Source of the DNA: Amphiscolops sp. MND2022
Taxonomy: Eukaryota
NCBI GenBank assembly: GCA_964187785.1
Contig: OZ076410.1
Coordinates: forward strand, 57,226,001 to 57,290,000
Length of the DNA stretch: 64,000 bases
Direction of reading: 5' to 3'
The notes beneath the pieces are model-generated. The model saw only the letters and a program-made list of their open reading frames with translations, was not told where the DNA came from and made no database searches. Shown piece by piece: positions 1 to 64,000 of the stretch (positions are counted from its first letter, which is position 1; each line of letters begins with the position of its first letter). The position numbers and the translations under genes were made by a program.

Positions 1-383
1 TTTGCCAGTTGTGTCATACTATTATGTACATTGTTTGATTCATTTTGCGACCGTATATAGCCATATTCAATTGATTCTTTGACTCTCAAACGATCTATAG
101 AAAAGCCGAAATCTATAGCAGATTTCACATTGCATAATCTACCCCCCAAAAAAAGACTTCAACTGTCAGATAATCCAAAAACCGAATACAATTAAAATGC
201 ATGAAAACACATAAAAGACTCATACAACACAAAAAGCCTCACCTTTCACCTGACATACAAAAGGCTCCGCTCTACGAGAGACATCTCGCCGCGTATACTC
301 GTTCCCCAGCTCTCCATCAGACGCATCACATTTCGGAATCTCGTAATACTTGATGGACAGTTTATGAAAAAGCACAACTAGAG

Positions 384-805
384 TTAAGAAGAACTTTCAG
401 AACTCAGCGTAGGACGATTAGCTTCAGTTTCCGATTCTTGCTCCAAAGCCATTCGCTGCTCCAAAGTCAAACTTAGCGCTGGCTCCAAGTAGACCGGTAG
501 TTCAGTCATGCGTTCCAACTTGATGCGTTGCTCTTCCTCAGCTGTAACAGGGCAACATGACTTGTCCAACAGCGGACGCTGAGTCATCATCCTGAATTTT
601 TGCTCCAGACGTGTATGCTCAGCGCCCTTCCAGTGCTCCCAGAGATTTTGTAATCCTCTCCCGGTAATTCTAATATCAGCCCGACACATCATGCATCTGG
701 AATAACCATCAATCACGCGTTTGTGTTGTGGGAAATCGACAAATACGCCTACTACTGATGATTCGAAGTTAGACGTTTTCAGCGTGTTGGTTTTCCTTCT
801 CCTGA
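384..805 (-). pseudogene. Zinc-finger exon of antisense cargo gene, member A (hAT-transposase-like ZnF)
   Basis: CMMC-x16-HWKGAEH. The exon follows a long pyrimidine tract ending TTTTGTTTTAG (AG at 807-806, phase 1). The reading continues past two stops as LCFFINCPSSITRFRNVMRLMESWG toward ~215. Confidence 0.7.
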
Positions 806-1402
806 CTAAAACAAAAAGAGCCTCAACCAAAAAGACATATAAAAGAAAGAGAAAGAAAAACAAAAAAACCAAAAACAAAAAAACTGTGACTGGTTATTTT
901 AAAGTCGAATTAACAAAAACTCAACTTAACCTTACGCGTATAACATTACTTGTGATCTTTGAAGTTCTTACCAAGCTTACTCCCCGAGGACGTCCCGGCA
1001 ACACCGTCACCAGCTGACGATGCAGACGCCACCTTTCCTAACCCAGATGGCAGGTGAGACCCCACACTCTAGACATCACGCAGGTGCACCCTGACTCTCC
1101 CTGACTGACACTGAAGGCACAGTATCAGAGGACCGACAAACTGCAGCTTCCGATAACGTCTGGGGAGATTCTGACAATCACTAAAAACTGATGATATAAC
1201 GGAACAACTACAGTATCCAGATAGTAGTAAGGGCATAATTGGAAGTAACGACTAGGAAAAGTCAAAGCTGGTAGAAAGGAATATGTGGCCTGATCAACTA
1301 CTTTTCCCAACCACCCCCACTTACCATAGTTCAAAAGACAAATCGATGCTTCATAGCCCAAATCCGACATTTCACCCTAACCAGTTTCAAAAAGGTTCAT
1401 GT

Positions 1403-2704
1403 ACACCTGACCATTACAGTCGTCACCAACCATATTAGCCCTTTACCTATAAATTCCTCAGGCCAGCCAATATTCCACCCCTACCAAAGAAGACGTTCAG
1501 ATGATGGAGATAAAGTGAGCACACCATTAAATACAAAGCCAAGTATTCGATGCAATAACAAATATACAAGTGGAATTGATAAAGTGAAGTTGAATCCAAC
1601 TGACAGCCACGAACACCAACTAACATTCCAAGGAATACCGACTGGTTATTTCGAGTACTATTTACTCTAATCCGAATACTTCACAACGAACGCACACAAC
1701 AGGATGGCGTGGCATAAATTTGCCACTGTTAAGTATTTACTTCTACACAGACTGATCAGTAGTGACGTCACAATTCACTCTCTCTTTCCTGCTTTTCGCA
1801 GTATCGTTATGTATTTTCGACCGGACTCAACAATGACGCTTACGACTGTTACCACTAGCCATTCGATCTGCTATTCCTACGACACCACTGCTGTTACTCT
1901 CCAAGTAACAAAATGTCCACGAACGAGATTGCCAACAATACCTAGCCACTAAACGATGCTCAATCACATGACAGGATCCAACGACTGAAACCTTCAGTCG
2001 TCCCGAACGAACAAACTCTATGTTCAAACCAATTCAACTACATCCGATTAGCAGCCATGCTATTTTTCCTCCCGCGATACTTCACTTTTTTCAAAAGAGG
2101 CGGAGTGTCTTGCTCAATCGCAAGATTGGATCTAACGACTGAAAACTCCAGCCGTCATAAACTTAGAAAAAACTGTCCAAATATATACATGGAAGAGGAC
2201 CAGCATAACTAGTCGTCCAGTATCCTATACCATTCATGCAAACTAAAGTACTACACATTCTCTGTCATAGTGCATCGATATTTTTTTCTATAATTGCATC
2301 GATTTATCGAATTTAAAAACATTTTCACAGTCATAATTTGGAAATCATTTGAAAATTACGACTAATGCTAGTAGTCGCTCGCCATATTAGAAGCATCGTT
2401 CGAACAATTATTTTTTCATTAGTAGTAAAATTGCAATAATTACATGTAACGAGGATTAGTGCTATCATCACATTGAATACTGCAAGATACTCTAGCCAGT
2501 GATTAACAGGTGCAATTTGATATTGTGTTTCAAGTACAGATGATCTTAACGACTAGAGTCCATAGTCGTACCTGCGAAACGATTATCACCTAGTATATGA
2601 AACAAATAAAAGCCACAACTAAACGACGTTAATTGATAATTGAGTACTTGTAAAAAGTACTAACCAACTTCAGTGAGATTTGGACTACCACCAAGTGTAG
2701 TCGT
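1403..2704. promoter_or_regulatory. Array of 8 spaced palindromes ACGACT-N9-AGTCGT
   Basis: Sites start at 1403, 1842, 1981, 2135, 2196, 2358, 2549 and 2684. Two are perfect (1981, 2549), two have 1 mismatch (2135, 2358) and four have 2 mismatches. All span 21 bp. The regulatory function is inferred. Confidence 0.6.
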
Positions 2705-2823
2705 TACATTACCCGATTCTGATTTCGTTTTTTTTACAGTCAACTATATACAGCAATATCTCAGTACAATAAACTTCCTTCTACTCAATTCATTTCTTAA
2801 AAAAACTAAATAACCTTCTCAAG

Positions 2824-3312
2824 ATGGTAAATACCAGAGCTCAAACTTCGCAAAACAACCCGAATAGAGAAGACGAAATGAACGATTATGACGACAATTC
2901 TAGCGATATTAGTTTGCAAGAATTTAGTACCCGCACCTTCGAGTTAGAGAATATTGTTAACAACTTCAGTGAACAGGAAAGAGAACATGAAAGAGTACGT
3001 ATTGAACGCAGGTTCAATGAAATGAACAGACAGATTAGAGAATTATACCCACTAGTGCGAACCCTAATGGATAGAATTTTCCCGAGTAATCGAGAAGAGA
3101 ATGGCAGTAATTCGTCGCAAAATAGATCCCAAGCCATTCTGACACTGTTTACTGATTGTTTCCTGTGTAACTTTCCCATAGTGACTCAGGACTTTGGAGA
3201 GCATTTTTCTCCGTCTCTGCAATCCACAGGATTCATAAGTTACAAGTTTTCAATAGCTCTTGAATTGAGCTTTCAGTTGGTACATTCACATTTCTCAGTC
3301 TTAAACAGGTGA
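2824..3312 (+). CDS. LTR-embedded ORF (probable Gag N-terminus) reading through the LTR end at 3144 into flanking DNA
   Basis: MVNTRAQ... with a coiled-coil-like stretch (ERRFNEMNRQIRELYPLVRTLM). Its position is analogous to the ORFs in the other LTRs of this window. Confidence 0.5.
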   Translation: MVNTRAQTSQNNPNREDEMNDYDDNSSDISLQEFSTRTFELENIVNNFSEQEREHERVRIERRFNEMNRQIRELYPLVRTLMDRIFPSNREENGSNSSQNRSQAILTLFTDCFLCNFPIVTQDFGEHFSPSLQSTGFISYKFSIALELSFQLVHSHFSVLNR

Positions 3313-3529
3313 GGAGTTATTAGGATTCTCGTTAGAATTTCGGAAGCCAGAATACGTTATCGTAATTTTTCGTACATTTTTGCATGCAAAATTTTTCAGC
3401 AAGTTGAAGCATTTTGACTATGAAAACGAATAGAAATAGTCGTTGTTGGGTGAAATGAGCCTTTAGATTGAGTCTCGGCTGCTGGTACCGGAGATATAGT
3501 CTTTTTTATAATCATAGAATTTTGTCCAT

Positions 3530-3670
3530 CGTGATAAGATACAATCTTGGAATAATGGATTATCTTAGTATGATCTTAATAAGAATCTTGCCATGGGTTC
3601 CATGGTCGCCAAGATGTAGTACGAATTTGGTAAGATCTTACCAAGATGCTAGCAAGAGGGTCAACCCGGG
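3530..3670. mobile_element. Truncated end of a CACTA/CMC-like non-autonomous element
   Basis: A cluster of CAAGAT/ATCTTG and CCATGG motifs like those at 23759-23890, ending in ...GTCAACCCGGG (CCC-type terminus). No partner end was seen. Confidence 0.4.
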
Positions 3671-4899
3671 TGTATATCTGTCTGCATTTCACTTTGGAAC
3701 GATCTTGTTTCAGACTTGTGCCACATTGTGTCAGGCCAAAAACTACTTGAAGTTTGAAATCGAAAAGTGCCTGGAGTTCGTTATCGGGTTCTTCGCTGTT
3801 GTTCAAGGAATGACGTTTGTACTTAAACCAAGTGTTAGAGACAATAATGTTCCACGAAATACAAGACTACCTTCAAGTGGACCCCCTTTTCAAGTATGAT
3901 TTGAATGACACATCATACTTGAAAAGGGAAACTAAAAACCCTTACTCCGAGTTAAGTCTACATTTTGATCCGATCGATCTACATTTTGTTGAGCAAGGGT
4001 TTCTGGGATCTGTAAATTGCTCCGGTTTGAATGTGGAAACTGAAGTGGAACTATCTTTTCCACATTCCCGTACTATACACCTGTGTTTCCTGTAGTTTGT
4101 TTTCACCACGGTTGAACATTGCTTTTATTGATATTTATAATACTTACGTCATTATTGATACTGCTCTGGTGTTATTATTTAACTACAATTCAACTTTTCA
4201 CAGTCTCAATAATATCGTTTGTTCAGATTCAGTTCACGTTCCAACATTTTTGGTTACTTCTAACTCTAATTCTACCGGGTTGGGCTCAAAATAATCGATT
4301 GGATAAATTTAGTTTTGTCTAAAATCTCAAGGATGAAAAATGTCTAATGAGAGCCTTCTCTACGATTAAAGCGATCAGAAGCTTGACAAACCTCTATTGG
4401 TAAATGTTATCAACGAAATACAGTTTTTTTCATAGAACCATGATAACCGAACAACTGTCATCTAAAACTTTAGAATTTATTTTTTTCCTGAAAAATTCAT
4501 GCTCCAAACTGGCTTTTGTTTGCTTTGTAATGAAATTTGAAAACAAAAATTGTAATATTAAAAAGTTTTCATCGACATTCTAATTAATCAAATAAAGCAG
4601 TTTTAATATTGAAGTCGTCTTAAACTGAGTTCTACAACTTTTTTAACCAAAAACCGATACAAGTATTTCGAATCGAATGAGTTACACCGATTTTTTTTAA
4701 ACTGTAACATTAGTTTGAAAGATCGTTTTTTCTTCTCCAAAACTTCATAGAAATACCCATGGACTAGAGATATAGATCGAAAAGGCGATAAAACTTTAAC
4801 AAATAGTACTTATGAACGTGAGATATCCATATGTACAAAATATGCGATCGAGTTGCTAACAAATTGCGCACAAATACATTTTCCACTAACATATTTAAG

Positions 4900-4980
4900 T
4901 GCTGACCAACAGCATTGTATTGTTGACCAACAACACTGTATTGTTGACTTACAATACAATTGTAAGTGCTGACCAACAAT
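4900..4980. repeat. Short degenerate tandem repeat (~21-bp unit, TGACCAACA.CA.TGTATTG); mirrored at ~32311-32430
   Basis: Read directly from the sequence. Confidence 0.6.
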
Positions 4981-5941
4981 ACTTGAATTCGACACTGATT
5001 TATACGAATCGGTTTTTACTGATGATTAAACAATTGGTTAAATTAGATAAAATTACGCTATAAGAGGCGTTTATTTCAAAACAAGTCACGTTCATTTCAA
5101 ACGTTCCTCAACTCTTCTGATTACCAACAACAGGATTAAATTATTACCAGCATTATGATTTGGAAGGTAACATCTCACGTTTTGTGTCTTCTGTTGCTGA
5201 TTTCAATGTCTCTGGAAACGCCGCAGCCAAAGAAAGTGCCTCAAAAATGGTTCGTAGCTTGGTGCCTTTAAGTTCGGAGCTTTAAGGGTGTTTTCCTTTC
5301 AAACACTTACTTTCCTAGTTGGTTCTCAGTTCTCAGGCCGAAGACTTTCGGTAGAGCCGAATGGCTCATTCTTCGTCCCTTTTGATGTTTAATATTCAAT
5401 TTTTTGGACACACGTTAAAAGTTGATTTAGGTAATATCAAATATTTAAATTTTCAAAATGCATCAAACTAAGGAAAATGGATGCAGCATTCAAAACCTAA
5501 ACAATTCTCGGAAAACAAGTGATATTGTCGTCTGGAGAAAATTCAGTGAATTATGTCGGTGCATGATATTAGAAAAGGAAATAACTTAGTTGAAATAGAA
5601 TTTTTATCTAAATGGTATACTCACGTGTGATCTTGGAGGGCTTATCAATTGGACATTCTCTAATCTTTTATTGAGTTCATAAATTTCCTTGATACTATTT
5701 CGCATTTTTTAAGTCGACCCTTTCGATAGAAAACACAGACTATAATAATGGTTTTTTTGAAACCAGCGAACTATAAGTTCTATATGTTGAGTTTCAACTA
5801 ACTTGCTAACTTGCTCCCACCCACTTAGAGTTTTTCTGCACCTTGCGACTTACCTAAGACTTTTTTGGAAAAAATTTTAGAAAATTTTGAAGATTTTTTA
5901 TCACACAATTTTTGATTTTCTGACTTTTTCTGTTAAGGAAA

Positions 5942-6734
5942 CCCATGTTGAGCTTTCCTTGAGAATCTGTACAGATCTGTGAGCCTTTTTTCCTTGAGGA
6001 TCTGTAAAGATCGTGCCACTGCTACGTAAGGACAACTGCAGATCTGCAAGGATCTTTAAGGATGTTCAAGGATTTTCTGTACAGATTGTTCAGGAAATTT
6101 TTTCGCAGGGCTTCTGGGAAACAATGTATTGCATTTTTGGGCTTCTTCAACAAGTATTTTTGCTGACCAAGGCTCAGTCAGTTGAAAATCTCCATCACTC
6201 AAAATTCTTGAGCAGGAAAACTTGTCCCCATCAAGGTAATTTTGGTGTCTGGGGAATGTTTGGTATAGGTTTTGCACGGTAATTTATCAATTTCACTCGA
6301 ACTTTCCAGAAGTTGCTGTTCAACTTTGAGCGGCTCGTTTGCTATATTGACTTCGATTTGGCGGATGTAATTATACACGTGGCTACCGTCTGGGTTGGTA
6401 GAGGTGTTGAAAAAGGAATGTGGTTGTAGTATTTCGGGAACATGGTTAGCTGGAGTAGTTTTAGTAATTGCTGGAATCATTTTAGTCATTTTTGTATGGT
6501 TTATTTACGCCCAATCCTGGAATATCTGTCAGGATCTGTACAGATCTGTACAGATTCGCACAGAAACTTTTTTCAAAACTTTAACTAGGAGGCGTGTGTA
6601 TCTTGTAGAGCACTTTTTATTCAACTAATTTCAATTTCAAAACTTTTTTGACTGGTTAATTTTCGAAAAATCCTGGAATATCTGTCAGGATCTATACAGA
6701 TCTGTACAGATTCGCAAGGAGTGCTCAACATGGG
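5942..6734. mobile_element. 793-bp MITE with ~39-bp imperfect TIRs (CCCATGTTGAGC...), left arm only
   Basis: CCCATGTTGAGC at 5942 and GCTCAACATGGG ending at 6734, AA on both sides, and AGATCTGTAC subterminal repeats. It is absent from the mirrored position (~31300-31380), where about 65 bp of different sequence is present instead. Confidence 0.8.
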
Positions 6735-7160
6735 AAACTGTTTTCCGAGTCTTAAGGGTGACATCGTTTTTTTTGGTTCTGACGGGACTGACGGAGAATT
6801 TTCTCAAAAATTGTGGAGAAGACACGGTTTTTTCGAAACTTGGGAACCCCTTATCCAAAAATTGTTCATTTCTTCAAAGGGTTTTTCAAGTTTTCGGATT
6901 GAAAAAAGCGTTGTGCGAACTTAAGGATCTCCTTTAGTGTTTTTCGGCACTATGAGATTTTTCCGGAAAGTAAAAGATTTCGAAATCTTTTTCTCAAAAA
7001 TCGGATTTTTTGATGTTTGGAGTTGAGGAGAAAGTTCTTTTCGAGTCTTTGTGGGTATTCCTTCGGGTATATTTTGGCACAGTGATTTTTTGCATATTCA
7101 AGACATTTTACTCTATTTGAACCTTGAGCGGGGTGCCGACTTGGGCCGTTCGCAGCTTGT
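6735..7160 (-). mobile_element. Fragment of a Helentron/HINE-like repeat family (mirror ~30884-31300)
   Basis: Its start, ACAAGCTGCGAACGGCCCAAGTCGGC..CAAGGTTCAAATAG, resembles the 5' end of the element at 61236. The internal TCTCATAGTGCCGAAAA motif resembles that element's tandem unit. Confidence 0.4.
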
Positions 7161-8726
7161 TTTTTTTTGGTTTAAAAACGAGATTGAATGAAAGTTGAAA
7201 TATAATGTAATTTTTAGGGGCGAAGTGAGAGATAGATTCGCGATGAAATTCTACAGGCTGAAAAAAGAGGGACAGCTGGATAATTCCCACAGCTTCCAGT
7301 CGTTTTGCGTGGCACAGTGTGAAGCGATGTGCGAAGATACTATTTGCTTACAAGATTGCAAATGTTTTGCATGTTTGGTCGTTTATTTTCCAGACTTCAA
7401 GTGTGCCAGCAAACCATGCAGCTCAAAAGATGCTCGACAGAAATGAATAAATCCTAGTCACAAAACTATGAACTACATACTACTACACTATTTAATGGCT
7501 TTATAATTCTAGCTTTAAATTGACAAGTTCTTTGGTTCTATGCGGTCCACAACTTGAAGAATTCGCAGGAAACCTTTGATTTTCAACAAAGTTTTCCAAT
7601 TCGTTGTTCTTTTTCTTCATAGAGCTAGTTTGAAATCTCAGAAGTAGCTAGATGATGGTAGTTAGACGACCCAGATAGTAGGAGCCCGCTCCGAGGGCAC
7701 AAACCCCCGAAGTTCAACTTTTACTCCACAAGCATCGTACCATCATTCTCTTACTTACATAGCTTTTACAAAATCTCTCACTTACTTAGAGCTTCTCTGG
7801 CTTCTCAAGATGACGTTTTTGTTACCCTTTTTGAATTCAATAAATACGCATTACTTTCATTCAAAGAAATAGTAATGTGAGGTAGTACGTTCCCTCTTAT
7901 TGGATTGTCGGAGTCGATATCCATACTATGTGCAAGAAAAACATTAGTTCACAAAACTTTGTCCACAAAAAACTGCACACAAAAATTGTTTTGTTGAATG
8001 GGAAACTCCGTATAATAACTCAAATCATACAATAATTGACGATAATCTGCTCTCAAACAAGATGGAATTCTTGTCTAAACGTCTCAAGTCGGCGCTACAC
8101 TTGAGGCTCAAAAAGCGCATTTTTAAAGACTTTTTAAAATGAGAAACTAACAAAAAAGCGTCGAAACACCCGAAGGTGCCTTTCGTGCTCGGAAAACGCT
8201 TCAAAAGTTTGGATATACCGTGCTGGGGCACATCGAAGTGCCGTTTTGAACCCTCCTTTTTTCGAACCCTCCTTTTTTGTCCTCGTTCCTTAGGAAAATG
8301 CAAGTTACTTCGAATATAACTTCAAAATGTATTAAAAATTTTTCGTATGTTGAGCTATCTGATGCTCGATCTCGCCTTTGGTGAAACGCAGCTTTCGTCG
8401 GATGTAACGTCAAATCACATCGGCGTGAACACAAATGAAAATTTATAAAGAAAATGAAATAAATATTGAGTCACTTTACGGAAATACCATTATCAATGAT
8501 GCTAGGAAAAGCTCAATATCTGGATGAGAATATAGAATTGGATTGTCGTTTATGCGATATCGATATGATTCTGGTATTTGTACGTACGCATTTATGCACA
8601 TGTAAGCAAAATTACAAAATCTTACATTGCAAGACATACGTCGGACGAATACATGAGTTTGTTGTAAAACATAACTCTGTACATTTCAATACCGACAGAT
8701 AGTTACGTAACAACATTAATTCATCA

Positions 8727-10237
8727 TGTAGTGTTGGAGTTTAGGTTACTTGGAAAATTGTTTTCGGATATTTCCTCATGGACATTCTCATTATGCTCGA
8801 TTGTAACAGCTGAACACCCCTGTTCAGATGAAGCGCTGGACAAGTTATATACTTTGGAGGATAGATTCTCAATCAGCCTTAAGATTTCCCTTTGGCCAAA
8901 TTCAGCATCTCGCAAACGTTTAGAGATTTTGTTTTCGATTTTGTTAGAGATATCTTCGAAAGTTCGTTCTGACAGCTGGATGTTCTCATCGTTAGATAAA
9001 CTCGCTACTTCTACATCTGAGTGGCCACTAGAAGGGTCACTTTTTAGTATGCGCTTATGAGATTTTTCTGGCATAGTTTGAGTGGAAAACAGGTAATAGA
9101 TTAATTATCGAGTGATTCTTTAGGAACTGGGAAACAATTCAGTCTATCAACTGACAAAACACTAGTTGGAACAATAGTAATACATGCAAGAGATTCAAAC
9201 TGATCGAAGTATGGAATTTAAAGTAAACGAGATTGAGTTTTATCAAATAGAAAGCAAGTAACAAATTCAAGTTTACACGAGAATTGAAAATAATCTTGAG
9301 TCCTTTCCTAATCCCGCGCCAGGTATGTATACTTTACGCTAGACACGCGGGAAAAACCTCGCGCGTGAATTCACACCTTGTTCAATTCGGTGTACTTATA
9401 AAGCGGGGAAAGCCAAATAAAGTAATCTTCCTCGTGACTCGACGGTCTGCTTCATCTCATTTCCTGCCGCTACCCAATTCCGGGTACCTTTCTTCTTCAT
9501 TCACCGCTTTTTCAAGACTCCGAGTCAAAATAGGCACAGAAGTTCATGAACCTAGCTACTGAAGCGGGAATGGGAAATGATTTTTTTTCGACAAAAAAGA
9601 AATATCACAAAGAAATGGATTACGAAACTGCACTCAATATAGAGGACTGACACTCAAACAAACTTCAGACATCGTCATCATTCATCACTTCTCGAATTAT
9701 TGGGGGAGGGGGGAGGACGTTGAATCAATGGATGAATGGCAACAATCAACGGATATGAATTAACCATTATGCAAGATTCATAACTTAGTAAATTACGTGA
9801 ACTATTCCACTCATGACACTGGCAAACGGTATAATAGTCGACAGTTACATGTTAGTCGTCCTGGTGGTTGACTCAAAGTCAACTTCATGTAGCCTCATTT
9901 TGCAGCTTCAAATTACGTCGGGAGTATTAAGAGTATCTCTAATTCAACACAATAACACACAATGGGTAGGATAACTAGTAATTGACAACACATCAATGCG
10001 GTCTTTCAATTATAATGACGAGTAGGTTATCCTGGCTGCCGACCTAGACAGAAGATTTTAGTCGATTGCCTGGGCTGTTGACTCAATTTTGAAAAGCTCA
10101 TTTTTACAATCATAGTATTAAATCATCATTTATATCGTTCCTTTGGATCACTTTTAGTGTTCTCTTCTGGAATGAGTTTCTTTTAAGCCCTGTATTACTA
10201 TTAGAATCACATTTGGCATCGTGTAATTGCAATCACA
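8727..10237 (-). mobile_element. Solo LTR (1511 bp), left-arm copy
   Basis: TG...CA termini and a 5-bp TSD CATCA at 8722-8726 and 10238-10242. Contains ORF 9074-8724, which ends at the LTR terminus. Confidence 0.9.
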
Positions 10238-11583
10238 CATCAAACTTTTCAGTCGAGCGACTGAGCGTGCGTCCCATCTTTGCATGACTGGTATGCTGCC
10301 TGGGAGGTTGTCTCAGTTTAGCTAGCATAATTGCGCTCAACGCTAATTGGTTAATAGGCGAGAACATGTAAAATTAGTTGCTGTCGGCCGCTGCTGGTTG
10401 ACGCGCTAGCTGAATTGAATTCAGTCAACGCCCTAGCTGTTTGACTGTAAACAAACTACCGCACTTATTATTATACAACTATTTACATATGTATGTATTG
10501 CAGGTACTGCACAATGGTGTTATTATCATTAATAGTACATTTATATAAATATTTATTATTGTCAAAAATAGTTTGCTAGTTGTTTTCCCTTTCAGGTTTT
10601 ATGGTGATTTTCCAGTCTTTTTCTTGTCATCTTTTCGCTTTCTTCCTCTGGCGTTCCTCTTATGTTTAGAGTCTCGCAGCACTGTCGGGGCTGCGACAGT
10701 CCCCGGTTTTCTTGAGGGGCGTCCACTATTGGAGGAAGTGGAGAAAGTGGCCTGAAGGGTGAAGAATCATTGAGTCATATGACATCCAGGATGAATCAGT
10801 TGTCAAATCGCTGCCCGAAAAATAACTAACTGAGCTTGGGTTGCTAGAGACTGGGCAAGTTGTTCCATTACTGAGGCTGAATAGGCAGCTAGCCATATGG
10901 TCGTATTTTCAGGGCGGGCTCATAAATGTATCGTCAGGGATCACTGGATAATGTATTGTAAAGCGGCAATAAGTTGGTTGGTCTTCTTTTGCCGTATGAA
11001 GTAGCGATCTAATGGCTACCTCATGATCCAAAACAATATGGCCGTCATCCGTTTTGACAATTTCATAACGATTTTCAAATACTGATTCTTGTTGTGCGTC
11101 ACTAATCTTAAATGTTGATTGTGCTTGGGGTAATTGTTGGTAGCTATCTTGGTCGCGATCTAATAGGAAACGATGGTTAGATAACTTGAAATTTTGTGAC
11201 AGAATTCGTTTAATCTCAGTAAAGAGAGTATTACAAAAAATTGTAGAAGAGTAGACGACTGCTCAAGGATTAGCTAAACGTTCAAGTAATGATTTCTTTT
11301 CCCTTTAATCTTGTTCACGCCGGTTGCGTTTTCAACTGGCAGACTGAATGATTTCCATTATGTCATAATAGTATTTTTTGATACTAGTGCTTTCATTGGT
11401 TTCACGCCACGTCTTCGATTGAATGGTATTATTTCAGATTGTATTGTTCAAAGCATGGCAGATTCGACTGACGAAAATACTGCTCGTTTTGCTCTGTCTC
11501 AGGAGATTGGAGTGACAAAAAGTGTTGCCGAAGCTTTCTGAAGGAGAGAAGTCTGTGGAGTGGAGTCAGGTGAGACACAGAAA

Positions 11584-11614
11584 GAGATAGATAGATAGAT
11601 ACAGAGAGAGAGAG
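11584..11614. repeat. (GATA)n/(GA)n microsatellite; longer mirror copy at 19741-19810
   Basis: Read directly from the sequence. Confidence 0.9.
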
Positions 11615-11629
11615 TGGTGTCTATTCTTC

Positions 11630-14600
11630 TATCGCTGAGAAGAGTGGGAAAGAGGTATCCAGAGGAGAGGAGGGTCTTGTGGAAGCTCGGTTGGTGATTG
11701 CAAAGACAGACGAAGCTGAGTGTGAGGCAGGTCAACAGTCAATTTCAACTCCAGGACAGTCTCCGCCCAAAGCTGGGTTCGGTGGGTTTGACGGGCATGA
11801 CAGCGATGAGGATGACGATGTAGCAACCAGTGATGATAACAGTGATGAAGCTTCCCGTCATTCCTTTGGGAGTGAAGCTCGGCAACCTCTAGATTATCCC
11901 TGTGAACTCGAAGGTCATTTCTTTAGCTGATTGTTAATGGCCAGTTAACAATAGTTGATGCTAGTATTCAGTCGCGTCTTTTCTTCTACCGTTTCATTAC
12001 AGTAGGGGTTGATTCTGATGACGTGGATTTCCGGTCAAGGGCTCACACTGCCAAAGGATATGTTCGTCAGAGTAAGCCTCTGAGTTCCACTCGTGAGGGG
12101 GTTGCAGCTAAACGCTCTCGTTTTGTGGGGCAGTGTGGAACCAGTGCCGATCCTGGGCCTTCCAGTAAATTTAGTAGGTATCCGTTTTACTGAGATCATA
12201 GAGGGTTTGAGGGTCATAATCGTGAGTGTGCTTTTCATGTTTTAGGTGCCCCCCGTGCTCTTCTATGCAGGAAATTGTTTGCTGATTTGGGTGAGAGTTC
12301 TGGTGGCAACGTTATGGGTACTCTGGCAGAGGGTGATTCGACAAGTGTTGCTGAGGCAAGTCCTTCTCAGGTGTTTGGTATCCGGCCGGCACGAACGCAC
12401 GCAGCATGCCCGACCTGCAGAAGCTTGGAGCGTTTTGTGCTCCATCATCAATGGGAAAGGGATTGGTGTTTTTTTCTTTGTTCTCTCAGCTAAAAGAGAA
12501 ATTTCTTTTGTTGTGATGCATGCTTTCAGATTTGGTTGCTGTGTTATCCTTTGTGCCAGCCGTCAATATCCAGTGGTTTTTGATTTCAGCTGGGTTGACC
12601 GATGACCCGAGTGGTGCTGTGTGCATGTCGTCCTCGCAGGTTCTTGCTTTTCGTCAAGGTGCAGCTCGTCTTGAGCGGAGTCATGTCCAACGCGAGGAGC
12701 GTTCCCTGTCACGACATAAGTGGATAGTACTGTTTGTTGAATTGGGTTTTCTGTTTCTTCCACTGGTTCGTACAGATTTGTGTTCAAGATTGTTCTATTC
12801 GTGTTGTTGATTGTTTGTGTTTTGGATGCTTTGCTTCGTAATGTCGTTTGTGTTATGCGTCATTCCCAAGTATTTGTTTTAGGCATTGAGAAGATGTGGC
12901 CCTTTTCAAAAAGAAAGGCATCCGTATGCATCGGTCGCGGTCCCAGGATGACGTCATTCAGACTGCCAAAGCAAAACTCTGTGCGGCATTGGAGGCGAAG
13001 AGACGTCGACAGTCTATTTGTGAGTCGTTGGAATGACAAAGTCCCCAATGGATTCAATTGTGCGATTTCTCACAAAGATGTATCTTTCATGAGTCAGGTC
13101 GAGCCTGAGATTTGGCGCCATTTCGGAAGTAAACTACACTTCCTCAGGGACTGTCGCTATCGTCTCGACCACGAGGACTACTTGTATATCACCCGCTATG
13201 ACAGGGTGCCAGTGTCATCCTTATCGGCTGAGTTGCGAGCTGAAATCGAAAAGAGTCCAGCTGTTGTCCTGGGGAAGAAGAATCCCTTCGTGGAAAATGA
13301 AGTTAATGCGTTGGTCAGCGTCGAGTCGAAGGTTACACCCTCTTTTCGGATTGGCGGCCCATTTGATTTGCTGAGGTTGGGGGGGGGGGGGGTTTACACG
13401 AGTTCTTGAGGCGATTGTGGAACCAATTCCGAGCTACCCTCCCAATCATTTCCAACTGCGCGCAAAACCGAATCCCTTGTTATCGTCGGGCCGACTTTGT
13501 ATCCACGGACTCTTCGTCGTTTACAGGGGTGGATGAAAGACTCCTTATTCAGTGTTAGTCTGCGGAAGGATCAGGACGGACTGCGTTTCTTCATTCACTG
13601 TGTGTCCTATGATGCTCTTCGTGAGATATGTGTGCTATGGGGTCGCGAATCAACTGGGTTGTGCGATGTCATGATTACTAGCCTGTCACCGTATCGCCAG
13701 TATCGTTGCGGGGTTGTTGTGCAACTCTATTTAATGTGGTAAAGGAATGGGTTTGTGACCAGGGGCGCCCAAAGCCGATGTTTGTCGCTGAAAACACTCC
13801 GGAGTGTTTGAAGGAACATGTACAAGAGCCAGGAACATTTGATACTGTTTCGTTGGTTCCTTTTGTTTTGTTGGAATCTTTACTTCTTCGTCTGCATCGA
13901 ACTGTAACTTAACCTTGGATGCATGGGATGGTTGCATTACGGAAGTGTGACTACAGCGCGACATTTCGTTTACGTCTTTGACAGTTGTGCTGAACAAAAT
14001 AGTTCGACATTGGAGTGACATCAAACTGTTCCTGGTCGAAAGCCTTGTGGCATCTACATCTCGGAGTAAACCTATTCAGGACTTAAGCCAGATGGTCTAG
14101 GCTGATGGTCGTGTCTTATGATAAGGCTGCTTTGAAGCGAATTTCGCAAAGCAGTTTGTGTCGGAGATCACTGACTACAGTAGTCGAAGCTATGCGGAAT
14201 ATTGCTTTTTTCTATTGGAGTTTGCTCGGCAAAGTTAACAAACTGTCGGAATTACCCGAGATTGACGCCTGGAGTGAATACATCGGCAAGCTTCTACTAC
14301 TTGGTCAGCCGTATCTTATTTAGACTGTTTGAGGACTGAACATCTTGGTCACCGCTTTGGCTGGGTATAGTGAGCCCAATTGTCGGAAGTTCCATCGTGA
14401 TGGTCTTGGGTTCATGATGGAGTTTTTGAAGGCACTGAATAGATCCGTTTCTATGGATTTTTTGCCTTGCCTCAAATCTGAGTTGTTTCTCCCCTGAAAT
14501 AACTTTGCAGGGTGACGAGGCCTATACGGTGGAGTTGTTCCAATGTCTTGTGGCATGCTATCAAGAGTGTGGGCGACTGACTGCTTTGGAAGTGGAAAGG

Positions 14601-15405
14601 GCGTGTAATGAAATCAAGTCTTTCCTTTTAGAAGTGCGACGTCGAATCGGAAGGTTGTGTCGTCGATGAAAGACTGTTTCAGTTTTATGCGACAGTCAGA
14701 GGCTTTAACTTTCGGGAACATTTGGCGCATGTCGCTCAGCTGTCTTCCGTTTTGGTGAATCACCGCGAGGTTATTATCCCGATGTGGAAATTACTCTCAG
14801 TGGAGTTGCTGTGTCGCATAAGGTTCTTACATCTGCTATCTTGGCTGTTCAATCGTATGTCTCCTTTCCCAGTTTCAGTTCCGGAGAGTTGTTGACAAAG
14901 GACTGCTTGGATGACCTAAAGGTGAATTTGCCCAATGGTAGGTCATTTACAGATGCTACGTTTTCCATTGGTCGTCACTGTATTGTGTTTAGCATCAGGA
15001 CTTATATCGTGGTTTACGAGATCGTTTCGATGCGTATTTCTTGGAGCAGATGGACGACTGGCGTCACCGCATGGGTACGTTATCCGAACAGCCTCTTGTG
15101 GGCTCCGGTGGTTCGAGTGTTTCTCCTTTTTTTTCTGCTGACATAGCTCTGTTTGATGCACAGGGTAGTTCAATTGTCCTGCTGTTGCTGCTAGTGCTAT
15201 AAGTTTGCCACCGAAGACTGTGCCTTCGGGCGTTGAACTACTTTCAATGAGTCCTATTTGTTATTCAGTACTGGCTTCTCGAGTGGCATGACTCAAATTT
15301 TACAGCAGAGACGGCAAGAGCGACGGGGAATTCCGTTTGTTGAAAAAACTAGGTCCCCAAAAAGCCCCCAAAAGCAAGGGGAAAGCAATGGCAACCTCTG
15401 CAACC
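11630..15405 (+). pseudogene. Multi-exon ZnF/hAT-like gene, member B, left-arm copy
   Basis: Acidic, Ser-rich N-terminal exons; acceptors at 12245 and 12882; ZnF CAIS-x16-HFGSKLH (second Cys changed to Ser); then DSLFSVSL and a long helical region broken by frameshifts. Confidence 0.7.
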
Positions 15406-15605
15406 NNNNNNNNNNNNNNNNNNNNNNNNNNNNNNNNNNNNNNNNNNNNNNNNNNNNNNNNNNNNNNNNNNNNNNNNNNNNNNNNNNNNNNNNNNNNNNN
15501 NNNNNNNNNNNNNNNNNNNNNNNNNNNNNNNNNNNNNNNNNNNNNNNNNNNNNNNNNNNNNNNNNNNNNNNNNNNNNNNNNNNNNNNNNNNNNNNNNNNN
15601 NNNNN
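15406..15605. other. Assembly gap of exactly 200 N at the axis of the inverted duplication
   Basis: N run counted directly. A round length indicates a scaffolding placeholder, so the true size is unknown. Confidence 0.99.
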
Positions 15606-15703
15606 CCATACAATGAGCAAATGGTGGCCCCGAACCAGAGAGTCTCGAATTATCCTCAAAGACGGACTGCCTAACCGGCAGTACTACGGAGAAACTGGGA
15701 AAG

Positions 15704-18700
15704 TTAATATAAATATATATATATTACACATATATTGCGTAATGCGCTTTTCCCATAATGGTCAATCGTATTCAGGTTGCAGAGGCTGCCATTGCTTTCC
15801 CCTTGCTTTTGGGGGCCTTTTGGGGACATTGTTTTTTCAACAAACGGAATTCCCCGTCGCTCTTGCCGTCTCTGCTGTAAAATTTGAGTCATGCCACTCG
15901 AGAAGCCAGGACTGAATAACAAATTGGACTCATTGAAAGTAGTTAAACCGCCCGAAGGCACAGTCTTCGGTGGCAAACTAAGAGCACTAGCAGCAACAGC
16001 AGGACAATTGGAACTACCCTGTGCATCAAACAGAGCAATGTCAGCAGAAAAAAAAGGAGAAACACTCGAACCACCGGAGCTCACAAGAGGCTGTTCGGAT
16101 AACGTACCCATGCAGTGACGCCAGTCGTCCATCTGCTCCAAGAAATACGCATCGAAACGATCTCGTAAACCACGATGTAAGTCCTGATGCTAAACACAAT
16201 ACAGTGACGACCAATGGAAAACGTAGCATCTCTTGTAAATGACCTACCATTGGGCAAATTCACCTTTAGGTCATCCAAGCAGTCCTTTGTCAACAACTCT
16301 CCGGAACTCAAACTGGGAAAGGAGACATACGATTGAACAGCCAAGATAGCAGAGGTAAGAACCTTATGCGACACAGCAACTCCACTGAAAGTAATTTCCA
16401 CATCGGGATAATAACCTCGCGGTGAATCACCAAAACGGAAGACAGCTGAGCGACATGCGCCAAATGTTCCCGACAAGTTAAGGCCTCTGACTGTCGCATA
16501 AAACTGAAACAAACTTTCATCGACGACACAACCTTCCGATTCGACGTCGCACTTCTAAAAGGAAAGACTTGATTTCATTACACGCCCTTTCCGCTTCCAA
16601 AGCAGTCAGTCGCCCACACTCTTGATAGCATGCCACAAGACATTGGAACAACTCCACCGTATAGGCCTCGTCACCCTGCAAAACTATTTCAGGGGAGAAA
16701 CAACTCAGATTTGAGGCAAGGCGAAAATCCATAGAAACGGGGCTATTCAGTGCCTTCAAAAACTCCATCATGAACCCAAGACCATCACGATGGAACTTCC
16801 GACAATTGGGCTCACTATAACCAGTCAAAGCGGTGACGAAGATGTTCAGTCCTCAAACAGTCTAAATAAGATACGGCCGACCAAGTAGTAGAAGCTTGCC
16901 GATGTATTCACTCCAGGCGTCAATCTCGGGTAATTCCGACAGTTTGTTAACTTTGCCGAGCAAACTCCAATAGAAAAAAGCAATATTCCGCATAGCTTCG
17001 ACTACTGTAGTCAGTGATCTCCGACACAAACTGCTTTGCGAAATTCGCTTCAAAGCAGCCTTATCATAAGACACGACCATCAGCCTAGACCATCTGGCTT
17101 AAGTCCTGAATAGGTTTACTCCGAGATGTAGATGCCACAAGGCTTTCGACCAGGAACAGTTTGATGTCACTCCAATGTCGAACTATTTCGTTCAGCACAA
17201 CTGTCAAGGACGTAAACGAAATGTCGCGCTGCCGTCACACTTCCGTAATGCCACCATCCCATGCATCCAAGGTTAAGTTACAGTTCGATGCAGACGAAGA
17301 AGTAAAGATTCCAACAAAACAAAAGGATCCAACGAAACAGTATCAATTGTTCCCACCTCTTCTACATGTTCCTTCAAACACACTGGAGTGTTTTCAGAGA
17401 CAAACATCGGCTTTGGGCGCCCCTGGTCACAAACCCATTCCTTTACCACATTAAATAGAGTTGCACAACAATCCCGCAACGATACTGGCGATACGGTGAC
17501 AGGCTAGTAATCATGACATCGCACAACCCAGTTGATTCGCGATCCCATAGCACACATATCTCACGAAGAGCATCATAGGACACACAGTGAATGAAGGAAC
17601 GCAGTCCGTCCTGATCCTTCCGCAGACTAACACTGAAAAAGGAGTCTTTCATCCACCCCTGTAACCGACGAAGAGTCCGTGGATACAAAGTCGGCCCGGC
17701 GATAACAAAGGATTCGGTTTTGCGCGCAGTTGGAAATGATTGGGAGGGTAGCTCGAAATTGGTTCCACAATCGCCTCAAGAGCTCGTGTAAACCCCCCAC
17801 ATCTCAGCAAATCAAATGGGCCGCCAATCTGAATAGAGGGTGTAACCTTCGACTCGACGCTGACCAACGCATTAACTTCATTTTCCACGAAGGAATTCTT
17901 CTTCCCCAGGACAACAGCTGGACTCTTTTCGATTTCAGCTCGCAACTCAGCCGATAAGGAAGACACTGGCACCCTGTCATAGCGGGCGATATACAAGTAG
18001 TCCTCGTGGTCGAGACGATAGCGACAGTCCCTGAGGAAGTGTAGTTTACTTCCAAAATGGCGCCAAATCTCAGGCTCGACCTGACTCATGAAAGATACAT
18101 CTTTATGAGAAATCGCACAATTGAATCCATTGGGGACTTTGTCATTCCAACGACTCACAAATAGACTGTCGACGTCTCTTCGCCTCCAATGCCGCACAGA
18201 GAATTGCTTTGGCAGTCTGAATGACGTCATCCCGGGACCGCGACCGATGCATACGGATGCCTTTCTTTTTGAAAAGGGCCACATCTTCTCAATGCCTAAA
18301 ACAAATACTTTGGAATGACGCATAACACAAACGACATTACGAAGCACAGCATCCAAAACACAAACAATCAACAACACGAATAGAACAATCTCGAACACAA
18401 ATCTGTACGAACCAGTGGAAGAAACAGAAAACCCAATTCAACAAACAGTACTATACTCTTACGTGGTGACAGGGAATGCTCCTCGCGTTGGACATGCCTC
18501 CGCTCAATACGAGCTGCACCTTGACGATAAGCAAGTACCTGCGAGGACGACATGCACACAGCACCACTCGGGACATCGGCCAACCCAGCTGAAATCAAAA
18601 ACCACTGGATATTGACGGCTCGCACCAAGGATAACACAGCAACCAAATCTAGAAGCATGCATCACAACAAAAGAAATTTCTCTTTTAGCTGAGAGAACAA

Positions 18701-19720
18701 AGAAAAAAACACCAATCCCTTTCCCATTGATGATGAAGCACAAAACGCTTCAAACTTCTGCAGGTCGGGCATGCTGCGTGCGTTCGTGCCGGCCGGATAC
18801 CAAACACCTGAGAAGGACTTGCCTCAGCAACACTTGTCGAATCACCCTCTGCCAGAGTACCCATAACGTTGCCACCAGAACTCTCACCCAAATCAGCAAA
18901 CAATTTCCTGCATAGAAGAGCACGGGGGCACCTAAAACATGAGAAGCACACGTGCGTTCGTGCCGGCCGGATACCAAACACCTGAGAAGGACTTGCCTCA
19001 GCAACACTTGTCGAATCACCCTCTGCCAGAGTACCCATAACGTTGCCACCAGAACTCTCACCCAAATCAGCAAACAATTTCCTGCATAGAAGAGCACGGG
19101 GGGCACCTAAAACATGAGAAGCACACTCACGATTATGACCCTCAAACCCTGTATGATCTCAGTAAAACGGATACCTACTAAATTTACTGGAAGGCCCAGG
19201 ATCGGCACTGGTTCCACATCGCCCCACAAAACAAGAGCGTTTAGCTGCAACCCCCTCACGAGTGGAACTCAGACGCTTACTCTGACGAACATATCCTTTT
19301 GGCAGTGTGAGCCCGTGACCGGAAATCCACGTCATCAGAATCAACCCCTACAGTAATAAAATGGTAGATGAAAAGACGCGTCTGAATACTAGCATCAACT
19401 ATTGTTAACTGGCCATTAACAATCAGCTAAAGAAATGACCTTCGAGTTCACAGGGACAATCTAGAGATTGCCGAGCATCACTACCAGAGGAATGACGGGA
19501 AGCTTCATCACTGTTATCATCACTGGTTGCTACATCGTCATCCTCATCGCTGTCATGCCTGTCAAACCCACCGAACCCAGCTCTGGGCGGAGACTGTCCT
19601 GGAGTTGAAATTGACTGTTGACCTGCCTCACACTCAGCTTCGTCTGTCTTTGCAATCACCAACCGAGCTTCCACAAGACCCTCCTCTCCTCTGGATACCT
19701 CTTTTCCACTCTTCTCAGCG
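15704..19720 (-). pseudogene. Multi-exon ZnF/hAT-like gene, member B, right-arm copy
   Basis: GT-AG introns 19174-18932 (phase 2), 18755-18649 (phase 1) and 18462-18296 (phase 1) join ORFs 19344-19159, 19077-18685, 18658-18368 and 18398-17649 in frame. The downstream part is fragmented. Confidence 0.75.
18777..19125. repeat. 174-bp tandem duplication of one exon with its splice acceptor, right arm only
   Basis: Units start at 18777 and 18951. The left arm has a single copy at ~12230-12400. Confidence 0.95.
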
Positions 19721-19736
19721 ATAGAAGAATAGACAC

Positions 19737-19790
<54 letters not shown>

Positions 19791-21173
19791 ATATCTATCT
19801 ATCTATCTCTTTCTGTGTCTCACCTGACTCCACTCCACAGACTTCTCTCCTTCAGAAAGCTTCGGCAACACTTTTTGTCACTCCAATCTCCTGAGACCGA
19901 GCAAAACGAGCAGTATCCTCGTCAGTCGAATCTGCCATGCTTTGAACAATACAATCTGAAATAATACCATTCAATCGAAGACGTGGCGTGAAACCAATGA
20001 AAGCACTAGTATCAAAAAATATTATTATGACGTAATGGAAATCATTCAGTCTGCCAGTTGAAAACGCAACCGGCGTGAACAAGATTAAAGGAAAAAGAAA
20101 TCATTACTTGAACGTTTAACTAATCCTTGAGCAGTCGTCTACTCCACTACAATTTTTTGTAATACTCTCTTTACTGAGATTAAACGAAAGCTGTCACAAA
20201 AATTCAAGTTATCTAACCATCGTTTCCTATTAGATCGCGACCAAGACAGCTACCAACAATTACCCCAAGCACAATCAACATTGAAGATTAGTGACGCACA
20301 ACAAGAATCAGTATTTGAAAATCGTTATGAAATTGTCAAAACGGATGACGGCCATATTGTTTTGGATCATGAGGTAGCCATTAGATTGCTACTTCATACG
20401 GCAAAAGAAGACCAACCAATTTATTGCCGCTTTACAATACATAATGCAGTGATCCCTGACGATACATTTATGAGCCCGCCCTGAAAATACGACCATATGG
20501 CTATTCAGCCCCATTGATGGAACAACTTGCCCAGTCTCTAGCAACCCAAGCTCAGTTAGTTATTTTTCGGGCAGCGATTTGACAACTGATTCATCCAGGA
20601 TGTCATATGACTCAATGATTCAGTTTGTCTTTCGACCATCTATATCATCACCCTTCAGGCCACTTTCTCCACTTCCTCCAATAGTGGACGCCCCTCAAGA
20701 AAACCGGGGACTGTCGCAGCCCCGACAGTGCTGCGAGACTCTAAACATAAGAGGAACGCCAGAGGAAGAAAGCGAAAAGATGACAAGAAAAAGACTGGAA
20801 AATCACCATAAAACCTGAAAGGGAAAACAACCAGCAAACTATTTTTGGACAATAATAAATATTCATATAAATGTACTACTAATGATAATAACACCATTGT
20901 GCAGTACCTGCAATACATACATATGTAAATAGTTGTATAATAATAAGTGCGGTAGTTTGTTTACGGTCAAACAGCCAGGGCGTTGACTGAATTCAATTCA
21001 GCTAGCGCGTCAACCAGCAGCGGCCGACAGCAACTAATATTACTTGTTCTCGCCTATTAATCAATTAGCGTTTAGCGCAATTATGTTCGCTAAACTGAGA
21101 CAACCTCCCAGGCAGCATACCAGTCATGCAAAGATGGGACGCACGCTCAGTCGCTCGACTGAAAAGTTTGATG

Positions 21174-22680
21174 TGTGATTGCAATTAAACGATGCCAAAT
21201 GTGATTCTAATAGTAATACAGGGCTTAAAAAGACTTTTTCCAGAAAAGAACACTGAAAGTGAACCAAAGGAATGATATTAATGATGATTTAATACTATGA
21301 TTGTAAAAATGAGCTTTTCAAAATTGAGTCAACAGCCCTGGCAATCGACTAAAATCTTCTGTCTAGGTCGGCAGCCAGGATAACCTACTCGTCATTATAA
21401 TTGAAAGACCGCATTGATGTGTTGTCAATTACTAGTTATCCTACCCATTGTGTGTTATTGTGTTGAATTAGAGATACTCTTAATACTCCCGACGTAATTT
21501 GAAGCTGCAAAATGAGGCTACATGAAGTTGACTTTGAGTCAACCACCAGGACGACTAACATGTAACTGTCGACTATTATACCGTTTGCCAGTGTCATGAG
21601 TGGAATAGTTCACGTAATTTACTAAATTATGAATCTTGGATAATGGTTAATTCATATCCGTTGATTGTTGCCATTCATCCATTGATTCAACGTCCTCCCC
21701 CTCCCCCAATAATTCGAGAAGTGATGAATGATGACGATGTCTGAAGTTTGTTTGAGTGTCAGTCCTCTATATTGAGTGCAGTTTCGTAATCCATTTCTTT
21801 GTGATATTTTTTTATCGAAAAAAAAATCATTTCCTATTCCCGCTTCAGTAGCTAGGTTCATGAACTTCAGTGCCTACTTTGACTCGGCGTCTTGAAAAAG
21901 CGGTGAATGAAGAAGAAAGGTAGGCGGAATTGGGTAGCGGCAGGAAATGAGATGAAGCAGACCGTCGAGTCACGAGGAAGCTTACTTTATTTGGCTTTCC
22001 CCGCTTTATAAGTACACCGAATTGAACAAGGTGTGAATTCACGCGCGAGGTTTTTCCCACGTGTCTAGCGTAAAGTATACATACCTGGCGCGGGATTAGG
22101 AAAGGACTCAAGATTATTTTCAATTCTCGTGTAAACTTGAATTTGTTACTTGTTTTCTAATTGATAAAACTCAATCTCGTTTACTTTAAGTTCCATACTT
22201 CGATCAGTTTGCATCTCTTGCATGTATTACTATTGTTTCAACTAGTGTTTTGTCAGTTGATAGACTGAATTGTTTCCCAGTTCCTAAAGAATGACTCGAT
22301 AATTAATCTATTACCTGTTTTCCACTCAAACTATGCCAGAAAAATATCATAAGTGCATAGTAAAAAGTGACCCTTCTAGTAGCCACTCAGATGTAGAAGT
22401 AGCGAGTTTATCTAACGACGAGAACATCCAGCTGTCAGAACGAACTTTCGAAGATATCTCTAACAAAATCGAAAACAAAATCTCTAAACGTTTGCGAGAT
22501 GCTGAATTTGGCCAAAGGGAAATCTTAAGGCTGATTGAGAATCTATCCTCCAAAGTATATAACTTGTCCAGCGCTTCATCTGAACAGGGGTGTTCAGCTG
22601 TTACAATCGAGCATAATGAGAATGTCCATGAGGAAATATCCGAAAACAATTTTCCAAGTAACCTAAAGTCCAACACTACA
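21174..22680 (+). mobile_element. Solo LTR (1507 bp), right-arm copy
   Basis: TGTGATT...ACTACA with TSD TGATG at 21169-21173 and 22681-22685. Contains the ATG ORF 22333-22683. Confidence 0.9.
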
Positions 22681-23972
22681 TGATGATTTAATGTTGTTAC
22701 GTAACTATCTGTCGGTATTGAAATGTACAGAGTTATGTTTTACAACAAACTCATGTATTCGTCCGACGTATGTCTTGCAATGTAAGATTTTGTAATTTTG
22801 CTTACATGTGCATAAATGCGTACGTACAAATACCAGAATCATATCGATATCGCATAAACGACAATCCAATTCTATATTCTCATCCAGATATTGAGCTTTT
22901 CCTAGCATCATTGATAATGGTATTTCCGTAAAGTGACTCAATATTTATTTCATTTTCTTTATAAATTTTCATTTGTGTTCACGCCGACGTGATTTGACGT
23001 TACATCCGACGAAAGCTGCGTTTCACCAAAGGCGAGATCGAGCACCAGATAGCTCAACATACGAAAAATTTTTAATACATTTTGACGTTATATTCGAAGT
23101 AACTTGCATTTTCCTAAGGAACGAGGACAAAAAAGGAGGGTTCGAAAAAAGGAGGGTTCAGAACGGCACTTCGATGTGCCCCAGCACGGTATATCCAAAC
23201 TTTTGAAGCGTTTTCCGAGCACGAAAGGCACCTTCGGGTGTTTCGACTCTTTTTTGTTAGTTTCTCATTTTAAAAAGTCTTTAAAAATGCGCTTTTTGAG
23301 CCTCAAGTGTAGCGCCGACTTGAGACGTTTAGACAAGAATTCCATCTTGTTTGAGAGCAGATTATCGTCAATTATTGTATGATTTGAGTTATTATACGGA
23401 GTTTCCCATTCAACAAAACAATTTTTGTGTGCAGTTTTTTGTGGACAAAGTTTTGTGAACTAATGTTTTTCTTGCATATAGTATGGATATCGACTCCGAC
23501 AATCCAATAAGAGGGAACGTACTACCTCACATTACTATTTCTTTGAATGAAAGTAATGCGTATTTATTAAATTCAAAAAGGGTAACAAAAACGTCATCTT
23601 GAGAAGCCTGAGAAGCTCTAAGTAAGTAAGAGATTTTGTAAAAGCTATGTAAGTAAGAGAATGATGGTACGATGCTTGTGGAGTGAGAGTTGAACTTCGG
23701 GGGTTTGTGCCCTCGGAGCGGGCTCCTACTATCTGGGTCGTCTAACTACCATCATCTACCCAGTGTTCGAAGCCATGGAACCCTTGCCATGATCATGGTA
23801 AGTCTTGCTAAATCATGGTTAACCATGGCACCCTTGTCAAGATCATAGCAAGATCGTGGCAAGATCTTGACAAGATAACCATGGTAAGACATGTAAGCTG
23901 GTATTAATTGTGCATAATTTATTCTTTCCGCAGAAATTCCTTGTAGTCTGCAATTTTTGAATTAGCCATTGT

Positions 23973-25503
23973 TGTCCCAGGCGGCCACCTGTGATGGGAA
24001 TCTGTATTCAATGAGCCACAGCTACCAAAGAGCCCTGCCGAATACCCTCCCAATAAATTAAAACTTGTTCGGAAAGTAATATTTCGATTGCTTAGTATTA
24101 GTTGATTTTATACTCAATGTAAAATGTTAGATGCTGTTACTATTCATATGTATATTAATGTACGGTGAATTTGAAATTGGACACCAAGGCGTACAGGCAA
24201 AGGAAACGAGTTCAAATGTTTTCTTGCCTGTCGCCTTGGACAAAGCATCCAATTTGAAATCAACCAATCAGAGAGCAGTATTTAGTTATGTACATGTACA
24301 GTTGCTATTAAACCAATATGGCGGTATTAGTACCTGCGCCGTACTTGGCTTTCATTCTCACGGCTTGGAAATAAATAAAGGACAGCGTGTCCACTTTGAC
24401 ACAAGCCGACAATGCTGTTATTTTAGATAGTTGAAAGCTGCTCTATTAGTTGCTATAATAAGACAGCGTGGATACTTGACCATTCCTGTACCTTGAAAGT
24501 ACAGAAATTAAAATCATGATGCTTACTATATTAGATACATTCTAGCTAATATGGCTAGAAAAGTCATGTTATAAAACATGATACATGAATTGTTGCTTTT
24601 ACATGTTAATATATGTAATTCTTGGCTGTTATTGTCATTGTAGCCATGGAGGCCGTATTAATATTCAGTCACCGCTAGCCCTTTGAAGTATATATTTAGT
24701 GTGTTGATGACATCACGGTGCTATTTTTAGCCGTTATGTTCTAAAAATAGATGCATGACACCCTGAATTTAGATCATCACCCCCGCCCTAACTATAAATA
24801 CCCAGGACTAGCTGTCCTCGGGGACACAATTTGACAAGCGATATTATTATCAGTTTCACCTTTTGATAATACTCAGATACAAATTATTAACCGTTCAGTT
24901 GTTAATAACCGATTACTAGAATAATTTAAAAATTACCTCTAGTACAACCATTTATGCCTTCCACAAGAAGACAGAAAGCTAAGGCAAGAAAGTCTAGAGA
25001 AATGGACATGATGTCCGATATGGACAACTTGGACGTAATGTTAGGTAATGGGAGTGAAAATCCTATTGAGAGAGAAATAGCAGATGCCATTGAACAATCA
25101 TCAGTACAAGGAGATATTGAGACGAGTGAATACCTGGAGAATCAGTATACTAATTTTCCTCATGAAAATAATCTTCCTAGACAAGATGACATAAGACAAT
25201 CCCTTGAGACCTTTTCAAACGAGTTCAACCTTAGACTGTCACAGGAAATGGATTCAATGATGTCTATGGTACATAGTCAGATAAACAGGGCAATTAGCAA
25301 TGCTATTTCTGAGAGAGTCATTCCTGAAATCCAGAACATTGTGAGTTCTATGTCTTCCACAGGAAATAGGGACACTGAGGCTAGTGTTTTCCCGAATAGC
25401 CAGGAAAATAGGGAATGTTCATCCGGGTTTAAATCAAAATTTGCAAAGAAGGACTCACAGTCTGCATGTGATTTAAGAGACATTGCAGGTCGTAGTCATT
25501 ACA
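23973..25503 (+). mobile_element. Solo LTR (1531 bp) nested in the CACTA-like element
   Basis: TGTCCCAGG...CATTACA with TSD ATTGT at 23968-23972 and 25504-25508. Its start resembles the LTR start at 34311. Confidence 0.9.
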
Positions 25504-25535
25504 ATTGTAATAACTTCGGACAAAACATTTATTGA
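24954..25535 (+). CDS. LTR-embedded ORF (probable Gag N-terminus, 193 aa) ending in flanking DNA
   Basis: MPSTRRQKAKARKSREMDMMSDMDNLDVMLG is homologous to MPSNRKQKAKERRSRLLDIMSDVENVDIRLG at 35091, which in the full element leads toward the PBS and gag. Confidence 0.65.
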   Translation: MPSTRRQKAKARKSREMDMMSDMDNLDVMLGNGSENPIEREIADAIEQSSVQGDIETSEYLENQYTNFPHENNLPRQDDIRQSLETFSNEFNLRLSQEMDSMMSMVHSQINRAISNAISERVIPEIQNIVSSMSSTGNRDTEASVFPNSQENRECSSGFKSKFAKKDSQSACDLRDIAGRSHYNCNNFGQNIY

Positions 25536-26123
25536 TCGAAAACAGTTTTTTAATTGAAAATTATCCGGAACTTGCTCAATAATTTGCTGCACCTATTGAC
25601 CGAGTTTTGTTACTTGAGAGCACGGCATTGTTGCTACTATCATAAATTATCATACAGAGCAAACTCCAAATCAAGTTATTGCAACTTGCAGGTTTGCGAT
25701 ATCGGTGTGAAAACCAACTTTTCTAGCTATGAATTGTTTACAATTATGCAAATCATGCTATCACCTTATCTATTGAGGTAACGGGTTCTAATCACTGAAG
25801 TTAGAGAATACAATGAAAATTTATAATGGTCGGAGCAAAAACATTTTTCCTTTAATGTCTTTGAGTATCAGTTTTTCTGTTTAACCCTATATATGTCTGT
25901 TTTTTGGTCCGAATGAATTTTTAGATACTAGTTACAATTTGAAAATAAGAGCTCTGAATTTTCCAAAAGTTTCGCAAATGGTACCATGGAACCCTTGGCA
26001 AGATCATGGTTAATCATGGTTAGCCTTTGCACGATCTTGCATGGCCAAGGTATTGTTATTGTTGTTGTTGTTGTTGATGTGGATTTTCAGCTATTCACTG
26101 ATGGGATGGCTCCCAAATTCGTT

Positions 26124-28942
26124 CTAACACCTTTGTCCCATGTTTCTACATTGTCCACAGTCGCACACCCTTAACCATGTACAAGAGTTGTCTTCGTCGA
26201 ACTGGTTATTGAAGTGTCTCCACATATCGCAGAGAAGTCTGTCTTGGAGACCCGTTCCGTTACCAATGTCAAAGCAATTATTAACCTTGTTCACTATCTG
26301 ACATTTCCTAAAGAAAAATTCGCTACGGCTTCTCTCAGTCCGGGGGATTTTCATTTGATAGTTCATGGGTCTGCGTGCGCTGCAAGTCACTTTGGTGTGT
26401 AAGTTCAGAATGTTCGCCAGGTTTCCTCTAGTTAGCGATGAAAAAAGTAGGAGATCGTTCATCTGCACAAACATTGGTAGCGGCAAAATATTCAGTAGCC
26501 TCAAACTGTTAGCATAGCAAGTCTGTTTGTGGCCAATTATCCATTTCACAGCTTTCTTTTGGAGCCTCCCTAGAGCGTTCATGGTGGCTTTTGATTGTTT
26601 GGCACAAAAAAGTCCATAGGTGACGATCGGAAGTACCAGCGATTTGTACAGGCTCAGCTTTGTGTTAGGTTTAACATTGTACGCGATGTTCCGCCTGAGG
26701 GAGAACAAAACATTATAGGCTTTTTTCAACTCAACCTTCTGCTAGCATGTGCTGACAAGTTGAGATCTTTTTTCAGAAAGATGCCTAGGTCCTTGACTTC
26801 TTCCGCGTCCTCAAAACTAAAATTACCGACTTTATATTGACAATTTGTACCTCTGAACTCAAGTTTGTAGCATTTGTCCGGAGCCAAGCTCATGCCATTG
26901 GTGTCAACCCAGTTCGAAATAGCTTGCAAGTCGGTTTTAATTTGCTCTTGTGTATTAGCGACAGCTAAAATCTTTAGATCATCTGCAAATATGTAGGGAT
27001 CACTAAATTTCAGTGCTTCGGGAAGGTCGTTTATAAAAATACAGAACAACAAGGGACCCACGAGGGATCCTTGGGGCACTCCATTTGTAACTTCTAACTG
27101 CTGAGATATAGTGTTCCCAACTCTAACGTGTTGGGTTCGTCGTTCCAAGTAGTCACAAAGAATATTGAGAAAGCAGCCTCCAACGCCAATTGCACTCACT
27201 TTCTCTAGCAGCTCATAATGCGGTACTCGGTCAAACGCTTTCGCAAAGTCGGTGTAAAAAGCGACAACTGTATCACTAGAATTTTTATCCAAGGCTTCAT
27301 GTATGTCTTTCAGCATGTTTGATTGAACTGATCTTCCACGGACAACTCCGTGCTGATTTCTGGAGAGAAAGAAAGAGAAATGAAGAAAAAGAGGATCATA
27401 CAAGCACTTTTCGAAAACTTTACTGTCAATATTCAGAAGCTACACTGGCTTGTAGTTCTTTACTAATTGTTTATCGCCTTTCTTGTAGACAGGCACGATA
27501 GTAGCATCTTTCCAACATCTAGGAAGTGTTCGTAGCCTTTTAACATTCTTGAATAGTTTGTTCAGAGTACTACTCATTTCAACAGCTGTTTTTTTTGAAA
27601 AGTACTGGGGAAAAATTGTTAGGGCCTCTGGACTTAGTGATGTCTAGGTCTGTTAAAATACTTCGGATTTTGGACCTTGAAACGTCAAAGTTTGTATGGA
27701 CCGATCTTTCGTTTCGAATGTCTTGTAGTGTGTATGGTATTTTTGGAGAGTGAACTGAATGAAAAAACTCGTTGAAGAAGCGGGCAGTTTCGTTTACTGA
27801 ACGGCTGACCTCATCGCTTTTCTACATCACTTTAGGAATGCCATTTGCTTTGTTGAGATAGTTCAAGTGTTTGAAACATTTTTCGGTATTGCGTGAGCTG
27901 AGAAGTTTTTCTTGGTATTTCAAACGATCGATTTCACAGTTCTCTAATACCACGTTTTCTAGTTTAGATACGTTATTTCTTCGGGATGCAGTAGGTCTTT
28001 CGAGAAGCACTTTCTTCTGAGTTTTCAGTTTGTTTATTAGATTTGATGTACTTGGAGTTATCCAAGGAGGCATTTCTTGTCGATGTCTCGTTCTCAGCGG
28101 AACACACTCCTGTATTAAATTTTCAGTGTATTGACCAAATTCAGAATACATGTTGTGGATGTTTGTGTGACAAACTCAACTGGAAGGACGGGTGCTCATA
28201 ACTTCAATCATTTTTTGATAGTCAGCTCTCCCGTATCTCCGATACTTCTCAAAGATGGGTTTCTGTTGGTGGTGCGAGCATTCGAGTCTCATTTTCACTG
28301 AATGATGATTAGTGATGTTGTAGACCTTCGTAAAATCGTTATCCTTTTCAGCCAAGAGAATACAATTCCTTTGAAAGACCAAGTCTATGGTGTTGTTTGC
28401 GCAAGTGGGAAAGTCAACTACTTGCCGAAGCATGTGGTGATCAAACAAATCAATGACTCTTTGTTCATAGTCATCGGAGCTGCATAACGTGCTCCAGTCA
28501 ACCGTAGGCAAGTTCATGTCCCCACAGACAATTAGTGGAGTTGTTTTTGGTAAAGAGTCGAGTATTTGTTCAGAGTCTGAAATTTTATATCGGTATTTGC
28601 TGTCATCCGGTGGGTTGTACAGAGTACAGAGAACAATCTCTAAGTTGCCGAGAGTTACTGAACAGGCTACACAGCATTCAGGTAATACGATGTCTAGTTG
28701 TTTGGAAACAAGCGTGCTTTTCACGGCAATTAGAGAACCTCCATGAGTAGAATAGTCTTTAGTAGACGGTCTGTCTGCTCAGTAAAGTTTGTACTCTTTC
28801 AGTTGTAGTTGAGTCTGACACACCCCCATCCAACCACGTCTCACACAAACAAATGACATTATACTGGCTCAAAATAATGGCATTCAAGTAATTTCTCTCT
28901 TCTTTCTGCTTTCCAAAAGCTTCGAGTATTCAGTAACAGCAT
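26124..28942 (-). pseudogene. LINE ORF2: APE endonuclease plus reverse transcriptase, frameshifted
   Basis: APE motifs LLNTRS, CLCETW, LYNPP, CGDMNLP. RT motifs YTDFAKAFDRVPH, GVPQGSLVGPLLFCIFINDL, FADDLKI. Confidence 0.92.
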
Positions 28943-28957
28943 GTTCATGTAGAATCG

Positions 28958-29766
28958 TCAGTCAGTTTTTTCATTTTCATCGATCAGTACGACTTTCTTT
29001 CCATCGTCAAATAGTTCAAAGTTCCGTATTTTCAATTTCTCAGGCGTTATACCGTTGTTGATCAGTTCTCTTCGCTTCTTCAAACACGGATTTTCTTTCA
29101 AGGCATCTTCTCTTGACAACATAGGCATCGGAAACATATTCTCATCTTTGAGTTCAGTACGTTTCCCGTAGCTTTTTGCTAGCACCAAGCCTGCTCCGTG
29201 TTCCGTGTTGAAGGTAACAAGGACAGTCCTGGACTTCTTTCTATCTCTGTCAAATTTTCCAAGTCTTCTCAATTCTTTGACTTTTGTGTCAACGCCAATT
29301 TTTGTAAAAACTTCGTTGACTTTTTCGGTGGTTGGGACAAGATTTTCATATTTTTTTTATCTAGATCCTCGGGGATCCCATGTATTCTCAGATTTGATGA
29401 GATGTTGTGGTTCAGGATTTGTTTTTGATCTGATTCCGGCAAGGGTCTCCTCGTAGAAACTATTTTAACATTTTTTGCCGCTACTTCACTATAGCTGTTT
29501 TGGATTTCTTTACAGGAGACTTTCAAGACTTCTACTTTTTTGTCAATTAGGGAAGTTAGTTTCACCTCAAGCGATTCCAGTTTGTTTTCAATTTTGAGGG
29601 CTTCGACTTGTTCGTTCGCTTTGTGTATTGTCCAACTTTTGATGATGTTATCTCGTTCATTGTTTTCAATACAGGTGTTACATAATAACATGCAACTGAG
29701 CCCGAGTTCTTTTATTCCATTTAAGGCTACATTCGAGAGGCCAGTACACGAAGGTTCAAGGTGCAT
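28958..29766 (-). pseudogene. LINE ORF1 (PHD-like Cys cluster, coiled coil, RRM-like NLRIHGIPE...RRLGK...RTVLVTF)
   Basis: ORF fragments 29766-29269 and 29272-28958 carry motifs typical of CR1/L2-group ORF1 proteins. Confidence 0.75.
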
Positions 29767-32700
29767 GAAACAGTTGCATCAAATGCATTGATAGGTTTTC
29801 TCATTTTGATTTATTTTGCGTTTGCAAGTTTTACAGTTCTTGTTCATTTTTGTAATCTGTTTGGTTTAGGCACACCGAACTGGAACAATGACCCAAAAAA
29901 AACCAATTACAAAATCAAACAGATTGAAAACTGGACTCACTAGTTTTCTTGTTTGTTCTTCTTCGCTCTCTGTTTCTTAGATGATGGTTTCTTTTTCTTT
30001 TTGATGAGCTTCCGCAGTTGCCAATATTGTTTTCTGATGATGCTCAAAGTTTTTATTTCGAAAGCTGGTTCTCGATGAAGAGACTCGTATTCTGCTAAAA
30101 GTTTTCTGTCCTGTCGCTTCCTTTGTGACAAAAGTTCACGTGTGACGTGAAGCACAGGTATTTTCAACTTTTTCAGAGGGGGGTAGATATTTGGGGAACC
30201 TTTCCCCACCTTGACAGTTTTCTAATTTTGTGATCTGTTTCGTCAGTTCACTTCCACTTAGTGGGCAGTGATAGTTTGATTTGTGGGGCGAGATGGGCCA
30301 CAATAGGAACTTGGCAAGATCTTGGCAAGGCTAGCAAGGAACTTGTCATGGATCCTGGCAAGGGTACCATGGCTTCGAACACTGGGTAGCTACTACTGAG
30401 ATTTCAAACTAGCTCTATGAAGAAAAAGAAGATTATTCAAACAACGAATTGGAAAACTTTGTTGAAATTCAAAGGTTTCCTGCGAATTCTTCAAGTTGTG
30501 GACCGCATAGAACCAAAGAACTTGTCAATTTAAAGCTAGAATTATTAGCCATTAAATCGTGTAGTAGTATGTAGTTCATAGTGTTGTGACTAGGATTCAT
30601 TCATTTCTGTCGAGCATCTTTTGAGCTGCATGGTTTGCTGGCACACTTGAAGTCTGGAAAATAAACGACCAAACATGCATAACATTTGCAATCTTGTAAG
30701 CAAATAGTATCTTCGCACATCGCTTCACACTGTGTCACGCAAAACGACTGGAAGCTGTGGGAATTATCCAGCTGTCCCTCTTTTTTCAGCCTGTAGAATT
30801 TCATCGCGAATCTATCTCTCACTTCGCCCCTAAAAATTACACTATATTTCAACTTTCATTCAATCTCGTTTTTAAACCAAAAAACAAGCTGCGAACGGCC
30901 CAAGTCGGCAACCCGCTCAAGGTTCAAATAGAGTAAAATGTCTTGAATATGCAAAAAATCACTGTGCCAAAATATACCCGAAGGAATACCCACATAAGAC
31001 CCGAAAAGAACTTTTTCCTTAACTCCAAACATCAAAAAATCCGATTTTTGAGAAAAAGATTTCGAAAAAGATTTCGGAAAAATCTCATAGTGCCGAAAAA
31101 CCCTAAAGGAGATCTTTAAGTTCGCACAACGCTTTTTTCAATCCGAAAACTTGAAAAACCCTTTGAAGAAATGAACAATTTTTGGAAAAGGTTCCCAAGT
31201 TTCGAAAAAAACCGTGTCTTCTCCACAATTTTCGAGAAAATTCTCCGTCAGTCCCGTCAGAACCAAAAAAAACGATGTCACCCTTAAGACTCGGAAAACA
31301 GTTTTTTCCGAAATCTTTTTCTAAATCTTTTTTTTCGACTTACCGAAGACTTTTTTGGAAAAAACAGAAAAGTCAGAAAATCAAAAATTGTGTGATAAAA
31401 AATCTTCGAAAATTTTCTAAAATTTTTTCCAAAAAAGTTTTCGTTAAGTCGCAAGGTGCAGAAAAAACTCTAAGTGGGTGGGAGCAAGTTAGCAAGTTAG
31501 TTGAAACTCAACATATAGAACTTATAGTTCGCTGGTTTCAAAAAAACCATTATTATAGTCTGTTTTCTATCGAAAGGGACGACTTAAAAAAACGCGAAAT
31601 AGTATCAAGGAAATTTATGAACTCAATAAAAGATTAGAGAATATCCAATTGATAAGCCCTCCAAGATCACACGTGAGTATACCATTTAGATAAAAATTCT
31701 ATTTCAACTAAGTTATTTCATTTTATAATATCATGCACCGACAGAATTCACTGAATTTTCTCCACGTGACAATATCACTTGTTTTCCGAGAATTGTTTAG
31801 GTTTTGAATGCTGCATCCATTTTCCTTAGTTTGATGCATTTTGAAAATTTAATTAGTTGATATTACCTAAATCAACTTTTAACGTGTGTCCAAAAAATTG
31901 AATATTAAACATCAAAAGGGACGAAGAATGAGCCATTTGGCTCTACCGAAAGTCTTCGGCCTGAGAACCAACTAGGAAAGTAAGTGTTTGAAAGGAAAAT
32001 ATACTCTTGAGGCTCCGAACTGAGGCACCAAGCTACGAACCATTTTTGAGGCACTTTCTTTGGCTGCGGCGTTTCCAGAGACACTGCAATCAGCAACAGA
32101 AGACACAAAACGTGAGATGTTACCTTCCAAATCATAATGCTGGTAATAAATTAATCCTGTTGTTGTTAATCAGAAGAGTTGAGGAACGTTTGAAATGAAC
32201 GTGACTTGTTTTGAAATAAACGCCTCTTATAGCGTAATTTTATCTAATTTAACCAATTGTTTAATCATCAGTAAAAACCGATTCGTATAAATCAGTTTCG
32301 AATTCAAGTATTGTTGGTCATGACAATACGTTGTTGTCATACGTTGCTGCAGCACTTACAATTGTACATGTATTGTAAGTCAACAATACAGTGTTGTTGG
32401 TCAACAATACAATGTTGTTGGTCAGCACTTAAATATGCGATCGAGTTGCTAACAAATTGCCCACAATTACATTTTCCACTAACATATTTTGTACATATGG
32501 ATATCTCACGTTCATAAATACTATTTGTTAAAGTTTTATCGCCTTTTCGATCTATATCACTAGTCCATGGGTATTTCTATGAAGTTTTGGAGAAGAAAAA
32601 ACGATCTTTCAAACTAATGTTACAGTTTAAAAAAATCGGTGTAACTCATTCGATTCGAAATACTTGTATCGGTTTTTGGTTAAAAAAGTTGTAGAACTCA

Positions 32701-34310
32701 GTTTAAGACGACTTCAATAGTAAAACTGCTTTATTTGATTAATTAGAATGTCGATGAAAACTTTTTAATATTACAATTTTTGTTTTCAAATTACAAAGCA
32801 AACAAAAGCCAGTTTGGAGCATGAATTTTTCAGGAAAAAAATAAATTCTAAAGTTTCAAATGACAGTTGTTCGATTATCATGGTTCTATGAAAGAAACTG
32901 TATTTCGTTGATAACATTTACCAATATAGGTTTGTCAAGCTTCTGATCGCTTTAATCGTAGAGAAGGCTCTCATTAGACATCTTTCATCCTTGAGATTTT
33001 AGACAAAAATTTATCCAATCGATTATTTTGAGCCCAACCCTGTAGAATTAGAGTTAGAAGTAACCAAAAATGTTGGAACGTAAACTGAATCTGAACAAAC
33101 GATATTATTGAGACTGTGAAAGTTGAATTGTAGTTAAATAATAACAGAGCAAAATCAATAATGACGGTATCTATTATAAATATCAATAAAAGCAATGTTC
33201 AGCTCTGTTGGAAACAAACTACAGGAAACACAGGCGTATAGTACGAGAATGTAGAAAAGATAGTTCCACTTCACTTTCCACATTCAAACCGGAGCAATTT
33301 ACAGATCCCACAAACCCTTGCTCAAGAAAATGTAGATCAACTTTTTAACTCGCCCAGAGCGGTTAAACGTTACAGTACCCAAATGGGTTGTGTGGATGGG
33401 TGAAATTCGGATCTACACAGATTTCAAATGACAAATCAAGCTTGAAAAGGGCGCCCACTTGAAGGTAGTCTTTCATTTCGTGAACATTATTGTCTCTAAC
33501 ACTTGGTTTAAATACAAACATGATTCCTTGAACAACAGCAAAGAACCCGAAAACTCCGGGCACTTATCGATTTCAAACTTCAAGTAGTTTTTGGTCTGAC
33601 ACATTGTGGCACAAACCTGAAACAAGATCGTTGCAAAGTGAAATGCAGACAGATATACAGTAGTGATATCATTAAACGCTGCATACCGAATATAGTTCGC
33701 AAATCTCTTACTAGAATATCTCAAGATCTAGACGTCTGAAAGTTATCGGGTTTTGTTCGCTTTGTAGAGACGTTCCGACTCTATAATTTCATTTATATAA
33801 TGTATATCAATTCAGCATTTCGATACGGCGCCATTGTATGAGATTCAAAATTTGCCGTCACAATTTCAATTAGGATGCCAAAAATTAGTCTCCAGAAGCA
33901 ACGCCAGGCCATTTACCTCCACAAACAAAACTGGAAAACTTGCCGATTTTCCTGAGTTGATTTCCAGACGAATTTCTTTCGTATCACAAATTAATCGATA
34001 TGCAACGAAATATTGAAAATGTAAGCATAATTTTCTTGCAAAATAAGTTTCCGCAAGATTAAACTTTTCCCGGAAAAACAATTTTATGGAGAAATAAAAA
34101 AATGTTTTTTTCTAGAAAATGTTTCTGGTTGGAGAGAAGCAGTTTTCTTCATTTTTTCAAATCATTTTGTTGAAAAAAAAAGATATGCCATGTAGTAACT
34201 TCGAGAATTTCTATAGTTCTTCATAAAGGAAGCAAACATGTATCTATCACGAGAAAATTTCAAAGTTACACAAAAAACACGACAACGTCAGTGGGATGGG
34301 GGATGGGAGG

Positions 34311-35673
34311 TGTCGCAAGCTGCCGCCTGCGACGGGAATTTCTATCAAATTCCTCAAGAGCAGGCTGAAATAAACCCTCCACCTGGAGCACTCCCTATTT
34401 AAACCTTAAACACTGATGGTACCTACAGCTACATTAAATTTAGCCACTGTAGAAACCCTTTTCATGTTTTAGACGTGCTGATTTATAGTCCGTACGGCTA
34501 CAATAAAATTATTGTTTTTAACGTACCGAGTTACAGTTAATTAGATAACAAGACGCTCGCTTAGCACAGCGATTAGCGCTGTAATATTTCCTCTAGCCTG
34601 ACGGACGCTACGTCCGTCACGGTGGAAACACAATACCTGTTCCTTATTGTTATACTAACCACATGAAATGTTTCTACAAGTGTCATGAACATGTAAACAG
34701 AACATCTAGATTTAGTTAAATGCTTTCGTATGAACCAAGACCTTCAGTTCATGCCGCCTTTTACTAACCCACCCTCCCCACCAACCTTATGATGCTATAT
34801 ATAGTAGTGACGTAATGTTGATGTTATTTACCTCAGTTACTATTTTTAGTATCGTGACCACTAGAATTTTGCTCGTCATGCAGGGAAAAGTATAAATAGT
34901 CGGGACCCAGAGTTCAGACACACAACTTTTTATGCTACACTGATATCATTGCATTGCTACCAATCAAACTTAGTGCTACCCTTTCATTAGTCAATTTTCA
35001 TTTGTATACCGGTCGTACCTGTCTCAAAAAGTATTACTCATTTATTCAAGACGATAAGTCAATTCACTGTAAAAACGTTGATTCTTTTCAATGCCTTCAA
35101 ATAGGAAGCAGAAAGCGAAAGAAAGGCGTTCTAGACTGTTGGACATCATGTCAGACGTAGAAAATGTTGACATAAGGTTAGGAAGTTATTCAAGAGATGA
35201 GGATAGAAACAATCGAAGTGAAGATGTGTTAAATTTGGACTTACGGTCAAGCAGACGACAACAAAGTTCCAATCTAGTTGGAGAAGATTTCAGGTGTCTT
35301 CTGGACACTAATAGTAGGGATAATAGGTGAATGACCATTGAAAAAACCTGAATGATTTGTGAAGAGATTTCCTACCAGAAGTCCAGGAAGCTTAGTGAAA
35401 CTAGATCTAGCTTGAATTATCGAATACAAGATGCAATTACTACGGCAATAGCCGAGAAAGTGCTTCCTTTTATCCAGAATACAGTAGGTGTGCAGGGGAT
35501 GAGTAATTTCACCGTAGAGGACCAAAGGGAGGCTCTACAAAGAAGCCCTGGATCCCCAAATTCCCAGAAAACAAGGGAAAATGACCACCAATTCATGTTT
35601 CACACGTGAAAATCAAAGACAAGCGCCTAGACAGAATTCAGTGGACTCTTATACAGGCGACCGATTCGGGACA
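34311..35673 (+). repeat. 5' LTR (1363 bp) followed by PBS-like TGGTGACAGG at 35674
   Basis: TGTCGCAAG...CGGGACA|TGG. Positions ~35283-35673 align with ~44133-44520. Confidence 0.8.
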
Positions 35674-36790
35674 TGGTGACAGGAGCCAACCCCACCCCAC
35701 ATATGACTTCTGTGTTTCTCACTGGACTGCCCATGCACTCCTGCAAACCCCTCCAACGTCAAGATTCTATCAATGACGAGTCACAGGATACTTTCCCTCC
35801 AGTCTTCTAGACTACAAACCCTACCACCCCTTCAGACACCATTAACCATCTTGCTAAAGCATTAGTCGGTATGAATAACCGTCCCTCGGCACCAACACTG
35901 ATGGTACGCCTAGTCAGCACGACTACACTGACGTTTGACGGCAAATCGGAAAAATTCGAACTTTTCGATGATCTCCTCCACACAATGATCAAAACGCAGC
36001 CTGATATGACTGAAGTGATGAAAACAAACCACTTTCATTTATTGTTGCGCAACAATGCGCAACAATCATTTCGCAGTTTTAAAACGCCTACAGGCAGGCA
36101 ATGGAGGTCATACTAGCCGTATTTCGCAGGAAATACGTCAACATTGGGTCCCAGGCAACTGCCAAGCAGAAATGGCACAGACTGGTGTTTGACCCAAATA
36201 CCATGAAACTGCCAGACTTCCTTGAAGAGTTCAATCAAGGAGCCAAACAAGCGTTTGGCGAGAACGCCCACGCAAAGATAGATAGCCTCCATTATGCCAA
36301 ATTGCCGCCGAAACTGAAAGGCTCAGTCAACATGGCCAGACACGAAAACGCAACTTATGAGGAAAGATTAACGCATCTAGAAAGAGACCTTGAGCTAAAT
36401 GGACTTGAGGAGGATGACGATTTTCCAGTCCCAACACTGTCCACTGCCCCGACATTAATAACGACGGGGAACTGCCTTCTTTCCTCTGGTATTGACCCAG
36501 GGATCACCTGCATTTCTTGCAAAAAACAGCGCATACCATATACGAATGTCGAAAACTGATGAGAAAAGAGGATCTCAAACGCAATGACGGCCAGTCTACC
36601 AAAAAATAGTACCCAAAGTGCCCGACTTGTGATAAAACGAACCACTCGTTCGAACGGTGTTGGAAAGGCGCAGGAGCTCACCTCAAGCTTGGAAACTTCA
36701 AATTAGAGGACACGAACATGAACGACACGTCCACCAGTCATGATGAACCAGCCAACAAACAAACAACATCATTCCTAAAAAACCCAAAAA
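35091..36790 (+). pseudogene. gag: gag (starts inside the LTR; frameshifted)
   Basis: LTFDGKSEKFELFDDL and LPDFLEE capsid-like blocks. Cys/His knuckle remnants CISCKK and CPTCDKTNHSFERC. Confidence 0.75.
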
Positions 36791-37391
36791 AAACTATATT
36801 TGCCACGACCCAAATAAATGAAAAACTCCAGGTTAGACAGAATATAAAATCTGACCCTCCAAACAAATGTTACACTGAATACTACACATCACTTTAAGAA
36901 ACATAATCCGCTGACTGGCAGCAGCAAATGACTACTACACCTACTTTTCCAACCACTTTGGACTACATGCCCAACCGACTACAACACGATGCTTCCAGTA
37001 TACGACCTATAGCCTTTATAGATGACTATAATCCAGTTTACCTCGTCCCAGACTATGGCTTGAACATCTATTGGGACACTCATTCCTTCAATCAACTCCA
37101 CCTATATTTCTACCATAAGTTTGACAAACCAACATGGGTAATATATCCGGATTCTCATGAAACCAACCAAGCTCTAACTACGACCTTGCCATTGCATGTG
37201 TTGACACATGCCTACACAAATGTCAATTTACTCATCAACCAATTCATCTTGAGCCAGAGAACGAGATTCACCGTGGAGGACTGGTGGCTACAGCCGTTGC
37301 AGCGGGTTATGTGAACACCTTAGTCACAAGAACCGGGGAACCAGACTTTATACCGCTGACAACAAATCTTGGCCTCAATTAAAAACGACGA

Positions 37392-40300
37392 ATGCTCTAT
37401 TTTCCAATGAGTTTCGGCGAACTAACTTTAGATGGCCTGGTAGAAACGGGAGCACTATCCGGCGCAATCCCAGCAGCTGATCTACGGGAAATCCGATTGT
37501 TAGCACCTCATTCTATTATCAGAGAGGGCCCAGCACCCAACTTTCAAATAATGGTAGCTAATGGGCAGCTGGAAACTCCGAAGAACACAGTCGAACTGAA
37601 ATTTGAAGTCGGCGACAAAGATTTCCATGAGATATTTATAATCATGGAAAAACTCATTAGTCCCTCAATTGGTCTTTCATTCCTCCAACGGAATAATACC
37701 AATTGGGACATGAGACAAGAGACAAGGTGTCCTAAATTTCCTCTTTTTCTCAATGCAACTGAAAACAACGGAGATCACAAGTACACCAATGTCATGGAAC
37801 CAACCTGCATCTGGGAGGACGTCACCGTCCCACCAAATGATCGAAAGCTAGTCCTGACGGCTTCACAACTGTATGGCTTCACAACGACCGCAATATTGCC
37901 TTCTGTGCTGCTATAGTCACCTCAACCAGTGGTCGAGTCAAACTTCATCTGAACAGTTTCACTGACAGCCTCTATACCCTCAAAAGGGGTACGCAAGTTG
38001 CTAACTTCACTGTCCTGACTCCGGAACATTTGAAATATGTGAAACCTATAGATCCGGTGACCACGTGGCACCTATTGCAGGACAATCCTGAGAATGCTGC
38101 TTACTACGCAAGTAGTTTGATAAAATCTACAAAACCAGAGGACTACAAGGACAACTACTGGTTTCCCACACCAGAAGACCCTGGGGACCCTCAGCCCCAC
38201 AGGCCGAATCAAAAACGGATTTTTTTACAAATTGCTCAACCTTCAGAAACTCAAAAAACTCAACACTCTCGGAAACCCTGAGTCAAGACAACAATTTCTG
38301 AACAAATTGGACTGTTCGGATTTTATGGTACAACAAGATGAAATTGCTCGCATAGAACACCTATTAGTCGAACTTCATAATATTTTTGACGGACATCGCT
38401 TCTATATTGGTTTGAACGAAGAATTTGAAGTACAGTTGACGCCAAAGGATGACTACCCAGCGTACAGTCAAAACTTACCGACGCTTATTATTCTGAGAGG
38501 CGACATCCTTGTAGAATTGCCGCTTCTCCACCGATATGGGATAATAAAAAAAGTCCCATTTACCAAATAGGGAAGCCCAATATTTGCCTAAAGGAAACCG
38601 AATGGCAAGTTGAGACTTTTAGTCAAATTTCGCATATAAACAATTTGATTTGTGCATATGGCAGGCAATAAACTCTTTTGCAAACTATACTGCTCTCAAG
38701 CCTACCACTGCCTACAATTGGCTGACCAAAAGTTTATTGAGATGCTTGCATTTAACTTGGCGAGCCGAACATTTGCCTACCGTCGACTGACACAAGGCCT
38801 TAGTTGAGCCCTTTCAGCCTTTTTTATATTAATGCGCAAATGTTTGGACAAAACAATCAAAGCAGACCAATGTGCCCAATATGTTGACGATATTGGTATA
38901 GCTGCAAATTACGCCGAAGAGCTCATCAACAACCTTAGGGCTACTTTTCAGTGCATTCAAAAGGGTGGCCTCAAGCTTGGGATGCATAAATGTCACTTTG
39001 ATGCAACGGAAATTCATTTTATGGGTCGTGCCATCACTCATGCATCCTTGAAGCCGCAGAGACCACGGCTCAAAAACTCCCTGGAAAATAAGAAACTTCC
39101 TAAATCAAAGAAAGGACTTGAACGCTACTTGGGATTGTTAATTTACTATCAAAATAACATCCGGAGGCTTTCAGAAAATATTGCCGTGTTATTCAAAATG
39201 TTAACAAAAGACGAAAAAATCCTGGTAACACCGGACCTGTTGGAACAATTCACCAAGATCAACAAGGGTCTTCATCGATGTTGTGAACTGGCACTCAAAC
39301 AACCCCAACCGAACAAGCAAATTGCCCTTATGACAGACGCTAGCTTTTCGGCCGCAGGGTACGCAGTTCATATCGAAGACGATCTACTCGAGAAACGTAC
39401 TTCAACAACACAACTCTTCGCATCAAGGACTTATGGATCCAATTCCTTCAGTCCTACACAAAATGTCCATATACGCGAATGCATTCTTTGCAATTTTCTT
39501 TAAATTCAAAGAATTGGGACATATATTTTGGGAATTCCCAAAACCGGTGATTATAATAACAGACGATAAACCGGTCACACAATTGTTTCAGACAGAAATT
39601 ATTCCATCGACACTCTGGAATGCCTGTCACTATGTAATCTAGCTCAATTTCAGTATTGCGCATATACCCGGCAAAAACAATACAGCTGCTGACTATTTAT
39701 CTTTTCTGGAAATCTCTCCAAAAGATAAATTGGTCCTCAGAATCGGAGAAGATATTCCGACAACTCTGATTGAACTACATGTCCAATCGACGGGAGTAGC
39801 TAAGGAGGAGCAAATATTCTACACGGAGTACGACGACGAGACTGAAGAACAAACCTGGCAATGGAAGCAAATGGCTGGAAAGCACCCAACGAATCGACCA
39901 CCGGACATTTTATTTGAAAAATACACCGTACATAAAAGTGACAAACTTTCAACATTTCAACAACTATCAAATATCAACTCTTTTGCAATTGAGCAGAACA
40001 ACAACATCATATTACAACAACTACGACTTGAAATTTTGAAAGAAGATTACTCAGAGACCTTCCTACTTCAAGATAACCGATATCATCGTTACAGTCGCCA
40101 ATTCGATTGAATGTCCGTTACAGATGAAATCTTTACCAGACAGTATTTTGATAAAACGGGATCTGTAAAACACAATCAGGTGCTATTACCGAAACATCTC
40201 GTCACTGAACTGCTTGAATCTCTACACAGCAAGGCTAATAAACATCCAGGAATTTCCAAGATGCTCATAGAAATTCCACAAGAATACAACTACCCTGGCA

Positions 40301-41200
40301 CAGCAAAAACTATTAAAACACGGGGATAAGGTTGTGGAATCTTCATCAAGGACAAAAGATTTCCTAATTCGTCTATTACTCCCGAATTTCTCAATTTTCC
40401 GGAATGGAACTTTGGCCCTGAGGACGCAATGCAAATCAACTTGTTACCGAACCTACCGCCAAATGGAAGATATGAAATTTTCATTACAGCTATGGATGTC
40501 TTTTCAAGATATCTTTTTGCTTTCCCAATTACTGACGCATCGGCCACAAATACGGCAAACGTTATCATTGATATAATGACCAAGCATACCTATTTGCCCA
40601 CCACTTTAATCACCGACAAAGAGACAGCCTTTGCGTCAAAGTTGGTTGCCGCAATTGCTCAAGTTCTGGGAATCCAAGTTAAATGCACCAGAACAAAACA
40701 TCCAAAAACCATCGGTAAACTGGAACGCACTCATGCTAGTCTCAAAACAAATCTCCAAATGGCCTCAGGGGACAACCGGCGTTAGTGGCATAAGTATCAG
40801 CCCCTAGCCGTATTAAACTATAATACTTCCTATCACGCCACTCTGGGCTGTGAACGAATCTCGAATTTTCCACGGACGAATTCCATTCAATATATTAAAT
40901 CACAGATTGTGTCTTAATCCTAACACAAAGGTCTTTTTGACTGTTGATTTTGCAGACGAATTCCAGCAACGAACACAGAGTTTATTAGACTCAACAAAAA
41001 AACATCATGCAATCCTTTTTGAAATTTAAAGAATAATATGACGGAAAGGCCCAAGCTGCGCCTCTGCAACAAAGTGACTTTTGTTTCATACTACAACCTA
41101 TTGCTGACCACCAAGTCTCAAAATTTCTACTTTGGGAATTTAGGTGGACCGGACCTTACATTGTGGAAAAAGTCTTACCGAACAAAAGCTTCTTGTTTCA
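37392..41200 (+). pseudogene. pol: pol: aspartic protease, possible dUTPase-like remnant, RT, RNase H, integrase with GPY/F
   Basis: LVETGA (DTG variant); YVDD near 38880; LMTDASF; integrase HPGISKM, AMDVFSRYLFAFP, LITDKET, GKLERTH; WTGPYIV. Many stops and frameshifts. Confidence 0.92.
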
Positions 41201-43376
41201 AAACGTGGAGGACTTTCAATTGGACAGTTCGTGCACTACTCCAATTGTGACTGAAATTACAGCTAATCAATCTGGGTCTAGTTGAGAAGGCGCCCATGAT
41301 AACGGAAATCAAACACGCTTCAGCATCTGTCTGGACTTGAATCTGTCCGGTCCGCTGAAGGAACACTCTACTGATTTGGTCTCCACGCCAGTACCGGATA
41401 AAAGCGAGCAGAAAGACTCCGTCATTGGGGAATTCGACTGAATATTCACCGTTGGCATTGACGTGGGAACCAATGTCCTCGATGATGATTTCAACGAACA
41501 TATGGTGAAACAGTACCTAAACAAGAGAAACACTTAGTACTGCTCTGTTTACTTCTACGTTGAGCTTCCCTAAGGGCACTATCAGAAAAAGGGGGTTTAA
41601 TAAAACAATGAGAGCGTACTTACGGTCAAGCGCTCCTTCCCCCAGTTGAAATCAGTGAACAGGGCTTGGTGATTTATAATGACACCGACATCGCTCCAGA
41701 ACTTCTTCAGGACTTCGAGGTCACTGTAAGCGAGGAAAAACTTCCCATGGACAGAAAATTGTACTCGGGCCCTGTTGTCGGACGAGGTAGACATATAGTC
41801 CATTTTCGGACGTTGTACTCGTCGTAGAAACGTATTTCTGGCATATCTCTACCGAATCAGCTTTTATGGACTTGGGAAGTTCCAGTTCTAATCGGTAAAG
41901 GGTCAGCAACTTGCCGTATTTCCCTCTGACCTTATGTATTTCGGAATTGGTGACTGGGTTGACCTTCTAGAGATCTTCATATCTCCGCCTCTGATACTTC
42001 CGGAGATGTTTCTCTTTGGAGTGGTGGCGTAGAATTTCCCTGGCTCCTTTGCCGTGAATGAAGATCTGGGCCTTACATATTTGGCAATAAAACTTGTAAG
42101 AATTCAATCTTGGATCAACAGGCCCAGAGACGAAGGTGCGCGTCCACTTCTCCAAAGAGTACCCAATACTAGAGAATCATCATCACTACGGATGGCTCCA
42201 CTGGTGTCACTGTATTGTCTAGATGCCATACTTCCACCTCTACGAACACCAGGATCACCAGAATTTCTGGGTGACGGAGCGTGGCTAGCAGGAGTACCCA
42301 GGTTCAACTCACTTGCACGCTGAATAAGACTTTATAACATATCGCAGGAAGCCCTAGGTGTTTCATCAGCCTCAACGCTAAGTACACTGCTGATCTGGTC
42401 CTCTGTGAGAGTGTTGGTTTAGTGAGCTTTCGGGAAACAAAAGGGGTCTATATTTGAGAACTGCTGCTTTATCAGGGCTCGGCTATTTGGCCCAAGTGAT
42501 GAATCCCGATGTACCTGGGAGTCTAGCAGACACGAAGTTTTTTCTGAATCACTTACATCCAGATGTGGTTCCGGTGACTCCAAGTCCAATGCTTGGACAA
42601 TGGTGGACCCGGCAGGATTAGTGGTTGACTCCGCATCAATTTCAAACCCAAACTCGACCGAGTTTGGGCGGTGGCTGGATGTCAACGAAGGAAGAGTTTC
42701 CGAATCTGGGTCTCTTGATGGCACTACGGGACTGATTGACATTTCCGAAACTGACAGTCTGTGCACAAGGATCAAGTAAAGTCACAGTTGGGCTTGAACT
42801 GTCGGGTTCAAAGCCTTGTGGTACATTCAAGGCAGAAGTAACACACACTGGGTCACTTTCATTTTCTCCCAGAAGGAAGCTGTGCTCACTAGGTGGTTCT
42901 CGATCCAAAATTTCATCCCAGACTCCTCATCTTACGTGCAAAATATGATTGGATACTCTTACCGGAACTACTATTGTCAGATGCGAGCAAGTTGACTAGA
43001 GAAAGCGAATAGTCTGAAGATGGCGGCCGTTGCGCCGCCGGGTCTATTCCCGTGAGAGGAGTAGTAGTGGTTTTCTCGCCTGATTCTTGGTCAGATGATG
43101 CCAATGAAAGGACATCATCAAATGTTTCGAAGGCAACACTTCAGGTAAAGACGAGTTAGTGATCAATTGATGCGTGTCTGCCGGAGCTATTTCTCGAGCA
43201 ACTGGTCCTGAGGTTTCTATGGTTGTGTTAGGACGTACGGTTGTGGGGACACTAGTTGTACTCCTGGTTTCTGACGACGTTTGTGTTGCTTGGCCGTTTG
43301 ATTCTTTACCTGAACGGAAAGGAATAAACTCGCGCGTTTCACTTCCTGCAGATGAGTCCATCTTATCGCTTTTCAA
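41175..43376 (-). pseudogene. Antisense spliced ZnF/hAT-like cargo gene, member C
   Basis: Ser/Thr/Pro-rich N-terminus; ZnF CQIC-x16-HHSKEKH (ORF 42155-41967). A 107-nt GTAAGT...TTTAG intron at 41623-41517 joins WGKERLT to VLFHHMFVEIIIEDIG in phase 0. The following EYSVEF..DG..LLAFIRYW resembles the first RNase-H strands of hAT transposases. Confidence 0.8.
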
Positions 43377-44132
43377 AGTTTTCCCGAAGTGAAGTTTTCT
43401 TCATTCAACGTTGATTGAAAACAATTCACGATGGAGGAAGTAAAGTTATAGTCAAACCTAAACCCTGATCAAGTTCAGTTTAGACAATTTCAAAGAACCA
43501 ACCTGGTGATAATTCCATGATTATTCCATGATAATTCCAGGACACGAACGACAAATTCCTCTACAGTCGCCTACTTTTGCAACCGTATAGCCTTCGCGTC
43601 CAAAGTTGAGGGACAAGCAGAATGTTGGTTTGGATAATGTTCGAGTCGTAAGATGCATTTCAAATAGTAAAGTGAAAATGATTATAGAAGAAAGAATGAC
43701 AGACACAGAACTATGAGACCATGTTCCATCAACTCAACTTGTGCAAAAAAGAATTATTTGACATCGAGATGATTTGTTTATGATTATAGAACAACATCAA
43801 AACGTTTAGTTAACTTGATTAAAGCGATTGTTGTGGCCTCCATGTCAATTCTTTCACTACTATCACTCATTGATTACTGCATATACCTTCCGTCCAGATT
43901 ACTTATTTAAAATCTCTTACCATGTATAGAACTTGCCAGCGAAATTCCATAATAATCTGTTATATACCACAGAATAGGCATATTTTATGTGATTTCATCA
44001 TTCTCCATTCATAGTTTACAATTTTCTTCATTCATTTATCAACACAATCCTATTAGTCAATTCAGTGGCTGTAGCCGCGCGGAACGAAGGTCTTTGATAG
44101 AGGAATTATTCACTGAAAGGAAACTTGAGGTA

Positions 44133-44520
44133 AATTTCAGGTCTCTTCTTAACACTAATAGTATGGAAAAAAGTGAAATGACCATTGAAACAACCCGAAT
44201 AATTAGTGAAGAGATATCCAACAAGAAGTCCAGAAAGCTCAAAGAAATCAGATCTAGCTTGAAATCTCAAAAAAAATGCAATTACCACGGCAAAAGCCGA
44301 GAAAGTGCTTCCTTCCATCCAAATTACACTGATGTGCAGGGGAGGAGTAAAATCACCGTAGAGGACCGAAGTTCTAGTGGGTTTCAAAGGAACCCCGGAT
44401 CCTCAAATGCACAGAAAACAAGGGAAAATCACCCCAAATCAGGTTTCGCACGTGAAAAACAACAACAAGTGTCTAGACAGTGTTCAGTAGACTCTTATAC
44501 AAGCGAACAAAGTCGCGACA
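44133..44520 (+). repeat. Recognisable 3' part of the 3' LTR
   Basis: Colinear with 35283-35673 at roughly 75-80 percent identity by eye. I saw no match to the first ~970 bp of the 5' LTR. Confidence 0.75.
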
Positions 44521-44759
44521 GGAGGGTTCAAAACGCGGGGTGTCCTTTGCGATTTGGCAGTTAACAACGGGTCTATTCCTTAAGTTTTACGATCGCTATA
44601 AAAGTTTACGACCGTTTTGTTTATTCATGTAATAGTAAGAATTATTGATTTCAATGGCCCGTTGGCGTAGTGGTCAAGTCAATGAGAACAATCACGCTTG
44701 GCAGGCGGACGGGAGCACTAAAAACTGCTATTGCGTGCGCCGCTTCTCGGACAAAATAC

Positions 44760-45520
44760 CTAAGGGGCTTTACCATAATGGCGCCCTAGGGGTTTGCCCT
44801 AGCGACCTAAAATGACTTAAAATTGCCCGAAAAAGGCTTCCGAGCACTTTTTTTGCGTTCTCGTGCAAAGAAACTATGGTGTGGAGGGTGTTTGGGTGGA
44901 TAAGAAATGTTTTTACCCACTTTTCATTGAATTTTTAAGGGAAAAAGTGGAAAAAATCATCGTTTTTGGTATTAAAAAACTTTCGAATTTGTTTTGTCGC
45001 TTTCTCCAAGAAAAGTGTGAGACGAGTGTGAAATTAATGGCATTCGATTCAACAATGAATGTACTTCCTAGGGGTATAACTTCTAACGATGGGTTTTTTA
45101 TTTTAAATGGTTTCTGAAAAAAACTTGAAAGTTAGAAAAAATACAAAGTTGTTTTGTCATTTTCTCAACGTATAGTAAAGATACGAGTGGGAGTTTAAAC
45201 CATTCGATTCAGCATTAAACGTACTTCCTAGGAAGTATAGCCCCTGCGTTGGATTGTTTATTTTTCTGACTTTCTGAAATGGCTTTCGAAAAAAATCTTG
45301 AAAAATAGGAAAAAGTACAAAAATTGTTTTGTCAATTTCTCTACGTATAGTAAAAACACGAGTAAAGGGTTTTGGTACTATTCGAATTAGCATTAAACAT
45401 TCTAGGTGGTATGGCCCCCACGATTAGCTTCTTGTTTTTATTCCGAATTCTTTGATGTTTTTTCAGAAAAAAGGCAACAGTATACTTCTGCTTAAAATCT
45501 TAGTCGACGAAAATTACTCG
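44760..45520. repeat. Unclassified repeat with three degenerate ~160-180-bp units (TTCGATTCAGCATTAAAC.TACTTCCTAGG)
   Basis: Units near 45040, 45203 and 45381. Confidence 0.5.
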
Positions 45521-45948
45521 CTCAAATCAGACAATGAGAGGCCGAGCAATGTTTCAGTTTGACGTTTACAACTCTACTTTCAACTAGAATAGGTTGTTGA
45601 GTTGGATAACCAAAAGAAACCAACATTGGCTGCATCTAGACATCATTTTGAATGTTCGCAAGCTTTTGTTTACCCTTGCTTCGCTTTAGCGTTAGGTTCT
45701 CTCTCCTATCACACATTTCTGGGTCAACGCGTCTCTCTTTGTATCCTCAGCCTGTCCTACTTTGAAGACATACCTGATTAATGTGTTTGCTTAGGTATAC
45801 CAACCTTTTGCGGCTGTGTTTATGTGCTAACTCGTAAAATACAAGTCAGCCAAGTTTCATGGTACTGAGCAGATCTGAATGATAACAAAAGCATGATAAC
45901 TGGACAAGAACTGAATGAAATAAAAAGTTAGGCAAGTCCAGGTAACTT

Positions 45949-48900
45949 TTATTGAGAATCATTATCAGAAGTCGGTATGATCACATATCGTCGTCGTTTT
46001 ATTGAAGGTTGTTCCTCTTCTCCCGCCGGTTCGATTGAAATCACTTCACTCTCTTCTGCCTCATCATCAATGAATGGGTTCCGAAGCAAAGCTGAATGTT
46101 CCGCTCCATAGGAAGCATAAAAATAAGAAATATGGTCTCCCATTACATCTGCTAATATCTCCAGAGTTCCTTCGTTCAAATCAGATTCGGTGTTTTCATC
46201 TTGTTTAAAGTTGTTGACTAAGGCTTCCAATCCGACTCTCTTTTCGTTCAGGAGTTTCGGGTTGTGGCAGAGTTCTGTCGGACGATCATCGGAATTAGTC
46301 TTCCCGTATTCTCTTAGAAGTAATTTCCAGGTAAGGCTGGCTAGAACTTCTTCTTTACCCCAGTCAGGATCTGCTATTACTTCTCTGAATCTTGCTATAT
46401 TTCGGACTAAATAAAATAATGACCAAGGTAAGGTAAGGTAAGGTCTTAATGCCGTCGTCTTGAATGCATCGTTCGCCATCGAAAGCTGATAGAAAAATTT
46501 TGTTGCTGGAAATTTTTCCAATTGATGATTATGCGAACCAATTTTGATTTTGTTGGTTTTGACTAAATTGGTTGTGCATAGGACATTTTGGTACACATCA
46601 TGCTTGAGTGATGTTTGAGCAGAGCGCGAAATTTTTTTGACATATAGTTTCTTTTTTTTCCATCATCAAATCTGATGGAATACATTTTATTGCTCTCGTC
46701 AAATGAAGGGTGTTTTTTCGGATAGTTTGAAAAGTTGAAATGTTTCTTGAGATTCTCGTTCTTCTCTAGTTCTCGGTACAAATCCTAGTGTTTGATTTCG
46801 TAGAGAAGAGAGTCTGTTTCAGTATAAGTCAGCTGGCAGTTGAAAATTGGCTTCATAATTTTGTAATGAAAGTGTACATATGAAATTTAACCAGTTCCAA
46901 TACACAAGCGCCCACGATTGTTGGTTTTTTCCAAAAACAATTTTGGGCTTTTTCATTGTAACCGCTGCAAGGTTTTCGTCGAAAATCTTGAAGGTTTTCA
47001 TCAGTGATGTATCCACCAATTTTTGCGCTTCTTGGTCCGTTCTGACCAGTTGGACACTAGCCCTGTTCCTCTAGCTCTCCAACGTTTTGACATAGCAGCT
47101 GTTCTTCATCAATTTAAAAAATCGTTCCCGGATTTTGTTTGTTGATTGTTGCTTTTCTTTGTATTTTTGACTATGTAAGGTTTCAACCATATCGATTGGA
47201 CAAATTCAAGTACACGATGGACTTTTTAAACAACAAGCCCTAACTGAACATAGAATAGCAAATTCAGGTAGTGCACAGTAATTGAAATTGCTGTTCCGCG
47301 TTTGTAGCCACTTGGGTTGTTAGGTTTTCTTGAAACCCATTCGTTCGAGAATGTTCAGCTGTTAATCGCTGAGAAAGTTTTCTTCGGAAGTAACGGAAAA
47401 TCTTCTTGGAGGTCATGCAATGCGTAAGGGTATTCCACGTCAACTTCTAATACGTAGCCTACACTGGAATCAATGGTGGTGTTGCGAATTTGGACCAAGC
47501 TCACGTCTACTTTTTTGAAGTCCTTCAATGGCAGCGTAGTTCTTCCGTAACTCCGCCGTGAAGATTGTTCGCATCAACAAGGAAGCCAAATGTCGATTCT
47601 TCTTGACGCTTAAAAGTGTTTTGGCACTTATTGTTGGCTGTGATAAACCTTTTGGAATATATTGATGCAACACCACCACGAATCATGTTTTCTGTCATCT
47701 CAAGATGCTCTCTGGCTGTGGGCAATTCGATTTCAGCGTTACATGTTTTGATGAATGCATCGCCAGAAAGATGTGAGCTTGTTAAGTAATGCTCTGGGCC
47801 GTAAGGCTCGAGGCTGTAAGTCTCATAGCAAAATTTGTGGAACTCTTCCATCACACATGCTAGCATTAACGTGTCATATTTCAAGTACAGGTCACTATAG
47901 TCGCCCAAGCATTGGCAGTGGACAGCTGCAAACACGTTTTGCGCGTGAGCGTATTCTGTTTCGGTAACTGAAATTTTGTTACCTTGCAAACTGTTGGTCA
48001 AAAAGTTCATTGCCGGCAATTCTCTCTTTGCAAAATTATTGAAATCGGTAAAGTATGTGTAGGGATATTGTCCCTTCTGATGCCGAAGCTCTTTCTCAAT
48101 GGGCTGGTTTTCACTGCAGTAACTATCAAGAAGCTTGAAACTTTCTGATGGCAAGTAGCTAACCAATTTATCCACGATGATGGTAAGAAGCGGTATGAAT
48201 CTGTGGTTCGCAAGTTTTCGTAGACGTTTTTCGAAATACCGCGCCTATCGCTTAAAGAGTTCACTTTGATGCCGATTGACAATGTGACGTGTTTTTCGGC
48301 TGTCAATGGAATAATGTCAAGTCTGCACTCGCTGTCGAATTCATGCAGGTTTTTGCACAAGTGGTGTATATCATAGTTCGAAAAGTTATTGGCTATAACT
48401 GGCACGTAATTGAAGCTTCTTCTTTTCGAATTACATTGGTTGTGAGCATACCCTAAGAAAACTCCTGAGTAATGACAGTGGTCCAGATCTTCATCTCGTC
48501 TACAAATACTGAGTCGCAGATCCAGCATTCTGCAGATTGGTCGCTTCGATAGGGTGCCTCCCCTGGAAAACTCTGTGACTTTGCTTTGATAATTTTCATT
48601 AGCTACCACTTGCAATTGTTGCCTTAGTTTTTTCATGCATGATTCTGATCTGTCTATGAAAGATAAGCAGGCTGAACTGGCCCATGCTCAATGATGACAA
48701 AACAAAAGCCACATGGTTCGTGTTTCTCTAGCACTCGAGTTTGGATGGTTGAAGTCTCGTTCGGATTAACGGGAACGACAAGAGATTCCAAGTCAAAGTA
48801 TACAACAACTGGTGCATTGACACAAGCATTGAAATTCTGGAATATAATTTTGTTTTTGTCTTCCGATGGCATTTCGATGGCTGCTGGTTTGAATTTGAGA

Positions 48901-50060
48901 CAAATTTGCCTGGTGCTTCTCAAAGTTTATTTGCGTGCAGACGTGAAAGCAAACACGACATGATTCACGAGATTGAGCAAGTTTTTGACAAAGACATAGT
49001 GGTAAACAATGTCATCTTGTAAAAGTAAAAGATCCATGATGAAGTAAAAAGTCCATGACGTCAATGTCGGTTTGCTTTGATAAGCGTAGTAGAAACAGGT
49101 GCTGGTTTTTCTATCTGATTACACCAACTTGCCCCCAGTTCAATTGCTCAGGGTTCAGCAAGTCTTTGAAACCCGTTGGCATTTCGTACGATCCTCCTGC
49201 TTGGTGAGACGATGGGTTGTTTTTACTGTAAAAAATGGGGCTCGTAACCGTTCGCCATGTATCGGTACCGAGTTGTGGTACATGATGTAAATGATAAGCG
49301 GCTGTGAAGCAGTACATAAAACAACGGTTGTCGCGATGGTTGCGAATGTTTAAAAGTCTTCGAAGGCCCTGTAGTTCACCAGGTAGAGCAATATATGAAG
49401 TGCTTCTAACAGGTCGAAAATTCGCAGTTTTCACCTCCAAGTTGTTGATTTTATCCAAGGCCCACCCGTTGCCATGAGCTGTGAAGGAGAAGAGAAAACT
49501 CATCATTTTGTGAATCATCTGGAAGTTTTCCTCTGTTGGCAACCTGTCTGCAAACACTGTTATCATTTCAGGGTTCAAAAAAACTTCTACTAACTCTAGT
49601 TGGTCTTCTACTGGTTTCACAAGACGAATGTTTAGAAAAGTTGTACTTTAAGCAGTGAATTTTGTGCCCTTTCTGACAATGTTGGTCGAATGAATTGCTC
49701 CTTTTGCAACATGATTTGAGTGAGATCGATGCTGCCATCACCCTCTAATTGGACAGTTTGGAACAAGTTCCTGAAAGCTGAATTTGATTTGTTTGTCGAA
49801 GAATCACTGGAATTGGAGATCGGTAATTGATGCTCAATTTGTTATTAATTTTCGAAGCCTTTTCCATTGATAAAGAATTTTTTGCAGTATATTCATACTC
49901 CAGCGGGTTTTCGTTGGTGTTCTACTGTAAGATGAGCTTGCATTTCTAGACGAGATTTAGAGTGGAAAACACAGAGACTGCAAAGTATTTCATTCTCGCT
50001 TCGCTTCAAGTCATGAAAATTTTTGAGATGTCGTGTCAGTTTTGTCGGTTGGCATTAGTA
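45949..50060 (-). pseudogene. Protein-primed family B DNA polymerase with N-terminal C2H2-like fingers and acidic C-terminal tail
   Basis: VVVYFDLESL (Exo I); DHCHYSG...AHNQCN; YLKYDTLMLA (Exo III); IRGGV; VDANNLHG (motif A); motif B-like LMKNSC; C-terminal LSAF..KR..DDG.KTLPFGH, seen intact in the second copy. Confidence 0.92.
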
Positions 50061-52469
50061 GAAAAATCTGAAAATAAATTAGAGTTTGCTGTCCTCTTAT
50101 TGGCTAATTCTTTCTGCTGACATTCAATAACGACTTTTTTTTAAGTAGCAGCTCAATATTTTCTTGGAAATTTCGGGAAGTTTCTATCCGTGTAGTGTTG
50201 AATCAAAAACAAAGACGAAAGCAGAATATTTTTCGAAATTAAAACATCTTCACTCATACATAAATGGTACTTTAACTCAGTATACGAGAATACTTTTGTA
50301 AGACAGTCGCAATTGTGAGAAATATAAATTTTGAAATTCGCTTGGGTGTCAACTTTTGCAATCTTGCCTTTCTTGGGTACTGGTGGGCAGATTGGGTCAT
50401 CTGATGGCTTTTTGTTGGTGTAATTGATGTTTCGCATATAAAAACATCTCCATCCACCTGCTTACCCATTTGCTGTGATTCGTTTTCCCAAAGCATTTCA
50501 CTTTCTTGTTTTTGAGTGCTGACTTTCTGAGGTGGCCTCTTGAATGGCGATGATGGAAACACTTCATCTGTTCGAATAGAATCTTAAACTACTTCCCAAA
50601 ACCAGTCATGTCTCAAGCTCAGTAAAACATCTCAGTTGATTCTCTGACATTGGAATTTCCTCGCAGTCACGCTCGAATAAAACTCTTTGGACTTCTGGTG
50701 GTAGATGGAAGCGATCATAAATAATGTGTTTTTCACAGTTCTTATTAGTTGTTTCTTCACCTTCAAGTCCTTTTCTGAGGCCCCTTTGTGTTGTTTGGGT
50801 CTGTCGGTAAAACGTTCAATACTGCTTTAGGCACTGACAAAGAATTCTCCACTTCACAAGAAATTGCAGTTTTTTTGCTCCAAAACAATTGTCATCTTTC
50901 TGTTGAACCAAACTTCAAACAGAGTGTATCGTGTTAGGAACGTTCAAAAATTATTATCGTCGTTTCTAAAGTTGCTCATAAATTTTCCCAGACATTGAAT
51001 AAGCAAACGCTTTAATTTGAGATCTTTATTTTGCTAGACCAAAGAAACTCAGGATTTTTTGCTGGTTAACAAATATAAATCTTGATAAAAAACAATTGAT
51101 GACATTTTTTGTTTCTAAACATTTGATGTTGACTAAACGCTACTTTGTGAAACTCAAACAATAAATGTGAACTTTTTTCATCAGGAAAATTTTGCTATTC
51201 CACTGGTTCAAATTTTCGCTTTCAGTTGTGATAATTATTCCGTTTCCAACTTGATATCTTTCAAGCAATAAGCGGTCGTTTTACTTCCACTGCTGACCAA
51301 GAACTTGGGAATAGTTTCCCCTATTTTTTTAAAACCGAGAGGAGATTGATGAGAGGCACGAAAAAAAACCCACGAAGCGACCGGAACTTACATCTTCCTG
51401 AAGCTGTTCAAAATGGGCTCCGGTGGGTGAACTTCACATTGACGAACGCATTACCCTATCCGCACCGTAGTTTCAAGCTTTGATCAATATTTCTGAGAAT
51501 ATCAACATGGGAACACAACCTGTGAAGGAATGCGTGGTTGGAATCCTGAATCGACCCCAGAATCAAAATTTTGCTACAAGCGTTTCCAAATTCAAAAAAC
51601 TATCTTCCTCAGTACTATTTGAATGGGTTACTAAAAAAGCTATAATTTACTTTACTTTGATTGACTTTTTGTGTTTGCTTTAGTTTTTACCAAGTGTTTA
51701 CTGTTCGTGATAGGGTTAGTTTCTGTCGTGAGGAACTACAGTTTTTTTAAATCCGAAAATGGTTGAAGCAACGGTTGAGTGAAAGCCTGAGTTTTTCCCA
51801 AAATTCCGCAAAGACTTTCGCTTTCTTGTTTCACTTTCTGAACCAAAAATTGGAGAGGACTTCAAGATTACGGTGAACTTTGTGTTTAGCTCCACTCCAA
51901 AGAGCACGATCTTCACTGTCTGTTTTCACTACCGCATTATCATCTTCTCCTTGGCATTGCGCATAGTGATCGATCAGACGGACGTGGATACCTTGTGCCT
52001 TGTTTCTATTCTACATTTTGCTTCCTACAGCATTAATGCCCAAAATTGAAACACAACGGTGAGATCATAGTGAGGTTGCAGCTGAATGTTGACTACAATG
52101 AAAAATTGGGGAATAATGGTTTTTTTAAGCGCCCAAAGAAAAACAAAAAATTCCCTGCTTGAAGTTATTTGGCAAAGTTGAACGAATGCCCAAAAGTGTT
52201 ATGATATTCCTGAATCGTTTATGTAACTTGCTGATCGGACCTCATGCATTTGTTTTCATAACAATTATGGACATTTTTGTGAGAGGAAGTGGATCAATCA
52301 AACTGATACTTTTCATTTTGTACTCCAAACTCAGATTAGTTAAAAATAATTGTTTTTAGAATTTTTATTCGAGAGCAAGTGAGAGTTTCAATAAATGCAA
52401 ACAATTCAAGACTGGTTTGAAGTCAGCAGAAGACTGCAATTTTTTACAAAATTGATTCCTTGGAAAGAT

Positions 52470-52930
52470 TTAGTTACTGCATCTAAGACAGAATTTACTG
52501 CTGTTAACAAAGCGAATGAATTCTGTCTCAAATACCACGGGAATTGTTAAATAGCTGCCTTCCAAAGCAAAGTACGCTGTATTTATACAATAGAGTCCGC
52601 ATAGGTTAAATGTAGGTTTCTGGAGCGGATAATCTATGAGTTGTTTTATGTTCAAGTCAGCATACACCAAGCGTTTGTTAATGTTCGGGATATTTCGGAG
52701 ATCTAGTCCCAAGGGGTCACCGATAGTATAGTCTTCTGTATTTTTACAGTAAAGAAGCCAATGCGTGCCTGTTCCATCTGAATTGTCAGACTTTACAATA
52801 ACGAATGTGTTTTGGTCCAGTCGCGTCGAAAACTGTTGGCGTCGTACATTCCTGCAATTTTGTATTTCAAACGCTTGCATCTGTTGATGAGCTCTCACAG
52901 TCCCACTTCGCCAATCAATTTGTCTCCGTT
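52470..52930 (-). pseudogene. Adenain-like cysteine protease (Polinton PRO)
   Basis: FVIVKSDNSDGTGTHWLL...DPLG...PLQ...NLCGLYCI gives the H, D, Q, C catalytic pattern. Confidence 0.9.
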
Positions 52931-52949
52931 TTGGATTTCAGCTGTTTGA

Positions 52950-54112
52950 TTTTTAAAACTTGACGGTCAGAGTTGATGCTTTTCCACCCAGGAAGAAAAG
53001 TTAAACGCTTCAGGGAAGGTTTTATTTGAACCGCAAATCATTAGATATCAACGCGTTTGTCAACTCGGGGTACAATTAATCATATGATGCTTGTTGAGTG
53101 CTTGTCAGGTCAAACACTAGAACATAATGGTTTTTATAGTCTTCGAATGGAACACCATGTCCATGGGTTTTGAATTGAAGAGCTTCCAGTCAATTGAAAT
53201 GAAGTTTTTTGTCATTTTCTGTCTGCAGTGGTCTTCCAGCAATAGGGTATCTGTTTCTGTAGACAGTGTTGCTTTGCATTTTGAACTTTCTAAAAATGAA
53301 AATGGTTCACTGTTTTCGCCCCGAAGAAAGCTTCATTTGTTACCATTGCCAAAACGAATCGTCTAATGGGTTCATGATTGAAATAGTCTTCATAACTCCA
53401 GCTCCTGCTATCTTTTGACAAAAAATGGTCTTTGGTAATATTTCAGTGTAATGATAGGATAGCTGGAAAATTATGTTCAGTGACCGTCATTTTCCGTACA
53501 TAAAGATTGGCTTGCGATATTTCAACCTTGTATTCTTTCGCATCGGAATCATAAATTGAACAGAACTCTGGCCGATTTCTTAGTAAAGTTATGCAGACAG
53601 TTACACCGCTGAGTAGGTATTTGTCGCAAGAAACGAAGCCTGATGCTACTCTCCCGATGAGCAATATTGATAATAATGATTCTGACTCTCGTGTTTCAGC
53701 CACTTTCTTGATTAAGACTTCTTTGGTGAATTTGTTGTTTTCTCATAGCAGTAACCTAAACACTTCAACCAAATGTTTTTGCTTCTTGTTGTAACATTGC
53801 AATCTGTAAACTAAGAATGAAGGGTGTTGTTGACCAAACAGGGAAAATCACTATTCGTGGCGGCTGTTGCGTCATATCGTAAGTCATTGCCGTCCTCTTG
53901 AAGTATTCTACATTTAACCTCCAAGTATATATATTGTCCAAGTAAACGAATTTCGTACAGTCGCCAGTAACTTCAAGTTCTTGTGTTGGTCCATTAGGAG
54001 CATAGAATGGTCCAACGTTTTGTTCGAATGGAGCCCCAAAATTGATCAAAAAGGGAGCGAACAAATCCACAGAGCTATGAGAAGTTTCATAGGGTAAACT
54101 TTTAGGTAACAT
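52950..54112 (-). pseudogene. Polinton major capsid protein, copy 1
   Basis: VDLFAP, GPTQELEVTGD, VNNTLHSLF (ORF of copy 2), YLLSGVTV.ITLLRN, ANLYVRKMTV, VFDLTS, YPELTN, all frameshifted. Confidence 0.8.
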
Positions 54113-54228
54113 TTTCGACTCTGGAGAAGATACCGGACCGACTTCTTTTCAGTTTTCTTCTTTGTCGACTGTTTCTTTATCTAGTTTTTCTGCTCCATTT
54201 ATTTCTTCAAGCTCTGATTAAAAAATAC

Positions 54229-56686
54229 TCGTAAAATACAAGTCAGCCAAGTTTCATGGTACTGAGCAGATCTGAATAATAAGAAAAGCATGATAACTGG
54301 ACAAGAACTGAATGAAATAAAAAGTTAGGCAAGTCCAGGTAAATTTTATTGAGAATCATTATCAGAAGTCGGTATGATCACATATCGTCGTCGTTTTATT
54401 GAAGGTTGTTCCTCTTCTCCCACCGGTTCGATTGAAATCACTTCACTCTCTTCTGCCTCATCATCAATGAATGGGTTCCGAAGCAAAGCTGAATGTTCCG
54501 CTCCATAGGTAGCATAAAAATTAGAAATATGGTCTCCCATTACATCTGCTAATATCTTCAGAGTTCCTTCGTTCAAATCAGATTCGGTGTTTTTATCTCG
54601 TTTAAAGTTGTTGACTAAGGCTTCCAATCCGACTCTCTTTTCGTTCAGGAGTTTTGGGTTGTGGCAGAGTTCTGTCGGACGATCGTCGGAATTAGTCTTC
54701 CCGTATTCTCTTAGAAGTAATTTCCAGGTAGGGCTGGCTAAAACTTCTTCTTTACCCCAGTCAGGATCTGCTATTACTTCTCTGAATCTTGCTATATTTC
54801 GGACTAATTAAAATAATGACCAAATGGTAAGGTCTTAATGCCGTCGTCTTGAATGCATCGTTTGCCAACGAAAGCTGATAGAAAATATTTGTTGCTGGAA
54901 ATTGTTTCCAACTGATGATTATGCGAACCAATTTTGATTTTGTTGGTTTTGACTAAATTAGTTGTGCATAGGACATTTTGGTACACATCATGTTTGAGTG
55001 ATGTTTGAGCAGAGCGCGAAATTTTTTTGACAGATAGTTTCTTTTTTTTCCATCATCAAATCTGATGGAATACATTTTATTGCTCTCGTCAAATGAAGGG
55101 TGTTTTTTTCGGATAGTTTGAAAAATTGAAGTGTTTCTTGAGATTCTCGTTCTTCTCTAGTTCTCGGTACAAATCCTAGTGTTTGATTTCGTAGAAAAGA
55201 AATTCTGTTTCAGTATAAGTCAGCTGGCAGTTGAAAGTTGGCTTCATAATTTTGTAATGAAAGTGTACATATGAAATTTAACCAGTTCCAATACACAAGC
55301 GCCCACGATTGTTGGTTTTTTCCAAAAACAATTTTGGGCTTTTTCATTGTAACCGCTGCAAGGTTTTCGTCGAAAATCTTGAAGGTTTTCATCAGTGATG
55401 TATCCACCAATTTTTGCGCTTCTTGTTCCGTTCTGACCAGTTGGACACTAGCCCTGTTCCTCTAGCTCTCCAACGTTTTGACATAGCAGCTGTTCTTCAT
55501 CAATTTAAAAAATCGTTCCCGGAATTTGTTTGTTGATTGTTGCTTTTCTTTGTATTTTTGACTATGTAAGGTTTCAACCATATCGATTGGACAAATTCAA
55601 GTACACGATGGACTTTTTAAACAACAAGCCCTAACTGAACATAGAATTGCAAATTCAGGTAGTGCACAGTAATTGAAATTGCTGTTCCGCGTTTGTAGCC
55701 ACTTGGGTTGTTAGGTTTTCTTGAAACCCATTCGTTCGAGAATGTTCAGCTGTTAATCGCTGAGAAAGCTTTCTTCGGAGGTAACGGAAAATCTTCTTGG
55801 AGGTCATGCAATGCGTAAGGGTTTTCCACGTCAACTTCTAATACGTAGCCTACACTGGAATCAATGGTGGTGTTGCGAATTTGGTCCAAGCTCACGTCTA
55901 CTTTTTTGAAGTCCTTCAATGGCAGCGTAGTTCTTCCGTAACTCCGCCGTGAAGATTGTTCGCATCAACAAGGAAGCCAAATGTCGATTCTTCTTGACGT
56001 TTGAAAGTGTTTTGGTACTTATTGTTGGCTGTGATAAACCTTTTGGAATATATTGATGCAACACCACCACGAATCATGTTTTCTGTCATCTCAAGATGCT
56101 CTCTGGCTGTGGGCAATTCGATTTCAGCGTTACATGTTTTGATGAATGCATCGCCAGAAAGATGTGAGCTTGTTAAGTAATGCTCTGGGCCGTAAGGCTC
56201 GAGGCTGTAAGTCTCATAGCAAAATTTGTGGAACTCTTCCATCACACATGCTAGCATTAACGTGTCATATTTCAAGTACAGGTCACTATAGTCGCCCAAG
56301 CATTGGCAGTGGACAGTTGCAAACACGTTTTGCGCGTGAGCGTATTCTGTTTCGGTAACTGAATTTTTGTTACCTCGCAAACTGTTGGTCAAAAAGTTCA
56401 TTGCCGGCAATTCTCTCTTTGCAAAATTATTGAAATCGGTAAAGTATGTGTAGGTATATTGTCCCTTCTGATGCCGAAGCTTTCTCAATGGGCTGGTAAT
56501 CACTGCAGTAACAATCAAGAAGCTTGAAACTTTCTGATGGCAAGTAGCTAACCAATTTATCCACGATGATGGTAAGAAGCGGTACGAATCTGTGGTTCGC
56601 AAGTTTTCTTAGACGTTTTTCGAAATACCGCGCCTATCGCTTGAAGAGTTCACTTTGATGCCGATTGACAATGTGACGTATTTTCA
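54229..56686 (-). pseudogene. Direct duplicate of the pPolB 3' half (copy of ~45832-48300)
   Basis: Near-identical sequence and ORFs, e.g. 55410-55210 versus 47019-46819. Confidence 0.95.
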
Positions 56687-58135
56687 TGCCTGTTCCATCT
56701 GAATTGTCAGACTTTACAATAACGAATGTATTTTGGTCCAGTCGCGTCAAAAACTGTTGGCGTCGTACATTCCTGCAATTTTGTATTTCAAACGCTTGCA
56801 TCTGTTGATAAGCTCCCACAGTCCCACTTCGCCAATCAATTTGTCTCCGTTTTGGATTTCAGCTGTTTCATTTTTAAAACTTGACGGTCAGAGTTGATGC
56901 TTTTCCACCCAGGAAGAAAAGTTAAACGCTTCAGGGAAGGTTTTATTTGAACCGCAAATCAATAGATATCAACGCGTTTGTCAACTCGGGGTACAAATAA
57001 TCATATGATGCTTGTCAGGTCAAACACTAGATCATAATGGTTTTTATAGTCTTCGAATGGAACACCATGTCCATGGGTTTTGAATTGAAGAGCTTCCAGT
57101 CAATTGAAATGAAGTTTTTTGTCATTTTCTGTCTGCAGTGGTCTTCCAGCAATAGGGTATCTGTTTCTGTAGACAGTGATGCTTTGCATTTTGAACTTTC
57201 TAAAAATGAAAAAAGTTCACTGTTTTCGCCCCGAAGAAAGCTTCATTTGTTACCATTGCCAAAACGAATCTTCTAAAGGGTTCATGATTGAAATAGTCTT
57301 CATAACTCCAGCTCCTGCTATCTTTTGACAAAAAATGGTCTTTGGTATTATTTCAGTGTAATGATAGGATAGCTGGAAAATTATGTTCAGTGACCGTCAT
57401 TTTCCGTACATAAAGATTGGCTTGCGATATTTCAACCTTGTATTCTTTCGCATCGGAATCATAAATTGAACAGAACTCTGGCCGATTTCTTAGTAAAGTT
57501 ATGCAGACAGTTACACCGCTGAGTAGGTATTTGTCGCAAGAAACGAAGCCTGATGCTAGTCTCCCGATGAGCAATATTGATAATAATTATTCTGACTCTC
57601 GTGTTTCAGCCACTTTCTTGATTAAGACTTCTTTGGTGAATTTGTTGTTTTCTCATAGCAGTAACCTAAACACTTCAACCAAATGTTTTTGCTTCTTGTT
57701 GTAACATTGCAATCTGTAAACAAAGAATGAAGGGTGTTGTTGACCAAACAGGGAAAATCACTATTCTTGGCGGCTGTTGCGTCATATCGTAAGTCATTGC
57801 CGTCCTCTTGAAGTATTCTACATTTAACCTCCAAGTATATATATTGTCCAAGTAAATTAATTTCGTACAGTCGCCAGTAACTTCAAGTTCTTGTGTTGGT
57901 CCATTAGGAGCATCGAATGGTCCAACGTTTTGTTCGAATGGAGCCCCAAAATTGATCAAAAAGGGAGCGAACAAATCCACAAAGCTATGAGAAATTTCAT
58001 AGGGTAAACTTTTAGGTAACATTTTTGACTCTCGAGAAGATACCGGACCGACTTCTTTTCAGTTTTCTTCTTTGTCGACTGTTTCTTTTTCTAGTTTTTC
58101 TGCTCCATTTTCTTCTTCTAGCTCTGAATAAAAAA
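56686..58135 (-). pseudogene. Direct duplicate of major capsid plus 5' part of protease (copy of ~52768-54225)
   Basis: ORFs 58022-57675 and 57574-57353 mirror 54112-53765 and 53703-53443. Confidence 0.93.
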
Positions 58136-58137
58136 TA

Positions 58138-58560
58138 CTCGTAAAATACAAGTCAGCCAAGTTTCATGGTACTGAGCAGATCTGAATAATAACAAAAGCA
58201 TGATAACTGGACAAGAACTGAATGAAATAAAAAGTTAGGCAAGTCCAGGTAAATTTTATTGAGAATCATTATCAGAAGTCGGTATAATCACATATCGTCG
58301 TCGTTTTATTGAAGGTTGTTCATCTTCTCCCGCCGGTTCGATTGAAATCACTTCACTCTCTTCTGCCTCATCATCAATGTATGGGTTTCGAAGCAAAGCT
58401 GAATGTTCCGCTCCATAGGTAGCATAAAAAATTAGAAATATGGTCTCCCATTACATCTGCTAATATCTCCAGAGTTCCTTCGTTCAAATCAGATTCGGTG
58501 TTTTCATCTTGTTTAAAGTTGTTGACTAAGGCTTCCAATCCGACTCTCTTTTCGTTCAGG
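58138..58560 (-). repeat. Third, truncated copy of the pPolB acidic tail and 3' flank
   Basis: Matches 45832-46250 and 54229-54650, and breaks off at 58560. Confidence 0.93.
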
Positions 58561-59130
58561 AGAAATATCAGCTGGAAAGTCTCCCTTCATTGGTTGGCTT
58601 GTATGTTGAGCGTTTGAGATTGTCCCAATGAAGTATCCTCCTCTGTTCTTGTCTGGTATTCTTCGAAAGCCTAACACACCCAGAATACTTCAGTCATGAC
58701 TACTGATTCCATTGCCTCAAGCAAATTTGAGCTCTAAGTAATTGTCATCTAAAACAGTGGCATCCTCGAGCTGTTTCCTTGGTTTATATATTTTTGAGGT
58801 GCTCTAAAATTTTTTCAATACAAACATATTTTCCCTCTGGTTTCAAGACATCATGTGACCAATTTTCTTGTTTGATTATAGTAGCAACTGTTTGTTTCGT
58901 AATTTCTGGTACAATGTCTAGGGTGTCTTGCGTGTGTAGATCAAGTATTCAGAGGTAGTAGGGTTTCTAATGCTAGTGGAGTGTATACTTTCAGCCAGGG
59001 CAACTCACTCCCCAGTCTACATCTAGTTGAACAGTTTCATAAAGAACGTTTCTAAAGCAAGCCATCTTGCTGTCTTGATAGGTTTTCATAAAACCAGTGG
59101 ACTCTCAATAAATGTCGAACTCATCCATTC
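58560..59130 (-). pseudogene. Polinton minor capsid (penton-like) N-terminal remnant
   Basis: MDEFDIY*ESTGFMKTYQDSKMACFRNVLYETVQLDVDWGV resembles the conserved N-terminus that follows the integrase in Polintons. Confidence 0.6.
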
Positions 59131-59755
59131 CACTTGACTTTTCTTAGCTCTGGCTCGTAGAATTCACCTTGGACGTCTTTGCCTTCAGCGTCTGTTAGTG
59201 ATTATGTTGGTGACTGAAAGTTTTCACGCTCATTATACGGAACAGCTCGTCAGCTCTTTCTTTGAACGGTAAGTCTTGCTTCGCTATTCTAACTCGGTCG
59301 CCGATTTCGAATTTTGGTTTTCTAACTAGCTTGCTCGACCGTTCTGCGGTTAATGACAATAGTCGCTTTACATATTTTTGAGCCACGCCACATTGTTAGG
59401 AGCCATTCCAATCATTCTATTGACGCGCGAAATTATTGTTCTCAAAAATGTTTGAAAATCATTTATGTATCGATAGGACTAGATATTTTCCAAGTGTTTG
59501 TATACTATGTTTTTAAGTGAACGAATGTGTAGTATATGTTTCTATCCCTTTCCGGTTGCAAAAATCTTTGAATGCTTCTCTGAATTCAGTACCCTTGTCA
59601 GATCATACTTTCTTTGGTCTCGCCATGGAGGTCATTCTAGCAAACGTTTTTGCTGTTTCGTCTGCTGTTCTAGACCGCATTAGTTCAACTCGCATTTTTC
59701 GTGACAGTACATCAACTGCATCAAGCAAGTATTTGAATCTTTTGTTGTACCCTAC
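59130..59755 (-). pseudogene. Polinton retroviral-type integrase, 5'-truncated
   Basis: FKYLLDAVDVLSRK, SDKGTEF, IRSLKNIVYK, SRVNRMIGMAPN, KPKFEIGDRVRIAK. Confidence 0.88.
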
Positions 59756-59802
59756 CTAGAGGATACCGGACTAGACGGGAAGAAGTTATACACACACAGA
59801 GA

Positions 59803-62800
59803 ATGGACCGAGCGATTTCGGCTTTACACAAAAAGAATCTAAAATGTGGCTATCAAACAGAGACTGACGGATGATACGGTACCAACGGGAAACTGGAGAC
59901 CCTAGAACACGAAAGAACGAGATAAGATAAGACTATCTGGGGCGCGGGAACGTCAGCAATCGAAACAATCACCAAGGGAGAAATGAACACGGACCCTATA
60001 GGCACTATCAAAACAGACAAACTACTACAGTTATTTCGGGAATACTGCATGTCCAAAACAATACCAACCACAGCCGTGGAGACGTCTTCTGAGCAAAACA
60101 AGAAAACGACGAGACACCAGAAGAGCATTGGAAAAAACTATCAACCCTAGAAAAAAATTGCTACTTCAAAAATATAAAGCAGAAGGACCTACTGATATCG
60201 ATGTTCATCACAAGCATTACCGACAAAAAGCTCCGAAACAAATTATTCCATGAAAAAACTATAAACTTGGACACAACCATAGAACTTATCACCCAAAACA
60301 GCTACGACCGACGACATAAACAAACCACCTTACCACCCGCACTGGCAAAAGACAAAAAAAAAACAGGAACCAATCCAAAATTCAAGCAAGACAACACCGG
60401 GAACAATAGAAAACATCGAAAAGAAACTGTTGCGGATTCTGCCGACAACAAAATTGGACACCCAAACACAACTGTCCGGCAAAAACGGTAAAATATACCA
60501 ATTGCCAAAAAAATAGGACACTTCGCACAGGTATGCTGCGGAAAACCAAATCACAACACAAAAAAACTATCTGGAAGACATGACTTCAGAAGAAGACGAA
60601 GAAGAAAGCGAACTCAACGAAATCTGCCGGAAATCATGAAAAAACAAAATATTACCGGACAATACCGATCATTACGGAATCGATATGAAAATGAACGTAA
60701 AGCAACAAAAAATCACCATTGCTAGCGGTTCTCCGGTCACCATCATGCCGAATATTCTGAAGCTATACAGAATGGAGAATTTCAAACCAAGGAGAAAAAC
60801 AAGGCATGATGTGAACAAAAATGAAATCAAATTCCTGGGAAAAAATGAGTGGACGTGGAACACAACGACATAAAAGTCAAACTCCCCCTACAAATCACAA
60901 AACGAAACGATATAACACCCATCTTCGGAGTAAATTGGCTAAAACCATGAAAAGACTAACCGAAGAGAAAACTGACGACCGAGACAAAACAGCGAGTGAG
61001 TCAGAAGAGAGTATACACCACATCAAAGAGATAAACAAACTTGAAGAAAAGAACAAGCATTACCCAGCAATAGTGGAAATCGACACCGGATCACCGATAT
61101 ATTGCCACCGGACGAAACACATTTGAATTAACGAGGATATAGAAAATTACAAATAGATACCAAGACGTGAATAAAAACGAAGTAAAGTTCCGAGGAAAAA
61201 TCCCGGTAGATGTGAAATGCGAAAACAACAAACAAACAAGCCGGGACCGGCCCAAGTCGGCGCCATATCCAAGGCTCAAAAATAGCAAAAAGACTTCCAA
61301 GTGTCAAGTATTCTTTTACAGTACTCGAAAATCGAAAATTTTTCGAAATTTTTTTTTGAAAAAATTACATACTAAAAAAATGGACCGAGTGGCGCGCCGG
61401 GGCTCACTAGCGCGAGCCCCTGGCGCGCTAAAGTCTCACAATGCCGAAAAACTGAAAGGGGGGACCCTTTGAGGTTTTTCAACATCCATTCTGTCGCAAA
61501 ACATGAAAAAATTGAAGAAAATTTTTTTTTTCATTTTCGGGAAAAACATCTCACAATGCCGAAAAAACTGAAAGGGGGGACCCTTTGAGGTTTTTCAACA
61601 TCCATTCTGTCGCAAAACATCAAAAAAATGCAGGGGACCCTTTGGGGAAAAAAATTTCGGAAAAAAAATTCCGAAAAAAATATCTCGCAAGGCCGAAAAA
61701 AATTGAAATGGGGGACTCTTTGGTCTCGCCCGGTTTGGTATGTTACGCGGAAAAACAGGTAAAACCTTTTTGGTTCAGTTCGCTAGACCAAATAGTGCAT
61801 TTTGGTGCAATAATATTTTGTAGAACTTTTGTAGAACTATTTTGGTCAGTTCGTGTGGATAGAAAAAAAAAGTCATTATAATAGTCGCGTTTCACTTCAT
61901 GAAGCGCCGACTAAAAATGGACATCGTGATAACCGCAACAATAAATATAACACCATTACTCGGATTGGATTGGATTGAGAAATTCAAGTGAACAATCGGA
62001 AGAATACAATTAGCCGAAAACAACAAAACAGAACGCGAGAAAGTATTCAATAGATTTCTGGATCTGTTTGATATTAACGAAACGATGAAAGACACCGGAA
62101 TAATCATCCAACTAAAACCTGGACATAACCAGGTCAAACAAAAAGTCAAACCGGTACCACTTCACCTACAAGAGGACGTAGGACGAGAATTTGTAAAAAT
62201 GATAAAACCGGACATTTGGAAAAAAAATTATTGACGTGGATGAAAATTGCTTTGTATCACCGGTGGTTATAACCGTAAAAAGTGATAAATCAGTGAAAGT
62301 AGCATTAGACTCACGGAAACTAAATGATAGCTGTATCAAAAGCAGACGACATTTATCAAACTTGGAGGAGTTAATAAACCAAAGCTCGGTGGAAATCACC
62401 CGCGACCGAACAGCACAACTATTTATGTCAAAAATAGATTTAGGCTAAGCATACGGACAATTGAAAATGTCCAAAGAAAGAAGCCAAAAATGCATATTTG
62501 CGATAACTGGGGAAAATGTACCGGATACTACCGATTCAAAAAGGGTTTTACGGTCTTCCGATATACCCACGATATTCTGAGAAAAAATTGACTGAACACT
62601 CGGATACAGTACACCAGCTTGGCTAAATGACATAATTGTAGTAAGCCGTAGAAATAAACAAGAACACGAGAAAAAACTCTTTGATACTCTGAACAAACTG
62701 GAAGAAGCCAGATACCGAGCGAGCAAAAAATCCGAATTCTTCATGAATCAAACGAAGTGGTTGCGCCACGAAATCGATGAAAACAGAATAAAAGTAGAAA

Positions 62801-64000
62801 CCACTTTAAAGTTGAACCGGAAAATACAAAAGAACTGAAATAATTCCTTGGAGTAATCCAATATATGGCAACATTTTTACCGAAACTTTCGAAAAGAACG
62901 AACCGACTTAGGCAATTATTGAAAAAAAATGAAACGTGAACTGGCGAAACAAACAAGAAGACTTAGGAAAAATAAAACAGATGCTGACCGAAGGCCCATG
63001 TATAGCAGACTAGGCAAAAGATAAAGAAAACATAGCAACGACAGATGCTAGTACAACCGGACTGGGAAATACACTGTGGCAAAAGCAAGATGACGGAAAT
63101 ACAAAACCGATAGCATACGGAAGTTGATACTTGAACGAAACTAAAAAGAAAGATTCCATCGGTTAATTAGAATTACTGGCGGTGGTATGGGGATTAGAAA
63201 AATTCCAGTTTCGACGGAAAGAAAGTCAATTTTTATACCGACCATCAAGAACTAGAACCATTATTAAAGAAAAACCGAAGCATTTAACAATATAGTGCGA
63301 GATTAACAAGATGGTTGGGTCGTCTAACTCATTTCGAAATAGCAATACAACATATCGCAGGCAGCAATTTGAAACTTACCGACTATCTCGGTAGGGTAGC
63401 AGAAACCCGGTAGGGGGAGCCATGCCGGAAGAAATTAGGATGAAGAATACGATATAAGTATACTTGCCGAACAAGCAGTTTTACACTTGAAATACGGACA
63501 ACTATTCGTGGATCAATCAAAATGCAGCAAAACCATAAACGAAAGGAAGAAGAACGATTCCGATAATAAAAATGAGCACAAGGGAATGGAACATTCGAGA
63601 ACATCAATCACGTGAACGAAACCGAACGAAACAAAATAACAACATGCGGGCAGTCCGATATTAGTACTCTGAAACCCACTAAACCGCTCAAAGAAGAAGA
63701 AAGTGAGAAAATGGACCGCGAAAACTTTTACCATTGTTGCCACAAAGAGAGATAATAGACATCATTAGAAAAAGAAATAACAGCCCCGAAACAAGAAGAC
63801 TGAAAACAACGGAACGCGCTATCTCGGCCGGGAACATTAAGACACCGGTACAACCACCAAACACAAAAAAAAACAATCTTTGCACCACCCTGATCCAACA
63901 AGCGCAGTAGAGAAGAGGTTGCCGAGGTCGATGCAGAACTTATCCGACGAGCGAACAGAATTGGATACGGTTACCAACCGATAGAACCTGAAGAAAAACA
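59803..64000 (+). mobile_element. Degenerate Ty3/Gypsy element (gag, two proteases, RT, RNase H), continuing past the window; no 5' LTR seen
   Basis: gag MFITSITDKKLRNKL and knuckles CGFC/NCQKIGHFAQVC; IDTGSP; ALDSRKLN; SKIDL; YYRFKKGFYG; WLNDIIV (WLDD variant); TTDASTTGLG. Confidence 0.88.
61236..61913 (+). mobile_element. Non-autonomous Helentron/HINE-like insert in the protease region
   Basis: Removing it restores ENNKQ|KMDIVI. Sub-terminal inverted repeats AGTCGGCGC (61255) and GCGCCGACT (61904), a 3' hairpin at 61883-61912, internal ~116-bp tandem units, an A-rich target and no TSD. Confidence 0.7.

Follow-up and report, generated by a model that had tools for sequence, protein, structure and literature searches.

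We find that three zinc-finger stretches within a 64,000-nucleotide window of the Amphiscolops sp. MND2022 assembly (GCA_964187785.1, contig OZ076410.1, positions 57,226,001 to 57,290,000) are decayed copies of one old, fast-evolving gene family. The family encodes a protein with the predicted fold of a hAT transposase that appears to be catalytically disabled, and it is carried, facing backwards, between the integrase gene and the right-hand repeat by a group of Ty3/Gypsy LTR retrotransposons that is very abundant in this 1.07-Gb eukaryotic genome. The first-pass annotation had described the three members (here A, B and C) as highly divergent relatives with identical finger spacing but no DNA-level similarity, and we confirm that observation. 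On the minus strand, A reads C38-x2-C41-x16-H58-x5-H64 in the frame that starts at 806 (window 615-695) and C reads C49-x2-C52-x16-H69-x5-H75 (window 42006-42086), whereas B, on the plus strand, reads C60-A-I-S63-x16-H80-x5-H86 (window 13059-13139). The second Cys is Ser in this copy of B and in its mirror, but all 10 other B-family copies fetched have CxxC. The strict pattern C-x2-C-x16-H-x5-H occurs twice in the six-frame translation of the window (A and C) against a mean of 0.03 in 100 shuffles, and an extended shared motif occurs 3 times against 0. In a 15-sequence alignment across the families V28, C41, H61, H67 and R75 are invariant and F27, C44, S49, G54 and P116 nearly so, although the best blastn match among the three segments has an E-value of only 0.09.

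The interpretation offered in the first-pass annotation, of an old and diversified cargo family carried by several retroelement lineages, is supported by our data, albeit with corrections. Profile-profile comparison of the family alignments with hhalign gives probabilities of 99.1% for B-C (E 5.5e-19, 299 columns), 95.8% for A-B (E 6.5e-9, 285 columns) and 67.8% for A-C (E 4.9e-5, finger only), and the C-family HMM also finds the B fingers of the window (E 6e-5). The distance and orientation of each finger relative to the nearest pol had been singled out in advance as the measurement that should distinguish retroelement carriage from residence in TIR-bounded transposons or host loci with random orientation. 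The latter outcome was not seen: in 197 of 197 pairs of finger and pol C-terminus hits (67 B, 74 C and 56 A) the finger lies at a fixed, lineage-specific distance (2.4, 3.3 or 4.3 kb) from a Gypsy pol C-terminus and is always convergent with it. The pairing covers only those copies that appear in both hit lists, about 40-50% of each finger list, and TIRs were not searched for directly. The carriers have the pol architecture expected of Ty3/Gypsy elements (protease, RT, RNase H and integrase in that order), with Pfam hits to gag-asp_proteas, RVT_1, RT_RNaseH, Integrase_H2C2 and rve on the 1456-aa and 1490-aa ORFs next to the B-type and C-type genes, and integrase domains next to the A-type gene. 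Colinear pieces of the B-family HMM lie on the minus strand of the C-type and A-type elements, such that the whole gene is present in all three lineages.

All copies in the window are degraded. The finger exon of A spans 387-805 on the minus strand, with an in-frame stop at 384-386, and matches the A-family HMM with an E-value of 7.5e-75; homology continues at 249-377 (E 6e-11) and further exons lie to the left of the window, at window -348 to -1113 in the fetched locus L001. As the first-pass annotation had claimed, the finger exons of A and B both begin after a phase-1 acceptor: TTGTTTTAG stands before the exon at 806-814 (minus strand) in A, with its AG at 806-807, and at 12874-12882 in B, with its AG at 12881-12882. 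This AG occupies a single alignment column in 10 A-family and 12 B-family copies and conservation begins immediately after it. Upstream of the A exon we place a putative 166-nt intron at 806-971 (minus strand; GTAAG ... TTGTTTTAG), based upon a conserved GGTAA(G/C) donor block and the conserved AG in the alignment of A-family copies. It is preceded by an open exon piece of 32 codons at 972-1067 that contains no Met, and no start codon was found for it within the window. Four matches (strict or with one mismatch) to an ACGACT-N9-AGTCGT palindrome, not eight, were found at 1981-2569, with only one more among the other fetched loci (in L002), and these are no more than a lead to possible binding sites.

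Member B (12883-15199, plus strand) is a pseudogene of the whole finger plus hAT-like protein, with at least 12 frame breaks but no extra DNA; it was traced by tblastn with an 880-aa relative and by HMM pieces that are colinear over HMM positions 41-756. Its mirror (15707-18437, minus strand) is 97% identical, shares nearly all of the frame breaks, and is not an independent member but rather the right arm of an inverted duplication (3671-15405 against 15775-33659, 91-97% identical by blastn; 96-98% complementary as inverted repeats). Paired coordinates sum to about 31177, placing the axis at about 15589, within the assembly gap at 15406-15605. The gap touches no reading frame of interest here, and the listed ORF at 15337-15915 runs through N and is meaningless. 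It does, however, lie beyond the 3′ ends of both B copies, where the pol of the host element would be expected. The first-pass annotation had left the host of B unestablished; in the window it is cut off by the duplication axis and gap, but complete B-type copies sit behind a Gypsy pol.

Member C (41600-43400, minus strand) is a remnant of the first exon (N-terminal region plus finger), broken into several frames; it was traced by tblastn and by HMM pieces that cover C-family HMM positions 1-650. The hAT-like core exons are missing through a deletion of about 2.5 kb relative to complete copies, and the finger lies about 0.8 kb from pol here as opposed to about 3.3 kb in 74 copies. The element that holds it retains a frameshifted pol (36811-41210, plus strand), which is 58-77% identical by tblastn to that of a complete C-type element and gives an RVT_1 hit for 38832-39500. 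It also retains remnants of the 5′ LTR (35287-35660) and the 3′ LTR (44134-44506), both assigned to the plus strand and 81% identical over 378 nt, the latter about 0.7-1 kb beyond the 5′ end of the antisense gene remnant. This agrees with the earlier description of C as antisense and just upstream of a 3′ LTR. Flanking repeats were seen for this element only, because the element of A runs off the window and that of B is interrupted as described above, and so the presence of paired LTRs is undecided for the carriers as a whole. Complete C-type genes contain canonical short introns, one of about 95 nt (GTAAGT...TTGTTTTAG) and three more of 68-98 nt, although the spliced models were analysed exon by exon and the joined protein was not built, searched or folded.

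The cargo is far more than a finger. A complete B-type protein of 880 aa was modelled with AlphaFold2 (pLDDT 73.5, with the core above 90), and the top 11 Foldseek hits in the PDB are all Hermes transposase with a probability of 1.00. Structural alignment with VIA-align gives Z 12.3-12.9 over 383-401 residues (model 178-707 against Hermes 114-609), the next hit being RAG1 at Z 5.3. This comparison was made for the B-type protein only, A and C being linked to it through HMM and hhalign comparisons. The nearest protein-language-model neighbours are the FAM200/ZBED5/GTF2IRD2 and other hAT clusters (score 0.91-0.93). No sequence method connects the protein to hAT, and the link rests on one predicted structure and on language-model features. 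Pfam searches with the three window peptides, with complete relatives and with all 26 members of the B alignment found nothing above threshold, and a profile search of PDB sequences found nothing. A profile search of 1.84 billion representatives returned 821 clusters at E<=0.001, but the 150 listed are unnamed and mostly ORF fragments, and so provide no bridge to named hAT families. Word-based protein searches returned 35, 118 and 53 relatives, all from ENA and unnamed.

The conserved DDE triad of hAT transposases is absent: the beta1, beta4 and 'SERxFS' positions carry no conserved acid in A, B or C, and the E position is Q in B and C and R in A. These positions were read by motif and secondary-structure alignment rather than from a residue-level superposition. 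The finger is BED-like by motif and context and a beta-beta-alpha arrangement is predicted, but there is no Pfam zf-BED hit and the model of the finger domain (pLDDT 54) has no Foldseek match at E<=0.001, so that its assignment to the BED class is not settled in either direction. It is not a classical C2H2 (Krueppel-type) finger, because the spacer is 16 rather than 12 residues and the only zf-C2H2 matches were two sub-threshold hits for C (17.7 and 15.5 bits against cut-offs of 27 and 29). Likewise, there is no Pfam hit to the C-terminal hAT dimerisation domain (PF05699) although the structural alignment does run to Hermes residue 609, an outcome which neither establishes nor excludes that domain.

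Despite the decay of the window copies, the family is under strong purifying selection. Uninterrupted frames of 870-905 aa are found in many sub-lineages, dN is 0.06-0.48 while synonymous sites are saturated, and dN/dS is 0.05 where it could be computed. The first-pass annotation had also proposed comparing the cargo tree with the RT tree for co-divergence, and here strict co-divergence was not found. Among three B sub-lineages (880, 893 and 873), the identity of the pol C-terminus is 89% for 893-873, 67% for 880-893 and 65% for 880-873, whereas that of the cargo is 87% for 880-893, 62% for 893-873 and 59% for 880-873, which shows that modules have been exchanged. The pol of a further lineage (870) is 82-83% identical to that of 880, but its cargo was not obtained, and a full RT tree was not compared with a cargo tree.

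Based upon these observations, we favour, with good confidence, a model in which A, B (with its mirror) and C are degraded copies of one accessory gene family carried by a Gypsy clade, encoding a variable N-terminal region, a single finger and a complete hAT-transposase fold comprising an RNase-H-like core, an all-helical insertion domain and a C-terminal part. Our analysis demonstrates the homology of the three lineages, the hAT fold (as predicted for the B-type protein), the fixed antisense position behind pol, the short introns of the C-type gene, the conserved acceptor in A and B, purifying selection and the exchange of modules. The remainder of the model is inference. The gene would be transcribed from its own promoter near the 3′ LTR, and its introns would survive retrotransposition because they are antisense to the genomic RNA of the element. 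Transcription, splicing and translation are inferred without RNA evidence: no RNA run was found to contain the element, and four runs examined (one sample, one study) behave as DNA contigs of a high-copy repeat without intron-like joints at the expected places, which is no evidence for or against expression. In this view, the protein no longer cuts DNA but acts as a sequence-specific DNA-binding accessory factor, most likely regulating transcription of its own element, or alternatively guiding or tethering integration; no function was assayed. A single ancient acquisition of a hAT transposase gene, followed by divergence with the host elements and occasional recombination, is the simplest reading, and several captures are not needed.

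Of the alternatives, that which survives best is that the protein is a hitch-hiker or serves some role other than regulating its own element, such as a dominant-negative inhibitor of competing hAT transposons, an antagonist of host silencing or an integration-targeting factor. Purifying selection shows that the protein matters but not for what, and inactive transposases that keep their DNA-binding and oligomerisation surfaces act as repressors of their own family in hAT and P elements. We regard this as unlikely, but nothing in our data separates these roles; retention in three lineages with thousands of first-look candidates does argue that the gene benefits the carrier rather than merely riding on it. 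Several independent captures of a host or transposon hAT-like gene are more improbable still. The cargo lineages are very divergent (under 30% identity) and cargo and pol groupings disagree among B sub-lineages, but all three lineages share the same place, antisense orientation, architecture and loss of catalytic residues. Moreover, the rank order of similarity agrees for cargo (B-C closest) and integrase (A about 37-38% identical to both B and C; B-C 53% over the whole pol). Template switching between co-packaged relatives explains the incongruence more simply, and no free-standing source gene was seen, although none was searched for systematically. Nested insertion of ordinary hAT transposons into Gypsy elements would fit the fold, but is very unlikely given the fixed distance and orientation across many sub-lineages, the lost catalytic residues, the introns and selection on the gene together with the element. 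Finally, a chance resemblance of three unrelated ORFs, for which the lack of DNA similarity and the merely sub-threshold C2H2 hits for C might be cited, is refuted by profile-profile E-values as low as 5.5e-19 over about 300 columns beyond the finger and by the excess of the motif over shuffles.

A more far-reaching reading is possible, although we consider it slightly less likely than not: that a DNA-transposase gene was adopted long ago by a retrotransposon and became a standing, selected accessory gene of a whole clade of animal-type Gypsy elements. The disabled hAT transposase would now serve another class of mobile element as its own DNA-binding regulator or integration guide, kept spliceable by its antisense orientation and passed between lineages by recombination. 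This would be domestication of one transposon class by another and not by the host. If the protein works for its carrier, a retrotransposon has recruited the DNA-recognition machinery of a DNA transposon, which bears on how LTR elements acquire regulatory or targeting functions on the way to retrovirus-like complexity. The members studied here add that the gene is old, since the lineages are recognisable only by profiles, that it is present in at least three deeply split Gypsy lineages, each with thousands of first-look candidates, and that it is modular, pol and cargo having been re-assorted. There is also a practical consequence, in that these genes have long intact frames and introns and gene predictors will call them host zinc-finger genes.

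Extra antisense genes are already known in plant Gypsy lineages and in complex retroviruses, but we found no paper in the literature searched describing one with the fold of a hAT transposase. The hAT transposases themselves (Hermes; PDB 2BW3, 4D1Q, 8EDG) share the overall fold over about 395 residues and an N-terminal Cx2C...Hx5H finger in front of the core, but there is no sequence-level match, the D, D and E residues are not conserved here, and the gene is not a free TIR-bounded element but a fixed antisense gene inside Gypsy retrotransposons, with introns in the A and C lineages. Domesticated, catalytically inactive hAT-derived host genes (the ZBED5/FAM200/GTF2IRD2 group; plant DAYSLEEPER, PMC3499209) likewise retain a transposase fold as a probable DNA-binding protein under selection. 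Those are single-copy host genes, however, whereas here the 'host' that adopted the transposase is itself a high-copy retrotransposon, and no Pfam family of that group (DUF4371, Dimer_Tnp_hAT) is matched. Bdelloid rotifer LTR retrotransposons (PMC5408684) are animal elements with additional captured ORFs shared between retroelement lineages, and the abstract of that study mentions no hAT-like antisense gene. Plant Retand/Tat Gypsy elements (PMC11963269; reviewed in PMC7264820) carry antisense ORFs in the same place between pol and the 3′ LTR, with a predicted DNA-binding product and as a lineage-wide feature. Those ORFs contain the Transposase_28 domain (PF04195), which is not matched by any member here, no introns are reported for them (PMC11963269), and the elements of this genome belong to other Gypsy lineages with a cargo that has a full hAT fold. 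In the complex retrovirus HTLV-1, the HBZ gene is a spliced antisense gene transcribed from the 3′ LTR side that encodes a nuclear regulatory protein, but this is an unrelated bZIP protein without transposase ancestry, and its carrier is a retrovirus rather than a Gypsy element.

Translation of the three places confirms the zinc-finger motifs that had been read there in the first-pass annotation, and that observation holds: member A reads CMMC-x16-HWKGAEH at 615-695 on the minus strand, member B reads CAIS-x16-HFGSKLH at 13059-13139 on the plus strand, and member C reads CQIC-x16-HHSKEKH at 42006-42086 on the minus strand. In a six-frame translation of the window the strict pattern occurs only at A and C, against a mean of 0.03 in shuffled sequence, and the three DNA segments share no detectable nucleotide similarity, as had been claimed. 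The second cysteine of B is a serine, both in this copy and in its mirror, whereas all 10 other B-family copies that we retrieved have CxxC, so this is a lesion of this copy.

The mirror of B is explained by a large inverted duplication (3671-33659), whose arms at 3671-15405 and 15775-33659 are 91-97% identical. Paired coordinates sum to about 31177, and the axis (about 15589) therefore falls inside the assembly gap at 15406-15605. Both B copies end before the gap (B-family HMM position 756-772 at 15199 and 15707), such that no reading frame discussed here crosses the run of N. The arrangement could be a real palindrome or an assembly join of two haplotypes placed head to head, and our data do not distinguish between these possibilities. 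The arms differ by an insertion of about 6.6 kb at 23758-30387, which is present only in the right arm and holds a non-LTR retrotransposon on the minus strand (RVT_1 at 26729-27403 and Exo_endo_phos_2 at 28179-28724), i.e. a LINE insertion. The two B copies share nearly all of their frame breaks and are one member seen twice.

Each of the three segments finds at least 150 scored matches in the 1.07-Gb genome from which the window comes, with first-look candidates numbering 3,500-6,000. We built alignments from 53 A-type, 35 B-type and 118 C-type proteins and compared them profile against profile. This gave a probability of 99.1% for B-C (E 5.5e-19, 299 columns), 95.8% for A-B (E 6.5e-9, 285 columns) and 67.8% for A-C (E 4.9e-5, 68 columns, corresponding to the finger). 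In a 15-sequence alignment of finger exons from all three lineages a V, C, H, H and R are invariant, while an F, the second C, an S, a G and a P are nearly invariant, and the C-family HMM alone also picks up the B fingers of the window. The homology extends about 200 residues beyond the finger. The proposal that the three members belong to one diversified family carried by several retroelement lineages is supported, although pol and cargo have not strictly co-diverged (see below).

Complete B-type copies have uninterrupted frames of 870-905 aa. One 880-aa representative, encoded on the minus strand of a retrieved genomic locus (L037:4685-7324), has no Pfam hit and no hit to PDB sequences. Its AlphaFold2 model, which was built with 26 family sequences, has a pLDDT of 73.5, with values above 90 through most of residues 220-770. 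A Foldseek search of the PDB with this model returned the Hermes hAT transposase as the top 11 hits, at probability 1.00, and VIA-align gave Z 12.3-12.9 over 383-401 aligned residues (model 178-707 on Hermes 114-609), with RAG1 as the next entry at Z 5.3. Those language-model neighbours that have names are likewise hAT-derived clusters (FAM200, ZBED5, GTF2IRD2 and DUF4371). The positions at which hAT enzymes have their D, D and E, namely the end of beta1, the end of beta4 and the C-terminal 'SERxFS'-type helix, show no conserved acidic residue in A, B or C, and the E position is Q in B and C and R in A. This is an inference from motif and secondary-structure alignment. None of the tests that we applied placed the finger in the BED class, and it is BED-like only by its spacing and by its place in front of a hAT core.

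All three lineages encode the whole protein. The B-family HMM finds colinear pieces on the minus strand of a C-type element, at HMM positions 44-199, 224-364, 369-405 and 506-727, and does the same on an A-type element, at 45-96, 309-373, 368-433 and 618-755. In the C-type gene the pieces are separated by canonical short introns, one of which runs GTAAGT...TTGTTTTAG (about 95 nt), while three more are 68-98 nt long. In A and B, an AG preceded by a T-rich tract stands in one alignment column just before the finger exon in every copy examined, across sub-lineages of 62-89% protein identity; sequence conservation starts exactly there and both boundaries are phase 1. The phase-1 acceptor proposed for A and B therefore holds, although no RNA data were available to support it, and the gene models were analysed exon by exon without building or searching the joined protein. 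Upstream of the B-type finger exon (L037:7325-9000 on the minus strand, L041:1-1500 on the plus strand and L047:4096-5547 on the minus strand, all retrieved loci, and 11300-12882 of the window on the plus strand), lineages that are 59% identical in the cargo share four to five short conserved patches, each in one dominant frame and separated by unalignable stretches. This fits several small 5' exons, as another first-pass note claims for 17649-19344. The C lineage differs in that the first ~530 aa of its proteins (e.g. L038:8122-9711, minus strand, in a complete C-type element) form a long, Ser/Pro/Thr-rich and poorly conserved N-terminal extension before the finger, where the B-type open frame has under 80 residues and A-type frames have 40-80.

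Next to the complete B-type and C-type genes lie ORFs of 1456 and 1490 aa on the other strand, which have protease, RT, RNase H and integrase domains, and an integrase ORF lies next to the A-type gene. In the complete C-type element a 216-aa sense ORF (L038:4648-5298, plus strand) overlaps the end of pol, upstream of the last exon of the antisense gene. Distance and orientation relative to pol had been put forward in advance as the test of carriage by retroelements, and we searched the genome with the C-terminal 390-460 aa of each pol and paired the resulting places with the finger places. Every pair is convergent, that is tail to tail, in 67/67 cases for B (typically 2.4 kb between finger and pol), 74/74 for C (3.3 kb) and 56/56 for A (4.3 kb). 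The pairing covers only part of the copies, so that unpaired hits say nothing, but no same-strand or distant arrangement turned up among them. Between sub-lineages dN is 0.06-0.48 while synonymous sites are saturated, and the two pairs for which dS could be computed give a dN/dS of 0.05. The function of the protein, by contrast with its homology and position, is inferred.

Agreement between the histories of pol and cargo was the other test that had been named beforehand. At the deep level the orders agree: cargo is closest between B and C, and for pol, B-C identity is 53% over the whole protein, while the integrase of A is 37-38% identical to both. With only three lineages this is not a test. 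Within B, however, the groupings conflict. Of three B sub-lineages (893, 873 and 880), 893 and 873 are 89% identical in the pol C-terminus but 62% in the cargo, 880 and 893 are 67% identical in the pol C-terminus but 87% in the cargo, and 880 and 873 are 65% and 59% identical, respectively. The distances of the three pols to the C-type outgroup are about equal (54-58%), and a rate change therefore does not explain the conflict. In addition, the pol of a further sub-lineage (870) is 82-83% identical to that of 880, yet none of its copies is among the 99 best cargo matches to 880, which reach down to 65%, and single copies show pol 93% with cargo 65%, and pol 83% with cargo 66%. Modules have been exchanged between lineages, as expected from template switching between co-packaged RNAs.

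All of the copies in the window are degraded. Member A has an in-frame stop at 384-386, beyond which homology continues at 249-377; further exons lie left of the window and its pol would lie about 4 kb left of the window. On the 5' side of gene A there are four ACGACT-N9-AGTCGT palindromes at 1981-2569 (0-1 mismatch; 0.06 expected), and in the wider stretch (1400-2700) ACGAC/GTCGT occurs at 5.4 per kb against 1.55 per kb in the window. A similar enrichment (5.4 per kb) is seen upstream of an A-type gene at another locus (L039), and these are candidate binding sites for the finger protein. Just right of this upstream region a 162-aa ATG ORF (2824-3312, plus strand), which is acidic and coiled-coil-like at its start and was called an 'LTR ORF' in the first-pass annotation, could be the start of the gag of a neighbouring element. 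Member B has at least 12 frame breaks without intervening DNA in addition to the Cys-to-Ser change, and its pol side is cut off at the duplication axis. One of these breaks coincides exactly with a run of about 13 G (13376-13390), and a similar poly-G tract of variable length lies in the putative intron upstream of A-type finger exons (loci L004-L012), such that homopolymer length errors may add to the apparent decay. Member C keeps a frame-broken first exon at 41600-43400 but has lost the core exons, and it sits in an old element with LTRs that are 81% identical and a frameshifted pol.

Full-text literature searches found no description of an antisense gene with a hAT fold in a Gypsy element. 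The closest descriptions that we found are the antisense Transposase_28 ORFs of plant Retand Gypsy elements (PMC11963269), the additional ORFs reviewed for plant LTR elements (PMC7264820) and the captured ORFs of bdelloid LTR elements (PMC5408684).
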